Positions 1 through 64,000 of a stretch of 64,000 nucleotides of DNA are shown piece by piece. The position numbers and the translations under genes are program-made. The stretch is taken from IMG/VR virus record IMGVR_UViG_3300035661_000001, positions 372,001 through 436,000 of that record. One strand, given 5' to 3'. Positions within the stretch are counted from its first letter, which is position 1; each line of letters starts with the position of its first letter. The notes beneath the pieces are model-generated. The model saw only the letters and a program-made list of their open reading frames with translations, was not told the DNA's origin and ran no database searches.

Positions 1-12
1 AAAGAAAGGCTT

Positions 13-1422
13 ATGAACTACAATTTAGATTTGGTCATTTTAAAAATTCTGATTTCCAATAAAAAATACGCTTTAGATTTCGTAAGTGAAAATGATGCCA
101 AATTATTTTCACCAGAAGTGTGGAATGCTGCAAACATATTTATTAATCATGTTAAAACTTATAAAGAATTGCCTACTCTACGCATTCTCACTGAGAAGCT
201 AGAAAAAGGTAATAATGGTAAATTAATTGAGAATGTGACTAAAGTTTGGTCGCAGTTGGAATCTATTGATTACGATGATAAAGAATATAAACATGATCTA
301 GAAAAGATTAAAAAGAGATTTGCTGAGAAGCAAATAGTTTTGATCAAAGAAAAATTAGAATCGATTGAGCCGGGCTCAATTGATGTTGCACGTTCAGTTG
401 TTGAAATGCAAAAAACGGTTCAATCGATTAAAAACTTAAGCCAAACTAAAGCTTATGAAAGAAAAACCTTAAAAGAAGCTGTACCTATTTTTAGGGAAGA
501 GTACAACGCCAAAATGGAAGACCCCCATTTTGATCGTGGTATAAAAACTGGATATTCATATTTCGATCATGTTACAGATGGTTTGCGACCTGGAGAATTA
601 GTTCTTATCGGCGGTGAATCGGGTGGTGGTAAATCCATGTTACTTATGAACATGGCACTTCAGCTATGGATGCAGAACAATTCTATTTACTCTGAGGATA
701 TTAATTCTACAGGTGGAAACAGTGTTTTGTATTTTTCTCTGGAAATGCCTTTTAAACCGTGTTTGAATCGCGTACTATCCAGATTGTCAAGTGCCCCTTC
801 AAAATTGATTAGAAATGCCAAGCTGAACCCAGAAGAAGCTGTTAGGTTGAAACGCGCGTTGAAGTTCATCAATAAATATAATCATCAATTTGAAATAGTA
901 GACATTCCTAGAGGTGCTACTATGGAAAATTTGGAATTAATATATGAGGAAGCGAAGGCTCATTATGATCCCAAAATAATTGTAATTGATTATTTGGGTT
1001 TAATGGATTATGAAGGTGGAGATATGGATGATTGGCTGAAATTAGGAAAGATTTCAGAAAAAATACATGAATTCGCCAGAGTTCATAATGTAATTGTTTT
1101 AAGTGCCGTGCAGTTAAACAGATCTAAAGGCGGAAAAGAAATAGAAGATAAAATTGGATTACATAGGATAGGTCGCTCGGCTTTGATTATGCAGAATGCT
1201 AACATTGCAGTACAAATTGAAACCAGACCAAATGAAAAGCAATATCCAGATATGAAATATCATGTAATTAAGAATAGAGATGGAAGCCTCGGACATGGTT
1301 CTCTAATTAAAGATTTGGCTTGTGGCACATTGTTGGATCAATCAACAAATGAAGACGATACTGAATTTTATGATAGAGATCCTGACGATATTTCTGGAAA
1401 ATTAGATTTACTTGATCTATGA
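13..1422 (+). CDS. dnaB: DnaB-like replicative DNA helicase
   Basis: Walker A GESGGGKS, FSLEM, IDYL (Walker B), QLNR and KNRDG motifs typical of the DnaB C-terminal domain. Confidence 0.9.
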   Translation: MNYNLDLVILKILISNKKYALDFVSENDAKLFSPEVWNAANIFINHVKTYKELPTLRILTEKLEKGNNGKLIENVTKVWSQLESIDYDDKEYKHDLEKIKKRFAEKQIVLIKEKLESIEPGSIDVARSVVEMQKTVQSIKNLSQTKAYERKTLKEAVPIFREEYNAKMEDPHFDRGIKTGYSYFDHVTDGLRPGELVLIGGESGGGKSMLLMNMALQLWMQNNSIYSEDINSTGGNSVLYFSLEMPFKPCLNRVLSRLSSAPSKLIRNAKLNPEEAVRLKRALKFINKYNHQFEIVDIPRGATMENLELIYEEAKAHYDPKIIVIDYLGLMDYEGGDMDDWLKLGKISEKIHEFARVHNVIVLSAVQLNRSKGGKEIEDKIGLHRIGRSALIMQNANIAVQIETRPNEKQYPDMKYHVIKNRDGSLGHGSLIKDLACGTLLDQSTNEDDTEFYDRDPDDISGKLDLLDL

Positions 1423-1440
1423 TTATTTAAGTATAAAGTA

Positions 1441-2340
1441 ATGGTGAGCCAGGAAAAAATATTCATACAAAAATGCAAAATTGTACATGACAACATCTAT
1501 GATTATAGTAAGACTGCATACAAAAATTCTACTTCAAAAATAATTATTACCTGTAACATTCATGGAGATTTTAGTCAACTTCCTCCCAAACATCTTTTTG
1601 GGCAAGGTTGTCCTAAATGTTCAAAATTTAGGAAGAAAACCCCATTGGAATTTGAAGAAAAAGCTAAAAAGATACATAGCAACAGATATGACTATTCCAA
1701 AACTGATTTTACACATATAAAAAACCGTTCTGTAATAATTTGCCCTATTCATGGCGAATTTTTACAGACAATAGATAAGCACATCAATTTTGGAAGAGGT
1801 TGCCAAATCTGTGGTGGATCCAAGAAGAAAACACAAGAAGAATGGTTGTCTGAAGCAAAATCTATTCATGGAGATCTATACGATTATTCATTATCCATCT
1901 ATACGAATTTTGAATCTAAATTAACTATTCTATGTAAAAGACACGGCGCATTTGATCAGACCCCACATAACCATATAAAAGGTAAGCAGGGTTGTCCTCA
2001 TTGTGTTCATAGAATTTCAAAAGGCGAGACTGAATGGTTAAATTATATAGGATTGCCGAATGACAGTAAACATAGAAATGTATACATCAAATTATCAAAC
2101 CGTAGTATAAAAGCAGATGGATTTAATCCCATAACTAATACGGTGTATGAATACTATGGTGATTATTATCATGGCAATCCGGTATTTTTTGATGGTGAAA
2201 AGAATAATCCACATACCAAATGCACATTTGGTGAGCTTTACAATAAGACATTAGAAAAAGAAAGAATAATAATAGAAAATGGATACAAGTTGATCACCAT
2301 ATGGGAATCCAATTGGAGAAAACAAAATGAAAAATTATGA
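1441..2340 (+). CDS. Putative homing endonuclease: three zinc-ribbon repeats plus C-terminal Vsr/DUF559-like nuclease
   Basis: Three YDYS...C.IHG.F.Q....H...GCPxC repeats; C-terminal ADGF...YEYYGDYYHG...IWE. Confidence 0.75.
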   Translation: MVSQEKIFIQKCKIVHDNIYDYSKTAYKNSTSKIIITCNIHGDFSQLPPKHLFGQGCPKCSKFRKKTPLEFEEKAKKIHSNRYDYSKTDFTHIKNRSVIICPIHGEFLQTIDKHINFGRGCQICGGSKKKTQEEWLSEAKSIHGDLYDYSLSIYTNFESKLTILCKRHGAFDQTPHNHIKGKQGCPHCVHRISKGETEWLNYIGLPNDSKHRNVYIKLSNRSIKADGFNPITNTVYEYYGDYYHGNPVFFDGEKNNPHTKCTFGELYNKTLEKERIIIENGYKLITIWESNWRKQNEKL

Positions 2341-2509
2341 GAAAAAAATAGCCGAAGCCATTCGGTTGGAATATGAAGAAAAAACCGGAAGATTATTTAT
2401 TGTATTTGAAGTGACTGACGAACAATATAAGAGAGATATAAAGAAGAATTGGGTTGAAGATATCGAATATCGAATAATCGATAAGAATTTAGTTTTGAAT
2501 GAAGAGTAG
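2327..2509 (+). CDS. Hypothetical protein
   Basis: 60-aa ORF overlapping the upstream stop, in a tightly packed operon. Confidence 0.6.
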   Translation: MKNYEKKIAEAIRLEYEEKTGRLFIVFEVTDEQYKRDIKKNWVEDIEYRIIDKNLVLNEE

Positions 2510-2525
2510 AATTAGGGTTGATAAA

Positions 2526-2846
2526 ATGAGTAGTATAAAATGTTTTATACATGATGACATAGTTAAATTATTTTTAGACATGAAAATTAATTCGCAGGGT
2601 AATATATTACCCTGCGACAACGCAGCAACCCAATCATTTGATTGGGTAGGCGAAGAAGATGAGATTTTTTGGTCTATAAAAATAAAAGATATTAATACAT
2701 CTCTTCTTTCATCATCTTTACTGACGCCTGATGAAAAATATGAAATAATACAATATTTTTCTAAACCTCGAAAATCTGAAGACACATTAAAAATTCTTAA
2801 TTTATCTATTTTTGATAGGTTAACTGAATTAAAAAGTTTTCTGTGA
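2526..2846 (+). CDS. Hypothetical protein with C-terminal LKSFL tail
   Basis: ORF track 2499..2846, likely start ATG 2526; ends LTELKSFL. Confidence 0.6.
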   Translation: MSSIKCFIHDDIVKLFLDMKINSQGNILPCDNAATQSFDWVGEEDEIFWSIKIKDINTSLLSSSLLTPDEKYEIIQYFSKPRKSEDTLKILNLSIFDRLTELKSFL

Positions 2847-3685
2847 ACTCATTCTACGAATATAAGTGTATTAATTTGATGACAATAATTAAATTAATAG
2901 AATATTCTAGTACTAGAAAATATAAAAAAAGAGATATTACATTGAAATGTGATGAATGTCATAAAATTTATGACTGTGAATCTAGATATAAAATAAGAGC
3001 CATAAAAAGTGAGCTTCATTTTTGTTCAAAAGATTGTTCTAAACAATCTTTTTCGTCCGGCAAGCTTAAACAAAAAGCTAATAAAAAATTAATTGAAAAA
3101 TATGGTTCTTTTTATGTACAAACAAGAGAGTTTAAAAAACAACAAAAAGAGCAGTGTCTTCAACAATATGGTGTTGAAAGCCGACTTGAAGCAAAAGAAA
3201 TTTTAGAAAAAATTAAACAAACTTGTTTAGAAAAATATGGTAAAGAAACTTTTGTAGGATCAGATGTTCATAAATCTAAATTAGATTATGATGCAATTGC
3301 ACAAAAAGCATGGAAAACTAAAATAAAAAATGGGACCTGTTCTAAATCAAAAATTGAAGAAAGGATAGCCCAGATTTTAGATTCAAACAATATTAAATAT
3401 GAAAGACAAGTTCCTAAGATAAAACAATGGATAGATTTTTATCTTATTTCTATGGATCTTTACATTCAAATAGATGGCGTCTATTGGCATGGTCTCAACA
3501 GACCAATAGAAATAATTGCTGAAGGCAATACATCGCAAGATAAAAAAATTTACAAACAAGTTTTACGAGATAATAAATTAAATCAGTATATGAAAAATAA
3601 TGGTTTAAATTTATTACGAATTACTGATGAGCAAATAAACAAAATGTCAGATGATGATGTTTTAAATTACATAAAGGAATTATAA
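2843..3685 (+). CDS. Putative homing endonuclease (EKYG repeats plus Vsr/DUF559-like nuclease)
   Basis: CxxC/FCS zinc motif, repeated C(L)EKYG units, C-terminal DFY...IQIDGVYWHG...RD. Confidence 0.7.
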   Translation: MNSFYEYKCINLMTIIKLIEYSSTRKYKKRDITLKCDECHKIYDCESRYKIRAIKSELHFCSKDCSKQSFSSGKLKQKANKKLIEKYGSFYVQTREFKKQQKEQCLQQYGVESRLEAKEILEKIKQTCLEKYGKETFVGSDVHKSKLDYDAIAQKAWKTKIKNGTCSKSKIEERIAQILDSNNIKYERQVPKIKQWIDFYLISMDLYIQIDGVYWHGLNRPIEIIAEGNTSQDKKIYKQVLRDNKLNQYMKNNGLNLLRITDEQINKMSDDDVLNYIKEL

Positions 3686-3687
3686 TT

Positions 3688-3996
3688 ATGCCTACTTATT
3701 TATATACTTGTCCTATTCATGGCAAATTTGAAGAAGAACATTCTATCAAAATTAAACTTGATTTTTGTTCTAAATGTACTGAAGAAGGAAAACTTGATGT
3801 ACCAGTGGAAAGATTGATTAATTGTGTTACTAAAGGCGTAGTTGAATTGTCAGGACAAGAATTGATTGCCAGGGCTAAACAAGAAGGAAAACAATTAGCT
3901 AAAGATGCTGCTAAAAGTGAAAAAATATATAGCAATTTACTTGGCGAAGGTCGTTACAACGATCTTCAAACTCGTATGGATCGTCGCAAACGATAA
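3688..3996 (+). CDS. FmdB-family zinc-ribbon protein
   Basis: MPTYLYTCPIHG...CSKC...RLI. Confidence 0.7.
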   Translation: MPTYLYTCPIHGKFEEEHSIKIKLDFCSKCTEEGKLDVPVERLINCVTKGVVELSGQELIARAKQEGKQLAKDAAKSEKIYSNLLGEGRYNDLQTRMDRRKR

Positions 3997-4084
3997 TTTA
4001 AAACAATTTTGCAGCGGATTGACATCGTAAAAACATAGATTATGTTAAGCGTACGATGTTTCGAGGAAATTTCGGAGATAAGAA

Positions 4085-4276
4085 ATGCCAACGTATCTTT
4101 ATTTATGTCCAGTTCATCACGAATTTGAATATGAACACTCTATTAAAGAAAAATTAGATGTTTGTCCAAAATGTGAAGAAGAAAAATTAGAAACTCAATC
4201 AGTAAAAAGATTGATTTCATCAGGTGGAAGTTTTATTTTAGTTGGGGGAAGCTGGGCTCGCGACAATTATAAATGA
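4085..4276 (+). CDS. FmdB-family zinc-ribbon protein (paralog)
   Basis: MPTYLYLCPVHH...CPKC...KRLISSGGSFILVGGSW..DNY. Confidence 0.75.
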   Translation: MPTYLYLCPVHHEFEYEHSIKEKLDVCPKCEEEKLETQSVKRLISSGGSFILVGGSWARDNYK

Positions 4277-4282
4277 AATTAA

Positions 4283-4423
4283 ATGACAAACAATAAGATT
4301 ATTAAAAAGAGTAATATAAAAAGAGTAATAGAGCTACTTAAATTTGTTCTAACATTAGATGATCCAGAACTAACTAAATCAACTGTAGAATCAGTTATTG
4401 AATTATTAGAAGAGACCAAATAA
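4283..4423 (+). CDS. Small hypothetical protein (46 aa, not in the ORF track)
   Basis: Manual translation MTNNKIIKKSNIKRVIELLKFVLTLDDPELTKSTVESVIELLEETK. Confidence 0.5.
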   Translation: MTNNKIIKKSNIKRVIELLKFVLTLDDPELTKSTVESVIELLEETK

Positions 4424-4499
4424 CAAATTAAATAGCTTTATCAATAATTAAGTATGTAACGTACGTTGTGTAGGTTTGCTGGGAAAATCGGAGATTATA

Positions 4500-5129
4500 A
4501 TGTTGCAAGAGAAAGAAGCTCAAGAATTAATTGTAAAATTTATTGAGCTCAGAGAAAAATCCAATGAATCCAAGATGCCAGCAGATATTGTTGAATTTAA
4601 AAAACATGAGAAGTTGTGTATTGAGAAATTTAAGTATTTAGTTACTATGAAAACTGGTAGATACAAATCATTTAGTAATTATGAAGATCTTAATCAAGAA
4701 GGTTTAGAAGCCTTAGTGAAGTCTATGAAAAACTACAATCCTAAAAAGGGGATTTTCTTTTACTGGGCACACAAGTATATTGATACTCGTATTTCACGAA
4801 GTGCTAATTTACACACAACGATTAGATATCCTTTAAGAGTAGCTAAGAACACTCCTCCTCATAAAGAAGCTATAATGCCTACTATGATTGAAGAGAGACA
4901 TTGCCCTGATAAAGAGTACGAAGAAGCTTTGACTGTTTCATCTATCGAATCAGCTATGGTTGCATTAACAAATGAACAAAAAGAAATTATTAGCCTAGCA
5001 TATGGAATCGATGGAGATAAGCCGATGTCAATTAATAAGATATGTAAAAAATTAAACATATCTAGAGTTAGTTGTTTGAAAACAATTAACAATTCATTGT
5101 TGTCGATGAAAAGTAATATTGCTGTATAA
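4500..5129 (+). CDS. Phage RNA polymerase sigma factor (sigma70 family)
   Basis: Region 2 EDLNQEGLEALVKSMKNYNPKKG.FFYWA; region 4 HTH LTNEQKEIISLAYG...SINKICKKLNISR. Confidence 0.85.
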   Translation: MLQEKEAQELIVKFIELREKSNESKMPADIVEFKKHEKLCIEKFKYLVTMKTGRYKSFSNYEDLNQEGLEALVKSMKNYNPKKGIFFYWAHKYIDTRISRSANLHTTIRYPLRVAKNTPPHKEAIMPTMIEERHCPDKEYEEALTVSSIESAMVALTNEQKEIISLAYGIDGDKPMSINKICKKLNISRVSCLKTINNSLLSMKSNIAV

Positions 5130-5165
5130 GTAGTTACACCGTTTATCTTTATAGGTTTTTTATAT

Positions 5166-6143
5166 ATGTCTTTATTTACGCCGAGACCCACGTATGCGCC
5201 ATTTGAATATCCAAAAGCCTATACATATTGGGAATTACAACAACAATCTCATTGGCTTCACCATGAGATATCATTAGCATCAGATATTAATGATTGGAAA
5301 ATAAATCTTTCCGAAACAGAAAAAAATGTCATAGGTCATATCCTAAAAGGATTTACCCAATCAGAAGTTTTCATCCAAGAATATTGGGGACAGATGGTTG
5401 GTAAATGGTTTAAAAAACCAGAAATTCAAATGATGGCTGCAACATTTTCTTCTATGGAATCCATTCACGCAGTAGCTTATGCTTACTTAAATCAATCTCT
5501 TGGTCTTGAAGATTTCGAAGCATTTTTACATGAACCAACAGCAAAAGCAAAAATTGACAGATTAATTACTACAAAAGGCAAATCCAAGGAAGAGATTGCT
5601 AAATCTTTAGCAATCTTTTCTGCCTTCAATGAAGGTGTTAATCTCTTCTCATCATTTGCTGTTCTATTGAATTTTTCCAGATTCAATAAATTAAAAGGTG
5701 TCGGACAAATCATTGCATTTTCAATCAAGGATGAGTCTTTACATTCAGAAGCAGGATGTTGGCTGTTCAGAGTGTTAATAGAAGAGTTTCCTGAAATATT
5801 CACTGACACTTTAAAAAAAGAGATTTATGATGCCGCAAGATTAACCGTAGAGTTAGAGGATGCTTTTATTGACAAAGCATTTGAACTCGGCACAATTGAA
5901 GGTATCACGCCTCAAGATCTTAAAGCATTCATTAGATTTAGAGCTAATACAAAATTAAATGATTTGGGTTTGAAAAAAGTTTGGAAAAATTTGGATAAAC
6001 AAGCCCTTGAAAGAATGGCATGGTTTGATGTAATGAGTGCTGGCGTATCACATGCCGACTTCTTTGCACAACGTGTCTCTGATTACGCAAAGGGGGCGAT
6101 TGACTTCTCTAACATTTGGGACGACGAGAGTACACATGAGTAA
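5166..6143 (+). CDS. nrdB: Ribonucleotide reductase class Ia beta subunit
   Basis: Di-iron ligands ESIH and DESLH, EGVNLFSSF, C-terminal DFF...Y. Confidence 0.95.
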   Translation: MSLFTPRPTYAPFEYPKAYTYWELQQQSHWLHHEISLASDINDWKINLSETEKNVIGHILKGFTQSEVFIQEYWGQMVGKWFKKPEIQMMAATFSSMESIHAVAYAYLNQSLGLEDFEAFLHEPTAKAKIDRLITTKGKSKEEIAKSLAIFSAFNEGVNLFSSFAVLLNFSRFNKLKGVGQIIAFSIKDESLHSEAGCWLFRVLIEEFPEIFTDTLKKEIYDAARLTVELEDAFIDKAFELGTIEGITPQDLKAFIRFRANTKLNDLGLKKVWKNLDKQALERMAWFDVMSAGVSHADFFAQRVSDYAKGAIDFSNIWDDESTHE

Positions 6144-7833
6144 ATTAGATGAGCTAAAAAATAATAATGAAGCCCCTGAATGGATGAATGATGAAGGATT
6201 TCGAACACTGTCTGGAGGTTATTTATTACCAAATGAAACTCCAAAAGACATGTATCGTCGTGTAGCTAATGCAGCAGCCAGTTACTATAAAGATAGCAAA
6301 TTTTACGAAGAGAAATTTTTTGATATTCTTTGGAAAAATTGGTTGTGCCCCGCATCACCAGTGTTAAGCAACATGGGTACTAATAGAGGATTACCAATAA
6401 GTTGTAATACAATTCATGTTGATGATAGTATTGAATCAATATTCATGAAGAATTATGAATTGGCTACATTGTCTAAAAATGGCGCCGGCGTTGGCATTTA
6501 TTTCGGAGATATAAGAGGTCGTGGTACGCCAATTAAAGGTAATGGAGTATCTGAGGGTGTAGTTCCATGGGCTAAAGTCTATGATACAACTACAGTGTCA
6601 GTAAATCAAGGTTCTACTAGAAGAGGTGCCTCTGCTATTTATCTTCCGGTAGTTCATAAAGATGTTGAAGAATTCATTAACATTAGAAAACCAACTGGAG
6701 ATATTAATCGTCGTTGTTTAAATATCAATCATGGGTTATGTATATTCAACGATTGGATGGAAGATCTAGTTGCTGGTAACAAAGATAATAGAAAAATTTG
6801 GGCAGAAATTTTAAAGACACGTGCTGAAACTGGTGAACCATACATTTTTTTCACTGACAATGTCAATGATAATAATCCAGAATGTTACACAAAAAACAAT
6901 TTGGATGTTAAGAGTAGTAATATCTGTACTGAAATAACTTTATTCACTGACCCCGATCATAGTTTTGTATGTTGCTTATCTTCTTTGAATTTAGTTCGTT
7001 GGCACGAGTGGAAAGATACAGACACAGTTAATTTATCTGTTAGATTCTTAGATGCTGTTTTATCTGAATATATAGAAAAAACAGAAGGAATGACAGGAAT
7101 GGAAGCATCTAGAAGATCAGCTATTAAAGGCAGAGCAATTGGTATTGGAGCATTAGGCTGGCACACTTTACTTCAAGAAGAAGGTATTCCTTTTGAAAGT
7201 TTTGATTCAATGAGAATGAATGCGGAAATTTTCAAGAGTATACATAAAAAAGCTAATGAAGAAACCGCAGTTCTCGCTAAAGAATTAGGAGAACCTGAAT
7301 GGTGCAAAGGATTTAATAGAAGGAACACTCATTTAATTGCTATTGCTCCAACTGTAAGTAATTCTACTATTGCTGGGGGATATAGCGCTGGTATTGAACC
7401 AATTTCTGCAAATATGTTGGCAGCCAAATCTGCTAAAGGAACATTTATTCGCAAAAATATTACGTTAGAAAAGATATTAAGTAAAAAAGGATTTGATACC
7501 CCAGAAACTTGGAAATCTATTAACGAGCAAAATGGCAGCGTACAGCATCTTAAATGTTTGACAGCACAAGAAAAAGAAGTGTTCTTAACTGCGAGAGAGA
7601 TTAATCAACATGCTATTGTTAAATTAGCTGTACAAAGGCAAAAATGGGTCGACCAAGCACAATCAGTTAATTTATTTTTCGCCACAAATTCTTCTCCAAA
7701 ATATATACATGAAGTCCATATGCAAGCATGGAAAAGCGGATTGAAAACTCTTTATTATTTGCGTAGTGATGGAGTTATCAAGGGAGATTTGGCGTTTAGA
7801 AGTGAAGAAGATTGTAAAGCTTGTGAAGGTTAA
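6136..7833 (+). CDS. nrdA: Ribonucleotide reductase class Ia alpha subunit
   Basis: PISC, SNICTEI, CCLSS, APT..S, KTLYY, C-terminal CKACEG; start ATG 6136 overlaps the nrdB end. Confidence 0.95.
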   Translation: MSKLDELKNNNEAPEWMNDEGFRTLSGGYLLPNETPKDMYRRVANAAASYYKDSKFYEEKFFDILWKNWLCPASPVLSNMGTNRGLPISCNTIHVDDSIESIFMKNYELATLSKNGAGVGIYFGDIRGRGTPIKGNGVSEGVVPWAKVYDTTTVSVNQGSTRRGASAIYLPVVHKDVEEFINIRKPTGDINRRCLNINHGLCIFNDWMEDLVAGNKDNRKIWAEILKTRAETGEPYIFFTDNVNDNNPECYTKNNLDVKSSNICTEITLFTDPDHSFVCCLSSLNLVRWHEWKDTDTVNLSVRFLDAVLSEYIEKTEGMTGMEASRRSAIKGRAIGIGALGWHTLLQEEGIPFESFDSMRMNAEIFKSIHKKANEETAVLAKELGEPEWCKGFNRRNTHLIAIAPTVSNSTIAGGYSAGIEPISANMLAAKSAKGTFIRKNITLEKILSKKGFDTPETWKSINEQNGSVQHLKCLTAQEKEVFLTAREINQHAIVKLAVQRQKWVDQAQSVNLFFATNSSPKYIHEVHMQAWKSGLKTLYYLRSDGVIKGDLAFRSEEDCKACEG

Positions 7834-7875
7834 TTAAAAATAATTAGTGTTGGTAATTAAAAGGTATTTGAATAC

Positions 7876-8247
7876 ATGCAAGGCACTATTCTTTTGAACT
7901 ATAATGAAAATGTTCATCATGTTGAGGAAGAGGAGAAAACCCGTTTTCTCAGGAATATACTTGAGCAAATGGGTCTTCCTATTCAAGAATTTTGGGCTGA
8001 CGATTCCCTATTAAATATTGAACAAAAAATCAAATTGCGTAATTTGATGACAACATATTCAATTCAGGTTATAGATGACCGTGATGGACATCTAGCTATT
8101 TTAGTTGAGGGGGAATTGGTTGGAGAATGGCACAAGTGCACATATAAATTACGACGTGACCCCGGTCAACTCGATCGCCGTAAACAATTATATCTAGAGA
8201 TGGAAGTAAATTGCTGGTCATTATTTGAGGAACAAACACAAGAATAA
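7876..8247 (+). CDS. Hypothetical protein
   Basis: 123-aa ORF in operon context. Confidence 0.65.
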   Translation: MQGTILLNYNENVHHVEEEEKTRFLRNILEQMGLPIQEFWADDSLLNIEQKIKLRNLMTTYSIQVIDDRDGHLAILVEGELVGEWHKCTYKLRRDPGQLDRRKQLYLEMEVNCWSLFEEQTQE

Positions 8248-8248
8248 A

Positions 8249-9574
8249 ATGAGAACAACCTACGTATTAGACACATCCGCCTTAGTACAAGACCCTGAAG
8301 CATACAAACGTTTTTCACACAGTGATGTGATTATTCCAATCACTGTTTTGGAGGAATTGGATAAGCTCAAAAAGCAATCAGATGGAGCTGGTAAAAATGC
8401 CAGAGTCGCATCACGTTTATTGGATGAAATTTGTAATCTTGGAGATATTAGCACAGGTATATTATTAGAGAATGATATTCTATTAAAAATAGATGTCACG
8501 TATCGAGACCTTACATTACCATCATTTGTTGGGCTTGGAGATCCATCTTATGGAGATACCAAAATTCTAGCATGTTTAATTGCTACTTGGAAAGAACATT
8601 CAGAACATGATGTTTGTTTAGTAAGCAATGATAACAATTTAAGAGTTAAATCAAAAGCATATGGTATCGATGCACAATCACATGATGATGCTAGATTATC
8701 ATTAAGCGGATTATACCCAGGTGTTAAAGTTATTACAGATGAAGAAGTAGGTTATGATTTACAACAGTTTGGATTTATTGATCCACGTGTTCTAGACACT
8801 GAATTAAATCCACATGAATGTGTTTTATTTCAGAACGAACAATCTGACGGCATCGCCATGGGTCGAAAGGTCGCTCCGAACAAGATAAAACTTTTGAAGA
8901 AACATTTTCCATGGGGCATTTCTGGTAGAAACAAAGAACAGATTTTTGCTATTGATTTAATCATGGATAGATCTGTTGATTTAGTTACATTGATTGGTCG
9001 TGCAGGTAGTGGAAAAAGCTTAGTAGCTTTGGCATCAGCTCTGGAAATGGTTTTGCACAGAAAAGAATACGAACGTCTAGTAATTTACAGACCTATTCAG
9101 GCAGTCGGTAATGATATTGGTTTCTTGCCTGGTGAAATGCACGAAAAATTAGCCCCGTGGTTCCAAGCAATTATGGACAATTTCGAAGTTTTATTTTCTA
9201 GCAAATCTTCCTCTAAAGGATCGGGAAATGACTGGAAACGTGATTTAGAAATTTTCCAGAAAAAGGGTCAGATAGAAATGGAAGCTATTACTTACATCCG
9301 TGGTAGAAGTATCCCTAATTCTATTATCTTAATTGATGAATGTCAAAATTTGACAAAAGACGAGGTTAAAACTATCTTAACCCGTGCCGGTGAAGGAACA
9401 AAAATAGTTATGACCGGTGATATAGAGCAAATCGATAATTCATCATTGGATGCCACGAATAACGGCTTAACCTATGTAATTGAAAAGTTTAAAGATTCTG
9501 ATTTATCAGGGCATGTAACTTTCATTCAGGGAGAAAGAAGCAAACTGGCGACCAAAGCAGCTGAAATTTTATGA
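8249..9574 (+). CDS. phoH: PIN-domain PhoH-family ATPase
   Basis: N-terminal PIN (VLDTS, LEELD, D..IL, SND.NLR); GRAGSGKS, GFLPG, YIRGRS, IDECQN, GDIEQID. Confidence 0.92.
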   Translation: MRTTYVLDTSALVQDPEAYKRFSHSDVIIPITVLEELDKLKKQSDGAGKNARVASRLLDEICNLGDISTGILLENDILLKIDVTYRDLTLPSFVGLGDPSYGDTKILACLIATWKEHSEHDVCLVSNDNNLRVKSKAYGIDAQSHDDARLSLSGLYPGVKVITDEEVGYDLQQFGFIDPRVLDTELNPHECVLFQNEQSDGIAMGRKVAPNKIKLLKKHFPWGISGRNKEQIFAIDLIMDRSVDLVTLIGRAGSGKSLVALASALEMVLHRKEYERLVIYRPIQAVGNDIGFLPGEMHEKLAPWFQAIMDNFEVLFSSKSSSKGSGNDWKRDLEIFQKKGQIEMEAITYIRGRSIPNSIILIDECQNLTKDEVKTILTRAGEGTKIVMTGDIEQIDNSSLDATNNGLTYVIEKFKDSDLSGHVTFIQGERSKLATKAAEIL

Positions 9575-9581
9575 GGATAAA

Positions 9582-9833
9582 ATGAGTGAAGATAACAACG
9601 CACCTACTAGTAAATTAACAGACGCAGATCGTTTAGCATTAGAGCTAGCAAAAGCTAATAAAAAAACAGCAGTTGCTGTAGCTGAAAAAGCAATTGCTCA
9701 GAATGAAACTGCTGAACTAGCATATAAGTATTTGGTTTTACAAATCTATATGAAATATGGATTAAGTGAATTAGATGCAATCTCTGAAGTTGGAGAAATA
9801 CTAAGAGGCGGCGCAGTTCCAAAGGCACAATAA
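9582..9833 (+). CDS. Hypothetical protein
   Basis: GAGG RBS, 83-aa helical ORF. Confidence 0.65.
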   Translation: MSEDNNAPTSKLTDADRLALELAKANKKTAVAVAEKAIAQNETAELAYKYLVLQIYMKYGLSELDAISEVGEILRGGAVPKAQ

Positions 9834-9834
9834 G

Positions 9835-10080
9835 ATGGAATTGAAAGAATTAACAGATCTTATAACTATCAGACAATATGTTGTTGGCGCCACCAACAAC
9901 ATGACTATAGATCGTGCTGCTGTTAAAGAATTGAATGGCATTTTGATATTGCTTGATAATAAAATTGTCAATATACTTAGAGGACCTTCGTTCAAAGAGT
10001 ATATTGATTATCAAGATGTCAAAAAGGCTATTGAAGACGTAGTTCGTATCACGAATATCAAATCAGGTTTAAAGAAATAA
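9835..10080 (+). CDS. Hypothetical protein
   Basis: 81-aa ORF abutting the previous gene. Confidence 0.65.
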   Translation: MELKELTDLITIRQYVVGATNNMTIDRAAVKELNGILILLDNKIVNILRGPSFKEYIDYQDVKKAIEDVVRITNIKSGLKK

Positions 10081-10107
10081 TTTTCATTTTTGAGGTAAGA
10101 TTGTAGA

Positions 10108-10914
10108 ATGAGAGTATCATCAAGCGGAACATTTGCTTCCAATGAATTCGTGACTTTAAAAGATCAGAATTGGCTTGATAAACAAAGGGTCGCCGGCAAA
10201 ATCGCTGCCGGCGCTCTTTTGTTATTAGAGCAACAAATTAAAAATAATACAGATTTATCATTAATTGAATTAAATAATCTAGCTGAACAATATATCCAAG
10301 ATCATCATTGTTCATTAACTTTTAAGGGATACAAGGGATTTCCTGCTGGAGTTTGTATTTCTGTTAATAAACAGTTAGTACATGGGATCCCAACTGATTA
10401 TCATTTGAAAGATGGTGATTTAATTAGTTTTGATTTAGGAACCACATACCAAGGAGCTATTGCAGATACAGCAATCACTTGTATTTATGGCATGCCAAAA
10501 TCAGAAAGACATCGCTTATTAGTTCAAGCTACCGAAGAATGTTTGATGGCAGGCATTAAAGCAATTGAAGTAGGCAAAAAATTAGGTGTCATTGGTAATG
10601 CTATTTCCAATGTTAATAAAAAATATGGGTTTGGATTAGTAACTAAATATGGAGGACACGGTCTCTGTACAACAAAAGATGGTGTAGGGATACCACACGC
10701 GCCTCCATTTATTGCCAACAAAGCATCCGTAAATGAAGGGATTAGAATTCAACCAGGATTAGTTATAGCTATAGAGCCAATGCTTATAATTGGAGATACA
10801 TACACTTTTGTAGAAAAGGATGGTTGGACAGTATGTGGCATGGGCATATCTGCTCATTTTGAGCATAGTCTATATGTTCATGAAGATCATGTGGAAATAA
10901 TAAGCCAAAGGTAA
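10108..10914 (+). CDS. map: Methionine aminopeptidase type I
   Basis: CISVN..VHGIP, DLG...AD.A.T, GGHG, IEPM, SAHFEHS. Confidence 0.93.
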   Translation: MRVSSSGTFASNEFVTLKDQNWLDKQRVAGKIAAGALLLLEQQIKNNTDLSLIELNNLAEQYIQDHHCSLTFKGYKGFPAGVCISVNKQLVHGIPTDYHLKDGDLISFDLGTTYQGAIADTAITCIYGMPKSERHRLLVQATEECLMAGIKAIEVGKKLGVIGNAISNVNKKYGFGLVTKYGGHGLCTTKDGVGIPHAPPFIANKASVNEGIRIQPGLVIAIEPMLIIGDTYTFVEKDGWTVCGMGISAHFEHSLYVHEDHVEIISQR

Positions 10915-10918
10915 AGAT

Positions 10919-11743
10919 ATGCAAAAAATGATTAGTGAAGATGTAATTAAAAATGATCTGCTAAAATCTATTTCTGACAGATTTAATATAGAATATAATC
11001 ATTTAATTGAAGAATTTGATAAACTTAATAAATTACGATCTGTGAATAGCAAATATTCTTGTGATCATCATTTTTTTTCAAGAGACAATGAGCAATCTTT
11101 TTATTGGGCTGGATTTTTGGCTGCTGATGGCTGCGTATATAAAAGAGGAGAAAATAAAACATTAACAGTTTCTTTGGCGGAAAAAGATATCGATCATTTA
11201 CTGATGTTTAAAAGTCATATAAATTATGATGGAATTATTTATAGTTCAACATCAAAACATAGTTTGAAAAATCCAAAATGGAATGACTCTATCAAAAAAT
11301 CATTAAGTATATCTTCCGATTCAATTTTTAATGATCTTGAAAGATTTAATCTTGAACCAAATAAAACTAAAATATATACATTTCCTCAATGGCTAAAATC
11401 TCATCCACTTGTAAATCATTATATGCGAGGATATGTAGATGGAGATGGCTCATGGTTTGAAGATAAAAAAAGAGGTCGCATATGTTTTGAGTTGCGCGGC
11501 ACCAAAGAGTTTTTAAAAGATTATAAAGAAATTTTAGAATCAAATTTAGATATAGAATCAAGGACTTCAGTTACTACACCCGATAGTACTTCTAAAATAA
11601 AATATTATAGTAAACATTTAGTTCCACAAATTTCCGATTTTCTGTATAAAAACGCAACAATTTATTTGCAGAGAAAATATGATATTGCCATTAAAAGTAA
11701 AGATATAATAATTACCAGAAAAAGATATTTATATGATAAATAA
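10919..11743 (+). CDS. LAGLIDADG homing endonuclease (two motifs)
   Basis: YWAGFLAADGC and YMRGYVDGDGS. Confidence 0.85.
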   Translation: MQKMISEDVIKNDLLKSISDRFNIEYNHLIEEFDKLNKLRSVNSKYSCDHHFFSRDNEQSFYWAGFLAADGCVYKRGENKTLTVSLAEKDIDHLLMFKSHINYDGIIYSSTSKHSLKNPKWNDSIKKSLSISSDSIFNDLERFNLEPNKTKIYTFPQWLKSHPLVNHYMRGYVDGDGSWFEDKKRGRICFELRGTKEFLKDYKEILESNLDIESRTSVTTPDSTSKIKYYSKHLVPQISDFLYKNATIYLQRKYDIAIKSKDIIITRKRYLYDK

Positions 11744-12140
11744 AATAATTGAAGTTCATAACGATATTGATTATTTTGAAATTCAAAATATTTACAAAAA
11801 TATTGGGTACGAAATTATTGAGTATAATAATAAAAATATGTCAAAAGAATTTATGGCAGCATCTTTAATTAACAAAAATGATTATATTTTTGTTAATTGT
11901 AATAAGTACGGTTCGTTAAAAATTGAAGAAATTAAACATAAAACATCGAGCAGTTATTATACTTATTTAAATGAGGCTTATAAAAATAATAAAATCATTA
12001 CCAGATATGATGAGCCTAGATTTTTAAAAGTTGGATTTTGTATATTAGATAATGCTACTGCTAGATATCACTCTATTAAAAGTTTTAAACTAAATAATTA
12101 TTATGATTATATCAATCATATTAAAATAATTAACAGATAG
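11733..12140 (+). CDS. Hypothetical protein
   Basis: 135-aa ORF. Confidence 0.5.
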   Translation: MINKIIEVHNDIDYFEIQNIYKNIGYEIIEYNNKNMSKEFMAASLINKNDYIFVNCNKYGSLKIEEIKHKTSSSYYTYLNEAYKNNKIITRYDEPRFLKVGFCILDNATARYHSIKSFKLNNYYDYINHIKIINR

Positions 12141-12146
12141 ATCTGT

Positions 12147-12484
12147 ATGAAATATATTAAAAATAAGCCACTTAAAAAGAAGAAAAAGAAAGATTATCTA
12201 ATTGAAGATTGGTTTAGCGGCATAACTAAAGAAATTAAAAAACATTCTCAAGAAACAATGTTAGAATTTGATAGATTTATGCCGTGTAAAAAGAGGATAA
12301 ATTATCGATAGGTCTAGATAATGATACAATCATAGTAAAATCAAGATCTGTAGGATTTACAACTTTTAATCGCACGACAAGTTATTTGCCTTTACGAAGA
12401 TTAAATAAATATATTCTTTGTCATTCGGTAGAAGACTTCTGGTACAGGTGGAGCCGTTTTAAACGTTTGAAAGCATTTTTATGA
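12147..12484 (+). pseudogene. Frameshifted hypothetical gene ending RFKRLKAFL
   Basis: ATG 12147 frame stops near 12311; a different frame open from 12290 ends ...WSRFKRLKAFL*; one extra A in the A-run at 12288-12292 would fuse them. Confidence 0.45.
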
Positions 12485-12654
12485 AAATACAATTTGATGA
12501 TGGTAGTTATGTTGATTGTAAAAAAGATAATGATAAAATCATACTGATAATTTCTGCAAGAGATTATGAAAATCCTCGAAAGAAAATTAATAATACAGTC
12601 GAATTAACAATAGAAGAGTTTAAACAATTTATTTCGGATATTGAATTGATATGA
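12481..12654 (+). CDS. Small hypothetical protein (57 aa)
   Basis: Manual translation MKIQFDDGSYVDCKK...ISDIELI; ATGA overlaps at both ends. Confidence 0.6.
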   Translation: MKIQFDDGSYVDCKKDNDKIILIISARDYENPRKKINNTVELTIEEFKQFISDIELI

Positions 12655-13199
12655 AAGTATATGTATGCGGCGCCCATAGCTCTGGTAAAACGACCTTGGC
12701 TCGTTATATTTCTCAAACTTATAATCTACCACTCTTACCAGAAGTAGCTCGGCAGATATTATCAGAACAAGAATTGCATCTTGATTCATTGAGAACTGAT
12801 TTACACGTAGTTAATAACTATCAAACTTCTATTTTCTTCAGACAAATAGAACAAGAAGATAAATATAATGATTTTGTATCTGACAGAAGTTTTGATTGTT
12901 TAGCATATGCCGCTCAACATTCTAGTATCCTACCAATATTACTTAAATCTCCAGAATTATCAGAATATATCGATAAAATCAAAAAAACTAATTCTGTAGT
13001 TTTTTTTGTTAGACCATCACGAGCAACTATTAAACAAGATGGTATTAGAGAAACTGTTACTTGGGATGGTGTTGTAGCTATTGACGCTCAGGTCAAATTT
13101 TTGTGCGAGATGTTTGAAATCAAATATTTTCAAATAAGCACAGACAATATGCAGGAGCGAGTTAGATTAGTAGATGCCGTTTTATCTTTAAATAAATAA
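12651..13199 (+). CDS. P-loop nucleotide kinase / AAA_28 (NadR-like)
   Basis: GAHSSGKTT, EVAR, SDRS..D..AY. Confidence 0.75.
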   Translation: MKVYVCGAHSSGKTTLARYISQTYNLPLLPEVARQILSEQELHLDSLRTDLHVVNNYQTSIFFRQIEQEDKYNDFVSDRSFDCLAYAAQHSSILPILLKSPELSEYIDKIKKTNSVVFFVRPSRATIKQDGIRETVTWDGVVAIDAQVKFLCEMFEIKYFQISTDNMQERVRLVDAVLSLNK

Positions 13200-13257
13200 T
13201 CTATGCTAAAATTCCCATATAGTAAAGGTTCTTATACTTTATTCATATGGAGAGTTT

Positions 13258-14967
13258 ATGACAGTAGATGACGACATTTCTGAAATAGAACAAGAATTAG
13301 GTACGAACCCTAGCGGAGTATATGATACCGTCCGTGCTAGATTAGATATCCTCGAAGCTAGAATAAATAATCCATTAGCCCCGTCTCCAGATGTTGAGAA
13401 TCCTTTTATTATTGGTGGCACAGGTGTGACCATTAGTACTGGAACAGGTTATCCTACAGAAGACAGGGTAGATGGATCTATTTATTTGAGACAGGATGGA
13501 TATGGCATTTATTCTAGAATAAATGGTCAATGGGATTCTATTCAGAATTTGGGTAATATTGTATTTGATGACGTTGATACTATGTCAAATACTGATACCA
13601 CCTATTTTAGTAATGGTTTTGAAGTAACTGTCAATTTTCCCAGACATATGTCCTGCGTTTTAGATAAAAATAGTATTATAACTCCAGATAATTTACGATA
13701 TTTTACAGCATCTCCGACCGGCGTATGGATTAGAGACATTTCAATAGGATGCCCTGGAGCAAATGAAGTGGCTGAATGGTTTGTCTCACCATCAGGAGAT
13801 GATAATAATGATGGATTAACTGATTTAACACCATTACAAACTATTGAAGAATTCCAATATAGAATTGGTCGACAATCTATAGATGGCAGTACTGTTGGGG
13901 TTGCTTTTGTTAATATTTTAGGTGATTATAGTGATGGAAGAGAATATTCATTTAACTTCAATTTTATTCACAGCGGCGCACTTGCGTTCTTAGGACAAAA
14001 AGTTTTACATGCAACATATACTGTCAGTGCTGTAACACCATGGAATGAAAATACTGGTGTCATAGGGGCTTATAGTTTAACTGGTGCCCCTAATTTATCT
14101 TCGTATGTTGGAATGTTTGCTAGAATTAGTGTGAGTACAAATCCGTCTGCAGTTGGTAGAAAAACATTGATCGTAAATACTCCGAGTACCGGAGTATTCA
14201 ATGGTAATTTTATTGATCAAGGATCTTTGCAAATTGCTGAACCAATTGTTGGTGATACAATTCAAATTTATATGCCGACTAAAATAGGAGGGAATATAAT
14301 TATTAATTCCAATCCAATTGTATTTAACAGTGGCGGCGGAGTATTTTTTCAAGATTTAGACTTGGGCATTATTGATTCAGACCATAGTACTACAATAGGA
14401 TCAGGGGTAGCATCATTCATAGCATGTATTCTTAGAGGTTGTGATATTGAACCAGGCGTTAATATGTGTCAACTTTCTTTATGCGCGACATATGATTTAA
14501 GAGCATATGGATACTTGACCATGTACGGTACTATTATGCAAAGTGGAGGTGGATCTTTATTAGCCGTTCGTGGTGGTGCTGTAGCGAACTCATATACAAG
14601 ATCATGGGTTTATGGTGGCGGAATATCTGTTGGTCATAATGTTGATGGAAATGGTACTCTTAATACTCAGGATACATTTGTTATAAGTAGTGCTGGAAAT
14701 ATTCCAGGAACTGATGTTGTTATGGTAACAAGTAATTCACTTTTATTAATTAGTGATAAATTTTTACAGATAAATAATGGTACGACTGCTATTGGATTTC
14801 ATGTAAGACCTGGAGGAGGAGTATATTATCCAACAGTTACTTTACCTTTGTTTGCAGGTACAACTCCTACTATTAAATTCAAGATAGGTAGCACCGTGAC
14901 GTCTTCTTTAGGATCTGGTATTCGAGATACAAATAGTCGTGCCGAAATGGTTCCAGTCGATCCGTAA
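13258..14967 (+). CDS. Tail fibre / receptor-binding-like structural protein
   Basis: N-terminal IEQELGTNPSGVYDTVRARLD shared with the next gene; G.DxNDG motif; Gly/Thr/Ser-rich beta-type body. Confidence 0.6.
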   Translation: MTVDDDISEIEQELGTNPSGVYDTVRARLDILEARINNPLAPSPDVENPFIIGGTGVTISTGTGYPTEDRVDGSIYLRQDGYGIYSRINGQWDSIQNLGNIVFDDVDTMSNTDTTYFSNGFEVTVNFPRHMSCVLDKNSIITPDNLRYFTASPTGVWIRDISIGCPGANEVAEWFVSPSGDDNNDGLTDLTPLQTIEEFQYRIGRQSIDGSTVGVAFVNILGDYSDGREYSFNFNFIHSGALAFLGQKVLHATYTVSAVTPWNENTGVIGAYSLTGAPNLSSYVGMFARISVSTNPSAVGRKTLIVNTPSTGVFNGNFIDQGSLQIAEPIVGDTIQIYMPTKIGGNIIINSNPIVFNSGGGVFFQDLDLGIIDSDHSTTIGSGVASFIACILRGCDIEPGVNMCQLSLCATYDLRAYGYLTMYGTIMQSGGGSLLAVRGGAVANSYTRSWVYGGGISVGHNVDGNGTLNTQDTFVISSAGNIPGTDVVMVTSNSLLLISDKFLQINNGTTAIGFHVRPGGGVYYPTVTLPLFAGTTPTIKFKIGSTVTSSLGSGIRDTNSRAEMVPVDP

Positions 14968-15024
14968 TGATTAAAAATATCATAAACAATGAAATTAATA
15001 ACATTACACTATATAAGGTAATCA

Positions 15025-16455
15025 ATGTCAAATTATCCCGCACAAATAGATACTTCTCAATCTTTACCAACTGTTGTTGACGGACAGACCCCTGTAAGAG
15101 GGGCTCTTTTTAACAAGTTAAGAGATGCTGTAATAGCAATCGAATCAGAATTAGGTGTTAAGCCTAGTTCTATTTATTCAACTGTTAAAAACAGATTAGA
15201 TGTAATTGATACAAATATCACTACTATTTCTTCTATTAATTTAAATGGAGATGTTGTTGGTCCATTTAATAATACTCAAATAACTTCTTTAAGTGGAAGA
15301 CCATTATCATCAGCTGCCCCGACTTTAAATCAAGTTCTGGGCTGGGACGGTCTTGCATGGTCTCCTTTTACCGCAACTTATACTGGTGTGGTTGGTGGAG
15401 ATTTATCTGGAACTGTTAGTAATGCGCAGATAATTTCTATTCGTGGTCAAGCAGTTGGTAATGTTGGTCCTAATGATGGTGACGTTTTCACTTATATTGG
15501 TTCAACTTGGGACGCCGCGCCTCCTACTACTAATTTTGGTACTCAAACTATAACTGCTAATGGACTTACTTCTACTTCTATTACTGGTTTAACCATTTCA
15601 TCTAATACTGGCGATGTAAATATCTTTTCATCAACGAATACATTCCTTGATGGTCAAACTATTTATGTAGATGCTAGCATAAATTTCAATTTACAATCTA
15701 ATTCAAATACTGTTTTGAATTCAGATAACAATACTACAATCAGTGCTGGTGGAGTTTTAGCTGTTAGCACTGGACTTGACCTTAATATACAAGTTAATAC
15801 CAATATTGATATCCAAACTGATACTATGGGTATCACTACTGGCGGGGCTTTTGTTTTAAGTGGCGGTAATGGTATTACTATTTCTAATCAAGGAGGAAAT
15901 CCACTCTTACTTAATGATCCTGCTGGAGGTGGAATTACTATTGATTGCAGCGGCGGCGGTAATTTTCTTATTACTGCAGGTTCAGGAACAACACTTGATA
16001 CCACAGTACTTGAATTAACTAATGGCGCAGCCAGTCCTATTGTTATAGTTGCTCAACAAACCACTGCTACAACTGGATATAATTTTAGTATTTTAGGATC
16101 TGATTCTTCTGCAGCCTTATCTACTGGTGGAACAATTAAACTTATTCCTGGAACGGGAACAAGTTTTTTTGGCAACATAGCTTTTAATAGCGGTCCATCT
16201 TCAGCGGCTGGAACCGCTGGCGGCTCTAAAATAATTTGGATTGGGGATCGTTCTACAGCTCCAGGAACAAATCCTGCTGGTGGATTTATTTTCTATTCTG
16301 AATCCGGAGTAGCTAAAATTCGTTCTGCAGGAAATACAGTGACATTGGGTGACAAACCATCTGTCACTGGCTCTAAAGTTTCGGGCGCGGCACTAGCAAG
16401 CTTATTAACAGTTCTTGCCGCGGCAGGTTTAATTACTGATAACACTGTAGCGTAA
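15025..16455 (+). CDS. Tail fibre-like structural protein
   Basis: MSNYPAQID start, IESELGVKPSSIYSTVKNRLD, two (L/V)xGD(V/L)xG...QI.S..G repeats, C-terminal LASLLTVLAAAGLITD. Confidence 0.65.
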   Translation: MSNYPAQIDTSQSLPTVVDGQTPVRGALFNKLRDAVIAIESELGVKPSSIYSTVKNRLDVIDTNITTISSINLNGDVVGPFNNTQITSLSGRPLSSAAPTLNQVLGWDGLAWSPFTATYTGVVGGDLSGTVSNAQIISIRGQAVGNVGPNDGDVFTYIGSTWDAAPPTTNFGTQTITANGLTSTSITGLTISSNTGDVNIFSSTNTFLDGQTIYVDASINFNLQSNSNTVLNSDNNTTISAGGVLAVSTGLDLNIQVNTNIDIQTDTMGITTGGAFVLSGGNGITISNQGGNPLLLNDPAGGGITIDCSGGGNFLITAGSGTTLDTTVLELTNGAASPIVIVAQQTTATTGYNFSILGSDSSAALSTGGTIKLIPGTGTSFFGNIAFNSGPSSAAGTAGGSKIIWIGDRSTAPGTNPAGGFIFYSESGVAKIRSAGNTVTLGDKPSVTGSKVSGAALASLLTVLAAAGLITDNTVA

Positions 16456-16495
16456 AATCCTACTAATAATGATATATGTAATGTAGAAGTTTTTC

Positions 16496-17245
16496 ATGGA
16501 GAGAATACATTACATATATAAAATTACAAATCGAATAAACAATAAAGTTTACATAGGACAAACAGTTTCTGTGAAACATAGATGGCAAGATCATAAGAGA
16601 GCGATGAAAAAACCTATTCAAATAATACATCATGCATTTGTAAAGTATGGATTGGATGCTTTTATATTTGAAGTAATTGCTACCTGTATTGGACAAGATG
16701 CGGCTAATGATACAGAAACATCCTGTGTATCACAAGAAAATTCATTAGTGCCAAATGGGTATAATGTAACTAATGGCGGTTATAACGCTCCAAAAACTCC
16801 AGAATGGATATCCTCTATGACTGGACCTAATAATCCTAATTACGGTAAACCAATATCAGAAGAACAAAAAAAGAAATGCCAGAAAACCATTAGTAATAGA
16901 GTTCTTTCAGATGAAGATAGAAAAAAATTGGGCGCTGCAAACGTAGGTAATACTTATAGTTTGAGAAGAAAGGCTTCTGATGAAACCAAAAAGAAACTAT
17001 CAGAATCTCACATGGGTCAAAAAGCTTGGAATAAAGGTATTCCAATGTCTGAAGAAGCTAAAGAAAAATCAAGATCTAAACCACGTCCTGGTTGGAATAA
17101 AGGTAAATCTATTTTTACCAAAGAGCAAATTGAAATAGCCATAAAAATGAGAGACGAAGGAAAATCATATAGTGAAATTGGTCTCATTATAGGTTGCAGC
17201 CGTCAACATATCACAACACTAATACTTAAAGGGAAACATAAATAA
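16496..17245 (+). CDS. GIY-YIG homing endonuclease with NUMOD3-like repeats
   Basis: YIYKITN..NNKVYIGQT..RW..H; GYN; SEE.K.K.S and WNKG repeats; terminal HTH. Confidence 0.88.
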   Translation: MERIHYIYKITNRINNKVYIGQTVSVKHRWQDHKRAMKKPIQIIHHAFVKYGLDAFIFEVIATCIGQDAANDTETSCVSQENSLVPNGYNVTNGGYNAPKTPEWISSMTGPNNPNYGKPISEEQKKKCQKTISNRVLSDEDRKKLGAANVGNTYSLRRKASDETKKKLSESHMGQKAWNKGIPMSEEAKEKSRSKPRPGWNKGKSIFTKEQIEIAIKMRDEGKSYSEIGLIIGCSRQHITTLILKGKHK

Positions 17246-17730
17246 TGAGACACATGGATATTTTAGCTGATCATTTCGAATATAGATTAAAAAAAGAAGC
17301 TCAAGCTGCTAAAGAAGTAGATAGTACTAGCGTTACTTTGGCTGTTAGACCAAACGTTAATGCAATTATTTCTCAAAATCCTACATTGGCAAATCTTGTA
17401 CAAAATATTGCTAATAAAATTGTAGCAACTAATCCTAGTTTAAGAGGAGATTTGGCAATCAATTCTTTTATTGTTAATGCTAATTTAGTTGGCGGAAAAT
17501 GGAAGATCAATCCAGCTACGAGCGGATTTAAAATTACCGGATCGTTAATGAAAGATAAAGCCGTACCAACGATTGTTAAAAATACGTTATCATCATTGAA
17601 TGCAAAAATTTTCGCTAAATTGGAACAAGAATTTAATAGACAATCATCTATGGATAAAGAAGGTTGGGCTGGAACAACGATCACAAATCATGAATCAGAA
17701 ATTAGTGGTAACGATTTTCAATTAAATTGA
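17245..17730 (+). CDS. Hypothetical protein
   Basis: 161-aa ORF. Confidence 0.6.
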   Translation: MRHMDILADHFEYRLKKEAQAAKEVDSTSVTLAVRPNVNAIISQNPTLANLVQNIANKIVATNPSLRGDLAINSFIVNANLVGGKWKINPATSGFKITGSLMKDKAVPTIVKNTLSSLNAKIFAKLEQEFNRQSSMDKEGWAGTTITNHESEISGNDFQLN

Positions 17731-17743
17731 ATAATCTTGTCAG

Positions 17744-17791
17744 CCCTACGATATAATATGGATGTAATATCTAATATATCGTAGGGTTTTT
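17744..17791 (+). terminator. 12-bp inverted repeat with T-tail immediately upstream of a gene
   Basis: CCCTACGATATA (17744-17755) / TATATCGTAGGG (17775-17786), followed by TTTTT. Confidence 0.5.
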
Positions 17792-17793
17792 GT

Positions 17794-19002
17794 ATGAGTA
17801 ATTTTGATATCGGTATCATCGGCGCTGGAGTAGCTGGAGCATTTGCTACCTTAAAGATAGCTAAAGATTATAAAAATGCTAAAGCTATTGTTTTTGATTT
17901 AGGAAGACCGCCTATGAAAAGGCGTCGTCAACTAGAAGGTTGGCTTGGATGCCTACCCAATAGTGATGGCAAATTGTACCTTAGCAACCTCGATAAGGTT
18001 GCCGAAGTTACAGGATTAAGAAAAGCTAAATCAGCTAACACTTGGATAAACAATGTGTTATCAAATATTGGATCATTCAAAACTGTTATCGATAAATCTC
18101 CATTAGTTTCAATGGAGAAAAAGATTAAAAAAAATGGTTATGATCTTTTTTTGAATGATTACACGCAAATATATCCTAAAGATATACATGCTTTATCTAA
18201 ACACATGGCTGAAACTATAGAGAATGCCGGTAACGTTACTTTTAATTTTGACAATGAAGTAAAAAAAGTCTACAAACAAAAAAATATGTTTGTAGTTGTA
18301 ACAGATAGCGGCGAATTTAAATGCAAAAAACTTATCGTAGCAGTTGGTAGAAGCGGTTGGAGATGGTGTCAATCATTATATTCTGATTTTGGAATCATAG
18401 ATAATAATGATGTTGCCAAATATGGTATTAGAATAGAATTAAACGCTTCTTACATGAAAGATTTTAATAAATCTAATTGCACACTTATAAAAAATGATAT
18501 TGAGATAGGACCTTTAAGTTGGTTTGGAACAGTTATTCCAGAAGATCATATTGATATGGCAATTTCATCTTTTAGATCAAATGAAAATCGTTGGAAAACT
18601 GATAAAGTATCTTTTAATTTAATAGGTAGCAGAGTGTTTCCTAATAAAGGTTTTGAACAAACTGATAGGTTAGGAAAATTAACATTTATTCTATCTAACG
18701 ATCGTATCATCAAAGAAAAAGTGTCATTGCTTTTATCTGATAAAAGCAAAATATCTATTATTCCCGAATACGATTGGTTAAAAGATCCTATTAAAGATTT
18801 TTCTACAGTTCTACCAGAAATCATGACAAAAGCTTATTTTCATGTACCAACAATTATCCCAATGATTCCTAAGATCAATATTGGCTCCGATTTATCTACT
18901 GAAATTGATGGTATGTTCGTTGCTGGAGAAAGCGCAGGAATTACTGGTATATTATCAGCAGCAACTACAGGCGCCATCGCCGTAGATAGTATCTGCAAAT
19001 GA
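17794..19002 (+). CDS. FAD-dependent oxidoreductase
   Basis: IIGAGVAG Rossmann motif, SDGKL, AVGRSG, GMFVAGE.AG..GI..A. Confidence 0.8.
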   Translation: MSNFDIGIIGAGVAGAFATLKIAKDYKNAKAIVFDLGRPPMKRRRQLEGWLGCLPNSDGKLYLSNLDKVAEVTGLRKAKSANTWINNVLSNIGSFKTVIDKSPLVSMEKKIKKNGYDLFLNDYTQIYPKDIHALSKHMAETIENAGNVTFNFDNEVKKVYKQKNMFVVVTDSGEFKCKKLIVAVGRSGWRWCQSLYSDFGIIDNNDVAKYGIRIELNASYMKDFNKSNCTLIKNDIEIGPLSWFGTVIPEDHIDMAISSFRSNENRWKTDKVSFNLIGSRVFPNKGFEQTDRLGKLTFILSNDRIIKEKVSLLLSDKSKISIIPEYDWLKDPIKDFSTVLPEIMTKAYFHVPTIIPMIPKINIGSDLSTEIDGMFVAGESAGITGILSAATTGAIAVDSICK

Positions 19003-19008
19003 GGAATT

Positions 19009-19383
19009 ATGACGGACACTTCTAAATATTGTAATACAACAGTCATCGTAGAACGACCACAAACAGCTGTTTTTGATGAATTTAAAGATCCACCAACAAA
19101 ACATAATCTAAGTAAATTTGAATATGATTTATATCATGAAGAAGATGATAAAGTTGAAAAAATCATTAGGATCAAAAGAGTTTCCATGCCCAACAAAGGT
19201 GAAAAATGGAAAATTTTTGAAAACAATACAGTAATGTTTATAGTTGAAAGCGAAAAGTTAACTAATAAAGAAAAAGATTTTTTATACTCCGTTGAAGGTG
19301 TGAATTTTTTACTTTCACAGTATAAACTTGGAATTAAATCTCTTAGCTCTTTAAAAGCAGAAATTAAGAAAAAAATTAAATAA
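19009..19383 (+). CDS. Hypothetical protein
   Basis: GAGG RBS, 124 aa. Confidence 0.65.
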   Translation: MTDTSKYCNTTVIVERPQTAVFDEFKDPPTKHNLSKFEYDLYHEEDDKVEKIIRIKRVSMPNKGEKWKIFENNTVMFIVESEKLTNKEKDFLYSVEGVNFLLSQYKLGIKSLSSLKAEIKKKIK

Positions 19384-19442
19384 TAGGCTGCTTGACTGTC
19401 GCAAAACTATGATTATATTGCTTGTCATTAAGGCAAACAACT

Positions 19443-20039
19443 ATGGAATATGTCATATATTTAACCGACACGGAAACCACTGGATTAGATAGTCATACTC
19501 ATGACATAATAGAATTATCTATGTATAGATTGAGCGATGATGTTCAAAAAACTTGGTTCCTTAAACCTTTAAATGCTGATGCCGCTGAACAAGGCGCTCT
19601 TAGAATAAATGGTCATAAAATAGAGGATTTAAAACTAGAAACCAAATATGGTAGAGATACGTATAAAGATCCTGCTAAAACTATTATTGAAATAGAAAAT
19701 TGGATTGAAGAAGATGGCGTTCCGTCCGAACGTCGAATCATATGTGGACACAATATTCATTTTGATAAAATGATGTTGGAACAACTTTGGATTAAATGCA
19801 AATCATCTGATTCTTATCCATTGAGTCGTCGTAGAATGCTGGATACAATGCAAATTGAATTCTTTTTAGATATGTGCAAAGGATCTATGGCAGAAGGATA
19901 TAGTTTGAGCAATTTAGTAAAAAAATATGGAGTTAAGAACGAAAAAGCTCACTCTGCATTTGCTGATACTAAAGCAACTAAAGAAGTATTTGTTAAACAA
20001 GTAGAAATTTTTAAAAAGATACTAGAGGCTAATAAATGA
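19443..20039 (+). CDS. DEDDh 3'-5' exonuclease (DnaQ-like)
   Basis: DTETTG, GHNIHFD, LDT, AHSAFAD. Confidence 0.85.
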   Translation: MEYVIYLTDTETTGLDSHTHDIIELSMYRLSDDVQKTWFLKPLNADAAEQGALRINGHKIEDLKLETKYGRDTYKDPAKTIIEIENWIEEDGVPSERRIICGHNIHFDKMMLEQLWIKCKSSDSYPLSRRRMLDTMQIEFFLDMCKGSMAEGYSLSNLVKKYGVKNEKAHSAFADTKATKEVFVKQVEIFKKILEANK

Positions 20040-20200
20040 ATAATTGCAACATTGATAATCTTCCTTGTGAGTGGACAAATGAAGAAGATGAATTTGGAAA
20101 TTTATTTGTACTAGCAGAATCATGGAATTACACTTGTAAAAAATGTAAAAATCATATTGATTATTCTTCAGAGGAATATAAAAAACTTATAAATTGTTGA
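20036..20200 (+). CDS. Small Cys-rich hypothetical protein (54 aa)
   Basis: Manual translation; ATGA overlap with the exonuclease; CKKC. Confidence 0.5.
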   Translation: MNNCNIDNLPCEWTNEEDEFGNLFVLAESWNYTCKKCKNHIDYSSEEYKKLINC

Positions 20201-20210
20201 ATAAAATAAT

Positions 20211-20684
20211 ATGGCTGATTTTAATAAAAGATTTACTTCAAAAAAACAAGAGTGGACAACTCCAAGTTGTATTTTTGATAAATTAAATGAGGAATTTAAT
20301 TTTACGTTAGATTTGGCAGCAGATAAATTTAATACTAAATGTGTTAAATTTTATGATGAAGATTCAAATAGTTTGATTCAAAAATGGACTGGTGTATGTT
20401 GGTTAAATCCTCCATATGGTAATAGCAAATATAAATTATTAGATTTTATCAAAAAATCACATTTATCTTCTCAAGAAGATAAATGTGTTGTAGTAGCATT
20501 AATATCAGCTAGAACAAATACTAAATGGTGGCATGAATACTGCATGAAAGCTGCAGAAATAAGATTTATTTGCGGTAGACCAAAATTTGGAAACGCGGAT
20601 TACGGATTACCATTACCATTAGCTATTGTAATTTTCAAAAAACATGATATTGATACTATTTTTTCTTCATTTTATGTGAAATAA
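20211..20684 (+). CDS. Phage-type DNA N6-adenine methyltransferase
   Basis: EWTTP, LDLAA, WLNPPYG, ART.T.WW, IRFI.GR.KF. Confidence 0.88.
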   Translation: MADFNKRFTSKKQEWTTPSCIFDKLNEEFNFTLDLAADKFNTKCVKFYDEDSNSLIQKWTGVCWLNPPYGNSKYKLLDFIKKSHLSSQEDKCVVVALISARTNTKWWHEYCMKAAEIRFICGRPKFGNADYGLPLPLAIVIFKKHDIDTIFSSFYVK

Positions 20685-20689
20685 CAAAA

Positions 20690-21688
20690 ATGCCAGGTTT
20701 GAAAATATTATATGCAGCTAGCAACAATGAAAATTCTAAGTTAACACTACAAAGATTTCTTCAAGTTGCTAAAAGCAAACCATATAATATCAAAATTGCT
20801 GCTTACAAAAAATCAAGCCCTAATGTTAACATTGATTGGACCTTAGATGCTTGTTTAAATTTGTATCGACCAGAAAACTGGTCAGTAGAACAGAATGATA
20901 ATTTTTTAACATATTTCGAACAAATTAAATATTATGCTCCAGATCTCATTATTAGTGATCTGGAGTATTTTACTTCGTACGCCGGACATGTGTTAAACAT
21001 TCCTGTTTGGCAATGTAGTTCTTCTTTAATCAATTACGCATTGGTTAAAGAAGAGAAATATGATTTAGGAATATTTAAAAACTATTCATTTGTTACAAAT
21101 AAAAAATCCCCGTATAATCAAAAATTAATTAATATAATCGATAATTCTGAGAAGAATTACGTGTACTCCCATTTTGGAGATATGGCTTTTTCTCCCACTT
21201 TAAAAGATAATTTTGAATGGGTAAGACCTTATCATCAAGTTGGGAAATTTTCTATTCCATGCAAGCACAATATTGTTGCAAGCCTATTATCTAACAACAA
21301 AAAAATATTCTCTATTCTACAGAAATATTCTGATACGGTTGTATTTTCAGAATTTACGGATGAAACATACCGTAATATAAAAATGAAAAATATGATTTCC
21401 CAAGAAGAATATTATTGTAATTTATTTAACTCAAGATTGTTCGTTTGTGAAGGTCAAGCTAATTTACTTGCTGATGCCTTTTACAATCACAAATATTCTG
21501 TTGTCATTCCTAATTTTTCTACACCTGAGAGCGTGATCAATATGATCATTTCAGAGAAAAAAGGATACTGTTCTTGTGTATATGATGAAAGTATTGAATT
21601 AGAACAATATTCCGATTTTCATATCGATAGCCCTTATAATGATAAGGTTAATTTTCTACATGAAAAAATAGACGAATTTTATTCATGA
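20690..21688 (+). CDS. Glycosyltransferase-like (GT-B) protein
   Basis: KILYA start, PDLIISDLEY, L.EAFY..K-like segment. Confidence 0.5.
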   Translation: MPGLKILYAASNNENSKLTLQRFLQVAKSKPYNIKIAAYKKSSPNVNIDWTLDACLNLYRPENWSVEQNDNFLTYFEQIKYYAPDLIISDLEYFTSYAGHVLNIPVWQCSSSLINYALVKEEKYDLGIFKNYSFVTNKKSPYNQKLINIIDNSEKNYVYSHFGDMAFSPTLKDNFEWVRPYHQVGKFSIPCKHNIVASLLSNNKKIFSILQKYSDTVVFSEFTDETYRNIKMKNMISQEEYYCNLFNSRLFVCEGQANLLADAFYNHKYSVVIPNFSTPESVINMIISEKKGYCSCVYDESIELEQYSDFHIDSPYNDKVNFLHEKIDEFYS

Positions 21689-21731
21689 CCCGATATATCT
21701 ATTTTCGTGGAGTTTATAATTAAGGATTAAT

Positions 21732-22217
21732 ATGACGACTCAGGAAACCGCAAATAGATTTCAACAACAAGGTAAAATGAAGGTTATTAAAGGCAGCATT
21801 CTGGCTCCTGAAAATGCCGGACTTAGATTCGTATTGTCAATTAACAATTTATCAGGTAAAACTGATAGCCCATTATTTGGTATATTTGATAGAAAATGGC
21901 GTCGAGTTAGAGAAGATGCTAAAGGATGGTTTAATACTCGTACTGGCGCCTATAAATTAGGAGCCGTTAACACGACTGCTGTCCAAAGTGACACCTGGGT
22001 AATCCATATGTTGTGTCAAGATGAAAAATTCTCTACAGATCTAAAAGGTCTTGAAGATTGTTTGAAAAAAGTTTGCCAAATGGCTAAATATGAAAAAAGC
22101 ACAGTTCATGTTTCTGGCTTGCTAGTTGAGGCTATACCTGAACTAACAGAAATTCTCTCTAAGCAATTAGTAGAACAAGGTGTAAATGTTTATTTCTACG
22201 AGGAGCAATCTAGATAA
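21732..22217 (+). CDS. Macro-domain-like protein (Poa1p/DarG-like, degenerate)
   Basis: KVIKGSI...KW...KLGAV..AV..DTWVIHMLCQ...LEDCLKKV...AK..STVH...V.FY pattern. Confidence 0.5.
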   Translation: MTTQETANRFQQQGKMKVIKGSILAPENAGLRFVLSINNLSGKTDSPLFGIFDRKWRRVREDAKGWFNTRTGAYKLGAVNTTAVQSDTWVIHMLCQDEKFSTDLKGLEDCLKKVCQMAKYEKSTVHVSGLLVEAIPELTEILSKQLVEQGVNVYFYEEQSR

Positions 22218-22235
22218 TATTTAAGCATCTTCTTT

Positions 22236-22622
22236 ATGGCGAAACTAAACCCGGGCGATACGATCTTGTGTCGCTTAAAAGAAGATGCTGTTGTAAATCC
22301 ATACAATTCTGATTTTGACAGTGTTAAATCTTTTGATATTATTGCTGTAGATAGCTTAGGTTATTATCTTTTTATTCCGCCTTATACTTTCATAAAAGGA
22401 AGTGTAACGGCGGATTTATTTTTTATTAAACAAGTAAAATTAGATAAAAAATTCCTGGGAGACAGTATTCTATATATTGGCGAAGGCTATGTATATAAAA
22501 TCAAGAGTCAGATTGATGGTTGCGCCTGCGTGACCTGCAAAAATTTTTACCATCAAGCTGTACCAAATCAAGAAAATGGATCCCTTATTTGCTGGAGCTG
22601 CCGCTCTGATAAACATAGGTGA
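22236..22622 (+). CDS. Hypothetical protein with C-terminal Zn finger
   Basis: C..C..C...CWSC. Confidence 0.6.
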   Translation: MAKLNPGDTILCRLKEDAVVNPYNSDFDSVKSFDIIAVDSLGYYLFIPPYTFIKGSVTADLFFIKQVKLDKKFLGDSILYIGEGYVYKIKSQIDGCACVTCKNFYHQAVPNQENGSLICWSCRSDKHR

Positions 22623-22645
22623 TACCGATAAATAGATATTAAATT

Positions 22646-23338
22646 ATGAAATCTTTTGCCTTTACCGATAACTTAGATCAATTGCTCGAAGGGGTTATAC
22701 ACAGCCTAACCGGCAACCAGCCCTCTTTGGACCCCAATGAATCTTATAAATTGCTGGAAGAGTCGCCCGGTGCTAGTACCAGTTCGTTCGGCAGCCAAGT
22801 TTTATCAAATGCTCAGGCGGATCTTGGGGTGCATGAGGATTTAGGCAAAAATGATGGTAAGAGAATTCGTGAATATTTCAAATATTTTAATATGGGCGGG
22901 GGACAAGATTGGTGCGCAGCCGCGGTATCGGCTTGGATGAAAGAAGCTGGTGGCGGACCAATACAAGGAGCAGTTGGCGCAAGAAATATAGCCGGACAAT
23001 TTGACCAGGCTGGTAAGTGGATTCCCAAAAACAAAATTACTCCACAGGTAATGATCCCAGGGAACATCGTCGTGTGGAGTAGAGGTGGACCTGACTCTTG
23101 GAAAGGTCATATTGGAGTTTTAGAATCTTTTGATGGTCGCGGAGGATTCACTTCTATTGAAGCTAATTCTGGACCTAAATCAGATTCAGTAGTGAGGAAT
23201 AGTCATTCTATTAGTGATGGTAATTTATTGGGAATAGGTATCTTATCAGGATATACTCCTACCTCCAAAATTGCAGCCGTCATTAGAATTGAAAATCTTA
23301 CAAATATATATTACCAAAATGCTTTAAGATTCAAATAA
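22646..23338 (+). CDS. CHAP-domain peptidoglycan hydrolase
   Basis: WCAAAVS (Cys), PGNIVVW, GHIG (His), IEAN. Confidence 0.8.
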   Translation: MKSFAFTDNLDQLLEGVIHSLTGNQPSLDPNESYKLLEESPGASTSSFGSQVLSNAQADLGVHEDLGKNDGKRIREYFKYFNMGGGQDWCAAAVSAWMKEAGGGPIQGAVGARNIAGQFDQAGKWIPKNKITPQVMIPGNIVVWSRGGPDSWKGHIGVLESFDGRGGFTSIEANSGPKSDSVVRNSHSISDGNLLGIGILSGYTPTSKIAAVIRIENLTNIYYQNALRFK

Positions 23339-23757
23339 CGATCCAACAGTTTTTGTAATTTTTTGTTTTGGTAATTTGTATAAAGAGATTCTTTCGGTAA
23401 CCAGGCACCGACCTCTAGCATATCCTCATTTGATATAACACTAATATCTCTTGTACAAATGATAACATTGAATTTTTTCAAAGCTTCAAATTCAATGTTA
23501 TCATTTTCAATGGCAAAATTAATCATTGGTTCTACATTAAATCCAAACCATTTTTCAAAATCTTTTTTATATATTTGAACTCCGGGAAGAGTAACTTTAT
23601 CAGTTGATAAAGCTGCTCTCTTGTATGATTTATTATTTGAATCCCATACACATCCAGTATTTAATATAGGGTGCTTATCATCATAAACAGAAAAGATTTT
23701 TTTATTCTTGATGTAGAACGTAAAACCATGTTTTACATTTATTTGAAATACTTTCAT
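23311..23757 (-). CDS. Hypothetical protein with KAFW tail
   Basis: 148 aa; ends RYLNLKAFW. Confidence 0.65.
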   Translation of the reverse strand: MKVFQINVKHGFTFYIKNKKIFSVYDDKHPILNTGCVWDSNNKSYKRAALSTDKVTLPGVQIYKKDFEKWFGFNVEPMINFAIENDNIEFEALKKFNVIICTRDISVISNEDMLEVGAWLPKESLYTNYQNKKLQKLLDRYLNLKAFW

Positions 23758-23760
23758 TAT

Positions 23761-24408
23761 TCAGATAATTTTATCTTTAGTCCAACCAAATGCATTTAAA
23801 GATAAATCAAACTGTCCAGTTTCAGATACTGATTTTAACATCTTCTGAGCAATTTGACAAATTTCTAGTTGAGCATGAGCGGGATCATTTCTTAAACCTT
23901 GAAAGTGCATAAAAGATCTAAAATTAAACATAACGTCAGAAGTTATTTGATTTGCATATGGAAGATAAAATCTGGCACTTTCCTTGGCTCTTTTTTTATC
24001 CATACCATTTTCCACCAAACGTTTTAAACATTCATGGTATTTTTGTACAGATGTCTCACAGTGATCAATTAATAATTTCTGCTCCTCTGTGATCCAATCT
24101 TCTGGAATATAATATTTATCATCTTTAAGCTCTTTATAACGAGCTGATTCTGCATTTATAGATACGCCAACTCTGTGTTTTAATAAATGTACATGAGCGC
24201 TCATTTCTGTAGTTACTAGGAAATGTAAACTAGATTTTTCAAATGGAGTATGATGACCAGCAGTAGCTAATGAATTTAATAATTTATTCATTCGACTTCT
24301 TTTATCTTCAGTTAGGTCTCTACTTGTAGATGTCCATGCAGATAGAGCATGTGTTTCATCAGAGCCGTAAATTCCAACAAGTTCTATTTTATTCGCGTGT
24401 TCTTCCAT
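23761..24408 (-). CDS. thyX: Flavin-dependent thymidylate synthase
   Basis: GHHTPFE, KHR..SINAESARY, ESARFYLP, NFRS..HF..LR...HAQ.EI. Confidence 0.9.
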   Translation of the reverse strand: MEEHANKIELVGIYGSDETHALSAWTSTSRDLTEDKRSRMNKLLNSLATAGHHTPFEKSSLHFLVTTEMSAHVHLLKHRVGVSINAESARYKELKDDKYYIPEDWITEEQKLLIDHCETSVQKYHECLKRLVENGMDKKRAKESARFYLPYANQITSDVMFNFRSFMHFQGLRNDPAHAQLEICQIAQKMLKSVSETGQFDLSLNAFGWTKDKII

Positions 24409-24431
24409 TATAATTCCTTATTTTTCAATTA

Positions 24432-25463
24432 TTACACAATTACATCATGTGCATGAGATTCTCTCAGTCCTGCGCCCGTCATTCTCAAGAATTGCGGATT
24501 TGATTTTAAATCATTCAGATTATCTACGCCTTGATATGAACAACCAGATTTAATACCATCAATAATCTTAGTTAAAATCAAATTAAAACTCTCTTTAGCT
24601 GGGACTATTGAGACTACTCCCTCTATATGAGAGGTTTTATGGGTAGAGCTGCCTGCGTATTCTTTAAATCTTTTTCCGTTAATGCTTTTAATTTCTCCAG
24701 GTGTCTCTTCGCAGCCAGCAAAAATATTGCCTATCATCATCAAATTAGCAAAACATAATCCTTTGACACAATCTCCAGCAGATTTTGCCCCACCGTCTGA
24801 AATTAATAATAAATCACGAGTAACACCTTCGTCAAGCAATCTACGACGACCTTTATCAGCCTCTACTATAGAAGTAAATTGTGGTACACCATTGCCGGTT
24901 TCAATCCTAGTAAGACAAATACTACCACCACCAATACCATTTTTAACTATGTCAGCTCCGGCTTTCCATAATTCATAAGATCCGATATCAGTAGCTGTAT
25001 TACCAGCGATTAATAATATGTTAGGATAAGTTTTTGAAATCCATTCACACATTTCAATACACATAGCCGAATGACCATGTGCCACATCAATGCACAATAT
25101 TCTAGCCCCAAATGAAACTAATGTATCTATTATTTCAATATCTTCTTTTTTTACACCAACAGAAAATCCAATATGATTCCAAACATTTGATCCAAATTCT
25201 TCTTCTAAAGATTTGACAATATTTATTTGATCTTCTAATGGCATGAATCTGTGGACTATGCATAGTCCGCCAGACAAATAAATAGTTTTAGCCATATCAA
25301 AACCGATCAAAGATTTCATATTTGAAACTATAATCGGGTGTTTAAGAACTGTATCGAGTTTAGGTAACTTAACTGTTGTTTTTACTAAACTCCTCGATGG
25401 TATTTTACTGTATTTTGGCACAAGTAAAACATCATCAAAACATAAACCGTCATTTATAATCAT
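24432..25463 (-). CDS. IMP dehydrogenase / GMP reductase family (no CBS domains)
   Basis: FDDVLLVP, DVAHGH, AGN, GIGGGSICLTR (catalytic Cys), SDGG, SGCSYQG, ESHAH. Confidence 0.9.
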   Translation of the reverse strand: MIINDGLCFDDVLLVPKYSKIPSRSLVKTTVKLPKLDTVLKHPIIVSNMKSLIGFDMAKTIYLSGGLCIVHRFMPLEDQINIVKSLEEEFGSNVWNHIGFSVGVKKEDIEIIDTLVSFGARILCIDVAHGHSAMCIEMCEWISKTYPNILLIAGNTATDIGSYELWKAGADIVKNGIGGGSICLTRIETGNGVPQFTSIVEADKGRRRLLDEGVTRDLLLISDGGAKSAGDCVKGLCFANLMMIGNIFAGCEETPGEIKSINGKRFKEYAGSSTHKTSHIEGVVSIVPAKESFNLILTKIIDGIKSGCSYQGVDNLNDLKSNPQFLRMTGAGLRESHAHDVIV

Positions 25464-25571
25464 TTATTTGCTCCATGCTGCTAAGCAGGCATACTTATAT
25501 CCGCACTAGCTTAAAACTTTTACTTTTTCTGTCAACACGTTTAAAATATAAATAATTATAAGTGGAGAAAT

Positions 25572-26291
25572 ATGGACGCCCAATCATGGTTAAATTCATT
25601 GCCTAATAATCCTGGACCAGCCCGTGATCAAGCTGTACTAGATGCTATTTCTGGAGGAATAGTTGTATGCAATTGGTCTCCAATAACTTCAACTATCGCT
25701 GGTCATACTGCTATTTTTCAAGTTTGTGAGGATGCAGCTTACATAGAGCTACCTGATTCTTCTAGATTTAGATTTCAGGTTTCTGCCACTCTTGCCCAAA
25801 AATGTGCAGATTTATTATCTGCCTCTTTCATCACATCAAAAATTAGTGATTTGGCTTATAAACAAGCACAAGTAGTTGTCGGTGTCTCTACATTATCTCC
25901 TGATCCAGACATGGTAACCACTGACAAATCTAAAAAATGGAATACAGCGGTTGAAAATAAACGTGCCAGTAGAACTGGATTATTTAGAGATTGTGGAAAG
26001 GCATGGATATTGAGCAATAGATTATCTACCCCTGTCAGTGCTGTCAATTATGGATTTTATGATAAATCTGCACCATATGTTAGCCAAGGCGGATTAAAAA
26101 TGTGGCAAACAGTTGGTACAAGACATGATAGATCTCATACAGATTATTCACAAACTCTTATATTAATGAGTAGTTCCTGTGAAGTCGATGGTCAATCTGT
26201 TAATGTAATTGATGTAATGAAAGATCCTAAGCTATCTTCTCTATTAAGTTATGAGGGAGTTTTACGTTTCACGCGCCAACCCGGAGTATAA
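25572..26291 (+). CDS. Hypothetical protein, paralog A
   Basis: PGPARDQAV, A..AQK.AD, NYG, H...HTDYSQ; similar to the next gene. Confidence 0.65.
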   Translation: MDAQSWLNSLPNNPGPARDQAVLDAISGGIVVCNWSPITSTIAGHTAIFQVCEDAAYIELPDSSRFRFQVSATLAQKCADLLSASFITSKISDLAYKQAQVVVGVSTLSPDPDMVTTDKSKKWNTAVENKRASRTGLFRDCGKAWILSNRLSTPVSAVNYGFYDKSAPYVSQGGLKMWQTVGTRHDRSHTDYSQTLILMSSSCEVDGQSVNVIDVMKDPKLSSLLSYEGVLRFTRQPGV

Positions 26292-26294
26292 CAA

Positions 26295-27203
26295 ATGTCT
26301 TTTAAGGATGAATTTCTAAAAACACCTCCTGGACCTGCCAGAGAAGCATTAGTTTATAATGCTATTATCCAACAAGGTCCTCCAAAAAATTTAGTACCTG
26401 TTACTGTTCCTGGTCCTGGTGGAACTAAAATAACCTATCAAACTATGGCTGATTATATTACCATTGATGGAATTCGTGTGCCTATGACTCCAGTCACAGC
26501 TCAACGTGTAGCTAATCATTTTGGCATGATGTTGCCAACATCTAAAATGTCACAACAAATATATGAAGCTGCAAAAACTAAAGTACGAGCTAATCCTCTT
26601 TCTGGCACAGGATATGTAAGTCCATTAACAGGTAAGAGATATTCTGGCAAAGATGTTGTAAAATCCAGAATTGGAGAATCTGATGCGGCGGTTGCTTACA
26701 GTAATTTAACAAATCAAGAGTTATCTAAAATTAAAAATCCTGGTTTAATCAGCGGTCATGGTAAAGAGATCACTGAACCAACGCAAAGTGCTAGCATTAG
26801 TGATGTTAGTTTCGGTGGTTGGCAAGGTGCTGGCGGAAAAGCATTACAGCCATATACAAATGCTCATAAGGGACAAGCCGCATTTCATACAGAGTATGCA
26901 TTAAATACACGTTTGATCGATGATGGCAATGTTATTATAACTACACCTGATGGTAAAACCATTTCAACAACAATGCAAAAATTAAGAGCTAATCCTAATT
27001 TTAGTAAAGCTATTGCAGATGCAACAGGCATCAAAAAATATGATGATAAATCACAAAAAGTATCTCCTACAAAAACAATTGAGCCGGCACCAGGTAAGGT
27101 ACCAGCTCAAATTGCCGTTTCTCCACAAACAAAATCTGATCCAGGTAGAGTAGCTTTATTGCAAATAATAGACGATCTATTAAGTCAATTCACTAAAGGA
27201 TAA
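26295..27203 (+). CDS. Hypothetical protein, paralog B
   Basis: PGPAREALV, TAQRVAN, GHGK, GGW..G..LQP..H...HTEY. Confidence 0.65.
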   Translation: MSFKDEFLKTPPGPAREALVYNAIIQQGPPKNLVPVTVPGPGGTKITYQTMADYITIDGIRVPMTPVTAQRVANHFGMMLPTSKMSQQIYEAAKTKVRANPLSGTGYVSPLTGKRYSGKDVVKSRIGESDAAVAYSNLTNQELSKIKNPGLISGHGKEITEPTQSASISDVSFGGWQGAGGKALQPYTNAHKGQAAFHTEYALNTRLIDDGNVIITTPDGKTISTTMQKLRANPNFSKAIADATGIKKYDDKSQKVSPTKTIEPAPGKVPAQIAVSPQTKSDPGRVALLQIIDDLLSQFTKG

Positions 27204-27205
27204 AT

Positions 27206-27451
27206 CTACCAAAAAGCCTTCATATTTATTCTTCTAATCATTTCATCTTCACTAAAATATATTTTAGTGAAGATGAAAGTAAAAAAAACATCAGGAATAG
27301 AATTATTATCACCAGTATAAAAGAACACTCTGATTTTTGGATACTTAAAATCATAAACAGTAATAACTCCCGCCTTATGAGTTTTATAATTATCTGATGA
27401 TAAGTCTACTAGAAATTCTTTAATTTTTGGGTGTAGATCATCTAGATTCAT
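27206..27451 (-). CDS. Hypothetical protein with KAFW tail
   Basis: Ends RRINMKAFW (TAG stop). Confidence 0.6.
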   Translation of the reverse strand: MNLDDLHPKIKEFLVDLSSDNYKTHKAGVITVYDFKYPKIRVFFYTGDNNSIPDVFFTFIFTKIYFSEDEMIRRINMKAFW

Positions 27452-27663
27452 TTATGCCTATAGGTGATTCTTCCACGTGACATATCGTATTCACTAACTT
27501 CACAGGTTACTTTATCACCTACTAAAATCTTTACGGAATTTACTCTAATTTTTCCGCTTAGAGTGCAAAGTACAATGACGGAGTCATTAACTTTTACTTT
27601 GAAATTGCCTTTGTTAGCATCTACAACAAAACCTTCAAACTCTAATCTATCTCTATTCGCCAT
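27448..27663 (-). CDS. infA: Translation initiation factor IF-1
   Basis: EG.V....FKV......LCTLSGKIR...VKILVGDKV..EVS.YD..RGRITYR. Confidence 0.93.
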   Translation of the reverse strand: MANRDRLEFEGFVVDANKGNFKVKVNDSVIVLCTLSGKIRVNSVKILVGDKVTCEVSEYDMSRGRITYRHK

Positions 27664-27679
27664 CCTATATATAATCCTT

Positions 27680-28327
27680 TTATGTTAAAAACGAAAAATC
27701 TATATCGTATAATTTATTTAACGTGTCCACTAAGTCTTTAGATGGACCCATACAAGTTATCCACTCATTCGTCTCAGCGCAAGGTAAGACACAATTTTCT
27801 TTATTTTTGAATTGTAAAAAATATTTGATGTCCAAATTTTTCGCAATACGCCTCAAACGTTTTAAACCTATTGTTAATGGAGATACTTTTTCCCACGCAT
27901 TATCATATAACATATATGATCTTAAATAATTGTCTAAACCCAACAATGTTAATACAATACAGTATTCAGAAGTATCTTCCACTTTACCAATTATTAAATA
28001 GCATAATTTACTTATCTTAATAAATTTATTTAAAGACAGACCGGCATACAAATCGGTTTGTATTAAATTTTTACGACACAATTTTAAATCGTTATATGTT
28101 ATATTTAATCTTTTGTTTTTAACAATATTTAATGAGTTACCAAATTCATCAAACCAATGTTTGTATAACTGTAAACTGTATTTATCATTGTTGTAGAATA
28201 TATTGTAAGGTTTTAATCTACATGATCTAATGATAAATGAGAGTTCCTCAATCTCTGTAAAAGAAGCTGCTAACAAGATTGCTTTGTTAATTTGAAAATA
28301 AAATCTATCTAAACTAGGGCTTTTCAT
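27680..28327 (-). CDS. Hypothetical protein
   Basis: 215-aa ORF in a - strand operon. Confidence 0.6.
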   Translation of the reverse strand: MKSPSLDRFYFQINKAILLAASFTEIEELSFIIRSCRLKPYNIFYNNDKYSLQLYKHWFDEFGNSLNIVKNKRLNITYNDLKLCRKNLIQTDLYAGLSLNKFIKISKLCYLIIGKVEDTSEYCIVLTLLGLDNYLRSYMLYDNAWEKVSPLTIGLKRLRRIAKNLDIKYFLQFKNKENCVLPCAETNEWITCMGPSKDLVDTLNKLYDIDFSFLT

Positions 28328-28977
28328 TCTTCTAAGATGGACATATCTATATCATCATAATATTCAGAGCTAATTGCTGGACCTACTTCATGAACAACTG
28401 TTTTGATGAACGGTAAATAATTAATCCCTTTTTCTTCTGCTAATTTTCTATGTAACAGATAACAGTTTCTACTATCAACTTTAGCATTATGTGCATCTGC
28501 TAATTTTTTAATTCCTACTAGATCACAGGAAGACTGAAGATCAAAACGTTGTTTTTCAGATTTAACTATTCCTATTTTTTTTGCATACTCTTTGGTTAAT
28601 GGAATGGTGTCTAACCACAAATTAGCAGGAAATGCCTGGCTTTCACTTTTCCATAAAGCATGTAGAAACCTACGATCGAAAGGTGAATTATGAGCAACGA
28701 TTACACGATGAGCTGGTGTTCCACCATCTTCCGCGAAAAATCTATTACATTCTGCTACAACATCAGATTTATTATGACCACGGTCTAAGTCTGCCATAGT
28801 TTTTTTAGTAATTCTTAAAGCATCAAAACTCGCTCGTTCAGGATGTTCACATTTTATACATCTGTGAAGCTGTACTCGATCTACAGCTCTTATAATACCG
28901 ATTTCGGTCATTTCATGATACCCACAGCTTAACCCGGTAGTCTCAGTATCAATAACGTAATAAAACAGTCCGCTCAT
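28324..28977 (-). CDS. DEDDh 3'-5' exonuclease (second paralog)
   Basis: IDTETTG, AHNSPFD, LDT, AHNAKVD. Confidence 0.85.
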   Translation of the reverse strand: MSGLFYYVIDTETTGLSCGYHEMTEIGIIRAVDRVQLHRCIKCEHPERASFDALRITKKTMADLDRGHNKSDVVAECNRFFAEDGGTPAHRVIVAHNSPFDRRFLHALWKSESQAFPANLWLDTIPLTKEYAKKIGIVKSEKQRFDLQSSCDLVGIKKLADAHNAKVDSRNCYLLHRKLAEEKGINYLPFIKTVVHEVGPAISSEYYDDIDMSILEE

Positions 28978-28980
28978 TAT

Positions 28981-29277
28981 TCACCAAAACGCTTTCATAT
29001 TTAAAGATTTTTCTATTTTATTTACTATTATTTTCATTTCATCGACGTGTTTAATAATAGAAAGTTTCGCTTCTAGTTCATCAACTTTAGACAAATCATC
29101 TTTATGATCTGATAACTCAGATTTTAATTCCTCTGAAGCAGAAATCATTTCATTATAATCTCCAGCCATTTCTTTCATTTTTTCAGGATTACTGTAGATA
29201 TTAACTTCCATGTAACGACGAAATTGTCTAACTGTCTTCTCTATTTTCGCATAAGTATTTGGCTTATCTTTTTTCAT
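28981..29277 (-). CDS. Coiled-coil hypothetical protein with KAFW tail
   Basis: Ends KSLNMKAFW. Confidence 0.6.
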   Translation of the reverse strand: MKKDKPNTYAKIEKTVRQFRRYMEVNIYSNPEKMKEMAGDYNEMISASEELKSELSDHKDDLSKVDELEAKLSIIKHVDEMKIIVNKIEKSLNMKAFW

Positions 29278-29756
29278 CGAAAAATACTTTCCCGCATAAA
29301 TAAAGGTAACATTCCTTTATTTTTCATTTCTTCTTGTACTGTAGGAGATAAATAGTGAAAACCACTAATTAACTTCCTGCATTTTACAGAACCACAGTTA
29401 CATCTCATTTGCCAAATATCTACTGTGTCCGTAGAGCTAGTTGAATAATCAAATGTTAATTCAGAATCAGGAGCAATATCATACAAAGAATATAATATCG
29501 CCCTATTACCAGCAATAGATAAATAACAATTAGGATCACAACTATGATTTACATAATCATCTTTACCACCAGATGGTCCTATAAAAATATCAGGACCTAC
29601 TTGTAATGTGGTTGAACTATCTGGTAAATTACCACTGTTAAAAAAATCACCAGTCATCTCAATGATAGGTATATTTTTTTTAATCTTAACAGATGTAAAA
29701 ACGCCCTGACCACCTAGTCGGCTAGGCTTTAATTTAAGATAATCTTTAGAAATCAT
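29274..29756 (-). CDS. SET-domain protein-lysine methyltransferase with post-SET motif
   Basis: GQGVF, NHSCDPN, ELTFDY, CNCGSVKCR. Confidence 0.9.
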   Translation of the reverse strand: MISKDYLKLKPSRLGGQGVFTSVKIKKNIPIIEMTGDFFNSGNLPDSSTTLQVGPDIFIGPSGGKDDYVNHSCDPNCYLSIAGNRAILYSLYDIAPDSELTFDYSTSSTDTVDIWQMRCNCGSVKCRKLISGFHYLSPTVQEEMKNKGMLPLFMRESIFR

Positions 29757-29757
29757 A

Positions 29758-30000
29758 TTAACCTAATAAATTCTTCATAAATCTAATCATGGTACTACCA
29801 GCCTCATAAACTATTAATTTTAATTCTCTTCTGCCTACTAATCTATGTTTCACGGACACTGGACTTTGATTTTTAATCAATCCAGCCGCTTGATGAGCAT
29901 CCTCTGCTAATATTCGATATGTCAATGTTGCTGGTAACATACATTCGACTTTTACATCATAATAGTATTTTGGTTTTGGTAATTGTTGTTTTTCAGCCAT
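29758..30000 (-). CDS. Hypothetical protein
   Basis: 80-aa ORF. Confidence 0.6.
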   Translation of the reverse strand: MAEKQQLPKPKYYYDVKVECMLPATLTYRILAEDAHQAAGLIKNQSPVSVKHRLVGRRELKLIVYEAGSTMIRFMKNLLG

Positions 30001-30012
30001 AATATGTCTATA

Positions 30013-30738
30013 TCATTTCCCAACTAATTCATAAAATCTATTCAAAAATAATACTTCAGCTTCTGCCGGACCTAATGGTTCTATCTTTAAAGGTATGGGC
30101 TTAATATTAGTTATCCAATCTTCTCTTAATGGTGACATTAAATCACGAGCTTCAGTAGCCAACATTAATCCATCTGCAATTTTAACTGATGGTGGTTCTG
30201 CCATAGGAAGATTAAACCTTTTACAGATAGCTTCTTGCATTATCTTTTCAAATTCAATGTAGGCTCCGAATTTACCTGACCTTTTAAGAGGGCTAGGAAC
30301 ATCTATTAAATAAGCTTCTGTAGCATCATGAAGCAAACCCCATAATCTATCAGAACTGTCACACAGGTAAGATACTAGCACGCTGTGCTGAGCTACACTA
30401 TAGAATCTTTTTACATGTCCGCTAAACCGACACTGCATAGATAGCGCATGAGCTATATCCTGAATTACAATGGATTCATAATTAGGATTGGTTGGAGTAA
30501 ATCTTACTCCGCTAAAAGTTTGAATCCAAGCCTCTTCTGGATTAAACTCTTCTGAACCAATATCATATCTAACCGCATATCCATTATCTGGATCTTTACT
30601 TAAATCCCTTGGAGGAATAGGCTCAGATTTTAATTGAGGATAATCAGTAAATAATTTATTAATTGCAATTTCATCTTCTTCAGTACAAATTGGAGGAAGA
30701 GTATTGCTTAAATATTCGGCATCTAATGGGTTTTTCAT
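30013..30738 (-). CDS. HD-domain 5'-deoxynucleotidase-like phosphohydrolase
   Basis: DIAHALS..CRFSGH, YSVAQHS, LLHDATEAY..D.P.P.K; likely start ATG 30738. Confidence 0.85.
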   Translation of the reverse strand: MKNPLDAEYLSNTLPPICTEEDEIAINKLFTDYPQLKSEPIPPRDLSKDPDNGYAVRYDIGSEEFNPEEAWIQTFSGVRFTPTNPNYESIVIQDIAHALSMQCRFSGHVKRFYSVAQHSVLVSYLCDSSDRLWGLLHDATEAYLIDVPSPLKRSGKFGAYIEFEKIMQEAICKRFNLPMAEPPSVKIADGLMLATEARDLMSPLREDWITNIKPIPLKIEPLGPAEAEVLFLNRFYELVGK

Positions 30739-30739
30739 A

Positions 30740-31189
30740 TTATTGACCTGTGCTACCAAATCCACCAGCACCTCTATCGGAAACTGATAGATCTTCAACT
30801 ATTTCAAACTCTATTTTGACTACTGGACAAAGAACAATCTGTGCAATCCTATCTCCAACTTCAATATTAAAATCATCTTTTCCAGAATTCATTAAGATTA
30901 CACCTAATTCTCCACGATAATCACTGTCAATAGTGCCAGGACTATTCAAAACAGTAATGCCTTGTTTAAGAGCTAAACCTGATCGCGGTCTTACTTGTAT
31001 TTCATAATCTACAGGTATTTCAAATGAAAGACCCGTTGGAACAAGTGCCCGATCACCTGAATGAATTACTAAACTTTTTGTAGAAGTAATATCCATCCCC
31101 GCCGCACCCTTAGTTTGATATTGGGGTTGTTTGGATAGAACAGAATTCAATTTTAATTTTACTGGTTTAATCGTTGAGAAAGTTGTCAT
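30740..31189 (-). CDS. dut: Trimeric dUTPase
   Basis: AAGMD, RPRSGLA, GTIDSDYRGE, RIAQ, RGAGGFGSTG. Confidence 0.95.
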   Translation of the reverse strand: MTTFSTIKPVKLKLNSVLSKQPQYQTKGAAGMDITSTKSLVIHSGDRALVPTGLSFEIPVDYEIQVRPRSGLALKQGITVLNSPGTIDSDYRGELGVILMNSGKDDFNIEVGDRIAQIVLCPVVKIEFEIVEDLSVSDRGAGGFGSTGQ

Positions 31190-31232
31190 GTTTACCTCGG
31201 AATTTACTTCATTTTAATGATGAGAGAAAATA

Positions 31233-31781
31233 ATGTCAAGTGCATATAATGTTATTTTTTATATGCAAATTCCTTCTATTATTTTTGTTAATTATGACTC
31301 TGGTTCAGTAGCGCAAAATACATTAAAAACTCAATTAAATATTGATGAGCTTATGAACGAGGATGAATTTGATGCGCGTGTCGCGGTTGATCCTAATTAT
31401 CCAGTCATTGTTCATTTAACTAATCAAAGAATTTTAGTGACTCGCACAACTTTTCAAGATCATACGAACCGACAGTATGCGGACGTCGTGCTGTTTGTCA
31501 AGAACGGGCTCGCTACTGTTTTAGAAAATAATTACGGTCCCCCAGGACTCTCCTTTAGAGTAGAGCGCATAAATCTGTTTAATATGCTGGCAGATATTAA
31601 AAAACTTTCTTCCAGAACTTTATCATGTCACCGATGCCATTGTGGTTGTGGATGTAATTGTTTCAAGCATTTACCAGTAGCAATACAGAAGTTATTAATT
31701 AATCCTTATGATATTAGCGGAGTCCACAATGCTAATTGTGACAACATCTTTAATAATCCAGAATTTATTAACAGAAAATGA
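31233..31781 (+). CDS. Hypothetical protein with Cys-rich C-terminus
   Basis: CHRCHCGCGCNC. Confidence 0.55.
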   Translation: MSSAYNVIFYMQIPSIIFVNYDSGSVAQNTLKTQLNIDELMNEDEFDARVAVDPNYPVIVHLTNQRILVTRTTFQDHTNRQYADVVLFVKNGLATVLENNYGPPGLSFRVERINLFNMLADIKKLSSRTLSCHRCHCGCGCNCFKHLPVAIQKLLINPYDISGVHNANCDNIFNNPEFINRK

Positions 31782-31825
31782 TGGCATAATAGTGTATAAA
31801 TTTTAATCCCCACTAGGAAGGTACC

Positions 31826-32287
31826 ATGGTTGACACAAAAGCGATACTTAAAAAAGCCGAATTATTTGAAAAGCTAGCTCTTTATGGTGACAGAAAATCT
31901 TTTCTTCAAGCCCTAGCTCAATCTCAAGACGAGTATGGTTATGAATTAAATCCAATGGAGCCTGGATTTGCTGGAGAACTACCTTCTAGTCGTATAGTTG
32001 GCAATAAGCCGCTTTCATACCCAGAACAAGAATCAAAAGAGAAACATTCAACTAAAGTTTATAAATCAATTGCACATGGTTCACCAATTAATCCGCAATT
32101 ACAAAAAGCTTTAATTCTATTATACCCAAATGCTATGAGTGGTAGTAGACCTGATGGTGTTTTTGGACCAAGAACCCAATCAGCTATGAATCAATGGAAA
32201 ACTGAACGTCGTGATAACAGAGGTCTCGCAGATCCTTCACTACAAAAAGATATTATAACCTCCGCCGGGTTAGCACAAATAAAATAA
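31826..32287 (+). CDS. Protein with peptidoglycan-binding-like domain
   Basis: LQKAL...DGVFGPRTQSAMNQWK. Confidence 0.6.
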   Translation: MVDTKAILKKAELFEKLALYGDRKSFLQALAQSQDEYGYELNPMEPGFAGELPSSRIVGNKPLSYPEQESKEKHSTKVYKSIAHGSPINPQLQKALILLYPNAMSGSRPDGVFGPRTQSAMNQWKTERRDNRGLADPSLQKDIITSAGLAQIK

Positions 32288-32358
32288 ATTTTATGGTCTG
32301 CAGTTAAGTAAGAGCGTTATCAGGTCTGTATAAGTTCGATAATTAAACCATCACAAAC

Positions 32359-32384
32359 AAAAGAGACGCATTCGCGTCTCTTTT
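32359..32384. terminator. Bidirectional intrinsic terminator
   Basis: AAAAGAGACGC-ATTC-GCGTCTCTTTT between convergent genes. Confidence 0.8.
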
Positions 32385-32444
32385 CATTTTCCTCTCTCGA
32401 CAAAAACTTGGGGGATCTATAGGGGGAAGGTTATCTCTCTACCA

Positions 32445-32957
32445 TCAGATAAAAGCAGTTAATTTCCGGATGCCCTGTAGCCAACGAACAATATCTAATA
32501 CTGTGTCTATAGGTATTTTTTTACCAGTCTGAAATCCATTCCAGTGAATCACCCATTGACATTTAGAAAATCTATAATCTTTTATAGGATCTATTTTATT
32601 AAGCAATACCGCAGGGTTTCCTAAAGCAGTTTTATATTTTTCTTCATACAAAGTTAAATCCAACACTAAATCTTTCATTTGATTATCCGTGTATTCAGAT
32701 TTAATTATCTTTGCCACAAATTGACCAACTCTGATTCCTCCAGACTTAACAATAAAATCTTTCATTTTGTTCTTTTTAACATTTGTTAAATCACAGAATC
32801 CTCCGGCTTCTTTTAGTTTCATTTTTTGTTTGATTTCAGATTCCGCCGGAATCCAACTACCAGAAAAACTATCTGGTAAACTTTCTTCCTCTTGGGTATA
32901 TTGTTGATTAACAAGCCTTTGTATTAATTCAAAATATTCTTGGTTAGTCATTTTCAT
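32445..32957 (-). CDS. Hypothetical protein with KLTAFI tail
   Basis: 170 aa. Confidence 0.6.
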   Translation of the reverse strand: MKMTNQEYFELIQRLVNQQYTQEEESLPDSFSGSWIPAESEIKQKMKLKEAGGFCDLTNVKKNKMKDFIVKSGGIRVGQFVAKIIKSEYTDNQMKDLVLDLTLYEEKYKTALGNPAVLLNKIDPIKDYRFSKCQWVIHWNGFQTGKKIPIDTVLDIVRWLQGIRKLTAFI

Positions 32958-32998
32958 AATTAATTATATAACAATTTATAATAAATTCACATCATTCT

Positions 32999-33646
32999 AT
33001 GAATATCAATAGAGTAGTTAAATTAATCGACGTTTTTTATTCTCTAGCTTCTGAGAAGTTGCCGCCTGATTCTTCTAATTTAAAAACTATATTAAAGAAT
33101 ATAGAAAACCTTGAAACTTATCAGGCACGTATTAAATACGCAGAAGATAATTTAGACCATCTGTCCTCTGGATCATCTCGTATTGTTTATCAAGCACCAG
33201 ATAAAACTATTATTAAATTAGCCAAGAATGATAAAGGTATAGCTCAAAATAAAGCTGAAGCCAATCCTAAAATGAAATCTGATTTCCTAAACGAAATTAT
33301 TTCTAAAGATCAAAAAGGATATTGGATACAAACATATTTTTTGGATAAAATAAATGAAAAAGAATTCGAAAACTTAACTAAAATTTCTTTTGAAGATTTT
33401 AGTGAGGCATTGTCATTCGGAACTGATAAAAGTTCCAGCAAACAGCCTAAGAATTTTGATAAAGTATCAAAAACTCCTGTTTATAAAGAAATGAAAAGGC
33501 TTTGTGAGGATTTTGATCTGGTATCAGGAGATGTGACTAGGATTTCTTCCTGGGGAACTAAAGGTAATAAACCTATATTAATCGATGCAGGATTAACAGG
33601 AAAGATCTTCGAAGAATTTTACGAAGATGAAGATTCTTCCTCATAA
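32999..33646 (+). CDS. Protein-kinase-like fold protein
   Basis: SSGSSRIVY (Gly loop), IIKLA, QNKAE, GDV...SWG, LIDAG (DFG-like). Confidence 0.6.
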   Translation: MNINRVVKLIDVFYSLASEKLPPDSSNLKTILKNIENLETYQARIKYAEDNLDHLSSGSSRIVYQAPDKTIIKLAKNDKGIAQNKAEANPKMKSDFLNEIISKDQKGYWIQTYFLDKINEKEFENLTKISFEDFSEALSFGTDKSSSKQPKNFDKVSKTPVYKEMKRLCEDFDLVSGDVTRISSWGTKGNKPILIDAGLTGKIFEEFYEDEDSSS

Positions 33647-33729
33647 TAATTTTAAATATCGATCCATTGACATGCCGATTCCATGTGTTATCTTTAGGTG
33701 AAGATTTTTATAAGATCCACCTAAAGATT

Positions 33730-34338
33730 ATGATTTTTAAAACTATTAAGGATTTAATTGAACATAAATCAAATTGCACAATTTGCAATTCACCATTGCA
33801 CGCTTTTCTCAAAGAAAAAGCTAGGAATAAAGAAAGTATTCCCCAAAAAAGAATATGTTTAATTAATTCTAAATTCAAAAACCAACAATTTGAATTTAAA
33901 TTAGATTATTGTAGACATAATCTGGATATCCATTATCAAGCCATTCTTAATGATTCTAATCTATTAATTCTGGACCCACCTATTTTAGAAGAAAATGAAG
34001 TGGAATATGCTTTATCATTCCTAACAGATCTGTTTCTTAATATTGAATTACACTGTCTCAATAAAGAATGTAAACATAATTTTTATACCTTTACCTCAAT
34101 ATTAAAACCAAAATATAATTCAGATATTGGAGTATTTTTTCTTCCATTCTTTTTAGATTGGGAATGTTTTAACTTGAAACATTTATGGATTCAAAATGAT
34201 AACGTATCCCAATTAACAAAAATTTATAATACTAACTCTATTACAACACTTCCAATTACTATGCCTTTATTGCAAATAAGTTCCGATAACAAAGAAAAGA
34301 TATTCAACAGAATTAAAACTATTGTAAATTTTAGATAA
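33730..34338 (+). CDS. CxxC paralog family member 1
   Basis: CTIC..PL; ends RIKTIVNFR. Confidence 0.6.
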   Translation: MIFKTIKDLIEHKSNCTICNSPLHAFLKEKARNKESIPQKRICLINSKFKNQQFEFKLDYCRHNLDIHYQAILNDSNLLILDPPILEENEVEYALSFLTDLFLNIELHCLNKECKHNFYTFTSILKPKYNSDIGVFFLPFFLDWECFNLKHLWIQNDNVSQLTKIYNTNSITTLPITMPLLQISSDNKEKIFNRIKTIVNFR

Positions 34339-34342
34339 TAAT

Positions 34343-35041
34343 ATGTTAAAAGAATTTTTAAATTTTAATACTCATTGCCCATCTTGTAAAAACCCCCTTA
34401 CTTTATTCATGAGATGGTCCGGAGATATCATTGATAATGATTATCGTTTATTCAGGTTTCATCACAAACCAAATGAAAATATCGCATTTCGAGAAATTAA
34501 ACAAGATAATAAATATCCACAAAACTCTAAACACTCATTAGGTATAAACGGAATTATTTATCCAAATACTAATTCAATCACTTTCAATACTACCTCTGCA
34601 GAAAAGATAATTCAAAACCAAGATTCTATCTATTTCTTTTTTATATGTAATCCCAGCTCCATTGAATATCTTTCTAATGATTATGAAATCAATGTTTACG
34701 ATTCTTGTTATTTTAGATCATCTTTTCCAGTAAAATTTGTAAAAAATGATAATCGTCTATGTCCGACATATATAGAACCACCAGGTAATCATATAGCTAA
34801 TGAGCATTTTACTATCCTAGATAAAAAAGAAAATTCAGAAAAAGTATATGTTTTAACTGTATCTCATGAAGATAACAAAACATATTTAATGTATTACTCA
34901 GTTGACAACGAACAGACTTCAGACGAAGCTTTTACACCAAAAGTTTTTACCAAAGAACTTCCATTACTGAAAACTAGCCCTGACCCATCCGACAAAGACA
35001 AGTTACTGGAACGAATGAATTCCTGGATAATCATGAGTTGA
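34343..35041 (+). CDS. CxxC paralog family member 2
   Basis: CPSCKNPL; ends LPLL...RMNSWIIMS. Confidence 0.6.
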   Translation: MLKEFLNFNTHCPSCKNPLTLFMRWSGDIIDNDYRLFRFHHKPNENIAFREIKQDNKYPQNSKHSLGINGIIYPNTNSITFNTTSAEKIIQNQDSIYFFFICNPSSIEYLSNDYEINVYDSCYFRSSFPVKFVKNDNRLCPTYIEPPGNHIANEHFTILDKKENSEKVYVLTVSHEDNKTYLMYYSVDNEQTSDEAFTPKVFTKELPLLKTSPDPSDKDKLLERMNSWIIMS

Positions 35042-35193
35042 TTATACGCATTAGGCGCCGAAGTTGCAGACTTTTCTTTCTTAGGTAATGGCGTCAGAAA
35101 CTATGTAGAAGCTGTTTGGATTCATTTTAGAGAAGAATTAGACAGAAGAAAAATAGATACAGAATTTTTCTGTGATCTAGAAATATAAATTTT

Positions 35194-36282
35194 ATGAATA
35201 TCCCGCAAATAATCGCCTCAAGCGATGATAAACTTTCATCGCTTTTTAATATGATTCCTATTCATATTCATGAAAATAGGGTAAAAGAAATAGATCATCA
35301 GGTCAGTTCCCCGGAACTCTGGAGAAATCCACAAAAAGCCGCCGTTCTTATGAAAGAAAGACAAAAACTTTCAGAACTAATATCTTTCTTATCAACCGCC
35401 AAATCTAAATTGGAATTCTATAAAGAATGTTTATCTTCCATTCCAGATGAATTAATAGGAATAGAAGACCAAATAATGAGTTTATACTCCGCTATCTCCA
35501 ACTTGGAGTTTAAACAAATGTTATCCGATCCACTCGACGATTCTCCAGCAATAATTTCTATCAACGCTGGCGCTGGAGGATTAGAAGCCGCTAATTGGAC
35601 TACCATGCTTTTTAGAATGTATTCCAGATATGCCGCCGCTAATGACTTAAAAATAGAACTCCTTGACATGAAACCCTCAGAAGAACACTCTTCTATCTGT
35701 ACAGACTCCGTCTCTATTCGTATCGAAGGTCCCTATGCTTATGGCTTTCTTAAATCAGAAATAGGCGTTCATCGATTAATTCGTAACTCTCCATTTAACG
35801 CTAATGATGCCAGACATACCTCATTCGCCGCCGTGACTGTTCTCCCAGATATAGAAGATCAAATAGATATTCAAATAAATGAAAAGGATATCGAAATTAC
35901 TACAATGCGATCCTCTGGCGCTGGTGGACAAAATGTTAATAAAGTAGAGTCAGCTGTTAGATTAAAACATATTCCAACCGGTCTAGTTATCAATTCTAGA
36001 TCAGAACGAGACCAACATACCAATAGAAAAATTGCTCTCAAAATTTTAAAAGCTAAACTTTATGAATTAGAAGTGAATAAGAAAAATGCCGAAAAAGAGA
36101 AGTTCTTCAACTCTATGCAGGATAACTCCTTCGGACATCAAATAAGGTCATATATTCTATTCCCATCCCAAATGGTAAAAGATCATCGCTCCGAATATGA
36201 AACTAAATCTGCTACACAAGTTCTAGATGGCGATTTAACTCCATTTATTAACGCTTTTCTACATTCAAATGTTAACCGTTAA
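35194..36282 (+). CDS. prfB: Peptide chain release factor 2
   Basis: GAGG.EA..W..ML.RMY, SPF specificity tripeptide, [26 protein letters not shown]; no internal frameshift. Confidence 0.93.
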
Positions 36283-36838
36283 AGATTTCATTGGATACAA
36301 CAATCCATGCTTCTTCTGCAAAACACCAATAGATCTGAAGATTAGATCTACTAATGCATCAAATGATCGATCTATCTCTATCAAACCGGACCTATCATCG
36401 GAAATATTAGATCTTGCTTTAAAAGTTACCTATGTGGGCACTCTTAATTTAAAAATAAATCACACCCACAACAGATTTAATTCAAATAATTTTAAAGACT
36501 TGACAGCATATTTAAAAGATTATAAGCTCTCTATGAGCCTTCGCTGCAATAAATGTGGCACTACCATAAAAAGCAAAAATTTACAATTTGATCTAGTTAA
36601 CCAAATTATCAAACCACTAGAAATATCTAGCGAAGTTCTCAACGTTATAGGTAAAGGTACTTTTTATTCTTTAGTCTCCAATTTCCAAAAGAATATATCT
36701 ATCCTGTCCGCAACTCCTATGCAACTAGGTAAAAATAATTATACCACTATACTAGATCTCCCACTGCAACCACTATCAAAATTCGATAGTCCAGAACATT
36801 TCATAAAGAAAATGAAAACCCTTCTTCTATTTATATGA
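36269..36838 (+). CDS. CxxC paralog family member 3
   Basis: CFFCKTP; ends KMKTLLLFI. Confidence 0.6.
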
Positions 36839-37176
36839 TATACGAAAATTGCCCAATCTGTTCAAAAACATTATCAAAACAATCAGAAACTTTAAACCCA
36901 GGTTTAATAAGCTGCGAGTCATTCTGCGAAAAAGAAAAAGACCACTCCTTCTTCTCAAGATGGTTTAATGAAGAACCCAATCAAACGCAAATAATTAAAA
37001 TTGCTTTCAAAGGTGACTCCAAAATATTTTTGAAACTCAATTACCAATTACAAAAAAGTTTTATCTGGACAAAACCAAATGACGTACATCCCATTAAAGT
37101 ATCATTGTTTGAACCAGATTTCTCTGATATCCCAAAACTTAAAAAGAAACTCAAAACCCTTCTTCTATTCATATAA
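36835..37176 (+). CDS. CxxC paralog family member 4
   Basis: CPIC; ends PDFSDIPKLKKKLKTLLLFI. Confidence 0.65.
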   Translation: MIYENCPICSKTLSKQSETLNPGLISCESFCEKEKDHSFFSRWFNEEPNQTQIIKIAFKGDSKIFLKLNYQLQKSFIWTKPNDVHPIKVSLFEPDFSDIPKLKKKLKTLLLFI

Positions 37177-37178
37177 AT

Positions 37179-37532
37179 ATGAAAATCCCATCCGATTGCC
37201 CTATCTGTCATCAATTCCTGTTAAATAAATACATACAAGATGCCAACCAAATCGATGTCCTAAAGAAGAAATGCTTCCGCTCTCCCACCCATAATATAGA
37301 ATATACCTCCCTCCCAAATCAGGACGATTCCCTTAAATCTATCACTCTCACCACCTTCAATAAACTAGAAATCTCCCATTTCAAATGGGACTTCCAATTA
37401 AAAGAATTCACAATCCGTTTCCCCAAAGGAAACTTTACCCAAGAGATAAAACATCTCCCATTCTTTATTCCCAATTTATCTAATCTCCCAACCCTAATAT
37501 CAAAAATTAAGAAATACTTAATTTTCTCATGA
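37179..37532 (+). CDS. CxxC paralog family member 5
   Basis: CPIC; ends PNLSNLPTLISKIKKYLIFS. Confidence 0.65.
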   Translation: MKIPSDCPICHQFLLNKYIQDANQIDVLKKKCFRSPTHNIEYTSLPNQDDSLKSITLTTFNKLEISHFKWDFQLKEFTIRFPKGNFTQEIKHLPFFIPNLSNLPTLISKIKKYLIFS

Positions 37533-37545
37533 CATATGATAATGC

Positions 37546-37875
37546 ATGAAGCTACCCAAATTTTGCCCAATCTGTAATAATAGATTAAAAAAAGATGTCA
37601 ACCCACAAATAAACTCTAGCAAAATCTGCTGCGCTAAATCCCCAGGACACTATCTCGGATACCTATTTGACGAAAAATCTCAGCTCACTCACGTCTTCCT
37701 TACCCTAGACAATTACTCAAGCATCGAACTACGAACAATCCATAACGAAACAATCTTCTATTATAACCCCAAATCTAACCTGGATTTTCTCGTCATACCC
37801 AAACTCCTAATTCCCGATTTCCCATCCCTCAGTAAACTAAAACAAAAACTATCCATCCTAAGGGTGTTTATCTAA
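37546..37875 (+). CDS. CxxC paralog family member 6
   Basis: CPIC; ends PDFPSLSKLKQKLSILRVFI. Confidence 0.65.
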   Translation: MKLPKFCPICNNRLKKDVNPQINSSKICCAKSPGHYLGYLFDEKSQLTHVFLTLDNYSSIELRTIHNETIFYYNPKSNLDFLVIPKLLIPDFPSLSKLKQKLSILRVFI

Positions 37876-37898
37876 CCCACCCATCAAGAGGTCTACCC

Positions 37899-38264
37899 TT
37901 GAATTGCCCCTCCCTAAATTGCCCGTTCTGTAACAATCCACTGCAATTTAAACTCGATAATTATAAATTTGTAAGACAAAACTACTCCCAACCATATTCC
38001 TGTACAAAATGTCCAGGAAAACCTACCTTCGCCCTACTCTTCCAACAAGATAAAATCCCCCAAGCTATTGATATCTTCCTGCCCGCCAAATATAAAAAAC
38101 AACGCTATTATATTCACCAAAATTATATAGCCAAATCTACCACCATCTTAAAAAATAACTACCCCAAATCTATCATCATAACCTCTCTCCCTATCCTAGA
38201 TATCTCCCCTAATACATCCCAACATACCCTATATAGAATTCTAAGCAACAAAGCCTTCCTATGA
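37899..38264 (+). CDS. CxxC paralog family member 7
   Basis: CPFC..PL, CTKC; ends RILSNKAFL. Confidence 0.6.
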   Translation: MNCPSLNCPFCNNPLQFKLDNYKFVRQNYSQPYSCTKCPGKPTFALLFQQDKIPQAIDIFLPAKYKKQRYYIHQNYIAKSTTILKNNYPKSIIITSLPILDISPNTSQHTLYRILSNKAFL

Positions 38265-38615
38265 CTCCAAATTGCATTTTTTTTGCTCTTCTATCCTAGA
38301 AATTACCGAATTATCAAAAAACTCTTCCGTTGCACATTGCCCCCAATGTATGAAAATAGAAGAATATTATATTTCTTATTACCTAGAAACTAATAAAAAA
38401 ATTGACACATGCATGGTTTATCACTCAGACAAAAGTATAAAATACTCTGTCGCCCTAGACCTAAAACTATACACTATCATCATCACTACCTGGGAAGCAA
38501 ATGCCCTAGTCGATGCTATCTATTTCCCCTCCCACTATTCAATTCCCTATTCCACCTAATGGAAATCGCCGGACAATTTGCCCAGCGATTCAATAAAATT
38601 AAAGCTTTCCTTTAA
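38261..38615 (+). pseudogene. CxxC paralog family member 8, split by two frameshifts
   Basis: ATG 38261 MTPNCIF, a T8 run, then frame 38272 CSSILE..CPQC, then frame 38409 ending RFNKIKAFL. Confidence 0.5.
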
Positions 38616-39337
38616 TTCATTATTCCCTCACCTCTCAAAAACTCCTGGATCTTATCCACATGTACAAAAAATACATGCCCAGGGGCATCTCTCATCAGAA
38701 AACTACAAATCCCCACCAATCTGCCCTCCATATCAAATACCCCACCACCACTGTTCCCATGCCAGCCACTCACGTCAACCGCCAAAAACTTATCTCCATC
38801 TTCTATCATATCCTCCCTTATACCAGCTACCATACCCTCTAAATAATTATACAACATACCTCCAGTATGCCCCATAACTATCACCTTCTCCCCAACTCCT
38901 ACCCCATTTCCTATCTTAACCCCTTGCCCAACTCCCGATCCATCTATTGCTAACACTAACGCCAAATCAGTATCCTCAGATACCGCACTCACTATCCCCC
39001 ACCTAGCCGGACTTAAACTAATCCCCATCTTAGATATATTTACCTCACTCCTTATCTTAAATCTAATCAATGATCCAGCTTTAGCCTCATCTTCCTCATC
39101 CGTTACACAATGACGAGCCGTTATAAACCTGTCCTTGTCTATCCAAACTCCACCACAAATCATCCTCCATCCATCCTTGCTCTCTTTCACTATCAACAAT
39201 GTCTCCATCTGTAACTCAGGTATCTTATCCATCCCTCCTTCATGCTTGATTTTCACTTCCCCCCCACGGCAACAACTTACCAGCCCTATCACCATCAGAA
39301 CTAACACCATTATCCGAAACCATAATACGTTCCTCAT
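38612..39337 (-). CDS. Trypsin-like serine protease with signal/lipoprotein N-terminus
   Basis: TARHC, DLAL, GNSGG catalytic triad; hydrophobic N-terminus ending LVSCC. Confidence 0.88.
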   Translation of the reverse strand: MRNVLWFRIMVLVLMVIGLVSCCRGGEVKIKHEGGMDKIPELQMETLLIVKESKDGWRMICGGVWIDKDRFITARHCVTDEEDEAKAGSLIRFKIRSEVNISKMGISLSPARWGIVSAVSEDTDLALVLAIDGSGVGQGVKIGNGVGVGEKVIVMGHTGGMLYNYLEGMVAGIREDMIEDGDKFLAVDVSGWHGNSGGGVFDMEGRLVGICSFLMRDAPGHVFFVHVDKIQEFLRGEGIMN

Positions 39338-39590
39338 GATCTTATCCCGTTCTCTCCACCGCTCCCTATCAATTATATGTATTTATCAACTTATTAAAGT
39401 TTTAATTCAATTGCCCTATACATAATTTTAATAGATACTTTCAAAAATCCTTATTAGTAGTTTTTTTCATTTTGTTTGTTTTAATTCAAATTAACCGTTT
39501 TGAATTCGATATTTTCCATTTTAGGTCATATATTTGGTATTTTTTATTCTCTTTTAGTTACATTTAATTCTTCCTACCCCCTTTTGGGAG

Positions 39591-39605
39591 GCAAACCCCG
39601 TGCCA
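39591..39605 (-). promoter_or_regulatory. Lone sigma54 -24/-12 element at the composition boundary
   Basis: Reverse strand reads TTGGCACGGGGTTTGC (GG-N10-GC). Confidence 0.6.
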
Positions 39606-40095
39606 ACACCTGACCCATCCCAGCCTTTTCCCGCCACCCCCATTGCCCATCAGTTGTTCCATCCCATCCCAAACAAAGGTCATACAATAGATTTATTAAT
39701 CTATTCTTTCCGTTGACACTGTTTATTCTTTTCTTTTCCCATCCTATCAATGATTTTCTTTTCTATCTTCTTTTAGTACAGCCCATCCGTCAAACATCCC
39801 AAATCATACCATGATCACCATCCTCATCACGTTTTTCGGTGTTACCACCACGGAAACGGTGCCCGATCAGCCCATCCAGCGCCGTCGTGCTGCTGATCTG
39901 CTGATGAAGGTAGCTCTCGCGGACGGCAAAGGCGCCGGGCACCGCGACGGATGCGATCCCATCACGGTCGGTTGAGCTATCATGGCGCGACTCCTCGATA
40001 GGATGCTGGGTTACTGGAGCAAGCTGGATGACTGGAGCACTAAGGTAGAGACCTACCTGCTCTACACCCATCGCAAGTTCTGATCGGAGAAAGTC

Positions 40096-40449
<354 letters not shown>

Positions 40450-40670
40450 ATGGTTCCAGTCGAGACCCATCCTCTTACGTAGTGGGTGAATGTCATGCTC
40501 GCAATCTACAACGCTCGCGCCTTCCTTGTCGCGAACCTCACAACCTCACGTGGTTGGGACGGCTGGAATCCTCGGGGCGGACCCTGATAATCCACATCGA
40601 TTACACCATCAACGGAAAGCGGGCGACCTTCACCGACTACCGCTTCGAGCTGGTCAGCAAGTAGTGTACC

Positions 40671-40711
40671 AAGGGCGGAGCCTCCGGGCTGCCGCCCTTT
40701 CACTTTTCTTT
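40671..40711 (+). terminator. Intrinsic terminator
   Basis: AAGGGCGGAGCC-TCCG-GGCTGCCGCCCTT plus T-rich tail; covaries with the 41629 copy. Confidence 0.8.
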
Positions 40712-40720
40712 CCCGGTAGT

Positions 40721-40810
40721 GGCACGCCGATTGCAATATACACTTCCTGTGCCAATCAAGATAGCATCATAGGTTATGGCATTAGGTTTGCATTAAGCAA
40801 GTTGCTTGCC
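40721..40810. promoter_or_regulatory. Two head-to-head sigma54 -24/-12 pairs
   Basis: TGGCACGCCGATTGC..GTGCC (40721-40753) and TGGCATTAGGTTTGC..GCAAGTTGCTTGCC (40778-40810). Confidence 0.8.
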
Positions 40811-40869
40811 ATGCTCTGCTGGTCCCCAGCGAGCTCGATCCCATCCTCCCCTAGTGTTCTGCTATTAGC

Positions 40870-41151
40870 ATGAACACCCTGCAAAACATCCTCTCGACCC
40901 TCGCCGCTCTTCACACCGCGGATGCCGCAGTGACCGCGCTCCCCGTTGATGCTTCCGACGGTGAGGAAGATTCTCTCATGGCGGAATTCACCGCCGCAGA
41001 AACTGCGCTGTGGCACATGGCTCCGGCGTGGTTCAAAGATGCCGCGAGCGTCGGCGGGCTTCATGGCACGGGTCTTGCCGGCGATCCGGTCTTCTGGGCT
41101 CTAGATGACGTGGCGGAGCTTTGCGCCATATTGGCAATCGCCGCGCTCTAG
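40870..41151 (+). CDS. Acidic hypothetical protein (paralog of 41365)
   Basis: MNTLQNILSTLAAL...ALW. Confidence 0.65.
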   Translation: MNTLQNILSTLAALHTADAAVTALPVDASDGEEDSLMAEFTAAETALWHMAPAWFKDAASVGGLHGTGLAGDPVFWALDDVAELCAILAIAAL

Positions 41152-41364
41152 CAACAAGCATGCCAAGGAGAGCTCGCTCGGGCTCTCCTTCCGGTTCGCA
41201 GTGCAAGACTGCTACGTCGTTGGTGACGAGATCGTGCTTGACGTCGAGCACCTTGTGGGCGGTGAATGGCGCCCGATCTTCATCTTCAGCGTCAAGGAAG
41301 CGGAGGAGCGAATCTTTACGCTGCCCATCTAGAGTCCCATCCTGTATTGGCTGACGGGTATGGC

Positions 41365-41622
41365 ATGAGCTACCTCGTCAAGCTGAATCAAGTTCTCGCG
41401 ACCCTCGCAGCCGTTGACTCTTCCGTCTTCACTGGAACGGAGGATGAGATGGCTCTGTGGGACGCGGTGATCGAAGCAATCATCGAAATCGTCCGCCTTG
41501 ATCCGACGGCGGCGAAGTTCACGGCTGGCATGGATCCTGCCGCCATCTGGCAATTCGCGCAGGAATCCGATTTTGATTCTTGGCGCGATGTCGCCGCCAG
41601 GATCGACGTATCAAGCAAGTAA
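41365..41622 (+). CDS. Acidic hypothetical protein (paralog of 40870)
   Basis: MSYLVKLNQVLATLAAV...ALW. Confidence 0.65.
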   Translation: MSYLVKLNQVLATLAAVDSSVFTGTEDEMALWDAVIEAIIEIVRLDPTAAKFTAGMDPAAIWQFAQESDFDSWRDVAARIDVSSK

Positions 41623-41628
41623 CGTGCC

Positions 41629-41660
41629 AAGGGTGGAGCCTCCGGGCTACCACCCTTTCG
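41629..41660 (+). terminator. Intrinsic terminator
   Basis: AAGGGTGGAGCC-TCCG-GGCTACCACCCTTT. Confidence 0.75.
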
Positions 41661-41677
41661 GTTTACCGTTCTACTGT

Positions 41678-41710
41678 GGTACGAGGTTTGCATAATGCAA
41701 TTAGCTAGCC
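41678..41710. promoter_or_regulatory. Head-to-head sigma54 pair
   Basis: GGTACGAGGTTTGC-ATAAT-GCAATTAGCTAGCC. Confidence 0.75.
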
Positions 41711-41769
41711 AACTCCGGAGTACAAGCTAGAGAGCTCGGTCCCATCCTCTAACAGATATCGGCAGTGAC

Positions 41770-42099
41770 ATGGCAACTCACCTGATGGTTCTCGGTAATC
41801 ACGAAGCTGTCAACGCGTCTCTCTTCAACCCCAACCGTTACAGTTTCCGGTGGAATGCGGATCACACGGCGTTCGAGCCCATCCTCGCCCGGTACTGGGA
41901 CGATGCCAGCTACATCGCGAAGCGCTCACGCGACACCGCCCCGGAATGGAAGAAGCCCATCGCCGAGCCGGATTTCCATGAGAGGAGCTGGCTCGCGTTC
42001 CAGGCTTTCATGCACGATCCCATCGATGATGTGCAGGAGCCCGAGTTCTTCCCGCGTGACGCGACGGAGACGATGCCTGCCGATCACATGTGGTTCTGA
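41770..42099 (+). CDS. Hypothetical protein
   Basis: 109 aa, high GC3. Confidence 0.65.
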   Translation: MATHLMVLGNHEAVNASLFNPNRYSFRWNADHTAFEPILARYWDDASYIAKRSRDTAPEWKKPIAEPDFHERSWLAFQAFMHDPIDDVQEPEFFPRDATETMPADHMWF

Positions 42100-42134
42100 G
42101 AGATTCCCATCCTTCCACGAGGAGAGCCTGAATC

Positions 42135-42311
42135 ATGCAAACGCCTTCCATCAAGCATCCCGAGAGCAACCACCTTTTCGCCCGGCGCGCCGCCGAGGAT
42201 CAGATCCTCGTCGCTGGAGCCGGCACCTTCGCCACCGTCGAGGATGGCAAGCTGTTCACCACACCAATCGCCGCTCCCGATCAGTTCGCGAAGTGGCGCC
42301 CGGTCCAGTGA
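42135..42311 (+). CDS. Small hypothetical protein (58 aa)
   Basis: GGAG RBS; manual translation MQTPSIKHPESNHLFARRAAEDQ... Confidence 0.55.
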   Translation: MQTPSIKHPESNHLFARRAAEDQILVAGAGTFATVEDGKLFTTPIAAPDQFAKWRPVQ

Positions 42312-42359
42312 GGGGAGGGAGAGGATCGCCTCTCCCCTTCTCTTTTGCCGTTCTGTCAT

Positions 42360-42463
42360 GGCACACTGTTTGCAAACTGCGAGAGTTATGCCATTCGCTA
42401 TTCCCGAATCGCGAATCACGGCTAGCCGTTGGCATGGGTTGTGCAATATGCAATGTCGAAGCC
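42360..42463. promoter_or_regulatory. Two head-to-head sigma54 pairs after a terminator hairpin (42310-42346)
   Basis: GGCACACTGTTTGC-AAACT-GCGAGAGTTATGCC (42360-42392); GGCATGGGTTGTGC-AATAT-GCAATGTCGAAGCC (42431-42463). Confidence 0.8.
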
Positions 42464-42749
42464 AAGCCCGGATCGGACCCTCCGGGCGCACTAAGAGGAG
42501 ACCGGCGACCCATCCTCTAACAGGATCCCCGAGGACTACCGGCAACGCTGCGAAAGCGAAGCTGGACTCGGGTGGAACGCTCCCCGGTCCCAAGCTGCAA
42601 GAGCAGGGTCCAAACGGTGCGGCACCGTCAACAACGCCGCGGCGATAGGGAATACCTACCGCACCCTAATCGGAGGAGAGAGAGACCCATCCCCGAAAGG
42701 GGTTCTCCAAAGGGGTCAGTCACTCTCCAACCAAAAAGGATTCACCGCC

Positions 42750-44081
42750 ATGAACTCCCTCACGTCGCTCTCTTCCGCCGTCGCTCTCCCCGATAACTCC
42801 GCGTTCTTCGCGGATCTCCTCTCCGATGATCCCGAGATTCGGGCGCTGCTGGACGCGGCGTATGGTAAGGGTAGCACCAAAGTGCCCGGCGTCACCGTGA
42901 CCCGCTCCGGTAGCCTCAACGCCCGTCCCCTCATCGGCGGGATCAAGCCCGGCGGACGCAAGTCCCGTGCCAACGGCGATAAGCCCGCTCGGGCTCCGAA
43001 GGCGGACAAGCCCGCCAAGGAAGCGAAGGTGGAGCCCATCCTCGTCGAGCTGACGTGGAAGTCCAACGGTTCGGGCGCTGCCCGCTTCCTGGAAGCTCTC
43101 TCAATGGCGGGGAAGCGGTTCCGCTGCTACGAGACGGATGGTGTTGACGTGGTTTCCGGCGAGTGTCACTCGGCGGGAGATCCCGTCCTCGCCTCCAACG
43201 GCGCCCCTCTCACGTACTTCGCTGGCGACATCGCCCAGCGGTCCGACGAGCGCGCCGCGATCGAAGCCTGCTTCGACGGCTCCTCGCGCTCCGAAGCGCT
43301 CGGGACGCAACTGGATCAAGCGCGCATGCTCGCCCAAACGGCGATACGGCGCGGCATGTCGGGCAAGGTCGAGCACCGCGCCTTTCACTACAGCGGGATC
43401 GACAATTCCCCGCGCACCGTGGTTCACGCGGTGTATCACACGGGCGTCGTCGCCTCGGCTCACCCCTGGCGTTCTCCGGATGCTCACTCGGCGATCTGGT
43501 CGGTCGAGGGTTACGTGAAGGGACTCCCCCGTCCCATCCAGAAGCTGCTCGGGGACATGTGTGCCCGTGAGCGTCTGGCGACCGACGAGGTGATCACGCT
43601 GGGCAAGCTCCGCGCCTTCGTGGTCGCGGAGGATCAGGAGAGCTTCGAGTCTCTCATGAACCGGGAGTACCCCTCGTCAAAGGAGATCGAGACCATCTTC
43701 GCCCTGGATGGCATCACGGTTCAGGACTACACGGTGGTCGAGAAGCTGCACCCGGTCGTGGTCGCTCTCAAGCGCGAGCGTGGCATGAGACTCCTCGACC
43801 GTCTCGCCAAGCTGGAAACGTTCGCGGCGATCCGTCTCGCTGAGGTTCAGCGCAAGATCGATGCCGTCGAGGGCGGCGATACCGCCAAGTCGATCGCCGA
43901 CATGTACGCCGAAGCGGACGCATGCGGATCGATCGCGACGCTGGAGGAAAGTATCCTGTCCTGCTACGATCCGCAGGCGCGCATGTACTACACCCTGCCC
44001 GTGGGCACGGTGATCCCCGCCGGTCCCATCGAGCGCCTCGCGGCGCACCTCGCCGAGCACAGCCTGGATCTCACGAAGTGA
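42750..44081 (+). CDS. Large hypothetical protein (443 aa) with basic N-terminal linker
   Basis: AAGGA RBS, strong GC3 bias, no recognisable family. Confidence 0.8.
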   Translation: MNSLTSLSSAVALPDNSAFFADLLSDDPEIRALLDAAYGKGSTKVPGVTVTRSGSLNARPLIGGIKPGGRKSRANGDKPARAPKADKPAKEAKVEPILVELTWKSNGSGAARFLEALSMAGKRFRCYETDGVDVVSGECHSAGDPVLASNGAPLTYFAGDIAQRSDERAAIEACFDGSSRSEALGTQLDQARMLAQTAIRRGMSGKVEHRAFHYSGIDNSPRTVVHAVYHTGVVASAHPWRSPDAHSAIWSVEGYVKGLPRPIQKLLGDMCARERLATDEVITLGKLRAFVVAEDQESFESLMNREYPSSKEIETIFALDGITVQDYTVVEKLHPVVVALKRERGMRLLDRLAKLETFAAIRLAEVQRKIDAVEGGDTAKSIADMYAEADACGSIATLEESILSCYDPQARMYYTLPVGTVIPAGPIERLAAHLAEHSLDLTK

Positions 44082-44691
44082 TCCCGCCGGGGAGGGTTCG
44101 CCCTCCCCATTCTCACCCGGACGGATAGGCGAGCGCCTATCCGTCCCCTCCCTGGGATCGATCCCATCGGAGAGGAGAGAGGCGGCTCACAAGCGCTGGC
44201 GGGCGGGCGTGAGTATCTTAACGCGCACGTCTCTCTTCTCTCCGCTGCGACCCATCCTTGGAGCACAGCACCGGCTAACCCATCCTCATTCACACGTGGA
44301 GAAGGTCATGCAACATCTCATCATCGGGTTTCTCATGGGCGGCGCCATCCTGGCGATCGAGCAGGCGGACCGGCAGATCGTCCCGATTCTCACCGGCGTC
44401 CCCATCACTTCCGAGACGCGCTGGATCAGCGCGGACGCCTACAACCGGGCGGGCGAGTTCCTCTCCGAGTGCGAAAGCCGCACCGGCTGCTTCACCTCCT
44501 GATCCCATCCCCAGCTACGTCGAGGTTCCTCATGAATGATCGAATGGGTACGTACGTCACCACGGTCGTGGGCGGACGCCTGTGCATCAACGACGGGGTC
44601 GGCTGGCATCCCATCAGCGCCGCCTGGCTCGCCCAGCACGGCTGCTTGTTCCGCAAGCGGTAACCAATCCCATCCTCTGAGGAGACTCCAC

Positions 44692-45009
44692 ATGTGGAGA
44701 GACGATGAGATCAACAGGCTGGATCATCCAGCCCCCGACGGATATGTCCGCGTGGCTGCGGAAGATCCTCCCATCGACAAGGATGACGACTACGCTCTCA
44801 TCATCTGCCACGTCGTTTCCTGGCTCGGGAAAGGTTTCATGCCGGCGGTTCGATACTTCGATCGCTCCGGCACCTTTCGTCCCTGCCACAACGGCGACGC
44901 CCATCGCGGAGAGGATCGAGCTGCCTATGACTCCGCTGTCACGGAAGGGCGCAAGATCCTCGCCGACATGCAAGCGCTCACGAAGTCCCACACGTCTCCC
45001 ATCTCCTGA
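44692..45009 (+). CDS. Hypothetical protein
   Basis: GAGGAG RBS, MWRDDEIN... Confidence 0.6.
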   Translation: MWRDDEINRLDHPAPDGYVRVAAEDPPIDKDDDYALIICHVVSWLGKGFMPAVRYFDRSGTFRPCHNGDAHRGEDRAAYDSAVTEGRKILADMQALTKSHTSPIS

Positions 45010-45016
45010 GGACGCC

Positions 45017-45250
45017 ATGAACCAGAACAGCAAGACCGCGCCCGTTCGCAACGCCACCCACGACGAGGCTCTTCTCGCCGACGAGGCGAAGTATGCCCCC
45101 GGCGGACGTGTCCCCGCCCATCTCCAGGTCGACGACTACGAACCCGCGGGCTTCACTCGCATCACTCGTGCTCGCCCGAGCAAGCGCGCCCAGAGCGCGG
45201 AGCGCGAGCGGTTCGACACGCGCCGGCAGCCGCGCGAAGGCAAGTACTGA
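45017..45250 (+). CDS. Hypothetical protein
   Basis: GAGG RBS, MNQNSK...; stop followed by TCCCATC. Confidence 0.6.
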   Translation: MNQNSKTAPVRNATHDEALLADEAKYAPGGRVPAHLQVDDYEPAGFTRITRARPSKRAQSAERERFDTRRQPREGKY

Positions 45251-45403
45251 TCCCATCGGGGATGTAGGTCTCGGGTTGGTAAGGCTGGATCATAGGCACT
45301 TCGGTGCCCCCGCACCAATCTTTGCTCTCTCTATAGGAGAGGGGTAAGAAAGGTTTTGAACGGCGGTTGAGTCCAGCGCTCGAAACTGAACGCATGTTTC
45401 TGC

Positions 45404-45481
45404 GGGGTCTTCCCATCGATGGTTAGAGTCCTGCCGTCAAACGTAGGATGGTGCGGGTTCGACTCCCGCAAGACTCCACCA
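45404..45481 (+). tRNA. Atypical/degenerate tRNA-like element (8-bp acceptor stem, G3:U70, encoded CCA)
   Basis: GGGGTCTT/AAGACTCC-A-CCA; T-arm GCGGG-TTCGACT-CCCGC; anticodon arm TCCTGC-CGTCAAAC-GTAGGA; 5' side of the D-stem is CCCATC. Confidence 0.6.
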
Positions 45482-45621
45482 AGAAGATCACGTGAAGTAT
45501 CTTCGTACATCCCATCAACGACGACGCGACCGCGGAGTCAAGGCTCGACACCGCGAACCGGGGATGCGTTGGAACCGTCGCAAGGACAATCCTTCACCAA
45601 AGCCCGCCACGGCTACGCCTG

Positions 45622-46068
45622 ATGTTCAGGAACACACCTAAATCCCATCTCACCAACCTTCGGCACGAGGTCATGATGAATCAGATCAGCGAAAAGGCGA
45701 AAGCGTTCAAGGCGGCAATGGTGGCGAAGCGAGCCAAGGAGAAGCTCCAGACCGCCCATCGAGATGAGCAGCACGCCAAGCGTACCGAGGCGGGTTACGT
45801 CGACACCGCGCAGAGCGAGCGCGCCGACGACTTCGACTGCGCCCGAGCCTGGGACGCCATGGAGGCGTCCGCGGAGAAGACCTCCCATCGACACTCCGCG
45901 AAGCACGAGGCGCAGGTCGCCCGTCTCGCCGCCGCGCAGCAGGCACGGGTCGCCCGCGGGGAAGCGGACCCCGAGCCCATCCCGGTCAACGACCGCAGCC
46001 ACAACGAGCCCTTCCCGGTCGTGGAGTACAGCCCGGTCCGCGTCGCGCCGGATTTCGACGAAGAGTGA
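45622..46068 (+). CDS. Hypothetical helical protein
   Basis: High GC3; start may be 45673 (GAGG RBS). Confidence 0.65.
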   Translation: MFRNTPKSHLTNLRHEVMMNQISEKAKAFKAAMVAKRAKEKLQTAHRDEQHAKRTEAGYVDTAQSERADDFDCARAWDAMEASAEKTSHRHSAKHEAQVARLAAAQQARVARGEADPEPIPVNDRSHNEPFPVVEYSPVRVAPDFDEE

Positions 46069-46123
46069 TCACCTGCCCCGGCGCCGAAAGGTTCCGGGGC
46101 TTCGCTCTTTTCTTTTCTGTCTT

Positions 46124-46197
46124 GGCACGGGCTTTGCAATATACACTTCTCATGCCAACCCAATGGCACATCTTTTGCAATCTGCAATGTCCGGTCC
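46124..46197. promoter_or_regulatory. Two head-to-head sigma54 pairs after a terminator (46075-46120)
   Basis: GGCACGGGCTTTGC-AATAT-ACACTTCTCATGCC (46124-46156); GGCACATCTTTTGC-AATCT-GCAATGTCCGGTCC (46165-46197). Confidence 0.8.
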
Positions 46198-46239
46198 AAA
46201 CCCCGGAGCACCCATCCTCTAGAAGCCCCCGGCTAACCC

Positions 46240-46701
46240 ATGCACTACGCAATCGAGATCGTCGGTTCTTTCCTGGGTGTTGCCATTCCCGCGTGGTTGC
46301 GCGTGTTCGACTGCCGCAAGCCCATCGGGGAGGAGTTCTCCGCCAAGGCACCCTGGACGTATACCTACGAAGGCAAAACGTTCAGCCCGGCTTTGCTCGG
46401 CTCCGAAACCGCCGCGGTGGATCTCGGATTGCGAACCGAGAAGGAGAACAACGCAAGCTGCCCATCCTCCGGCTCGGGTTACGGCGACACTCGGACCAAT
46501 GAGTCGGAAGCCCATCTGGCAGTGACTCGCATGATCGAGAGCGCCATCCAGCATCACGAGAAGTGGCTCTGGGCAAACGCTCAACCCAAGTCGACCGATG
46601 GCGGCGGGTGCTACTACCAGCCCATCGCGGTCGCCCTCTGCAACTTCGGCTGGTCGGTCATCGCTGACGGTCGGCACTACGTCGTCCCCCAGTACGTCTA
46701 A
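46240..46701 (+). CDS. Hypothetical protein
   Basis: 153 aa, high GC3, TAA-CCCATC end. Confidence 0.6.
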   Translation: MHYAIEIVGSFLGVAIPAWLRVFDCRKPIGEEFSAKAPWTYTYEGKTFSPALLGSETAAVDLGLRTEKENNASCPSSGSGYGDTRTNESEAHLAVTRMIESAIQHHEKWLWANAQPKSTDGGGCYYQPIAVALCNFGWSVIADGRHYVVPQYV

Positions 46702-46730
46702 CCCATCTCAATCTTCAGAAGAGGTACGTC

Positions 46731-47174
46731 ATGCAAGTCATTCTGATGAGTGGTATCCCGGGAAGCGGTAAAGCGACCCTCGCCAAGGAATTGGGTGGTC
46801 CCCTGACCGTTGTCTGTTCTGCCGACGATTACTTCGTCGATCCCATCGAGGGCGCGTACAACTTCGATCCATCCAAGTTGTCGGAAGCGCACGGCGACTG
46901 CATGCGCAAGTTCGTTTCCCATCTGCTCCTCGACGAGGCGGATACCATCATCGTCGACAACACCAATCTGACGGCACTGGAGCTTGCTCCGTACGTCGCC
47001 GTGGCGGCAGCCCATCATGCCAGCGTGGAGATCGTTACCGTTAACTGCAACGTGGATGTTGCGGTGGAACGGAACACCCACAATGTTCCCATCGGTTCCA
47101 TCCGTCGGATGGCAAGGACGCTCCTCGACCGGGCGCTCCCGCCTTACTGGAACGTCATTCAGACGGTGCGCTGA
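46731..47174 (+). CDS. AAA_33 / polynucleotide-kinase-like P-loop protein
   Basis: GIPGSGKAT, SADDYF, IIVDNTN, RNTHNVP. Confidence 0.85.
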   Translation: MQVILMSGIPGSGKATLAKELGGPLTVVCSADDYFVDPIEGAYNFDPSKLSEAHGDCMRKFVSHLLLDEADTIIVDNTNLTALELAPYVAVAAAHHASVEIVTVNCNVDVAVERNTHNVPIGSIRRMARTLLDRALPPYWNVIQTVR

Positions 47175-47191
47175 CCCATCCGAGAGGTGTC

Positions 47192-47401
47192 ATGAAGTTC
47201 ATCGACTGCAATAGTCCGGGCTGCATCTTCGTCGGAGAACAGGTTCACTGTGACGGTCTCTCCTACCTGGGAGGTCATCCCTGTCCCATCTCCGACGAGC
47301 TGGCAACCAAGCTGATGACGGACCCGGGCGACGAGGAAGGTCCCTGGACTCTCCAGCCGGCGCCGGCGTTCTGGGCTGACAACAACGGCAAGCCTGACTG
47401 A
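47192..47401 (+). CDS. Small Cys-rich hypothetical protein
   Basis: GAGG RBS; TGA-CCCATC end. Confidence 0.55.
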   Translation: MKFIDCNSPGCIFVGEQVHCDGLSYLGGHPCPISDELATKLMTDPGDEEGPWTLQPAPAFWADNNGKPD

Positions 47402-47419
47402 CCCATCTGAGGAGCACAC

Positions 47420-47614
47420 ATGATCGTTAAGGTAACGTTCAGCATTTCCGGGAACGGTCAAAACGGAATGGGATGTGTTCCCGAGCCTGGGAAGTTCGAC
47501 ACCGATCCCATCACCTGGGCGATCGGTTTGGAATACTTCTCCGCTTCCGAAGCGCTCGTGTGCTGGGATCCGTTCCAGGACGGTTCCCTCTACTGGAAGC
47601 CCAAGGGCGACTGA
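47420..47614 (+). CDS. Small hypothetical protein
   Basis: GAGGAG RBS; TGA-CCCATC end. Confidence 0.55.
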   Translation: MIVKVTFSISGNGQNGMGCVPEPGKFDTDPITWAIGLEYFSASEALVCWDPFQDGSLYWKPKGD

Positions 47615-47643
47615 CCCATCTTCTACCTTCCACGGTGATCGTC

Positions 47644-47913
47644 ATGAATCGTAAACCTAGGACGAACGGACCGAACCTGCACATGTGCAATCCTTTGGCG
47701 GTGCCTACCCCATCGAAAAGTTACATGTTCGGCGTGGAGATCACCGATCAGAACCAAGCCGAGCTGTACGATGCCTATCGGTCGGGACAGTCTATCGGGG
47801 ATGCGTTCTGGTTCGCCGAATGCATGTACGATAAAAAAGAGCGTCTTGCTCTGATCGACCGTCGCGTCGCCGGGGGCATGTCGTTCCACCCATCCTCTCA
47901 CTCACTACGGTGA
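47644..47913 (+). CDS. Hypothetical protein
   Basis: MNRKPRT... high GC3. Confidence 0.5.
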   Translation: MNRKPRTNGPNLHMCNPLAVPTPSKSYMFGVEITDQNQAELYDAYRSGQSIGDAFWFAECMYDKKERLALIDRRVAGGMSFHPSSHSLR

Positions 47914-48443
47914 TGATCATGATGATCGACTGCAAGTGTTCGGGCAACGTGGCGTGTTCCGGTTGCAAAGCGGCGGCAGCGCAGGAGCCCCGAGCGGAAC
48001 GCCAGGCGCCTCCCGCTCCCGAGACCCATCGTCCCTGCACTCGCTGCAAAGGCGAGGGAACGATTCCCGATATCTTGAACAAGTCCAAGATGCGCGACTG
48101 CCTCTCGTGCGGCGGGACCGGCGAGTTCGCACCCATCAACCTGGATGATCTCCTGAATCGCATCCGGGCGAGCCAGGGCAAGAACAAGGGTCGGCTCCGC
48201 GCCAGCATGACGTCTCCCATCCGCAAGGACGGGATGAATGCGGCGCGAGCCTACTACGTCTGGCGCATGGCGCGCTTCCACGGCGGGCAGGATACCACCA
48301 TGCCCATCACGGCTTCGTACTGCGTCCACGGTGATCCCTTCACCGACAAGCTCGACGCCATCGCGGATCACATCGCCAAGCAAGCCTTCGGCACGGATCT
48401 TGCCGGGGTCGCTCGCTGGGCTCGTGCCTTCGGGATGGTGTGA
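47910..48443 (+). CDS. Protein with DnaJ-type CxxCxGxG zinc finger
   Basis: CTRCKGEG and CLSCGGTG; TGA-CCCATC end. Confidence 0.65.
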   Translation: MMIMMIDCKCSGNVACSGCKAAAAQEPRAERQAPPAPETHRPCTRCKGEGTIPDILNKSKMRDCLSCGGTGEFAPINLDDLLNRIRASQGKNKGRLRASMTSPIRKDGMNAARAYYVWRMARFHGGQDTTMPITASYCVHGDPFTDKLDAIADHIAKQAFGTDLAGVARWARAFGMV

Positions 48444-48472
48444 CCCATCCGTTAACCGAAGTCGAGGTTGCT

Positions 48473-48721
48473 ATGACGGATACACAACGGGCTCTTCGTG
48501 AGGCATTCTTCAAGCAGGAGGAGCGGCTCGCCCATCTGGTGGATGACAAGCCGGAGAACCCTTCCAATCTGGAGAAGGCAGCTTTCTGTGAAGCCATGTT
48601 CGATTTCCGTGCGGCGTGGTTGCATGCCGTCGGCTTCCGGGACGGTCTGCAAAAGGCGTGCCAGCTTGCGGGGATCCAGGGTTTCGAGGAAGCGGTCCCA
48701 TCCACTACTCCGGCGGGGTGA
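48473..48721 (+). CDS. Hypothetical protein
   Basis: GAGG RBS, MTDTQRALRE... Confidence 0.55.
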   Translation: MTDTQRALREAFFKQEERLAHLVDDKPENPSNLEKAAFCEAMFDFRAAWLHAVGFRDGLQKACQLAGIQGFEEAVPSTTPAG

Positions 48722-48725
48722 GGAT

Positions 48726-49016
48726 ATGAATCTACCCCGCGGCTACGAAGTCGGTGTCGTTCGTGTCTCGCGTTGCGATGAAGCGCAGGAGCATGCCAGG
48801 CTCACCTCGACCCATCGTCAGGGTGACTGCTGTGTCATTCAAGATGCGCTGTTCGAGGATGGTGTGGAGGTCGAGGGCGCAGCCACGGTCTCCCGCTGGA
48901 ACAGCGGCAAGCAAGTCTTCCCCGAACCCATCAGTTCTCCGAACTGTCTGTGGGACGAGGAGCTCGAAGCGGATTACCTGACCGAACTCTATCGGCAGGA
49001 TCAGGACAGGGAGTAA
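48726..49016 (+). CDS. Hypothetical protein
   Basis: GAGG RBS, MNLPRGYEVG...; TAA-TCCCATC end. Confidence 0.55.
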   Translation: MNLPRGYEVGVVRVSRCDEAQEHARLTSTHRQGDCCVIQDALFEDGVEVEGAATVSRWNSGKQVFPEPISSPNCLWDEELEADYLTELYRQDQDRE

Positions 49017-49276
49017 TCCCATCTACAGGAGTTCGACATGTGCATCAAGCTCGGTTCTTGCAAAGGCGAATGTCCTGGGTGCAACACGCGTCGAGCCCGG
49101 CTCGACGCGGACCGAACCGCCAAGCCGTTGAGCCGGATCGTTTCCCATCCTCCGCGAGCTTGGTGCTCTGGTCCGGGAACCATTCTGGTGGACCCGGAAT
49201 ACGAGCTGCCCGACGGGGTGCGACTGGCGCTGACCTGAGAGCTGGTTCCCATCCAGCAATGTAAGGAGAGGTAATC

Positions 49277-49570
49277 ATGAATCACGATGCCCATTTCGAC
49301 CGCATTGCTCGCGAGATTCGTGAAGATGATCTCGAAACCTTCACCTTCGCCGAAGCCCAGGGATGGGCAAAGGAGCTGGGCTTCTCCGTCGAGCGCCCAT
49401 CCTCCGTCATCCAAGCTCTCGAAGCGCGGGGATTGAAGAAGGTCGAGAGGCAACCGCCTCGCAAGTTCCGCACGTTGGGGAGCAATCCTCACGATCGCTG
49501 GCAAGCCTGCCCGTCCCATGGCGGCGGCGCGGGCGACAGCATGATCGGGATGGCGGGACGAGCTGGATGA
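49277..49570 (+). CDS. Hypothetical protein
   Basis: AGGAGAGG RBS; followed by a terminator hairpin (49582-49629). Confidence 0.65.
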   Translation: MNHDAHFDRIAREIREDDLETFTFAEAQGWAKELGFSVERPSSVIQALEARGLKKVERQPPRKFRTLGSNPHDRWQACPSHGGGAGDSMIGMAGRAG

Positions 49571-49632
49571 TGGGCATCATTGGGCGCTGCCTCGGAAGGG
49601 GTCGCGCCCTTTTGCCGTTTCGTTTTTTGGTT

Positions 49633-49665
49633 GGCATACTGTTTGCACTCTGCACGATAGGTGCC
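49633..49665. promoter_or_regulatory. Head-to-head sigma54 pair
   Basis: GGCATACTGTTTGC-ACTCT-GCACGATAGGTGCC. Confidence 0.8.
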
Positions 49666-49706
49666 ATCTCGATTCCCATCCTCTAATTAGCTGTCCGGTG
49701 ATTACC

Positions 49707-49856
49707 ATGTCAAGCAAGGCGTCGAAGAATGCTGAGGGGATGACGTTCGCGGAATGGTTGGCTGCCGCCCATCTGCCGGAAGTAGATCCCCCGATCGACG
49801 CAGCGATTGCCTGGGCGCGGTGTGAAGATCCCGCCGACTGGCTCACGGGAACCTGA
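49707..49856 (+). CDS. Microprotein (49 aa), paralog of 52402
   Basis: NAEGMTFAEWLAAA...AWARCEDPADW. Confidence 0.6.
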   Translation: MSSKASKNAEGMTFAEWLAAAHLPEVDPPIDAAIAWARCEDPADWLTGT

Positions 49857-49879
49857 CCCATCTTCCAACGACAGAGAGA

Positions 49880-50275
49880 ATGAACATGAAGCAAGTTCTT
49901 CGTATCATCGGTGGTCTTTCGATGCTCGTGACTCTCTGTCCGCCGCGTGCGGCGCAAGGGGCTTTCGATTCCCGGCTCGAATCCTACGAGGATCGCAATC
50001 CCATCCTCGGCGGCAAGTCGACGGAGGAGTTCCTGGCTCTCCAGGAACGGCAGGGTCCGAGCGAGGACGACTGCGAGGTCACCGTCGCCAACATCCTCGA
50101 TCCCATCGAGTCGGAGGGAGAGGACGAGAACGGCGGCGAGATCATGGGATTCGCCACGCAGCCCCGGAGGACCCGTTCCCATCGGAGCTACGACAACGCT
50201 GTCAGCAACGCCGGGTTCGAGGAGAGCGTGCTCTCTTCGCTGGTCGACGCTTGGATGAATCGCGGGAGGACCTGA
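49880..50275 (+). CDS. Acidic hypothetical protein
   Basis: 131 aa, hydrophobic N-terminus. Confidence 0.55.
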   Translation: MNMKQVLRIIGGLSMLVTLCPPRAAQGAFDSRLESYEDRNPILGGKSTEEFLALQERQGPSEDDCEVTVANILDPIESEGEDENGGEIMGFATQPRRTRSHRSYDNAVSNAGFEESVLSSLVDAWMNRGRT

Positions 50276-50426
50276 AGTCCAACCCATCGACCTGATTCTT
50301 TCAGGTCGGAGACCAGGATAGAGGCGACGCAGAAGCGACCCTTGGCAAACCGCCAGCAGCCGCCTCCCGACTTCTCTATCCTGATCTCCGGTCCGAACCC
50401 ATCAAGCAAGATATCGAGGCAAGGTC

Positions 50427-50711
50427 ATGTATAAGAACACCAAGCACGGCGTCGCGGCATTCCACCAGAACATCGCGTTCACGGGACCGAGCTCCCGCGT
50501 GCTCGTCGGTGAGCAGGATGGTGATCCCATCATCACGATCTTCTCCTACGATCTCAAGGTCGGGGAGAAGCGGGGCGGACCGTTCGGGAAGATTCATCTT
50601 CTTCCCATGCCCATCAAGGGTACGCCGATCGAGCAGGGCGGGAGCAAAACGAGCCGCTCCTTGATCCGGGCGCTGTGGGCGCAGTATCCCACTGCTCAGA
50701 AGCTCGTCTGA
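50427..50711 (+). CDS. Hypothetical protein
   Basis: 94 aa, high GC3. Confidence 0.6.
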   Translation: MYKNTKHGVAAFHQNIAFTGPSSRVLVGEQDGDPIITIFSYDLKVGEKRGGPFGKIHLLPMPIKGTPIEQGGSKTSRSLIRALWAQYPTAQKLV

Positions 50712-51115
50712 TCTTTCCCATCAACAAGATCGTCAGAGGTGATCATGTTCTCATCTTTCAAGCCGAACGACATGCTGTGGGTCGAAGGTGTCAAGCTGGA
50801 GTCCCGCCGCTACTTCTTCGCGCTCGGCGCCATGAGCGCCGCGCTGGTCATCTACGGCGGGTTCCTCTTCGCCACCGGGTCCTGACCCATCCTGGAGATG
50901 TCATGGAAAAGAAAACCTACGTCGTCAGGATCTCCGTCAACCCGGCGACGGGAAAAGAGATCATGATCAACAACGACACCAACGAACCCATCACGGGCAG
51001 GATCACCCTGGCTGGTATGGTCCTCGTCGGAACTCGCCTTAGCGGGTTCAGTAAGCTGCTCCTGGTTTTCGAGGAGCGGTAGAGTCCCATCGTTCACAAC
51101 GAGAGGCACAAGTTC

Positions 51116-51358
51116 ATGAGAGAAGTTCGTTTGATTGGTGGCGTTCCGTTCAACGTCATGGTCTGCCCGCCGCAGCCTACCCCGGATCCCATCCGGGAAG
51201 TGGAGATGTCGGTCGACATCGAGGCGGGCATGGCGAACCAGCTCGACGGCGTGTTCTTCCCGTTCACGGGTGAGCCCATCGTCGGCAACGCCACGGACAT
51301 CAACGCGCATGTCGATGCGCGAGCCGGTGATGCCCGTCTGTTCGAGTCGCTCGGCTGA
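51116..51358 (+). CDS. Hypothetical protein
   Basis: 80 aa, GAGG RBS. Confidence 0.55.
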   Translation: MREVRLIGGVPFNVMVCPPQPTPDPIREVEMSVDIEAGMANQLDGVFFPFTGEPIVGNATDINAHVDARAGDARLFESLG

Positions 51359-51417
51359 TACGTTCAAGTCCCATCCAAGTCCATTCCGCCAACCGTTCAG
51401 ACAAGGAGAGATACGAT

Positions 51418-52041
51418 ATGTCCAAGGAAGCGAAGAGCACCGTCGGAACCGTCCCCCCGACCAAGAATCAGCGGAACAAGGATCGCAACAATCGCAAGGG
51501 CAAGCTCGTCGAGCACGGCGGGGTCTGCTCCGCGTGCGGCTCCGAAGCGACCAGCTCGCGGACCGGGACGCAGCACGCGCCGTGCTCCGGCTTCTTCGAG
51601 GGAACCTTCGACTCGTCCCATCTCAACACGCTCGCCAAGACCAACTACCTGACCGCCGACGGCAAGGTCATCGACACCCGGCGGCAGCCCATCAACGGCT
51701 TCTGGATCTCCAAGGAGGAGCTGACGTCGCGGCTCGCCGAGGAGGATCGCCGCGCCAACCTGACGCTCGCGGATCAGAACCACTGCGTCGTCGACCTGGA
51801 GGCGGAGCAGGACTGTCTGAAGGTCCGGTTCGTCAACGGTCTCAACCAGCCCATCGTCTACACCGTGGGCTTCGGCTGGGTGACCGCTGCGGCGCGCGCG
51901 TCCCAGGCGCAGCTCAACGAGACCCCGGCGAATGCCCCCATCTCCGACGAGGCAATGGACACCTTCATCGAGGATGCGCTCGGCATCGGTGCGGAGGCGC
52001 ACGAGCCCATCTCCGAGGAGCGCGAACTGGTCGCAGCGTGA
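51418..52041 (+). CDS. Hypothetical protein with CxxC
   Basis: AGGAG RBS, very high GC3, CSAC...H.PC. Confidence 0.75.
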   Translation: MSKEAKSTVGTVPPTKNQRNKDRNNRKGKLVEHGGVCSACGSEATSSRTGTQHAPCSGFFEGTFDSSHLNTLAKTNYLTADGKVIDTRRQPINGFWISKEELTSRLAEEDRRANLTLADQNHCVVDLEAEQDCLKVRFVNGLNQPIVYTVGFGWVTAAARASQAQLNETPANAPISDEAMDTFIEDALGIGAEAHEPISEERELVAA

Positions 52042-52401
52042 CAACGGCGGACGTGAAGGACGGCGATCTCAGCATCGAGGAGATGCTTGCCGTCCTGAGC
52101 CCCATCGTCGAACGGTTCAAAGAAGAGCTGGCGCTCGAGGCGGAGGGTCGCGAGATCTTTGGGGATAGCTTCCCCCCGCGGCGCAATGCGATGCGGTGCG
52201 CCGCGTACGGAGAGCCTGACAAGGACTTGATGGGCGGGGATGCGCGAGCGTCCCTGCCTATCCTTTTACGCGAACGAGGCTATCATGATCAAGGAGATAC
52301 GGAAGCGTCCTGCTGGTTCGTTCTGGATCTGCCCGAAACGTGGGGCTTCCTCCTACCATCTGAAGTCCTGCAAGGGTCGCTGACCCATCGGAGCGGTTAT
52401 C

Positions 52402-52533
52402 ATGCGTAACTCCAACGGTCTCACGTTCAATGAGTGGCTCGCCGGTGCTGCGAACCCGAAAGATATCTCGTGGGACGTGCTGGAAAAGGCGTGGATCGAC
52501 GGGGAAGATCCCAGCGAATACCAGCGTTCCTAG
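52402..52533 (+). CDS. Microprotein (43 aa), paralog of 49707
   Basis: NSNGLTFNEWLAGA...AWIDGEDPSEY; TAG-CCCATC end. Confidence 0.6.
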   Translation: MRNSNGLTFNEWLAGAANPKDISWDVLEKAWIDGEDPSEYQRS

Positions 52534-52888
52534 CCCATCGGACGAGGACCACTGATCATGGATATGAAAACGATTCGTTTCCTCGACGAGCTGATCGCTA
52601 CTCCGGAGGGTCAAGCGCTCATCCGGTCGCGGTGGCTTCATGCTCAAGAATCTTCCAAAGCCAAGGCGGCGGCGGAATGCAAAGCTGCCGAAGAAGCACG
52701 CAAGGCGGGTCCTGGTCCCTTGACGGGATGGGATTGCTGGGCGTGTGGATGAGCGTGCGGAGCGGATCTCGCGGGAAGCGCTACGTTGCCCATCGTGCCA
52801 CTGTCTGCACGGTCTTCGAGCGGCGCCGGGGGCGCCTGATACCGAGAGACGCTACTAGCCCATCCTCGATTGGGGATCAGGTGATGCC

Positions 52889-53221
52889 ATGTCGAACCTC
52901 AGAGCCTTCCAAAAAGAGTACGCGAAGATCCGAGGTCGCTCGCATTGCGAGAACCGAAAAGAATTCAACCGGCTAGCTCTTGCGTGGCTGGAAAAGCGGG
53001 GCTTGGAAAAAACCCCGGCGAACTGGATTCGAGCAGCGAACGAGGTTCCCATCCCCTGTCGCCGATGTGCTCAGACCGGGCGATTCATAACGGGGACGAT
53101 GAACGGTCAACCGACCGGACCTGGCGGTGATTGTTACCGCTGCTCTGGTAAGGGCTGGCAAAACGATGATGATGCTCGGCGCAACTACGGCGCGGACATT
53201 CATCAGATAGTCCGCCTCTAA
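52889..53221 (+). CDS. Zinc-finger hypothetical protein
   Basis: CRRCAQTG and CYRCSGKG; TAA-CCCATC end. Confidence 0.6.
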   Translation: MSNLRAFQKEYAKIRGRSHCENRKEFNRLALAWLEKRGLEKTPANWIRAANEVPIPCRRCAQTGRFITGTMNGQPTGPGGDCYRCSGKGWQNDDDARRNYGADIHQIVRL

Positions 53222-53238
53222 CCCATCGAGGAAGAACC

Positions 53239-53508
53239 ATGGACGTCGATACGATTCTTCAAATCTGCTGTGGTACGGGAACCGGACCCTCCAAGCCCAT
53301 CGTGGCGGAGGAAGGGAAACCCAAACCGCGGTCGCTGAAGTTCACCATGATGTATAATGCCCGATACACGGGTTATTACTACGTCAGCCCCGACAGCCCC
53401 AATCCCCATCAGGCTGCGCTCGATCACTGTCGTCACACCTCCAATGAGGCGTGGCACGGAACGCCTTCCGACAAGGCTCCTGGCACCTGGGAAAATTACC
53501 GGGGCTAA
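53239..53508 (+). CDS. Hypothetical protein
   Basis: GAGG RBS; TAA-CCCATC end. Confidence 0.55.
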   Translation: MDVDTILQICCGTGTGPSKPIVAEEGKPKPRSLKFTMMYNARYTGYYYVSPDSPNPHQAALDHCRHTSNEAWHGTPSDKAPGTWENYRG

Positions 53509-54322
53509 CCCATCGTCTCGACCATCGGAGAATGTTTATCATGTGTGACAAGATCGGTTGCCCTGGTCCTGCATCATGCCCCTCCGTTGAAGACGAGAAG
53601 TTGGTTGCGATGACCGACCCATCGGCATTCCTTCTGCGTGAGGTTCAGCGGTTCGAGGGCATCACGATTCTGATTGGGGATTGCCGCGATGGCGATGCCT
53701 ACTTCGCCCTGCCGCGGGTTCTCACATTCGAGGACAAGACCTTCGCTCTGACCGGCTGGAACAGCGATGCCCATCAAGCCTATTGGAAGGTCGGTGGTCT
53801 GATCGCCAAGCGCGGGGCGCGGATCGATCGCCCGATTGAAGGGTCAGAGCTAGGCTTCCCATCCGGGTCACCGGCGCGGGAGTATGCGCAACCCTGCGCG
53901 GAGGTAATCATGAAGTGGACGTGCTTCGGAGTTTGGAAAAACCGTTTCGTATTCCGAACGGACGACCCATCTGGATCGTGGGTATCGATGGTGTGGCACT
54001 GGCGCGTACGGGTGCGTCCGTGAAGCCGCAATTGAGAGCGGTGCTCAGCTACAACCAGCTACTACCCATCCTCAGCGATTATGAGCTGAAGATGGTCATC
54101 GCTCGGTTGAACACCGACTACTTCGCCGAGGCATACCATCGACGGGTGTACCTCGGGATCCTCGCCCAGAACGGCTGGACCGATGAAGGGTTCGATCAAG
54201 AGACGCTTCGTCGTATCGATGCTGGATGGGATATCAAGACGCCGCCGCCGCGGGGTGATCATCCGATGGCGAAGCCCGAGACTCGAAAGAGTTCCGGGCT
54301 TTTGCCCGTTCTGTTTTTTGGT

Positions 54323-54355
54323 GGCACGAGCCTTGCATATAGCACTTTACGTGCC
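54323..54355. promoter_or_regulatory. Head-to-head sigma54 pair after a terminator (54271-54320)
   Basis: GGCACGAGCCTTGC-ATATA-GCACTTTACGTGCC. Confidence 0.8.
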
Positions 54356-54912
54356 CAGCAAGTGCGTTCCTAGTAAATTCCGGGCACCCATCCTCTAGCA
54401 GTCTGGTCGGTAAGAGCAAGTCGTTGCCTACCGATAACAAGGTGGGCGGCGCATTGGGAAGCAACGAATCCCATCTAAATTGTTAGGGTTGACTGTTCAG
54501 GGTCATACTGTTTAAGGTCTGGAATATCTGAGTCCCGGCACCCTTCGATCGATGTAGTTGCAGTCCCATCCGTTTGGTGGTATCGCATAAACCAGCCAGT
54601 ACGTTTGTCGGTAGTCGAATAAACCGTCATCACGCGCCAATTGAGTTTCGGGGAAGCCGATCCGAATGTAGGTCCCGAGTAAAGGAACACAGCCCATCTA
54701 CGGAAAATTTGGGCTAGCAATCTCAAGCAGCGCGACGCAGCAGAAGGGCGCCGTTTCGTTTTGGTCGGGAGTCTAAGATTGTCCCATCAGAAACGTGGCG
54801 GAACTGGAACTGGCACTCAACGAATGAAAGGTAGGTTCGGCTTATGCCACGAGACTCGCCGTGATAGTCGTTGGTTCGGGGGATACAGGGTGGAGCCCAT
54901 CCCCAATTTGTG

Positions 54913-54993
54913 GGCAGTGTTTCCGGTTGTTGGTATCCGGTGAGGGGTTTGAACCGCCCTTCATAGTGGGTTCGATTCCCATCATTGCCTCCG
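54913..54993 (+). tRNA. Degenerate tRNA-like element
   Basis: Acceptor GGCAGTG/CATTGCC-T-CCG; D-stem CCGG/CCGG; T-arm GTGGG-TTCGATT-CCCAT; irregular anticodon loop TTTGAACCG. Confidence 0.55.
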
Positions 54994-55012
54994 CTAGTGA
55001 TCCCGGTTAGGG

Positions 55013-55399
55013 GTGGATGAAAAGACACGGGTCTCTCATATATTAAAGACCACCGTCGTGATCACTGGCAACAACTTCTATCGACTCATCTTTTCATCGA
55101 AGGTGTCTATGGCAACGGAAACATTCGGTCGTTCGCCGTACTACGGCTGGGAGATTCTTTCCATCGACGAGGCACTTGCCAAGATTGGGATCGAATCCCA
55201 TCTCGTCAATGGTTTGTCTGATCTCACCAGACAGCACAATCGTCTGTACTACAAGGAGGGCGAGCGGATCCACAAGCCCACGGAGTCGCAGCTCCGTCGG
55301 CGCTGGGCTTTTCCCATCCGAGGCAGCGAGTTCAAGTTCGTCGTCGTCCAGCGCAAGGAAGAGGGCGCCAGCGGTTACGAGTTCTGTATCGGGACCTGA
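55013..55399 (+). CDS. Hypothetical protein
   Basis: ORF ending TGA-TCCCATC; start uncertain. Confidence 0.5.
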   Translation: MDEKTRVSHILKTTVVITGNNFYRLIFSSKVSMATETFGRSPYYGWEILSIDEALAKIGIESHLVNGLSDLTRQHNRLYYKEGERIHKPTESQLRRRWAFPIRGSEFKFVVVQRKEEGASGYEFCIGT

Positions 55400-55704
55400 T
55401 CCCATCGGCGGAGGAACCATATTCTATCTCGAAGGTTTCTTGTTCTGCGAAGGGCTTACCGCCGCGGACCATGGCAATGCCATGATGGAGGCGGGGAAAG
55501 TAGCAGACGTCGCGACCCATCGGACTGTCATCCTGGTCTATCGTACCGTGGGGGACACCGAGATGATCTGCACCAAGATTCAATCTTTCGAGGATTGCCG
55601 GAGGGCTTGTCCCATCGATAAAAAAGATGCGGACGATCTGCTTCGCGATTACATGAAGTCGGCGTTCACGATGCTCTCTGACTTGCGAGGGTAGGAGACC
55701 CATC

Positions 55705-55926
55705 ATGGAAATCGACAAGCTGGTCAAGGACCTGACGGAAAACGCCGGGCTCTATCCCGGATCACGGGTGGTTATTGGAACATCCTCTCAGGTTCTCAAC
55801 AGGGAGATCCGGGGGATGGTCGCGGCGAAACGACTTCCCATCGCCGAAGGTTCCACGCTGGGCGACGAGGATGGCGAATGCAGCAGCCTATTCCTCGTGA
55901 CGACGATACCTGTTTCGGCAGAGTAA
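55705..55926 (+). CDS. Hypothetical protein
   Basis: AGGAG RBS with CCCATC between RBS and ATG; TAA-CCCATC end. Confidence 0.6.
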   Translation: MEIDKLVKDLTENAGLYPGSRVVIGTSSQVLNREIRGMVAAKRLPIAEGSTLGDEDGECSSLFLVTTIPVSAE

Positions 55927-56029
55927 CCCATCAACGGAGATCGATCATGACCATTGCAAGTGCCGTTCTAGCTCAAGGTTCGTTAAAGAGCAGGCGCACC
56001 ACCAAAATCTGATCCCATCGGAGATTGAC

Positions 56030-56266
56030 ATGTATAGTGTTCACCTCTTCTTCCTGATCGATCGTGACACTCTCAAGGTCGACCGCGCTGCGATCTGGAG
56101 CGATGGTACTCCGTGCATCGATCAGTCTCGATACATCCCGGTCAAGTGGACCTCATGGGATGGCAAGACCCATCAAGAAGCGCACGATCGAGCCACGAAC
56201 TATCTCCGAACTCATGGCAACAGCGCCATCGGTGAAGCGCTCACGAAGATGGTACTCGGGGGATAA
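56030..56266 (+). CDS. Hypothetical protein
   Basis: GGAG RBS; TAA-CCCATC end. Confidence 0.6.
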   Translation: MYSVHLFFLIDRDTLKVDRAAIWSDGTPCIDQSRYIPVKWTSWDGKTHQEAHDRATNYLRTHGNSAIGEALTKMVLGG

Positions 56267-56450
56267 CCCATCAGAATGGAGCGATCTTCATGGAAGAGCT
56301 GAGCCTCAAAGGTATTTCTCTGAAGGGAAGGAATCGTATCCGGGGGAAGGAATCGTATCCGGGAATTGGGATCCATCTGGATGGTTCTCCTTTACCGAAA
56401 CACGGTTCGCTTCAGCCCCATCCGCCTCCCCGGCGGAGGATGGTTATGGT

Positions 56451-56810
56451 ATGAAACACGATCATTTACGTGTCATCCTTCTCGCCGAATTCATGAGCGA
56501 TGATACCGCTCTAGAAGATGCCGTGCTCGCAATCTATCGGAAGCAAACCGAAGATGAGAAACGGCAGGGAGCGACAACCCATCACAACAAGGTTGGCTTC
56601 AGCGGGTGTGATGCTCGTCAAGCCACCTACTGTGCCAAGTGGTTGCTCGACACGAACGGGAAACGGAATCCCCATCGACATCTGTCTGGCAGATTCTTGG
56701 ATTGGGCACGACGGGCGATGCCGAAGTACGCCGGACAACTGGCGACGATCGTGGCAGCGAAGGAAGAATCTTATCTCGTCGGCGAGAGGATTGCGATTCA
56801 GCAGTTTTAA
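56451..56810 (+). CDS. Phage hypothetical protein
   Basis: AVLAIY.KQT.DEK....T.HHNKVGFS..DA...KYAGQL; GGAGGA RBS. Confidence 0.65.
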   Translation: MKHDHLRVILLAEFMSDDTALEDAVLAIYRKQTEDEKRQGATTHHNKVGFSGCDARQATYCAKWLLDTNGKRNPHRHLSGRFLDWARRAMPKYAGQLATIVAAKEESYLVGERIAIQQF

Positions 56811-57212
56811 TCCCATCTTTCGAGGACATCATTCCATGACTACCGACGAAGCAATCGAGGACATCTGGCGGCGGGTCGCGACCTCTGTTCGGGAGGACGT
56901 CGACCCATCGGTTCTCCAGTGGGTGTCTGACAGACTGTGCCGCGCTGATTGGTGGTACGGTGATGGCAAAACGACCGACAACAAGACTGTCGGTTGGGGA
57001 AACAAGCACCCATCTACAAAGGATTTTCCAGAACGATCATGATCGGTAACAAGGTGACGCCGGCGAAGCGATACTTTGTTGGTCATCTTCAGATACGGGC
57101 AGCCGATGCCAAGGTCTCCCTCCGGGAGATGCTCGGTACGAACACGTTCCCATCGTTACCGCTCGACGCCGAAGGCAATCGACTCTACCTCTAAACCATC
57201 TACGGAGGCTAC

Positions 57213-57434
57213 ATGAAACAAGCATACGACGTGGGCGACAACGTGGATGGTACGGTCACCAAGGTGGGCAGGACCCATCTGACCCTTACCATCGGAGATA
57301 CCACGGGACGACTGCCGCTCTCGGATGTGCGTGCGGTTGCTCGACGTGCGATCCCCATCGTCGGAGCCGACATGAACGTGACGGTCGCAGGGACGAAACG
57401 CGGTAAGCTGGTTCTGAGTTTCAGCCCGGGCTGA
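57213..57434 (+). CDS. Single S1 RNA-binding domain protein
   Basis: YDVGDNVDGTVTKV...GRLPLSDV...VGADMNVTV......KLVLS; GGAGG RBS. Confidence 0.7.
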   Translation: MKQAYDVGDNVDGTVTKVGRTHLTLTIGDTTGRLPLSDVRAVARRAIPIVGADMNVTVAGTKRGKLVLSFSPG

Positions 57435-57629
57435 TCTCAATCGTTGCGCAGTCGAAAGATGAGAGATCATGCACAACGGATCAGGCGTGAGGATCAAAAA
57501 ACCTACACCGAAGACCGCCCATCCGTTGGAGACTTCGCGCAACAACATCTGTAAGAGATAAGGAGAAAGGATGCGAATCCGAGATGGTCCGCTCTGAATG
57601 ATGTTGACGGGTCGCGAGCTTGACATTCC

Positions 57630-58004
57630 ATGAGGATCAAGCTCGCGACTTCCTTGTTCCCATCGGAGGATAAGATGTTCGGTACTCAAGAGACAACGCA
57701 AAAGTTTCAGAAGCTCGGCTTCTCTCTTCCCAAGCGGAGAGGCGGTGGTAACCCAGACTTCGGACCCATCCTGGCGTTCATCGAGCGTAGGATTGCCGGG
57801 GTGATGGAGTTCTATACCAACTGCCGTTCCGAGGCGGTGTTCTCTCGTGAGCTTCGGGAAACGATCAACCGAGAACTTGCACCCATCATCCCCGACACCG
57901 AGAAGACATTCAACCTGGAGCCGATGAACTTGGTTCTCATGGTTCGGACTACCAAGGACCCTGGTGTTCTTTTGGTCCGCGCGGAAAACCCCAATCTTTG
58001 CTGA
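57630..58004 (+). CDS. Hypothetical protein
   Basis: 124 aa; start may be 57675 (GGAGGA RBS). Confidence 0.55.
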   Translation: MRIKLATSLFPSEDKMFGTQETTQKFQKLGFSLPKRRGGGNPDFGPILAFIERRIAGVMEFYTNCRSEAVFSRELRETINRELAPIIPDTEKTFNLEPMNLVLMVRTTKDPGVLLVRAENPNLC

Positions 58005-58444
58005 TAGCATCGAGGTGCCACGTGGGCATTCCCATCTTCATCGGATTCTCTGAAGCGAACGTCGCTTTCTTTAACCTTCATTCCAAAAAGGTTGGCGACG
58101 ACTTCTCGGTCGATGCAAACTTCTGCGGCGATCCTTCTGATCCCATCAACAAGAAAAGGTGTTTCAGTGGCGAAGAAGACGACGAACGGAATCATCAGTG
58201 CCGCAACCGCGACGTGCGCCGCTCGCCGCGCGCTTGTCGGCGTTGCTCACCAAGCTGAACGTCCAGATCAGGGACGGAAGCCGGTCTTTCTACGCGGGAG
58301 TCCGGGAGAAGGATATTCCCGACGGGATGTTCCCCTTCGGCGCGCGCGCGTTCCAGAAGAAAGATCTGGGCTGGAAAGTGAAAGTCGGCGAGCGCGATGG
58401 TTCGATCAAGGTCCGTCTCCCTGGCGAGCCGGGAGACCCATCTG

Positions 58445-58648
58445 ATGGAAAAGCAAGTCAATGCCGGGGGAGAGCAGCTCTTCGCTCTCGCCCTGAAGAT
58501 CCCATCGGGACTCTCCGAAGCGGAAGTCACGAGGCGAGTTCATTCGATGCTGTTCGGTCTCAGCGCGGCGGCGAAGACCGCCGGAGTCGAGGTCGTCAAG
58601 GGTCCGGTTCTGGAGCGGTTCATTTCTGCTCATCTGACCGGCAAGTGA
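58445..58648 (+). CDS. Hypothetical protein
   Basis: GGAG RBS, MEKQVNAGG... Confidence 0.5.
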   Translation: MEKQVNAGGEQLFALALKIPSGLSEAEVTRRVHSMLFGLSAAAKTAGVEVVKGPVLERFISAHLTGK

Positions 58649-59245
58649 AACAAGAAAGTCGAGGAGGTCCCATCGTGCAGAAAAGTTCTTCGTGGTTCAT
58701 GGTTGCCGCGGTTCTCGCGGCGGTGTCTTCGCTGGGCTGCGCCGATCGTGGCAAGCCTCCCGAGGTTCCCAAGACGTTGACCAGCACCATCCCATCCGTG
58801 ACGCCGGCGGACCCGAACGTGTCGCGCTGGTGTTTCTCCACCGCCGAGACCATGACGTGCGTGCAGCGCACCACGCTCCCGAGCGGCGTCAAGAAGGTGG
58901 AGATGATCTACATTCCCATCCTTCCTTCGGCGCGGTAAATCTATGTCGAAGACCACTATCAAGACCAGCGAGCTTCAAGGGGCGTTCGATCGATACCGCC
59001 GGCTCCCCCTTGCTGGTGATCTGGAGCCAAACCTGGACTTTCAGTGGTGGCAAGAGGGAGTCGCCAATCTCGCCGAGGTGACTCCCATCATCGCCAAGCA
59101 GTACCGAGAGGACCGGACTGCTTGCATCATGCACGGTCCGTGCTCAATTCCCGGGCGGTGATCTCGACGCGATCCGCCGCTTCTGTGAATGGTGTCTTTT
59201 TGGTGGTGTGGGCAACATGGTTCTCGCAACGCATCAGGATGCGCC

Positions 59246-59515
59246 ATGACCCATCCCGTGACCGGGCTTGACCTTCACGAAGGGGACGCCGAGACTGACC
59301 TCGCCGCGTGGATCAAGTATGATCATCGACGTGGCGAATATGAGGGGGACAAGTACCGTTATGATTCTTGCCGGACAACGGCGGGAGCGGATCATCATCG
59401 CCCTCTCGTGCTCAAAACACGCAAAGCATACGCGGCTGCCCATCAGGCTTTAACCACGTTAGGTTATGAGCCTTCCGGTTACGAACCGGAACCTGAGACC
59501 TACTTCAACAAGTGA
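59246..59515 (+). CDS. Hypothetical protein
   Basis: MTHPVTGLDLHEG... Confidence 0.5.
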   Translation: MTHPVTGLDLHEGDAETDLAAWIKYDHRRGEYEGDKYRYDSCRTTAGADHHRPLVLKTRKAYAAAHQALTTLGYEPSGYEPEPETYFNK

Positions 59516-60460
59516 GCCAATCATGATGAACTTCTGCAAAGGTCTAGTCGAGTGGATCAAGGACGATCCTCCCCGCTCGCTTGCCTTGATCGGCGTGGGA
59601 GCAATGGTCACCTTGATCGTTCTCTGGATGATTAGGTGAATCGTGAAGCTCAAAGAGCTGCGAATTTTTCTCGACACCCATCTTGCCGATGGTACGCTCA
59701 CTGACGAGATGGAAATCAAAAGCCGTACCGGCGGATATGAGGCGCAGCATCTTGCACACGTTTCAATCGAGCGCGATCATAACGGGATCGAATACCTCGA
59801 AAAAGAGGTCCTGAACTTCAGTGCCGATCCGTGAGACTCATTCAGGAGAATCGATCATGAGCTACGACACAATCATCCTTCTTTTCATCGTGTTCTTTGC
59901 TGGGATCGGATTCCTGATTGCCCATCTTACCGGCATGATGATCGGTGGCTTGATTGCCTTCTTGATCATTCAGTTTCTGAGGTATCTCGCTCTTTCGTTC
60001 TGAGGACGATTGTACAGCGACGTACAACATCCAACCCATCGGATCTCCATGATGATGAGTCTCATGTTACAAAACGAAGATATGAAATACTCGCTTCCGA
60101 CCCGCTGGGAGATGTACGGCATCTTTCGTGGTAAGAGCGAGTATGGTCGTCGTTCCAGGTATCAGGCTCGCATGAATCGGAACGATGCTTATCTTGCCGC
60201 CAAGGGCAAGAGCAAACCCATCAAACATGGGGAACGATCGTGAGAGAGACTGACGACGAATGGTATACGCGGATACGAACCACCCCGGTCGAATCGTATT
60301 ACGAAGTCAATCCGTTGGTGAGTGATCTCGCGGAGATCGCCCGCCGCTGTGCGACCGACCCATCGCTGCGCGCTATCAAGGATCAAGATGCAACGATGGT
60401 GCCTTGTACCTGCGATGAGTGCGAAGGCACCAGTTTCGTCTGACCCATCCAAGGAGAAGT

Positions 60461-60700
60461 ATGCTGAACGATAACAAAGTGTTGAAAGGTTTGAGCAACG
60501 TCCTCACAGGCATTGCTTTCATTCCGCCCTTCGTGCTCAGTTTTCCCATCGGAGCGGTGGCGGATAAGCTGGAGCGCCGGTTTGGAGCGGACGCCGCGAT
60601 CTATTTCCTGGGCGCCTGCTGGCTTCCCATCGGCTTCACTGCTTTCGTGGCAGCGACCGTGATCGACCAGATCGCCCCGCCTGACAGCGTGCGGCTCTGA
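60461..60700 (+). CDS. Small membrane protein
   Basis: AAGGAG RBS; two hydrophobic segments. Confidence 0.6.
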   Translation: MLNDNKVLKGLSNVLTGIAFIPPFVLSFPIGAVADKLERRFGADAAIYFLGACWLPIGFTAFVAATVIDQIAPPDSVRL

Positions 60701-60769
60701 ACAAAAACTAGACGGGAGCGAGGGGCGCCGGCATGCCCCTCGCTCCCTTTTTCTTTTCTTATTTTGAGT

Positions 60770-60802
60770 GGCATGGTCTTTGCACTCTGCGAAGTTCGTG
60801 CC
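60770..60802. promoter_or_regulatory. Head-to-head sigma54 pair after a terminator (60714-60765)
   Basis: GGCATGGTCTTTGC-ACTCT-GCGAAGTTCGTGCC. Confidence 0.8.
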
Positions 60803-61177
60803 AACAACAATCCCATCCGTTAAGAGCGGCGGGAAAGAAAGCCAAACGATGACGCAACGGTGACGACGGGGAAGCGTTGCGCTTCCCATCCACACGTCTA
60901 GTGTTTCTAGATGCAAGAGGAGCAACCAACAATGACCATGACTGCGATCTCGCACCGCGACGAAAACGGCAACTACGTTCCGCAGAACACCGACGCCGAA
61001 GACCTCGCGTCGATTCCCATCGACAACAGCGCTCTGCTGGACACCATGATGCTGGCGCTGACTCTCGGCGCTTACGTCCTCGGCTGCATCCTCTACGTTG
61101 TCGCTGGCTGATTCTACCGCGGTAACCGACAACCCATCGTCACAGATCATTCACACCAAAGGGAGACCTGGAATCAT

Positions 61178-61366
61178 ATGAGCACGAATCACTTCCCCGT
61201 CACTTGCGTCAGTGTCACTCCGGGACGCATCGTCGTCAACCTGCTGGACGAGAAGGACGGCAAGGCACTCTACTGCTTCTGCCACCCGCGCGAGGCGGAC
61301 GAGCTGAGCATCTACAACCGACCCATCGCCGAGTTCCGCGAGATGTACAAGCCGGCGGGGCGCTGA
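61178..61366 (+). CDS. Small hypothetical protein
   Basis: 62 aa, high GC3. Confidence 0.55.
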   Translation: MSTNHFPVTCVSVTPGRIVVNLLDEKDGKALYCFCHPREADELSIYNRPIAEFREMYKPAGR

Positions 61367-61957
61367 AGAGGAACGAAGGTGTTGAGCCTTCATAAGTTCT
61401 ACTTCGACGCCCGAGCCCGTACCCATCGCGAGCGGTACGGGCAGGCGATGTTCAACCATCTCTTCGAGGTCCGTCGGGATCTCGCGAATGAGATTCGTGG
61501 AACGGACAATGATCCGTTCTATGTCGAAAAGCTCTCCCATCCCAATTGGGATCTCTTCGTGGAGTAGTTCGAGACGAACTGGAGAGTTCCTCCGCCGGTC
61601 ATCGTCGATATCGAGGCGCTTGCTGCGTTCACTGAACGACGACTCGACAGTGACGTCGCGGCGGAATAAAAGTTAGTGTAAAAAGACGGGATACGAAACC
61701 TAAATCCCATCTGTTGCTCCTCAGATCCGATGATGTAGTTCTCGAAAGAGAATCATCGGAGTCGCCAGCCCAGGCGTCAGGTTCAGAAATATGGGGACTA
61801 CCTTTTGAATTAGATGTTATGAATCCCAAACTTGACATTTGATTATTTTTTTTGATACGGCGGAAAGGATAGTGCCCTGCGTTGGTGCGTCCGCCGTGTT
61901 TCTTTTCACCCATCCACCAAGCAACGTCAACCAGATACATCGAAGGGTTACCTAAAG

Positions 61958-62589
61958 ATGAAGTTCCGTAAGACCAATGGTTCCGTGGTTCTGACCCGTG
62001 CCGCCGCCATCGCCGTCCTTTGCATCCTCGTCGCGGCGGGATTGGCTCACGGTTCTGGAGCGCCGAGCACGAGAACTACCACGTTCGCCGCGCCTGCTGG
62101 GTCGCGGACAACATGCCCATCCCCGAGACCACGCCCGAGCGCGTCGCGCTGTTCAAGGGTCTGATGCCCAACCACTTCAAGCGGATCGCCCATCACATGC
62201 GCGACGACCTCGCCAAGCAGGCGAAGAACGCCGGGCTCATCGAGCAGGCGGAGAAGCACAACGCCAAGGCGACGGTCCTCCGCGCGGCGGAGCCCGAGAA
62301 GTTCGACGCGCTCCTCGCCTGGCTCCCCATCAACAAGCGCGAGCTGCGCAAGCTCGGCGAGAACCCGGACAGTTCCCAGGCGGATTACAACGCTCTGTCG
62401 ACGCTGTGTGATCAGATCGACGACTGGCTCCGCGAGCGGTGCCAGGTTCCGGTGCCCGAGAAGTTCAAGCCCATCGCCTCCGACGACTTCGATGCGTGGA
62501 AGAGCGTGGTCGGCGAGTCAATCTACGCCCATCTCTTCGTCTCGGATCCGGCGTTCATCGACGCCATCGCTGCCACCCCGGCGGTCTGA
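61958..62589 (+). CDS. Hypothetical protein, probably frameshifted near 62045
   Basis: The GC3-rich frame switches from the 61958 ORF to the 62020 ORF around 62040-62055. Confidence 0.5.
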
Positions 62590-62641
62590 TCGCTTCGCTG
62601 ATCCCATCAACTTCAACTCACATCCCAAGGAGAGATACAGC

Positions 62642-62860
62642 ATGCACATCAAGGTGACCTCGAATGGCGGCGTTTACGGACGCTTCAGCTACAACCCGAA
62701 CGTGGAGAGCGGTCCGGGTTCCGAACAGGAAGCCCGCACCAGCGCGGCGAAGGTGATCGACATGCACAAGTCCCACAAGGGTGACAAGACGGCGACCAGC
62801 CCATCGTCCAGCGCGAGCTACGAGATCGTCAACGACGACGGCAAGTACCCGCTCGGCTGA
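62642..62860 (+). CDS. Hypothetical protein
   Basis: AAGGAG RBS, MHIKVTSNGG... Confidence 0.6.
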   Translation: MHIKVTSNGGVYGRFSYNPNVESGPGSEQEARTSAAKVIDMHKSHKGDKTATSPSSSASYEIVNDDGKYPLG

Positions 62861-62875
62861 AGCATCATGCTTGAC

Positions 62876-62920
<45 letters not shown>

Positions 62921-63268
62921 TCGTCGGCGCGCAGGTGGCAATCGATGCCGCTTGTGCGCAGCTCGGACCCGAGCTTACCCCTGGTGAGCTGATATGTGGG
63001 ATCATCGCTTTGTCGGCGACCCATCCACTGTTCAGAACGATCGATGTTGCCATCCTGCGACAGCAGTTGCAGGAACAACTTGATCTGCTAGCGGTTCAGC
63101 TCAACTGACCCATCGGCTGAGATAGCTTTTCTCATGTAGAGTACATACCAACCTATACCTGCAAACGGAATGGGAAGGTTGGTTCAGCGGGTTAACGGCG
63201 AGTCGCCGGAGCCATCCAACAACAAGAACTACGATGACTCGGGGAAACCCGGAAAGAAGGATGAATCA

Positions 63269-63781
63269 ATGAGCACGATGAAGTACGACGGGATTGTGAT
63301 CACGAAGAATGCGGACGGCGGCGTGGACCGCGATGCGCTCTACCTGGAATGGCTCGACAAGGACGCCCGGGAGCAGGGTGATCGCTTCACCGCCTGGGAG
63401 AAGAACTTCCAGGAGACCATGGTGATCAAGGGGAAGTGGTTTCCAATCGTTCACGAGGCGCTGATCGGATTCCTCAAGAACCCGGCGCAGCAGCAGTCGT
63501 GGCTGCCCCTCACCCTGGTGACGGACATGATCTACGGCTCGCTTCTCCAGTCCGGCAAGATCGCGCTCGACCGTTCGGCGAGCGGCGTGAAGGACATCAT
63601 CGGCGAGTACATTGAGAGCCAGTGCGGCGACGCCAAGGAAAACCCCGAGGCGCTGCTCTTCGCCGAGTCGTCGAAGCGCGGGAAGGGTACGCGGATCACC
63701 TTCCGCCTCAACCCGAAGTACCGCGAGGCGCTCAACGCGCCGCCCCCGGCGGCTGCGCCGGAGGTTCCCGCCGACGCCTGA
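63269..63781 (+). CDS. Hypothetical protein
   Basis: AAGGA RBS, very high GC3, 170 aa. Confidence 0.7.
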   Translation: MSTMKYDGIVITKNADGGVDRDALYLEWLDKDAREQGDRFTAWEKNFQETMVIKGKWFPIVHEALIGFLKNPAQQQSWLPLTLVTDMIYGSLLQSGKIALDRSASGVKDIIGEYIESQCGDAKENPEALLFAESSKRGKGTRITFRLNPKYREALNAPPPAAAPEVPADA

Positions 63782-64000
63782 TCGAACTGAACGACCCGAG
63801 GGTTCCTTGGCAGCGATGCCGGGGAGCCCTATGGGCGTTTGAAAAGAGGCGGAAAAGTATCCGCCCATCTGTGTGAGGGCATCATCATGAACAAGTTCCA
63901 GAGCTTCAAGTTCCAGGCACGCCTCAAGCTGACCGCCGAGAACCTCGGTTTCCTCGCGATGACCTCGACGCTCGTCGTCGTTGCGGTGACGCCCGTGGTC

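What the first reader, a model, noticed from the sequence alone, without database searches (positions are those of the whole stretch)
2526..38615. About 14 small proteins share a C-terminal basic-hydrophobic tail (K-A-F-W/L/I and variants)
Seen: LTELKSFL (2846), RFKRLKAFL (12484), YLNLKAFW (23311), RINMKAFW (27206), SLNMKAFW (28981), IRKLTAFI (32445), [62 protein letters not shown] and FNKIKAFL. Nearly all have F as the penultimate residue after a basic amphipathic helix. Outside the CxxC family the protein bodies look unrelated, and the genes lie on both strands. Known analogies are the C-terminal clamp-binding peptides of T4 gp33/gp55/gp43 and C-terminal degrons. Inference: a shared docking, targeting or degradation tag, for example adaptors that plug into one phage or host hub protein.
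Basis: partly seen in the sequence, partly recalled or inferred. Interest (0 to 1): 0.72.

Follow-up and report, generated by a model that had tools for sequence, protein, structure and literature searches.

The report
Shared C-terminal helix tag in megaphage proteins
Dozens of small, fast-evolving proteins of a ~450-kb environmental phage and its relatives end in the same short helix (basic, hydrophobic, then Phe and one last residue); it is real and kept by selection, and probably plugs them all into one still unidentified partner.

Summary
All 14 tails exist; two belong to frameshifted genes. In the whole 452-kb phage genome about 35 small proteins carry the tail. A strict pattern ([KR][LIMV]xx[LMY]xxFx-end) hits 19 of 488 genes against 0.05 expected, 0 of 910 non-coding-frame ORFs and 0 of 241 flank genes. 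A complete 481-kb relative gives 30 of 702 against 0.09 expected. Selection acts on the protein: synonymous change is normal in the tail, and orthologs keep tails better than bodies (84% vs 65%; 54% vs 33%).

Eight window genes belong to an undescribed family (216 cluster representatives, no Pfam or PHROG): zinc ribbon, beta meander, C-terminal helix, consensus LPFFEPDFSDYxKLIxKIKTYLxFS. It lies in tandem arrays of up to about 20 genes around a phage RF2 gene in ~450-490-kb megaphages. The same helix end (…LNLKAF[WL]) also sits on proteins with no detectable similarity to that family.

Best reading, inferred: a constant docking or targeting helix on variable bodies. The partner is unknown. No clamp gene was found; the one complex prediction, against the phage ClpP/ClpR pair, gave no answer. 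The main rival is a purely structural helix of one very divergent superfamily.

The parts
2499..2846 (+). 115-aa protein without CxxC; tail ...DRLTELKSFL
   Evidence: no Pfam or PHROG match
12147..12484 (+). Frameshifted gene. The N-terminal part is 12147-12311. The C-terminal part lies in another frame and ends ...RFKRLKAFL at 12484.
   Evidence: Both pieces align to the intact 116-aa ortholog L005:19469-19819, where the motif lies 5 residues from the end (...KKLKAFYENTI)
23311..23757 (-). 148-aa protein; tail ...YTNYQNKKLQKLLDRYLNLKAFW
   Evidence: Homologs at 76%, 62% and 35% identity keep the last ~22 residues almost unchanged. The AF2 model is poor (pLDDT 55).
27206..27451 (-). 81-aa protein; tail ...RRINMKAFW; TAG stop
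   Evidence: the ortholog L005:6294-6539 ends RINMKIFW
28981..29277 (-). 98-aa protein that looks helical from its sequence (not modelled); tail ...KSLNMKAFW
   Evidence: the ortholog L005:4164-4460 ends SLNMKVFW, and an extra paralog at L005:4463-4759 ends ...SVKVFW
32445..32957 (-). 170-aa protein inside the array region, on the opposite strand; tail ...VRWLQGIRKLTAFI
   Evidence: Orthologs in four relatives end RKLTAFI, KKMSAFL, IRMKAFL and KKLSAFL
33667..34338 (+). Two-domain CxxC family member; tail ...FNRIKTIVNFR. The true start is probably the ATG near 33733.
   Evidence: The family HMM matches twice; the 201-aa ortholog in L014 ends FNRIQTIVNFK
34343..35041 (+). Two-domain CxxC family member; degenerate tail ...LLERMNSWIIMS (M at position -2)
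   Evidence: Family HMM E = 0.001 with two domains; orthologs end LNSWIIMS and LNGWILMS
35194..36282 (+). Phage release factor 2 (SPF and GGQ motifs) embedded in the array. It is not a tail protein. Its position is conserved in all relatives examined.
   Evidence: synteny
36269..36838 (+). 189-aa CxxC family member; tail ...[13 protein letters not shown]
36835..37176 (+). 113-aa CxxC family member; tail ...DFSDIPKLKKKLKTLLLFI
   Evidence: Family HMM E = 8e-26; alignment
37179..37532 (+). 117-aa CxxC family member; tail ...NLSNLPTLISKIKKYLIFS. This is the protein that was modelled.
   Evidence: Family HMM E = 1e-28. AF2 pLDDT 93.8: zinc ribbon, seven strands, then helix 103-116.
37546..37875 (+). 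109-aa CxxC family member; tail ...SLSKLKQKLSILRVFI
37899..38264 (+). 121-aa CxxC family member; tail ...YRILSNKAFL, the KAF-type ending on a CxxC body
   Evidence: Family HMM E = 5e-7. No counterpart at this place in L014.
38272..38615 (+). Frameshifted CxxC family member (frames 38272-38559 and 38409-38615); tail ...RFNKIKAFL
   Evidence: Both pieces align to the intact 123-aa ortholog L014:17190-17561, which ends RFNKVKTFL

Best explanation
The tails are one conserved protein module: a C-terminal amphipathic helix of about 12-25 residues that ends hydrophobic-Phe-x-COOH. The family consensus is LP[FYW]FEPD[FL]S[DN]YxKL[IK]xK[IL]KTY[LI]xFS. A variant ends ...[RK]xxN[LM]KAF[WL].

The module is the hallmark of a large, very fast-evolving gene family arranged in tandem arrays: an N-terminal Cys-Cys-Cys-His zinc ribbon, a seven-strand beta meander, and the C-terminal helix. 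The family is found in a clade of ~450-490-kb environmental megaphages. The same helix end also occurs on proteins whose bodies show no similarity to that family.

Most likely mechanism (inferred, not shown): the helix is a constant docking or targeting element that binds one conserved partner. It needs its Phe exactly one residue from the free carboxyl end. The variable bodies supply many different specificities. The proteins would then be either adaptors that bring different targets to one machine, or cargo taken to one place.

The partner is not identified. Candidates, each with a low individual probability:
- the phage's own proteolytic set: an active ClpP, an inactive ClpR-like paralog, and a core classical AAA+ ATPase whose own C-terminus is a conserved ...KYFK;
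- the prohead interior, by analogy with the T4 capsid-targeting sequence;
- a host hub.
For: Shown:
1. Position-specific enrichment at the C-terminus. G000 has 19 hits against 0.05 expected, with none in shadow ORFs. G002 has 30 hits against 0.09 expected.
2. Selection at the protein level. Synonymous differences at conserved residues are 33% in tails and 36% in bodies.
3. Orthologs keep tails better than bodies: 84% vs 65% and 54% vs 33%. The 148-aa protein keeps its last 12 residues even in the 35%-identity homolog.
4. Tail proteins are the fastest-evolving class. Only 32% have a BLAST homolog in G002, at a median identity of 29%. For other small proteins the figures are 50% and 54%.
5. In 150 family representatives clustered at 50% identity or less, position -2 is F in 145 and L or I in the other 5. 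None has a C-terminal extension or a register shift.
6. Outside the zinc ligands, the best-conserved residues of the family are polar or charged helix residues plus the Phe: K at -9 in 142 of 145, K at -7, T at -6, F at -2.
7. Bodies with and without CxxC show no BLAST or profile similarity. Yet both tail flavours occur on CxxC bodies, for example ...ERILNLKAFL and ...KRFLNLKIFS in L015 and L016.

Known precedent for the logic: the T4 internal proteins are diverse and share only a short capsid-targeting peptide, MKTYQEFIAE (PMC3012670, PMC8442874).
Against: - No partner has been found. The only complex prediction (ClpR x2, ClpP x2, the AAA+ C-terminus, and the 81-aa KAFW protein) gave 'no answer'.
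- In the CxxC family AF2 models the tail as a confident helix within one compact, high-confidence domain (pLDDT 93-97 over the last blocks). It could therefore be a core structural element rather than a free tag.
- Conservation of a C-terminal helix within a family is expected from common descent alone.
- Bacillus phage G has an analogous zinc-ribbon expansion with its own, different conserved C-terminal helix.
- The AF2 model of a non-CxxC tail protein was too poor to show whether its tail is exposed.
Confidence: 0.45

Rival explanations
1. The helix is purely structural. All tail-bearing proteins descend from one zinc-ribbon/beta-meander/helix ancestor, some after losing or replacing the N-terminal part. 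The helix is simply the slowest-evolving core element that covers the sheet, and there is no common partner.
For: - AF2 gives a confident helix within one compact, confident domain.
- The family HMM recognises about 13 genes in this genome, including two-domain forms.
- Many other tail proteins have CxxC pairs.
- The phage G zinc-ribbon expansion has the same architecture with another helix sequence.
- Tandem arrays with 4-nt overlaps favour fusions that keep the 3' end.
Against: - The best-conserved helix residues are polar or charged (K at -9, K at -7, T at -6, S at -1).
- There is no C-terminal extension in 150 of 150 divergent representatives.
- The tail also occurs on a 98-aa protein that looks helical from its sequence, and on 81-, 148- and 170-aa bodies with no profile similarity to the family.
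Confidence: 0.25
2. The tail is a C-terminal degron. It marks a whole class of (early or accessory) phage proteins for timed removal by an ATP-dependent protease, either host ClpXP or Lon, or the phage's own AAA+ ATPase with ClpP/ClpR.
For: - The motif is strictly anchored to the free C-terminus.
- The sequence is basic then hydrophobic, as in known C-terminal ClpX signals (from memory: MuA ends ...RRKKAI).
- The phage encodes an active ClpP, a ClpR-like paralog with Ser replaced by Asp and His by Asn, and a conserved classical AAA+ ATPase. All are kept in complete relatives.
Against: - The motif is predicted as a structured helix, whereas degrons are usually disordered.
- No Clp-type ATPase is encoded; the only AAA_2 match is MoxR-like.
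- The complex prediction gave no answer.
- There are no expression or stability data.
Confidence: 0.15
3. The tail binds a sliding clamp, as the C-termini of T4 gp43, gp33 and gp55 do.
For: T4 gp43 ends ...KASLDFLFG, which is hydrophobic-F-x at the C-terminus, and gp55 carries SLDFLY near its end. The core x-L-x-hydrophobic-F also resembles the bacterial clamp-binding motif QLxLF (from memory).
Against: - No match in the phage genome to DNA_pol3_beta, gp45-slide_C, DNA_PPF or DNA_pol3_delta2.
- The T4 tails are acidic and extended. These are basic and helical.
- There is no obvious reason for 35-50 different clamp binders.
Confidence: 0.04
4. The tail is a membrane-targeting amphipathic helix, like the C-terminal helices of MinD or FtsA.
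For: It is a short basic and hydrophobic helix at the C-terminus.
Against: - The register relative to the C-terminus and the position-specific polar residues are more exact than lipid binding should require.
- The helix is modelled as part of a compact, high-confidence domain in the CxxC family.
- Hydrophobic content is modest in the KAF[WL] variant.
Confidence: 0.05
5. The pattern is a nucleotide-level or compositional artefact: AT-rich codons, a signal for translational coupling to the next gene, or a terminator.
For: - Many array genes overlap the next start by ATGA. In G002 the ending TTC-TCA-TGA is the commonest (10 of 43 tail genes). This can explain part of the preference for Ser at the last position.
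- TGA stops are somewhat enriched: 18 of 31 tail genes against 113 of 318 other small genes.
Against: - 0 of 910 shadow ORFs carry the motif.
- Synonymous sites in the tail are as variable as elsewhere.
- The tail occurs on both strands and before intergenic regions.
- The motif is conserved from 32% to 42% GC genomes.
Confidence: 0.02

Closest known systems
[quoted passage not shown]
   Same: A short terminal peptide is the only thing shared by diverse, hypervariable small phage proteins (PMC3012670). The T4 CTS is MKTYQEFIAE (PMC8442874). It shares K-T-Y-Q-x-F with tails such as ...KLKTYQVFK (genome 129839-130273) and the family consensus KTY[LI]xF.
   Different: The T4 CTS is N-terminal and is cut off by the prohead protease. 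Here the motif is C-terminal and ends the protein. No gp23-type capsid protein or gp21-type protease Pfam match was found (though the controls for those models were also silent). The six-residue likeness may be chance.
Lineage-specific expansion of small zinc-ribbon proteins in Bacillus phage G (about 35 copies; Iyer et al. 2021, PMC7824862)
   Same: A ~500-kb phage carries arrays of ~100-120-aa proteins with an N-terminal CPxC zinc ribbon and a conserved C-terminal helix (gp32, gp34, gp35, gp37, gp46). There is a weak fold match to phage G gp166. The function is unknown; the authors suggested transcription factors or structural DNA-binding proteins.
   Different: The C-terminal motif is different (...YWKENDRYLAKxLSK, no Phe at -2). 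There is no BLAST similarity: tblastn of a consensus-like family member against 50,697 phage records found nothing. In phage G the tail is not known to occur on unrelated bodies.
Clamp-binding C-termini of T4 gp43, gp55 and gp33
   Same: A C-terminal hydrophobic peptide lets several unrelated proteins dock on one ring. gp43 ends ...SLDFLFG, with F at position -2.
   Different: The T4 tails are acidic, short and extended, and only three or four proteins carry them. No clamp or clamp-loader gene was detected here.
HbYX motifs (hydrophobic-Tyr-x-COOH) of proteasome activators, and C-terminal helix motifs read by AAA+ N-domains (Vps4 MIT-MIM1)
   Same: An aromatic residue is penultimate, the last side chain is free to vary, and a free carboxylate is required. 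The clade's core classical AAA+ ATPase itself ends ...KYFK (68 of 115 full-length homologs). The spacing L-x-x-[KR]-[LI]-x-x-[YL] resembles MIM1, (D/E)xxLxxRLxxL(K/R) (recalled from memory).
   Different: The penultimate residue is Phe, not Tyr. No proteasome-type peptidase is encoded. The AAA+ N-domain has no detectable similarity to MIT or to any solved domain. Nothing was tested biochemically.
Viral adaptor families with a constant C-terminal docking domain (poxvirus ankyrin/PRANC F-box-like proteins)
   Same: These are large, rapidly diversifying families in tandem arrays with a variable body and a constant C-terminal element. This is the logic of the adaptor model (from general knowledge).
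   Different: There is no sequence or fold relation. No ubiquitin system is involved. The docking function is hypothetical here.

Membership tests
Unnamed megaphage family 'zinc ribbon, beta meander, C-terminal KTYLxFS helix' (defined here by profiles A2 and A3) | Full-length profile match | tested here: met
   hmmsearch with the 149-sequence profile, window coordinates. Clear matches: 37179 (1e-28), 36835 (8e-26), 37546 (6e-16), 37899 (5e-7), 34343 (1e-3). Borderline: 38272 (0.04) and 33667 (0.07). The 189-aa gene at 36269 was matched only by the tail HMM (0.06); it is assigned by its CxxC pairs, its tail and its position in the array. The KAFW trio, 32445 and 2499 were not matched.
Unnamed megaphage family 'zinc ribbon, beta meander, C-terminal KTYLxFS helix' (defined here by profiles A2 and A3) | Four zinc ligands (C-x2-C ... 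C-x5-H) | tested here: met
   In A3, C7 and C10 are invariant, and C32 and H38 are conserved in at least 90% of sequences. These residues are present in the window members.
Unnamed megaphage family 'zinc ribbon, beta meander, C-terminal KTYLxFS helix' (defined here by profiles A2 and A3) | C-terminal helix ending hydrophobic-F-x-COOH, with K at position -9 | tested here: met
   145 of 150 representatives have F at -2, and 142 of 145 have K at -9. All window members qualify except 34343-35041, which has M at -2.
T4-type clamp-binding tails | A phage-encoded gp45-type clamp (or beta clamp) and a clamp loader are present | tested here: not met
   No match to PF09116, PF02916, PF00712 or PF13177 in the complete genome. 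Divergent clamps could escape these models, and the host clamp was not testable.
T4-type clamp-binding tails | Motif S/T-L-D-F-L-[FY] near the C-terminus in an acidic context | tested here: not met
   T4 gp43 ends ...EEKASLDFLFG and gp55 ...SPSLDFLYEAND. Here the context is basic and helical, and the only shared feature is hydrophobic-F-x at the end.
T4 capsid-targeting sequence | N-terminal location and removal by the prohead protease after Glu | tested here: not met
   The motif is C-terminal and is followed by the stop codon. No PF03420 or PF07068 match was found, but those searches had silent controls.
T4 capsid-targeting sequence | The proteins are packaged in the virion | not testable with these tools
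   This needs virion proteomics.
HbYX docking motif | Hydrophobic-Tyr-x at the free C-terminus | tested here: inconclusive
   The pattern is hydrophobic-Phe-x, Phe rather than Tyr. The last residue varies and the register is strict.
HbYX docking motif | A 20S or HslV-type peptidase ring as receptor | tested here: not met
   No PF00227 match in the phage. A ClpP/ClpR pair exists instead, but docking could not be evaluated.
C-terminal degron of an ATP-dependent protease | The tail shortens protein half-life in a protease-dependent way | not testable with these tools
   The host is unknown and there are no stability data.
Bacillus phage G zinc-ribbon expansion | Sequence or profile similarity, including the C-terminal motif YWKENDRYLAK | tested here: not met
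   tblastn of a consensus-like member against all phage records found no match. The phage G tails differ. Only the architecture is shared, plus a weak fold hit (TM 0.36-0.38).

The most novel reading that the evidence does not exclude
The megaphage clade runs its own targeted-proteolysis or targeting system. A phage-encoded machine accepts the hydrophobic-Phe-x-COOH helix as a universal plug. One candidate machine is the core classical AAA+ ATPase with its conserved ...KYFK end, together with the ClpP/ClpR ring. The 35-50 rapidly diversifying tail proteins per genome would be interchangeable adaptors, each aimed at a different host protein such as a defence factor. This would be a bacterial-virus counterpart of the F-box, PRANC and BTB adaptor families of eukaryotic viruses.
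Probability: 0.1. Interest if true: 0.9.

Novelty: new variant of a known kind. Interest (0 to 1): 0.66.

Why it matters
Giant phages carry hundreds of small genes of unknown function. Here 5-7% of the genes of a widespread clade of ~450-490-kb environmental phages are tied together by one short terminal module under selection. That gives a single experimental handle on dozens of orphan proteins: use the tail as bait, or delete it.

If the tail is a plug for a phage-encoded machine or compartment, it would reveal a new organising principle of megaphage infection, and a portable targeting tag. If it is only structural, it still defines a large new protein family with a predicted fold that found no convincing match among solved or AFDB structures, and a clear case of extreme diversification around a fixed helix.

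Tried and rejected
- **Pfam and PHROGs** on 10 window tail proteins and 10 consensus-like family members: nothing above threshold.
- **Word-indexed homolog search** with the 113-aa CxxC protein: found only itself. The exhaustive profile search was needed to find the family.
- **Fold searches** of the confident model: no convincing match in PDB, AFDB clusters or the ESM Atlas. BFVD returned only paralogs from one uncultured phage. The feature search in the Atlas was uninformative.
- **AF2 of the 148-aa KAFW protein** with a 4-sequence alignment: pLDDT 55, unusable.
- **Complex prediction** with ClpR x2, ClpP x2, the AAA+ C-terminal 54 residues and the 81-aa KAFW protein: no answer. The chains were folded without alignments and the partner had pLDDT below 50. 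This counts neither for nor against binding.
- **Hub hunting by Pfam** in the genome. Not found: beta clamp, gp45, clamp loader, proteasome, and T4 gp23 or gp21. The AAA_2 match is only MoxR-like.
- **AAA+ N-domain profile against PDB sequences:** nothing significant.
- **Stop-codon recoding** as an explanation of the C-termini: the AT-rich part is 94.7% coding under code 11, and no alternative code improves it clearly. Rejected for this region.
- **Sigma-70 promoter scan** to place the arrays in an expression class: no enrichment over shuffles.
- **Isoelectric point** of tail proteins against other small proteins: no difference.
- **Literature:** no paper describing this motif or family was found.

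Full report
**What the window is.** The window is bases 372,001-436,000 of a 451,956-bp virus record. IMG/VR classes it as complete, with direct terminal repeats. The contig ends repeat about 250 bp that carry two tRNA-Arg genes.

Window positions 1 to about 39,500 belong to a ~336-kb zone of 32% GC. This zone is densely coding (94.7% under code 11) and phage-like. It encodes DnaB, an HNH endonuclease, class I ribonucleotide reductase, PhoH, GMP reductase, Thy1, dUTPase, a CHAP domain protein, a SET domain protein and an IF1-like protein. After about 39,500 the GC content jumps to 57-60%.

**Check of the observation.** All 14 tails are present. Twelve end intact ORFs. Two end genes that are frameshifted in this assembly:
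- 12147-12484 ends ...RFKRLKAFL. Its two pieces align to an intact 116-aa ortholog.
- 38272-38615 ends ...RFNKIKAFL. Its two pieces align to an intact 123-aa CxxC ortholog.

The three KAFW tails use GCA, GCT and GCG for Ala, AAA or AAG for Lys, and TAA, TAG and TGA as stops.

**Statistics.** I built a greedy gene set for the whole genome.
- Phe is at position -2 in 51 of 488 genes of the AT-rich zone. The background frequency of Phe is 4.5%.
- Inspection showed about 35 small proteins ending [KR]-[LI]-x-x-L-[LK]-hydrophobic-F-x, spread over genome positions 120-210 kb and 358-411 kb.
- Position -9 was not used for selection, yet it is K or R in 28 of the 35.
- The strict pattern [KR][LIMV]xx[LMY]xxFx hits 19 gene C-termini. 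It hits only 11 internal positions out of 101,883, so 0.05 C-terminal hits are expected (P about 1e-42).
- The same pattern hits 0 of 910 ORFs in non-coding frames and 0 of 241 genes in the other compositional zones. Tails shuffled within the last 60 residues give a mean of 0.13 hits and a maximum of 3.

The AT-rich-coding explanation is therefore rejected.

**Relatives keep the tail.**
- The 148-aa KAFW protein has homologs at 76%, 62% and 35% identity. Their last ~22 residues are nearly invariant.
- A related 111-kb contig (loci L005 and L014) is syntenic with the window. Every ortholog keeps its tail. Tail identity is 84% against 65% for the bodies (P = 7e-6).
- At conserved residues, synonymous codon differences are as frequent in the tail (33%) as in the body (36%). 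The constraint is on the protein, not on the DNA or RNA.
- A complete 481-kb relative, G002 (42% GC), was fetched whole. The strict pattern hits 30 of 702 genes against 0.09 expected (P = 3e-65). About 43-50 genes carry a tail, including seven more ...KAFW ends.
- Between the two genomes tails are 54% identical and bodies 33% (P = 5e-6).
- Tail proteins are the fastest-evolving class. Only 32% have any BLAST homolog in G002, at a median identity of 29%. Other small proteins reach 50% and 54%; large proteins reach 78% and 51%.

**The CxxC family.**
- A profile of eight CxxC members found 216 cluster representatives (E <= 1e-3) among 1.84 billion proteins. All are about 100-130 aa and match end to end.
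- Their N-termini read MKxPxxCPxC...KxC...H.
- Their C-termini read LP[FYW]FEPD[FL]S[DN]YxKL[IK]xK[IL]KTY[LI]xFS.
- Position -2 is F in 145 of 150 and L or I in the other five. None has a longer or shorter end.
- K at -9 is present in 142 of 145. Apart from the zinc ligands, it and F at -2 are the only nearly invariant residues.
- The family has no Pfam or PHROG model. It has no match in 50,697 deposited phage genomes.
- With the 149-sequence alignment, AlphaFold2 gives a confident model (pLDDT 93.8, pTM 0.85). It shows a zinc ribbon, a seven-strand meander and a helix at residues 103-116.
- The model found no convincing match in PDB, AFDB clusters or the ESM Atlas. In BFVD it matched only a series of paralogs from one uncultured phage.
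- In this genome the family HMM finds about 13 members. Three of them are two-domain forms of 190-235 aa.

**Genomic setting.**
- In four relatives of 32-42% GC the same arrangement recurs: tail genes, a phage RF2 gene, then a tandem array of tail genes that ends at a trypsin-like lipoprotein peptidase.
- The array has about 6 genes in this phage and about 20 in the 467-, 480- and 481-kb relatives.
- Many genes overlap by ATGA.
- The host contigs of family members and of the clade's core AAA+ gene are repeatedly 460-491 kb long. This is a widespread megaphage clade.

**One motif or two.**
- The KAF[WL] ending and the KTYLxFS ending are variants of one module. CxxC-family proteins in relatives end ...ERILNLKAFL...KRFLNLKIFS and ...DKILNLKVFS, and window gene 37899-38264 ends ...ILSNKAFL.
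- The non-CxxC carriers (2499, 23311, 27206, 28981, 32445, and others elsewhere in the genome) show no BLAST similarity to each other or to the family once the last 15 residues are removed.
- The profile-profile probability between the CxxC family and the KAFW-148 family is 0.1.
- The AF2 model of the 148-aa protein was too poor to compare folds.

**What it most likely does.**

Shown: this is a C-terminal helix module under purifying selection, in exact register with the carboxyl end, on very fast-evolving bodies that are partly unrelated.

Inferred: it is a constant interaction element for one conserved partner. The reasoning is as follows.
- The most conserved positions include polar and charged residues (K at -13, K at -9, K at -7, T at -6, S at -1).
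- By helical geometry, K(-9), T(-6) and F(-2) lie on one ridge beside the hydrophobic face formed by -12, -8, -5, -4 and -1.
- No lineage tolerates an extension after the Phe-x end.
- The bodies turn over quickly while the tail does not.

The same logic is known for the T4 internal proteins, which share only their capsid-targeting peptide (PMC3012670). That peptide, MKTYQEFIAE (PMC8442874), happens to share K-T-Y-Q-x-F with these tails.

**Search for the partner.**
- The phage has no detectable beta clamp, gp45-type clamp, clamp loader, proteasome or Clp-type ATPase.
- It does have a tandem ClpP pair. By eye, the first copy lacks the catalytic Ser and His (ClpR-like), and the second keeps Ser, His and Asp.
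- It has a 438-aa classical AAA+ ATPase of the Cdc48/VAT/YjoB type. This is a core gene of the clade: more than 462 clusters, with the N-domain 61-87% identical. Its C-terminus is conserved as ...DKYFK, which is again hydrophobic-Phe-x.
- The ClpR/ClpP pair and the AAA+ gene are syntenic in two further complete or large relatives.
- The single complex prediction allowed (ClpR x2, ClpP x2, the AAA+ C-terminus, and the 81-aa KAFW protein) returned 'no answer'. It is not evidence either way.
- The AAA+ N-domain resembles no solved domain by sequence.

The partner therefore remains unknown.

- T4 gp43 ends ...KASLDFLFG and gp55 carries SLDFLY four residues from its end. The hydrophobic-F-x ending is shared with gp43. 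The acidic, extended context and the clamp itself are not.
- Bacillus phage G has a reported expansion of about 35 zinc-ribbon proteins (PMC7824862). I read several of them (gp32, 34, 35, 37, 46). They have the same architecture (CPxC near the N-terminus, conserved C-terminal helix) but another motif...YWKENDRYLAKxLSK. This shows that giant phages repeatedly expand zinc-ribbon proteins with a lineage-specific constant C-terminal helix. It fits both a lineage-specific partner and plain common descent.

**Verdict.**
- A purely structural helix is the main rival (about 0.25).
- The family and the cross-family tail are undescribed as far as Pfam, PHROGs, PDB, deposited phage genomes and the searched literature show.

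Noticed in passing
window 39,300-64,000 (genome 411.5-440 kb); also L014:18,000-20,396 and G002:420-480 kb: GC content jumps from 32% to 57-60% right after the array and the trypsin-like gene. The genome also has a third zone of about 44% GC at 1-75 kb. Two relatives show the same jump, so it is not an assembly chimera. Under code 11 the GC-rich zone has only short, Arg-rich ORFs, and treating TGA as a sense codon lengthens them. IMG/VR trimmed a near-identical copy to 349 kb as a 'provirus'.
   Followed up: partly
window 36,300-39,400: The + strand has an extreme excess of C over G (GC skew -0.4 to -0.77; G is only 7-10% of bases). The skew covers both the + strand CxxC genes and the - strand trypsin-like gene, so it is not a codon effect. 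It is weaker in L014 and almost absent in L015, L016 and G002.
   Followed up: partly
window 35194-36282; genome 80,119-80,195: The phage encodes a release factor 2 (SPF and GGQ motifs) inside the array, and elsewhere an amber-suppressor-like tRNA (anticodon CTA) among about 41 tRNAs. That combination has been linked to TAG recoding in other phages. No clear sign of recoding was seen in the AT-rich zone.
   Followed up: partly
genome 217,479-218,653 (L009:17479-18653) and 226,052-227,368 (L010:6052-7368): A tandem ClpR-like gene (Ser replaced by Asp, His by Asn) and an active ClpP gene lie next to a DksA-type zinc-finger gene. About 7 kb downstream is a core classical AAA+ ATPase whose C-terminus ...DKYFK is conserved in most of 115 homologs. 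The block is syntenic in 481- and 486-kb relatives.
   Followed up: partly
window 32999-33646 (+): A 215-aa protein of unknown function is divergently transcribed from the LTAFI gene. It is conserved at this place in all four relatives and has an acidic, aromatic C-terminus (...EEFYEDEDSSS, ...AEYYESSSSS).
   Followed up: no
window 38612-39337 (-): A trypsin-like peptidase (Trypsin_2) with a lipoprotein-type signal peptide closes the array in every relative examined. In L016 a C39 peptidase gene lies next to it.
   Followed up: no
window 27448-27663 (-), 29274-29756 (-), 24432-25463 (-): An IF1/eIF-1A-like S1-fold protein (annotated on the L005 ortholog), a SET-domain protein and a GMP reductase/IMPDH-family enzyme lie among the KAFW genes. 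This is an unusual auxiliary set for a phage.
   Followed up: no
window 12296-12311 and about 38,530-38,559: Two genes are split by single frameshifts relative to intact orthologs in a related contig. These are either pseudogenes or assembly errors in homopolymer runs. At 12,47x the difference from the relative is one extra T in a T-run, which also moves the stop so that the tail ends exactly ...KAFL.
   Followed up: yes
genome 186,224-187,330 and 181,114-182,763 (L003): A MoxR-like AAA+ ATPase lies near a DUF2201 metallopeptidase/VWA protein, a thioredoxin, two Fe-S assembly (IscA-like) proteins and a polynucleotide kinase-phosphatase. They are interspersed with tail genes.
   Followed up: no

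What the first reader, a model, noticed from the sequence alone, without database searches (positions are those of the whole stretch)
35200..39400. Progressive, gene-direction-independent G depletion and C enrichment on + approaching the junction
Seen: from about 35 kb the + strand becomes increasingly C-rich and G-poor (1 G in 38161-38220, 2 G in 38881-38940). This holds in + strand genes and across the - strand protease gene, so it is not codon bias tied to transcription direction. Known: a strand left single-stranded accumulates C>T and A>G changes. Inference: the - strand is exposed as ssDNA near this locus (strand-displacement replication or a terminus), or this is a diffuse form of the C-rich CCCATC signal.
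Basis: partly seen in the sequence, partly recalled or inferred. Interest (0 to 1): 0.6.

Follow-up and report, generated by a model that had tools for sequence, protein, structure and literature searches.

The report
Strand-specific mutation gradient beside phage junction
In a 452-kb uncultivated phage, the last ~6 kb before an abrupt AT-rich to GC-rich junction carries a real, genome-unique, strand-fixed composition gradient (T to C and G to A on the + strand) that recurs in most related phages examined and looks like the footprint of one DNA strand being repeatedly left single-stranded next to a fixed start site.

Summary
The window is part of a 451,956-bp IMG/VR phage genome that assembles as a circle. 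From about 33.7 kb to 39.3 kb, the third-codon-position GC skew of the + strand falls from -0.2 to -0.8. The genome background is +0.10 +/- 0.19. The strongest skew lies next to a junction (J, about 39.58 kb) where GC content jumps from 32% to 60%.

- **Uniqueness:** the zone is the only one of its kind in the genome.
- **Strand-fixed:** + strand genes and the - strand protease have the same four-fold-site composition in + strand terms.
- **Transition-type:** C/(C+T) falls linearly from 0.62 to 0.21 over 7 kb (r = -0.99), and G/(G+A) is halved.
- **Junction is real:** contigs from three independent runs span it.
- **Recurrence:** a similar zone lies left of the equivalent junction (or, where the junction was not fetched, downstream of RF2) in most related huge phages. 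In one of them every zone gene is on the + strand.
- **Motif:** the zone is not a diffuse CCCATC array.

Best reading: a mutational gradient like that of mitochondrial DNA, caused by recurrent single-strandedness of the - strand. The displacement would come from synthesis that starts at J and runs leftward. J is origin-like. The mechanism is inferred, not shown.

The parts
33667..39337 (.). Skew zone. The + strand becomes progressively C-rich and G-poor towards the junction. The core is 36800-39337, with skew -0.54 overall and -0.7 to -0.8 at third codon positions.
35194..36282 (+). Peptide chain release factor 2 gene (PCRF and RF-1 domains), inside the outer part of the zone. Its third-position skew is -0.42, against -0.11 to +0.35 in six orthologues.
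36269..38559 (+). Tandem array of six small paralogous genes (95-189 aa, N-terminal CxxC). They match no Pfam family (two of the six tested). Third-position skew runs from -0.45 to -0.83. Positions 1 and 2 are also driven C-rich (-0.18 to -0.49, background +0.15 +/- 0.09).
38612..39337 (-). Trypsin-like serine protease gene on the opposite strand, with an N-terminal hydrophobic segment ending LVSC (read by eye, no predictor run). His, Asp and Ser motifs are recognisable by eye in the translation. Its coding strand is G-rich (four-fold G 0.40, C 0.03), which is the same + strand composition as its + strand neighbours.
39338..39574 (.). AT-rich, T-rich spacer between the protease start and the junction element (29% GC). 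Relatives have an AT-rich spacer here, with iteron-like direct repeats in three of them.
39575..39629 (+). Junction element J, about 55 nt, conserved with relatives G001 and G002. It includes the palindrome GGCA-N7-TGCC (39590-39604) and the first CCCATC (39614). It marks the start of the GC-rich domain.
39614..64000 (+). GC-rich domain (55-65% GC) of small + strand genes with GC3 of 0.65-0.9. It carries CCCATC on the + strand every 80-140 bp, and the reverse complement is almost absent. It continues beyond the window, and GC content and motif density decay over more than 100 kb.

Best explanation
The zone is a mutational footprint, not a coding or motif signal. Over the 2-7 kb to the left of a fixed site (J, window about 39.58 kb), the - strand is repeatedly left single-stranded. 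While exposed it accumulates A>G and C>T changes, which read as T>C and G>A on the + strand.

Exposure is longest next to J and falls to nothing about 6.5-7 kb away. This is the geometry of strand-displacement synthesis. A polymerase starts at J and moves leftward, copying the + strand and displacing the - strand. The displaced strand is filled back only later. That is a D-loop or a short-lived leftward fork, as at the heavy-strand origin of vertebrate mitochondrial DNA. J is therefore most likely an origin-like initiation site of this phage clade, and bulk replication runs rightward, in the same direction as about 90% of the genes.

- **Shown:** the composition gradient, its strand-fixed and transition-type nature, its uniqueness in the genome, its recurrence beside the equivalent junction in most relatives examined, and the reality of the junction.
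- **Inferred:** that single-strandedness is the cause, that DNA synthesis rather than transcription does the displacing, and that J is an origin.
For: 1. **Strand-fixed.** + genes and the - strand protease share one + strand four-fold composition: A .33/.30, C .44/.40, G .04/.03, T .19/.27 (chi2 p 0.59).
2. **Transition-type.** C is gained from T while A stays at .35 to .33 in + genes. In RF2 synonymous differences against the three AT-rich relatives, T>C:C>T is 77:32 and G>A:A>G is 40:18, while A>C:C>A is 20:19.
3. **Linear gradient anchored at J.** C/(C+T) falls from 0.62 to 0.21 over 0-7 kb (r -0.99). G/(G+A) is already low (0.10-0.20) and changes much less (r 0.80). [quoted passage not shown] A>G gradients have been used to infer D-loop replication in chloroplasts (PMC2695485).
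4. **Protein composition follows.** Skew at codon positions 1 and 2 (+ strand terms) is -0.18 to -0.49 in the + genes of the array and -0.62 in the protease. Background is +0.15 +/- 0.09 for + genes and -0.07 +/- 0.14 for - genes. The protease's His, Asp and Ser motifs are still recognisable by eye.
5. **Positional, not gene-specific.** The orthologue of the 37179 gene is unskewed in G002, where the zone is only about 2.3 kb long.
6. **Recurrent.** Left of the equivalent GC jump, the zone is seen in G002, G003, G005, G006, G007 and L060. L050, L054 and L055 show the same negative skew 5-10 kb downstream of RF2, but their junctions lie beyond the fetched loci. G002's genome-wide skew minimum also lies just left of its J. 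In L060 the zone (third-position skew down to -0.94, about 6.5 kb) consists only of + strand genes, with no leftward coding unit.
7. **Origin-like sign change.** Skew goes from negative to neutral or positive across J in G003, G005, G006, G007 and L060. Iteron-like direct repeats sit in the AT-rich spacer at J in L060, G007 and G006.
8. **The junction is real.** Contigs from three runs in three studies span 36500-40218/40227 with no differences.
Against: - No direct evidence of single-stranded DNA, of replication initiation or of molecule ends. Only assembled contigs, not reads, could be laid.
- There is no DnaA-box cluster (17 matches, 17.1 expected). This genome has no iterons at J. The conserved element has no significant fold (z -0.05).
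- G001 has the junction, the conserved element and the CCCATC array but no skew zone. The process is therefore not an obligatory consequence of J, unless G001 recently lost the zone.
- In G005 and G007 the gene nearest J is less skewed (third-position skew -0.12 to -0.14) than genes 1-4 kb further left. The gradient is not monotonic everywhere.
- In this genome the skew stays mildly negative (-0.14 to -0.19 at third positions) for 8 kb to the right of J, so the sign switch is cleaner in relatives than here.
- Ordinary fork direction cannot give this size of effect. The replication-linked component elsewhere in the genome is only about +0.07 (my estimate), so prolonged or repeated exposure has to be assumed.
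Confidence: 0.45

Rival explanations
1. Transcription or R-loop version of the same exposure. A leftward promoter at J drives RNA that is G-rich and C-poor. This RNA forms stable R-loops on the C-rich + template, so the - strand is exposed as the non-template strand. The skew would then reinforce itself and could also prime DNA synthesis.
For: - Most relatives with a zone have 1-4 genes on the - strand (including the protease) directly left of J, which are transcribed leftward.
- G001 has no such genes and no zone.
- C3+ runs on the + strand (G clusters in a leftward RNA) reach 28 per kb in the zone, against about 4 per kb outside it.
- The sign is right for non-template-strand deamination.
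Against: - L060 has one of the strongest zones with only + strand genes for 9 kb left of J and no protease. A non-coding leftward transcript would be needed there.
- The skew extends 2-5 kb beyond the - strand genes into convergently transcribed + genes.
- In G005 and G007 the - strand gene nearest J is the least skewed.
- No sigma-70-like leftward promoter was found at J, and there are no G-quadruplex motifs.
Confidence: 0.2
2. End processing rather than an origin. J is a fixed nick, a packaging start or the left physical end of the genome. The - strand left of J is exposed either by 3'-to-5' gap expansion from a + strand nick, or because invading left ends prime leftward recombination-dependent synthesis across J.
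For: - J is the start of a domain of small unknown + strand genes, which is typical of a first-expressed end.
- A strand-polar motif array begins exactly at J and decays with distance. Its orientation would suit a Chi-like signal read from a left end.
- The contig on the GC-rich side has 1.5-1.7 times the mean depth of the AT-rich side in three runs. This would fit a terminal repeat, but the tool warns that contig depth must not be ranked, and GC bias explains it equally well.
Against: - No read-start data.
- Assemblies of this phage and its relatives do not break at J.
- Ordinary 5'-to-3' resection at an end left of J would expose the + strand, which gives the wrong sign.
- A two-rate model fitted to the left zone caps GC3 near 0.63 if both strands are exposed (my arithmetic). 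The GC3 of 0.8 right of J therefore needs another force.
Confidence: 0.15
3. Selection, not mutation. The + sense RNA is kept C-rich and G-poor as a large Rho-loading (rut-like) termination zone. This would stop genome-long rightward transcription from running into the early domain on circular or concatemeric templates.
For: - About 90% of genes are on the + strand and the zone sits at the very end of that array, just before J.
- The last 0.7 kb is antisense to the protease and so untranslated in + sense.
- C content there is 0.36 and G content 0.07.
Against: - The effect covers 2.5-6 kb of translated ORFs.
- It forms a smooth linear gradient.
- C is gained only from T and G is lost to A, with symmetric transversions. 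Selection for 'more C, less G' would also recruit transversions.
- Known rut sites are roughly 80-100 nt (from memory), not kilobases.
Confidence: 0.1
4. Artefact or foreign insert. The zone would be an assembly chimera, or a block of genes acquired from a donor with different composition.
For: IMG/VR labels three related records 'provirus', and composition changes abruptly at J.
Against: - Contigs from three independent runs cross J.
- The genome assembles as a circle, with GC content continuous across the contig ends.
- Gene order is conserved with relatives from at least 12 other samples.
- The bias is positional rather than gene-specific, and it has opposite coding-strand sense in + and - genes.
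Confidence: 0.02

Closest known systems
Asymmetric mutation gradient of vertebrate mitochondrial DNA (time spent single-stranded by the heavy strand during strand-displacement replication)
   Same: - One strand carries A>G and C>T excesses.
- The effect is seen at synonymous sites whatever the gene direction.
- It grows linearly towards the origin-proximal end (PMC9561281).
- From memory, the four-fold composition on the C-rich strand (A .33, C .44, G .04, T .19) is close to that of the human light strand.
   Different: - A 452-kb double-stranded DNA phage, not a 16-kb organelle genome.
- The gradient covers only 2-7 kb, about 1.5% of the genome, not a whole arc.
- No light-strand-origin equivalent was identified.
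- The replication mode is unknown.
Leading/lagging-strand GC skew at bacterial and phage replication origins (cumulative-skew minimum)
   Same: - The sign switches from C-rich to G-rich or neutral across J.
- The cumulative-skew minimum lies in the 415-420 kb block of the genome, 3-8 kb right of J.
- About 30% of huge phages are reported to show 'unidirectional' skew patterns (PMC7162821).
   Different: - The magnitude is about ten times larger (-0.6 to -0.8, against about 0.07 for the replication-linked component elsewhere).
- The extent is a few kb instead of a replichore.
- Most of the genome-wide + skew here is a coding-strand effect at codon positions 1 and 2.
- There are no DnaA boxes.
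GC-skewed R-loop regions (ColE1 and T4 origin primers, mitochondrial conserved sequence blocks, immunoglobulin switch regions)
   Same: A kilobase-scale region whose leftward transcript would be G-rich with dense G clusters, next to a candidate initiation site.
   Different: - No promoter, transcript or R-loop has been shown.
- One relative has the zone without any leftward gene.
Rho utilisation (rut) sites, the 'C greater than G bubble'
   Same: The + sense RNA is C-rich and G-poor.
   Different: - Kilobases rather than about 100 nt.
- Mostly inside translated ORFs.
- A transition-only, linear gradient.

Membership tests
mtDNA-type single-strand-exposure mutation gradient | Excess of A>G and C>T on one fixed strand at synonymous sites | tested here: met
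   On the + strand, four-fold T falls from .46 to .19, C rises from .11 to .44 and G falls from .08 to .04, while A is unchanged. RF2 synonymous differences give T>C:C>T 77:32 and G>A:A>G 40:18, with transversions at 20:19.
mtDNA-type single-strand-exposure mutation gradient | Independent of gene orientation | tested here: met
   + genes and the - strand protease do not differ in + strand terms (p 0.59). In coding-strand terms p is 1e-17. L060 has + genes only, and G006 has four - strand genes in its zone.
mtDNA-type single-strand-exposure mutation gradient | Monotonic, roughly linear change with distance from the initiation site | tested here: met
   C/(C+T) has slope -0.072 per kb, r -0.99, over 0-7 kb. 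The gradient is less regular in G005, G007 and L060.
mtDNA-type single-strand-exposure mutation gradient | The strand is physically single-stranded during replication | not testable with these tools
   Only assembled contigs were available.
Replication origin (bacterial or phage theta type) | GC-skew sign switch at, or cumulative-skew minimum near, the site | tested here: met
   The switch is seen at J in G003, G005, G006, G007 and L060. In this genome the cumulative minimum falls in the 415-420 kb block, about 3-8 kb right of J.
Replication origin (bacterial or phage theta type) | DnaA boxes or iterons next to an AT-rich unwinding element | tested here: inconclusive
   An AT-rich spacer is present. 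DnaA boxes are not enriched. Iteron-like repeats occur at J in L060, G007 and G006 but not in this genome, G002 or G001.
Replication origin (bacterial or phage theta type) | Skew extends along a whole replichore | tested here: not met
   The negative skew ends 6-7 kb left of J. The broader negative block at 23-33 kb follows - strand genes.
Transcription-associated strand asymmetry of the resident genes | The sign follows each gene's own transcription direction | tested here: not met
   + strand genes are C-rich on their coding strand and the - strand gene is G-rich on its coding strand.
CCCATC polar motif array | Motif copies, exact or degenerate, enriched over composition | tested here: not met
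   4 exact copies against 2.9 +/- 1.6 expected. With up to one mismatch, 47 against 34.6 +/- 5.1. After masking these the skew is still -0.45.
Rho-dependent terminator (rut) region | Untranslated C-rich, G-poor RNA of about 80-100 nt | tested here: inconclusive
   The composition fits. Only 38.6-39.3 kb is untranslated in + sense, and the rest lies in ORFs. Rho dependence cannot be tested with these tools.

The most novel reading that the evidence does not exclude
A clade of roughly 350-480-kb uncultivated phages from mats and sediments has a fixed initiation site at the boundary between its AT-rich body and a GC-rich domain. At that site, leftward strand-displacement (D-loop-like) synthesis leaves a mitochondrial-style deamination gradient. 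As far as I know, this would be the first such kilobase-scale single-strand-exposure footprint described in a double-stranded DNA phage. It would let replication start sites be read directly from metagenomic sequence. It would also tie together the GC jump, the lineage-specific polar motif arrays and the skew zone as consequences of one site.
Probability: 0.35. Interest if true: 0.8.

Novelty: new variant of a known kind. Interest (0 to 1): 0.62.

Why it matters
Strand-asymmetric mutation gradients are the main sequence-only evidence for how mitochondrial and chloroplast genomes replicate. Finding a sharply localised and very strong one in huge phages gives a concrete, testable candidate for the replication or initiation site of a clade that cannot yet be grown.

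The bias is strong enough to reshape protein composition in the affected genes. It also marks the left edge of an unusual genome architecture: a 30-point GC jump, a GC decline over more than 100 kb, and strand-polar hexamer arrays. That architecture misleads provirus and host-boundary callers, since three relatives are labelled 'provirus'. It deserves study in its own right.

Tried and rejected
- **Whole-genome cumulative skew as proof of asymmetric replichores.** Rejected as stated. About 90% of genes are on the + strand and the genome-wide + skew is mostly a codon position 1 and 2 effect. The negative block at 23-33 kb follows - strand genes.
- **Alternative genetic codes for the ORF-poor GC-rich domain.** I compared ORF coverage with TAG, TGA or TAA read as sense. 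This gave no case for recoding. The domain is simply made of small + strand genes with normal GC1 > GC2 < GC3. No other code was used anywhere.
- **Rfam and tRNA scans of the window.** Nothing found.
- **Pfam and PHROGs on zone and GC-rich ORFs.** Only RF2, the protease and one AAA_33 kinase-like protein were named.
- **DnaA boxes.** At chance level.
- **G-quadruplex motifs.** None in the zone.
- **Fold of the conserved junction element.** Not significant.
- **Pattern search for the junction element in IMG/VR.** Two chance hits only.
- **Profile search with the conserved 443-aa GC-domain protein.** It found only the three genomes already known.
- **Literature searches for CCCATC in phages and for huge-phage skew.** Nothing specific was found.
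- **Contig depth ratio across J (1.5-1.7).** Noted but not used as evidence, because the tool says depth per contig must not be ranked and GC bias is an equal explanation.
- **A single exposure process explaining both flanks of J.** A two-rate fit to the left zone caps GC3 at about 0.63, below the 0.8 seen on the right. The GC-rich domain therefore needs another force.

Full report
**What the sequence is**

The window is bases 372001-436000 of a single 451,956-bp IMG/VR virus record. The record has terminal overlap, so it assembles as a circle, and CheckV rates it 100% complete. It is a huge phage:

- It has a large terminase at genome 272.7-274.6 kb, about 25% identical to Bacillus phage terminases. 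No GenBank phage is a close relative.
- The left part of the window encodes a DnaB-like helicase, ribonucleotide reductase and PhoH.
- It carries 41 tRNA genes and no rRNA.
- The sequence occurs in microbial-mat and sediment metagenomes.

**The observation**

The + strand GC skew falls from about -0.1 near 35 kb to between -0.4 and -0.77 at 37.0-39.8 kb. At about 39.6-39.9 kb the GC content jumps from 30-36% to 55-65%.

Every 1-kb window in the 452-kb genome with skew below -0.30 lies at window 36.25-40.0 kb. Elsewhere the mean is +0.099 and the sd 0.084.

I called genes by a simple longest-ORF rule and expressed third-position skew in + strand terms.

| Gene set | Third-position skew (+ strand terms) |
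|---|---|
| 304 background + genes | +0.10 +/- 0.19 |
| + genes from 33667 to 38559, in order | -0.22, -0.42, -0.42, -0.45, -0.54, -0.69, -0.75, -0.83, -0.77 |
| - strand protease 38612-39337 | -0.77 |

(All.)

The most negative run of eight consecutive genes in the genome is exactly 35194-39337 (-0.64). The 540 other runs give +0.07 +/- 0.09.

**Nature of the bias**

Four-fold degenerate sites, written on the + strand:

| Gene set | A | C | G | T |
|---|---|---|---|---|
| Background + genes | .35 | .11 | .08 | .46 |
| + genes at 37.1-39.4 kb | .33 | .44 | .04 | .19 |
| Protease (- strand gene) | .30 | .40 | .03 | .27 |

The two zone rows do not differ (p 0.59). In coding-strand terms they differ with p 1e-17. 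The bias therefore belongs to the DNA strand, not to transcription direction or codon choice.

The main change is T to C on the + strand, and the second is G to A. In RF2, I compared synonymous differences against the three AT-rich relatives. T>C:C>T is 77:32 and G>A:A>G is 40:18, while A>C:C>A is 20:19. The asymmetry is therefore transition-specific.

Third-position C/(C+T) falls linearly from 0.62 next to the junction to 0.21 at 6-7 kb (slope -0.072 per kb, r -0.99). G/(G+A) is already low at 0.10-0.20 across the zone and rises only weakly.

Codon positions 1 and 2 are dragged along. The protease is rich in Gly, Val and Met, and its His, Asp and Ser motifs are still recognisable by eye.

**Not an artefact and not the motif**

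Logan contigs from three runs in three studies cover 36500-40218/40227 without a single difference. They break only at a 48-bp tandem duplication and a GGTCTC microsatellite at 40.19-40.45 kb.

CCCATC is an extraordinary signal in its own right:

- It occurs 360 times on the + strand, and its reverse complement only 7 times.
- Density is 59-81 copies per 10 kb just right of the junction, evenly spaced at about 113 bp.
- Density decays over 230 kb, and there are no copies at all in the 170 kb upstream of the zone.

The skew zone is not built from this motif. There are 4 exact copies against 2.9 expected, and the skew is still -0.45 after masking all near-copies.

**Relatives**

RF2 searches recovered about 20 related loci from other samples. 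The gene order recurs in this form:

1. RF2
2. An array of small CxxC paralogues (up to at least 25 copies)
3. Usually 1-4 genes on the opposite strand, including the protease
4. An AT-rich spacer
5. An abrupt GC jump

The negative-skew zone varies across the clade.

| Zone | Relatives |
|---|---|
| Clear zone of 2-6.5 kb directly left of the GC jump, affecting genes of both orientations | G002, G003, G005, G006, G007, L060 |
| Similar negative skew 5-10 kb downstream of RF2, with the junction beyond the fetched locus | L050, L054, L055 |
| Weak | L047, L052, L058 |
| Absent | G001 |

The complete 446,541-bp genome G002 repeats the whole architecture. Its genome-wide skew minimum lies just left of its junction.

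L060 is the most informative. Its third-position skew reaches -0.94 over about 6.5 kb, and every gene there is on the + strand. A leftward coding unit is therefore not required.

The bias is positional. The orthologue of the 37179 gene is unskewed in G002, where the zone is shorter.

**The junction**

This genome, G002 and G001 share a roughly 55-nt element at the start of the GC-rich domain. It contains the palindrome GGCA-N7-TGCC and the first CCCATC. It has no significant fold.

L060, G007 and G006 instead carry iteron-like direct repeats in the AT-rich spacer. DnaA boxes are at chance level.

Across J the skew changes from C-rich to neutral or G-rich in most relatives. That is the origin-like direction. 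In this genome it stays mildly negative for 8 kb.

**Explanation**

Three properties point the same way. The bias is fixed to a strand. It is restricted to transitions. It rises linearly towards a fixed point. All three are what recurrent single-strandedness of the - strand would produce, by deamination of A and C on that strand.

The same logic explains the mitochondrial heavy-strand gradient, where exposure time is greatest next to the heavy-strand origin and falls linearly (PMC9561281). It has also been used to infer D-loop replication in chloroplasts (PMC2695485).

The geometry that exposes the - strand left of J is a polymerase that starts at J and moves leftward. I favour DNA synthesis, meaning a D-loop or a short-lived leftward fork, with bulk replication running rightward along with transcription. 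Two points support this choice: L060 lacks leftward genes, and the sign change is origin-like.

A leftward transcript with R-loops, end or nick processing at J, and selection for a Rho-loading zone remain as rivals. G001, which has the junction but no zone, is the main unexplained exception.

A simple two-rate fit to the left zone cannot reach the GC3 of 0.8 seen right of J. The GC-rich domain therefore needs its own explanation.

**Limits**

- No raw reads could be laid, only contigs, so molecule ends, nicks and single-stranded intermediates are untested.
- Gene calls are simple ORF calls. In GC-rich DNA they are approximate.
- Relatives are too diverged (55-71% RF2 identity) for a polarised spectrum.

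Noticed in passing
window 39614-64000 and on to genome 0-230 kb; G002 whole genome: CCCATC occurs 360 times on the + strand, and its reverse complement GATGGG only 7 times in 452 kb. Just right of the junction there are 59-81 copies per 10 kb, evenly spaced (mean about 113 bp, CV 0.35). Density then declines over 230 kb. There are no copies in the 170 kb before the zone. The motif falls in all three reading frames and between genes, so it is a DNA-level signal. G002 shows the same pattern.
   Followed up: partly
right of the junction in L016, L017, L018, L019, L060, L052: The polar motif differs between lineages: CCCATC(GC) in G007 and L052, ACCTACA in G005 and G006, CCATCGAT in G003, and TTCTCATCAT in L060. 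This suggests co-evolution with a sequence-specific protein (Chi-like, restriction-evasion, nicking or binding site). Its function is unknown.
   Followed up: partly
whole genome; window 39.8-64 kb: GC content jumps from 32% to 62% at the junction. It then declines through the contig ends to 32% about 130 kb further on. Third-position C/(C+T) and G/(G+A) are both about 0.75-0.87 near the junction and decay over roughly 140 kb. G002 shows the same pattern. IMG/VR labels three relatives 'provirus', possibly because of this jump.
   Followed up: partly
window 32999-38559 and L005/L007/L016: Tandem arrays of small paralogous genes with an N-terminal CxxC motif lie downstream of RF2. Most are about 95-140 aa. 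There are 6 or more copies here and at least 25 in some relatives. None of those tested has a Pfam match. In L004 the copies nearest the junction look decayed, with no ORF of 80 aa or more over about 2 kb.
   Followed up: partly
genome 80119-80195 (outside the window) and window 35194-36282: ARAGORN reports a tRNA with a CTA anticodon (it would read TAG) among the 41 tRNAs, and the phage encodes RF2. ORF coverage gave no case for recoding, and no other code was adopted.
   Followed up: partly
window 40096-40449: A hydrophobic 117-aa ORF contains a perfect 48-bp tandem duplication (40189-40284) and a GGTCTC microsatellite (40406-40447). Independent assemblies break here, and unrelated contigs share the microsatellite.
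   Followed up: no
window 36500-42400: The mean contig depth on the GC-rich side is 1.5-1.7 times that of the AT-rich side in three runs, and about 2 times in a fourth. This could be sequencing GC bias or a terminal repeat. The tool warns against ranking contig depths.
   Followed up: no
window 32358-32385: A perfect 10-bp-stem hairpin flanked by A and T runs sits between convergent genes and looks like a bidirectional intrinsic terminator. It lies close to the outer limit of the gradient and to a contig break in the public assemblies.
   Followed up: no
L060 13613-13734; L018 13604-13685; L017 8612-8885: Iteron-like direct repeats lie in the AT-rich spacer at the junction of three relatives: four copies of about 16 nt spaced 28-33 bp apart, three to five copies of 24 nt, and three copies of 46 nt. 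This genome has none.
   Followed up: partly

Follow-up and report, generated by a model that had tools for sequence, protein, structure and literature searches.

What does an abrupt switch from AT-rich to GC-rich DNA signify within a large phage genome: a mis-assembly, an imported island, a genome end, or a functional boundary in the infection program? The original prediction, made from a 64,000-nt stretch of DNA (hereafter "the window," bases 372,001–436,000 of a 451,956-bp phage record), described about 30% GC core genes abutting about 60–65% GC small genes, with a T-rich non-coding tract, half of a sigma54 palindrome and a dense cluster of CCCATC hexamers at the junction. From these features it inferred a genome terminus, origin or entry point, and a phage that may keep a host-codon-adapted early module while the rest is AT-rich and relies on its own sigma and translation factors. 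We found that the observation holds at every position described and extends much further than was noticed, whereas the interpretation was only partly supported.

Structure of the junction

GC content per 1 kb is 27–40% over window 1–39 kb and 57–65% over 40–53 kb, with the jump (from ~30 to ~60%) at window ~39,580; in 200-bp steps, 39401–39600 is 27% GC with 96 T, and from 39801 onward GC is 58% or more. To the left, window 1–34377 is the right-hand end of a 177-kb core (genome 229,420–406,378) that has no CCCATC on either strand and that, in this part, encodes DnaB-like helicase, RNR, PhoH-PIN and GMP reductase. An RF2-like peptide chain release factor gene follows (35194–36282, + strand; Pfam PCRF 8.8e-46 and RF-1 2.2e-37; Atlas RF2 clusters), which is 58–71% identical in six other contigs and served as the anchor for finding relatives, though its nearest neighbors came from mixed phyla and were uninformative as to host phylum. 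Next is a "pre-junction" zone (36269–38877, + strand), a run of small paralogous CPxC-motif genes on a G-depleted coding strand (GC skew −0.5 to −0.6) with a few forward CCCATC. We considered whether the G-depleted stretch at 36.2–38.6 kb instead holds minus-strand genes in an alternative genetic code, but all three minus-strand frames are full of all three stop codons. Allowing for TAG recoding gave only a 5% gain in ORFs, so this is not a recoded genome.

The junction itself begins beyond a trypsin-like serine protease gene (38612–39337, minus strand; Pfam Trypsin_2 1.5e-15) that is transcribed away from it; a conserved relative of this gene occurs in G1/G2, and an ORF with the trypsin His motif reads off the minus strand in the same place in G2 (we denote the genome analyzed here G0, and its relatives from other samples G1, G2, G4, G5, and G6). 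The tract at 39338–39582 is an AT/T-rich non-coding spacer (27% GC) with short direct repeats (GTTTTAATTCAA twice). It is followed by a conserved junction element (39583–39606, minus strand), TTTGGGRGGCAA-N4-CGTGCC(AA). Here one correction is needed, as 39591–39605 is not merely the right half of a 33-bp element but a complete sigma54-type TGGCAC-N5-TTGC on the minus strand (39605 to 39591), about 250 nt upstream of the protease gene and embedded in a 22-nt element conserved in five phage lineages. Two extra matches to the junction pattern (L091 and L092) are unrelated chance hits without a GC jump. Neither sigma70-type promoters nor terminators at the junction exceeded shuffled sequence, and a search for known RNA families at 38.5–42.5 kb returned none.

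By sequence, the sigma54-type elements have GG at −24 and GC at −12 exactly one helical turn apart (TGGCAC-N5-TTGCW). There are 10 strict matches in G0, against about 0.1 expected by our estimate from base composition, and all lie within 15 kb to the right of the junction. The first rightward copy (40720–40734, + strand) is part of the 33-bp element TGGCAC-N5-TTGCA...GTGCCA; further rightward copies of the same 33-bp form start at 42359, 46123, 46164, and 54322, a sixth rightward core without that form is at 41064, and minus-strand copies are at 41629, 42972, and 48663. The same confinement, to the first few kb to ~34 kb on the right, is seen in five lineages. The phage has no Sigma54_DBD or Sigma54_activat hit, and thus no sigma54 or bEBP gene of its own was found, and the elements could instead be operators of the TGGCA...TGCCA palindrome type.

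Immediately to the right (39614–39787, + strand) is the densest CCCATC cluster of the whole 452-kb genome, with five copies in 175 bp (39614, 39646, 39663, 39738, and 39782) where the next best has three. The last copy has the gene-upstream form CCCATC-N4-AAAC and lies 29 nt before the ATG at 39811 of the first putative early ORF (39811–39975, + strand; 54 aa), which is conserved in G2 (53% identity). The GC-rich module (39607–64000, 55–65% GC) continues to genome 451,956 and then decays across the circular join; it holds small, mostly ORFan, + strand genes with orthologs in G1/G2, and CCCATC about every 110–150 bp.

A single genome with one sharp edge

Whether reads span the junction, and at what coverage on either side, had been proposed beforehand as the means to expose a chimera. 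Logan contigs of 7.8 kb from three independent metagenome runs span 37600–40220, and the depth of the GC-side contig relative to the junction-spanning, mostly AT-side contig is nearly constant (1.73, 1.49, 1.66, and 1.73) across four samples whose absolute depth varies 8-fold. The public contigs break not at the GC junction but at repeats, a 48-bp tandem duplication (40189–40284) and a (TCGGTC)n run (40406–40447). The same layout occurs in G1, G2, G5, and G6. The claim of one genome rather than a chimera is therefore supported, though the best evidence for it is not the scattered CCCATC on the AT side (34378, 34984, 36162, 37187, 37821, 37880, and 39025) on which it had rested.

What had been missed is that the GC-rich part has only one sharp edge. 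From the junction GC declines stepwise, from about 60 to 45 and then 32%, over ~130 kb (Spearman rho −0.93 between distance and GC in three genomes). GC-rich genes in G1 and G2 occur in the same order as their orthologs here but with lineage-specific GC3; for example, genome 414750–416081 has GC3 of 0.82, 0.69, and 0.91 in G0, G1, and G2, respectively.

A terminus, origin or entry point was not shown. GC skew gave no clear origin or terminus signature: cumulative skew rises almost monotonically in G1 and G2, only G0 shows a local dip (from −16 kb to about +15 kb), and only short AT-rich repeats are present. The TerL is of the GpA type, and the 254-bp "DTR" of the record is a tandem tRNA-Arg array.

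A polar hexamer

CCCATC occurs 360 times on the + strand and 7 times on the − strand. In the first 40 kb there are 224 copies versus 14 expected under a first-order Markov model (16-fold), for the next 230 kb enrichment is about 5-fold, and the hexamer is absent from the 177-kb core; GATGGG on the + strand is observed 7 times versus about 103 expected. The only reverse copy outside the GC zone sits on unavoidable Trp-Met-Gly codons of an SbcD-like gene in all three genomes. This genome-wide polarity and purging had not been noticed in the original prediction.

In the first 40 kb, spacing is quasi-regular (~100 bp), with 16 gaps under 75 bp versus 77 expected and 119 versus 46 for 75–150 bp; the distribution has the same shape in 527 gaps from three genomes, with no helical or codon phasing. 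A codon or dipeptide origin is ruled out because all three frames and intergenic DNA are used. Polarity follows the genome axis and not the gene strand, as minus-strand ORFs contain 20 forward sites versus 5.9 expected and 0 reverse sites versus 4.0 expected. An RNA-level role (RNase target or RNA-binding site) was rejected on these same grounds, since polarity and enrichment persist in minus-strand genes, whose mRNAs therefore carry GAUGGG freely. Individual sites are conserved in position, with 16 of 32 and 16 of 49 sites at the homologous nucleotide in G2, against chance expectations of 0.2 and 0.1. A primase-site reading (a DnaG-type primase is present) explains the polarity but not the purging.

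The sequence context of the hexamer differs among relatives. In the distant relatives it heads a longer (14–20 nt) intergenic element placed just upstream of ribosome-binding sites: G6 has CCCATCGCCmAACGG-N3-GAA among 24 CCCATC sites in the 24.5 kb after its junction, and G5 has CCCATCATGAAACA among 10 sites in 7 kb. In G0, G1, and G2 a subset reads CCCATC-N4-5-AAC with a start codon about 25–35 nt downstream, but such fixed, extended placement holds for only about 5% of copies in these genomes, and in G0 no extended motif surrounds the hexamer apart from A/T at −1. Gene starts are enriched downstream of sites by only 1.5–2× (up to 3×); about three quarters of the hexamers have no gene start within 60 nt downstream, and most are intragenic.

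Codon usage and the translation toolkit

Conserved genes near the junction (putatively early) have GC3 of 0.69 versus 0.20 in late ones, and AGA, TTA, ATA, and AAA rise from 4–20% to 31–83% of their families. All 41 phage tRNAs lie downstream of the junction, starting with those for Lys-AAA, Leu-UUG, Arg-AGA, and Ile-AUA, and the multi-copy tRNAs read exactly the codons that the GC-rich genes avoid. Genes for aaRS are present along with the RF2-like gene. Composition thus supports the predicted codon-adapted early module, with the rest relying on the phage's own translation factors, though "host-adapted" remains inference. The predicted reliance on its own sigma rests on one sub-threshold Sigma70_r2 hit, to an ORF (window 4476–5129) in the hexamer-free core. 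A search with PF00562 returned no phage RNA polymerase, one with PF00940 was uninformative, and sequence comparison of the giant ORFs with PDB gave no hits to a virion RNA polymerase.

The head of a putative early region

We propose, tentatively, that the junction is the upstream boundary ("head") of the early region of a ~450-kb tailed phage whose genes almost all run rightward from this point around the circular map. The analysis itself establishes that this is a single genome with one sharp edge followed by stepwise decay; that the layout is conserved and GC3 lineage-specific, so that composition is maintained in place rather than imported; that the junction carries a conserved, leftward-facing sigma54-type element and that such elements are confined to its right-hand vicinity; that codon usage and tRNA placement differ as described; and that CCCATC is a DNA-level, genome-axis-polar, position-conserved signal, dense and then sparser away from the junction, purged from the replication/structural core and nearly so in the opposite orientation everywhere. 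The remainder we infer from sequence alone: genes would be arranged by time of expression (and possibly of entry); those expressed before the phage's own tRNAs, aaRS, and RF2 are available would be kept in a GC-rich composition, presumed to match the host's, and started from host sigma54-type promoters; and CCCATC would be the core of a phage-specific, rightward-only transcription signal, a minimal single-element promoter or polymerase-loading site defining the early/middle regulon. In this view, misplaced copies (leftward anywhere, or inside the late/core regulon) would be selected against, and in this subclade the signal would have been amplified to near the packing limit of a polymerase footprint.

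Several results sit uneasily with this model. GC1 and GC2 shift as well as GC3, so translational selection alone is insufficient and a DNA-level pressure (mutation bias, biased conversion, or silencer evasion) must contribute. Most hexamers lack a nearby gene start, there is no flanking conservation, one site per 110–150 bp is far denser than any known promoter set, and the searches above recovered no cognate polymerase. Replication genes sit in the hexamer-free "late" zone, which does not fit a simple early-to-late linear order, and the phage encodes an FtsK-type motor, which offers a different reader for a polar motif.

A still more speculative reading, which we consider unlikely but not excluded, is of a "time-ordered" genome that enters or is read from one fixed head, with composition, codon usage and tRNA gene order graded along it, in which a near-maximally packed, co-directional array of minimal loading sites (for RNA polymerase or the FtsK-type motor) on the leading ~40 kb acts as a ratchet or puller, or as a one-way marker, for handling a 450-kb molecule. 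If true, this would be a new class of genome-wide polar cis-signal in viruses, maintained by purging every misplaced copy.

Huge phages are known almost only from metagenomes, and these patterns offer a sequence-readable map of an infection program: a sharp start point, a two-fold GC range that tracks position, a translation toolkit placed where its products would be needed, and a polar signal whose statistics (e.g., half of the mapped early-zone sites held at the same nucleotide in a relative with ~50% protein identity) show strong selection. They yield testable predictions for how very large genomes are delivered, timed and handled, and flag the FtsK-type motor as a candidate player. They also carry a practical warning, as composition-based tools will split or mislabel such genomes; three relatives are labeled "provirus" in IMG/VR, and we suspect this may be because the GC-rich head looks like host DNA. 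Our literature searches for the motif, for GC gradients in huge phages and for GC-rich early regions found no prior description.

Alternative explanations

The rival that survives best, though doubtful, is a KOPS/SRS-like guide, in which CCCATC (GATGGG on the other strand) would load or steer a phage-encoded FtsK-type dsDNA translocase along the genome axis, toward or away from the junction, for concatemer processing, genome reeling or clearing. The phage does encode an FtsK alpha-beta motor homolog (genome 221,367–222,371; PF01580 6.8e-30; PDB FtsK 2IUS 1.7e-42, aligned over residues 13–325), which is conserved in G1, G2, and G4 and whose gene lies within 0–8 kb of the last forward site in all three genomes. 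Polarity irrespective of gene strand, purging of the reverse orientation, and density rising toward one point (as KOPS density rises toward dif) are consistent with such a guide, and GATGGG resembles the 3′ parts of KOPS GGGNAGGG and SRS GAGAAGGG. However, the protein ends after the beta domain with no FtsK_gamma (KOPS-reading) hit, and the neighboring 337-aa ORF has no Pfam hit. Both motor and polar motif are present in G0, G1, G2, and G4, while G5 has the motor without a genome-wide polar hexamer, in a comparison where the other relatives are 42–48% fragments. Polarity does not converge on the junction from both sides, as the seven sites just left of it have the same orientation, and neither the purging of forward copies from the core nor the gene-upstream extended elements in G5 and G6 are expected for a translocase guide.

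It is also possible, though unlikely as the whole account, that the GC gradient is driven by DNA-level pressure rather than translation, either through evasion of AT-targeting xenogeneic silencers (H-NS, MvaT, or Lsr2 type) until phage counter-measures are made or through GC-biased conversion in a recombination-prone leading region. GC1 and GC2 rise with GC3 (0.60/0.45/0.69 versus 0.43/0.36/0.20), and GC tracks hexamer density (rho 0.81–0.91). Yet intergenic and promoter stretches inside the GC zone stay AT/T-rich and the codon shifts match the phage tRNA set closely. This reading is not exclusive of our main explanation.

Less likely still, GATGGG could be the Chi sequence of the host's RecBCD/AddAB enzyme, with a co-oriented array at the first-exposed DNA end switching off degradation of entering or rolling-circle DNA. 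The orientation is, by inference from the E. coli rule, the one read by an enzyme entering at the junction end and moving right; the first copy lies 9 nt from the junction element and density decays with distance; and phages without RecBCD inhibitors over-represent Chi while those with inhibitors avoid it (PMC3784561). But a wrongly oriented Chi is inert, so near-total purging of the reverse orientation and of forward copies from the core is not predicted, and the minimum spacing and the RBS-adjacent extended elements in G5 and G6 are unexplained.

Restriction evasion alone, in which the hexamer would be the asymmetric site of a host Type III or Type ISP enzyme that cuts only between inversely oriented sites and the phage would therefore have fixed one orientation, is very unlikely: the strand asymmetry is extreme, restriction-site avoidance in these genomes is very strong in general (GGCC is observed 21 times versus 632 expected) and no N6/N4 methyltransferase gene was found, but this explains neither the 5–16-fold enrichment, spacing, site conservation and gradient nor the purging of the tolerated orientation from the core. 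That the GC-rich part is foreign, by mis-assembly or recent acquisition of a host or other-phage island, is suggested by the abrupt edge, the 1.5–1.7× higher GC-side depth and the "provirus" labels, but is effectively refuted by the bridging contigs and constant depth ratio, the gradual far side, the syntenic orthologs of differing GC3, the junction element conserved in five lineages, and the continuation of the polar hexamer 230 kb into AT-rich DNA.

Comparison with known systems

Chi sites in phage genomes (PMC3784561) show that both over-representation and avoidance of a short polar G-rich motif occur in phages, though observed/expected ratios are about 2.5 there and 5–16 here, where there is also near-total purging of one orientation, a minimum spacing, and promoter-like extended forms in relatives. 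The EcoP15I sites of T7 are likewise copies of an asymmetric hexamer all in one orientation (evading Type III restriction), while the sites here are also strongly enriched, spaced, position-conserved and regionally excluded. FtsK-KOPS and SpoIIIE-SRS motifs share G-richness on one strand, polarity along the replicon axis whatever the gene strand, higher density toward one locus and a cognate-type motor gene, but the motif here is 6–7 rather than 8 nt, lies on one arm only without polarity inversion, is absent from 40% of the genome, and accompanies a motor lacking a gamma domain.

Single-element phage promoters and activator boxes (the T4 late promoter TATAAATA, one short −10-type element used with gp55, and the T4 MotA box) are the analogs of our main explanation, being short, orientation-specific, defining of a temporal regulon and necessarily kept out of other regions; the element here is GC-rich and mostly intragenic, at far higher density, and its promoter role is inferred. 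Differences between early and late codon usage, with phage tRNAs compensating for codons rare in the host and reading those over-used in late genes, have been described (e.g., PMC5683454; literature on cyanophage and T4-like tRNAs), but here the magnitude is larger (GC3 0.69–0.9 versus 0.20 inside one genome), the dependence on position is monotonic, and the upstream edge is sharp. Finally, T7- and T5-type polar genomes place early genes at the leading end, with transcription-driven genome entry in T7 and a first-step-transfer region of about 8% in T5. As there, nearly all genes here run in one direction from a defined head, with a block of small host-takeover-type ORFans at that head (about 9% of the genome) to which host-type promoters, as judged by sequence, are confined; the present genome is ten times larger, its physical ends and entry order would be by analogy only, and it adds a 30-point GC difference with graded decay and a hexamer array, neither of which is known in T7 or T5.

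A huge phage genome from microbial mats and sediments

The region examined here (bases 372,001–436,000) belongs to a 451,956-bp IMG/VR virus record rated 100% complete. The 254-bp “direct terminal repeat” of this record (genome 1–254 and 451,703–451,956) is two units of a 127-bp tandem array, with at least 4 copies, that carries tRNA-Arg(UCU) genes at both contig ends, and a near-identical 349-kb contig from another sample appears to end close to this array. The repeat is probably an assembler break point rather than a virion end, and the record is therefore best read as a circular or permuted assembly, not as evidence of physical ends. Nearly all long ORFs are on the + strand. The genome (hereafter G0) encodes a GpA-type large terminase, tail sheath and baseplate proteins, DnaE, DnaB-like and other helicases, a DnaG-type primase, SbcCD, NAD-ligase, topoisomerase IA and RNR, as well as several aminoacyl-tRNA synthetases, an RF2-like release factor and 41 tRNAs. 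A PhuZ-like tubulin (genome 364,665–366,020) is supported only by a weak hit (phrog_4733, 1.3e-7), in a phage with no detectable multisubunit RNA polymerase. G0 is a huge tailed phage from microbial-mat and sediment metagenomes.

An abrupt compositional junction in a single genome

The original prediction described an abrupt AT-to-GC switch preceded by a T-rich non-coding tract and marked by half of a sigma54-type palindrome and the densest CCCATC cluster, and this observation held: every listed element was present where it had been placed, including each CCCATC copy. GC is 27–40% per kb up to window position 39 kb and 57–65% from 40 kb, with the switch happening within about 200 bp of position 39,600. 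The tract at 39338–39582 is a T-rich non-coding spacer between a minus-strand trypsin-like protease gene (38612–39337) and the junction element, and the five CCCATC copies in 39614–39787 are the densest cluster in the whole genome. One correction is needed, in that 39591–39605 is a complete sigma54-type TGGCAC-N5-TTGC on the minus strand rather than a half element.

The junction is not an assembly chimera. Logan contigs of 7.8 kb from three independent runs cover 37600–40220 without a mismatch, breaking only at a 48-bp tandem duplication and a hexanucleotide run 0.6–0.8 kb further right. The latter, a (TCGGTC)n run at 40406–40447, attracts very high word depth (300–1000) and many loose contig ends in all runs, and this repeat is therefore shared with other DNA in these communities. 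In four runs whose absolute depth ranges from 4.8 to 39.6, the 21.6-kb contig on the GC side is 1.73, 1.49, 1.66 and 1.73 times deeper than the junction-spanning, mostly AT-side contig; a constant ratio argues for one molecule, though the excess itself may reflect either GC bias or terminal redundancy. More decisively, the RF2-like gene 3.3 kb left of the junction (window 35194–36282) retrieved six other viral contigs, and two complete relatives with 69–71% RF identity—G1 (432,844 bp) and G2 (446,541 bp)—show the same jump a few kb downstream of RF. IMG/VR classes G1, G2 and a further relative, G4, as “provirus” despite their being near-complete phage contigs, probably because, we infer, the GC-rich ORFan head resembles flanking host DNA to composition- or gene-content-based trimming.

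A graded decay of GC content, with codon usage and tRNA genes along the genome

The GC-rich part has one sharp edge only. Rightward from the junction, GC per 5 kb runs 60, 61, 59, 56, 57, 49, 48, 46 and 47%, then 42–46%, and eventually 39, 38, 37, 35 and 32%, continuing across the contig join, and distance versus GC gives a Spearman rho of -0.93 in G0, G1 and G2 alike. The profile looks like plateaus near 60, 45 and 32% in G0, near 60, 50, 38 and 33% in G2, and near 50, 45, 38 and 31% in G1. The GC-rich DNA is genuine + strand coding sequence: many small ORFs have orthologues in G1 and G2 at 30–65% identity, and GC3 differs by lineage (G1 < G0 < G2), e.g., 0.82, 0.69 and 0.91 in G0, G1 and G2, respectively, at genome 414750–416081. 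The composition is therefore maintained in place and tuned per lineage, and is not a recent import. Nine of ten conserved early proteins tested have no Pfam family, as is typical of phage early genes.

In conserved genes, GC1/GC2/GC3 are 0.60/0.45/0.69 in the first 40 kb, 0.52/0.39/0.40 in the next 100 kb, 0.43/0.33/0.23 in a further 130 kb and 0.43/0.36/0.20 in the core. AGA rises from 6 to 62% of Arg codons, TTA from 4 to 55% of Leu, ATA from 4 to 31% of Ile, and AAA from 20 to 83% of Lys. The multi-copy phage tRNAs are Arg-UCU (5), Lys-UUU (3), Ile-UAU (3), Leu-CAA (3), Phe-GAA (3) and Leu-UAA (2), of which the Arg, Lys, Ile and Leu-UAA species read exactly these four codons. In all three genomes every tRNA gene lies 5–255 kb downstream of the junction and none lies in the core, and the first ones encountered are mostly Lys, Leu, Arg and Ile tRNAs that read A/T-rich codons. 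These patterns support the idea that the head of the genome is written for an unmodified, GC-rich translation system, presumed to be that of the as yet unidentified host, and the rest for a phage-supplemented one. However, GC1 and GC2 also shift, so a DNA-level pressure must act as well.

Stop-codon usage also varies along the genome. The phage has an amber-suppressor-type tRNA (anticodon CUA; genome 80,119–80,195) alongside its RF2-like gene, and TAG ends 7 of 36 early ORFs and 14 of 108 next-zone ORFs, but only 3 of 141 and 2 of 140 ORFs in the later zones. Because reading TAG as sense adds only ~5% ORF cover, this looks like TAG-stop avoidance rather than full recoding.

A conserved sigma54-type element at the junction

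G0, G1 and G2 share, exactly at the edge, ACCCC-n-TTTGGGRGGCAA-N4-CGTGCC, followed 7–9 nt later by the first CCCATC. A search of IMG/VR with that pattern found it in two further lineages, G5 (353,765 bp) and G6 (178,722 bp), where it again sits at an AT-to-GC step and is followed within 35–60 bp by a rightward TGGCAY-N5-TTGCW. Read on the minus strand, the element is a near-consensus sigma54 -24/-12 promoter that points at the protease gene, and sigma54-type elements occur almost only in the first few kb after the junction (up to 34 kb in G0) in all five lineages. The phage has no sigma54 or enhancer-binding-protein gene. These elements would therefore be host-dependent immediate-early signals or, alternatively, operators of a TGGCA…TGCCA palindrome.

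A polar, position-conserved hexamer

CCCATC is by far the most strand-asymmetric hexamer in G0 (360:7), G1 (246:4) and G2 (352:4). Against Markov expectations, forward copies in G0 number 224 versus 14 expected in the first 40 kb, 83 versus 14 and 46 versus 11 in the next 230 kb, and 0 versus 8–12 in a 177-kb stretch that holds the replication and structural genes, with equivalent voids of 156 and 164 kb in G1 and G2. The reverse orientation is 7 observed versus about 103 expected genome-wide. The single reverse copy outside the GC zone (GATGGG on the + strand; genome 235,395 in G0, 83,836 in G1 and 152,419 in G2rc) lies, in all three genomes, on Trp-Met-Gly codons (TGG ATG GGN) within the Val-Trp-Met-Gly-His motif of an SbcD/Mre11-like phosphoesterase, where it cannot be avoided—a clean illustration of purging down to the unavoidable copy.

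The only flanking preference is A/T at -1, and sites fall in all three reading frames and in intergenic DNA. Spacing in the dense zone is not random: in G0, 16 gaps are under 75 bp against 77 expected and 119 gaps are 75–150 bp against 46 expected, and the same shape, with a mode at 80–120 bp and no helical or codon phase, is seen in 527 gaps from three genomes. Polarity and enrichment persist inside minus-strand genes (20 forward sites versus 5.9 expected and 0 reverse versus 4.0 expected, over 35.8 kb), and the signal is therefore read on DNA relative to the genome axis, not on mRNA. Individual sites are also conserved. Specifically, of the G0 sites that can be mapped through protein alignments, 16 of 32 (early) and 16 of 49 (middle) lie at exactly the homologous nucleotide in G2, and 3 of 19 and 5 of 45 do so in G1; chance expectation is 0.2 or less.

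A separate compositional signal points to restriction-site avoidance. GGCC is almost absent from G0 and its relatives G1, G2, G3, G5 and G6 (21 observed versus 632 expected in G0, 14 versus 353 in G1, 16 versus 797 in G2, 3 versus 234 in G3, and 0 in 40 kb of G6), even in the 60% GC zone, while CTCGAG is 2 versus 51 in G0 and CTGCAG is 1 versus 59 in G2. This is a strong signature of such avoidance and suggests that the DNA is unmodified.

Candidate roles for the hexamer

The more distant relatives are informative here. G5 and G6 lack the genome-wide purge, yet just after their junctions the hexamer heads a longer intergenic element placed immediately upstream of ribosome-binding sites: G6 has CCCATCGCCmAACGG-N3-GAA (22 copies of its CCCATCG core) among 24 CCCATC sites in the 24.5 kb after its junction, and G5 has CCCATCATGAAACA among 10 sites in 7 kb. 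G5 also has its own strongly one-stranded octamers (GTTAGAGA, 24:0; TGTTAGAC, 29:1; counted on the whole G5rc contig) and may use a different polar or promoter element. In G0, G1 and G2, a minority of sites have the same form, i.e., CCCATC-N4-5-AAC with a start codon about 25–35 nt downstream, including the copy at window 39782 before the first early ORF, and gene starts are 1.5–2-fold enriched downstream of sites.

We therefore favor, tentatively, a phage-specific, rightward transcription signal with a minimal core. This reading would account for the purging of leftward copies (which would cause antisense or head-on initiation), the purging from a differently timed regulon, the graded density by temporal class and a minimum spacing of about one polymerase footprint. 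However, it does not readily explain why most copies are intragenic and so dense, and searches of the phage for a cognate polymerase or sigma factor found none. While the single-genome architecture, its conservation among relatives and the hexamer's polarity, spacing and site conservation rest directly on the sequences analyzed, the transcriptional role of the hexamer, the host dependence of the sigma54-type elements and the match of the early module to the host are inferred.

A serious rival, though one we consider less likely, is that the hexamer guides a DNA translocase. The phage encodes an FtsK/SpoIIIE alpha-beta motor homologue without N-terminal membrane or gamma domains (genome 221,367–222,371, + strand) next to a 337-aa ORF with no known domain (222,352–223,365); the motor is conserved in G1, G2, G4 and G5, its gene lies at the far end of the hexamer zone, and the G-rich strand GATGGG recalls KOPS and SRS. 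Against this rival, the protein has no gamma domain, polarity does not invert at the junction, G5 carries the motor without the polar hexamer, and the extended forms next to ribosome-binding sites are not expected for a translocase guide. Chi-like and Type III-evasion readings each explain only part of the pattern.

Terminus, origin and entry point

Cumulative GC skew rises almost monotonically and so offers no origin/terminus signature. Only G0 has a local negative-skew zone around the junction, and part of it is due to oddly G-depleted genes at window 36269–38877, which encode a family of small paralogous proteins with CPxC…C motifs and a conserved C-terminal K-L-K-x-K-L…F-I tail. Their coding strand has only 5–12% G, so the proteins are poor in Gly, Ala, Val, Asp and Glu, and the G depletion is seen in G0, G2 and a further relative, G3, but not in G1. 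The GpA-type terminase, the conserved, partly dyad-symmetric junction element and the 1.5–1.7x depth on its right side would all be compatible with a cos/pac site, though this is a lead only.

Relation to known systems

The confirmed observation thus extends to a conserved, clade-level genome architecture, while the original interpretation is supported in part: a single genome and an early module in a different codon dialect are supported, whereas a terminus, origin or entry point remains undecided. We found no prior description of this architecture in the literature, and there is a substantial chance that it represents something more novel than its known analogues, each of which covers only parts of it. 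These are early/late codon bias with phage tRNAs (PMC5683454), Chi in phages (PMC3784561), KOPS, single-element promoters and the site orientation of T7.
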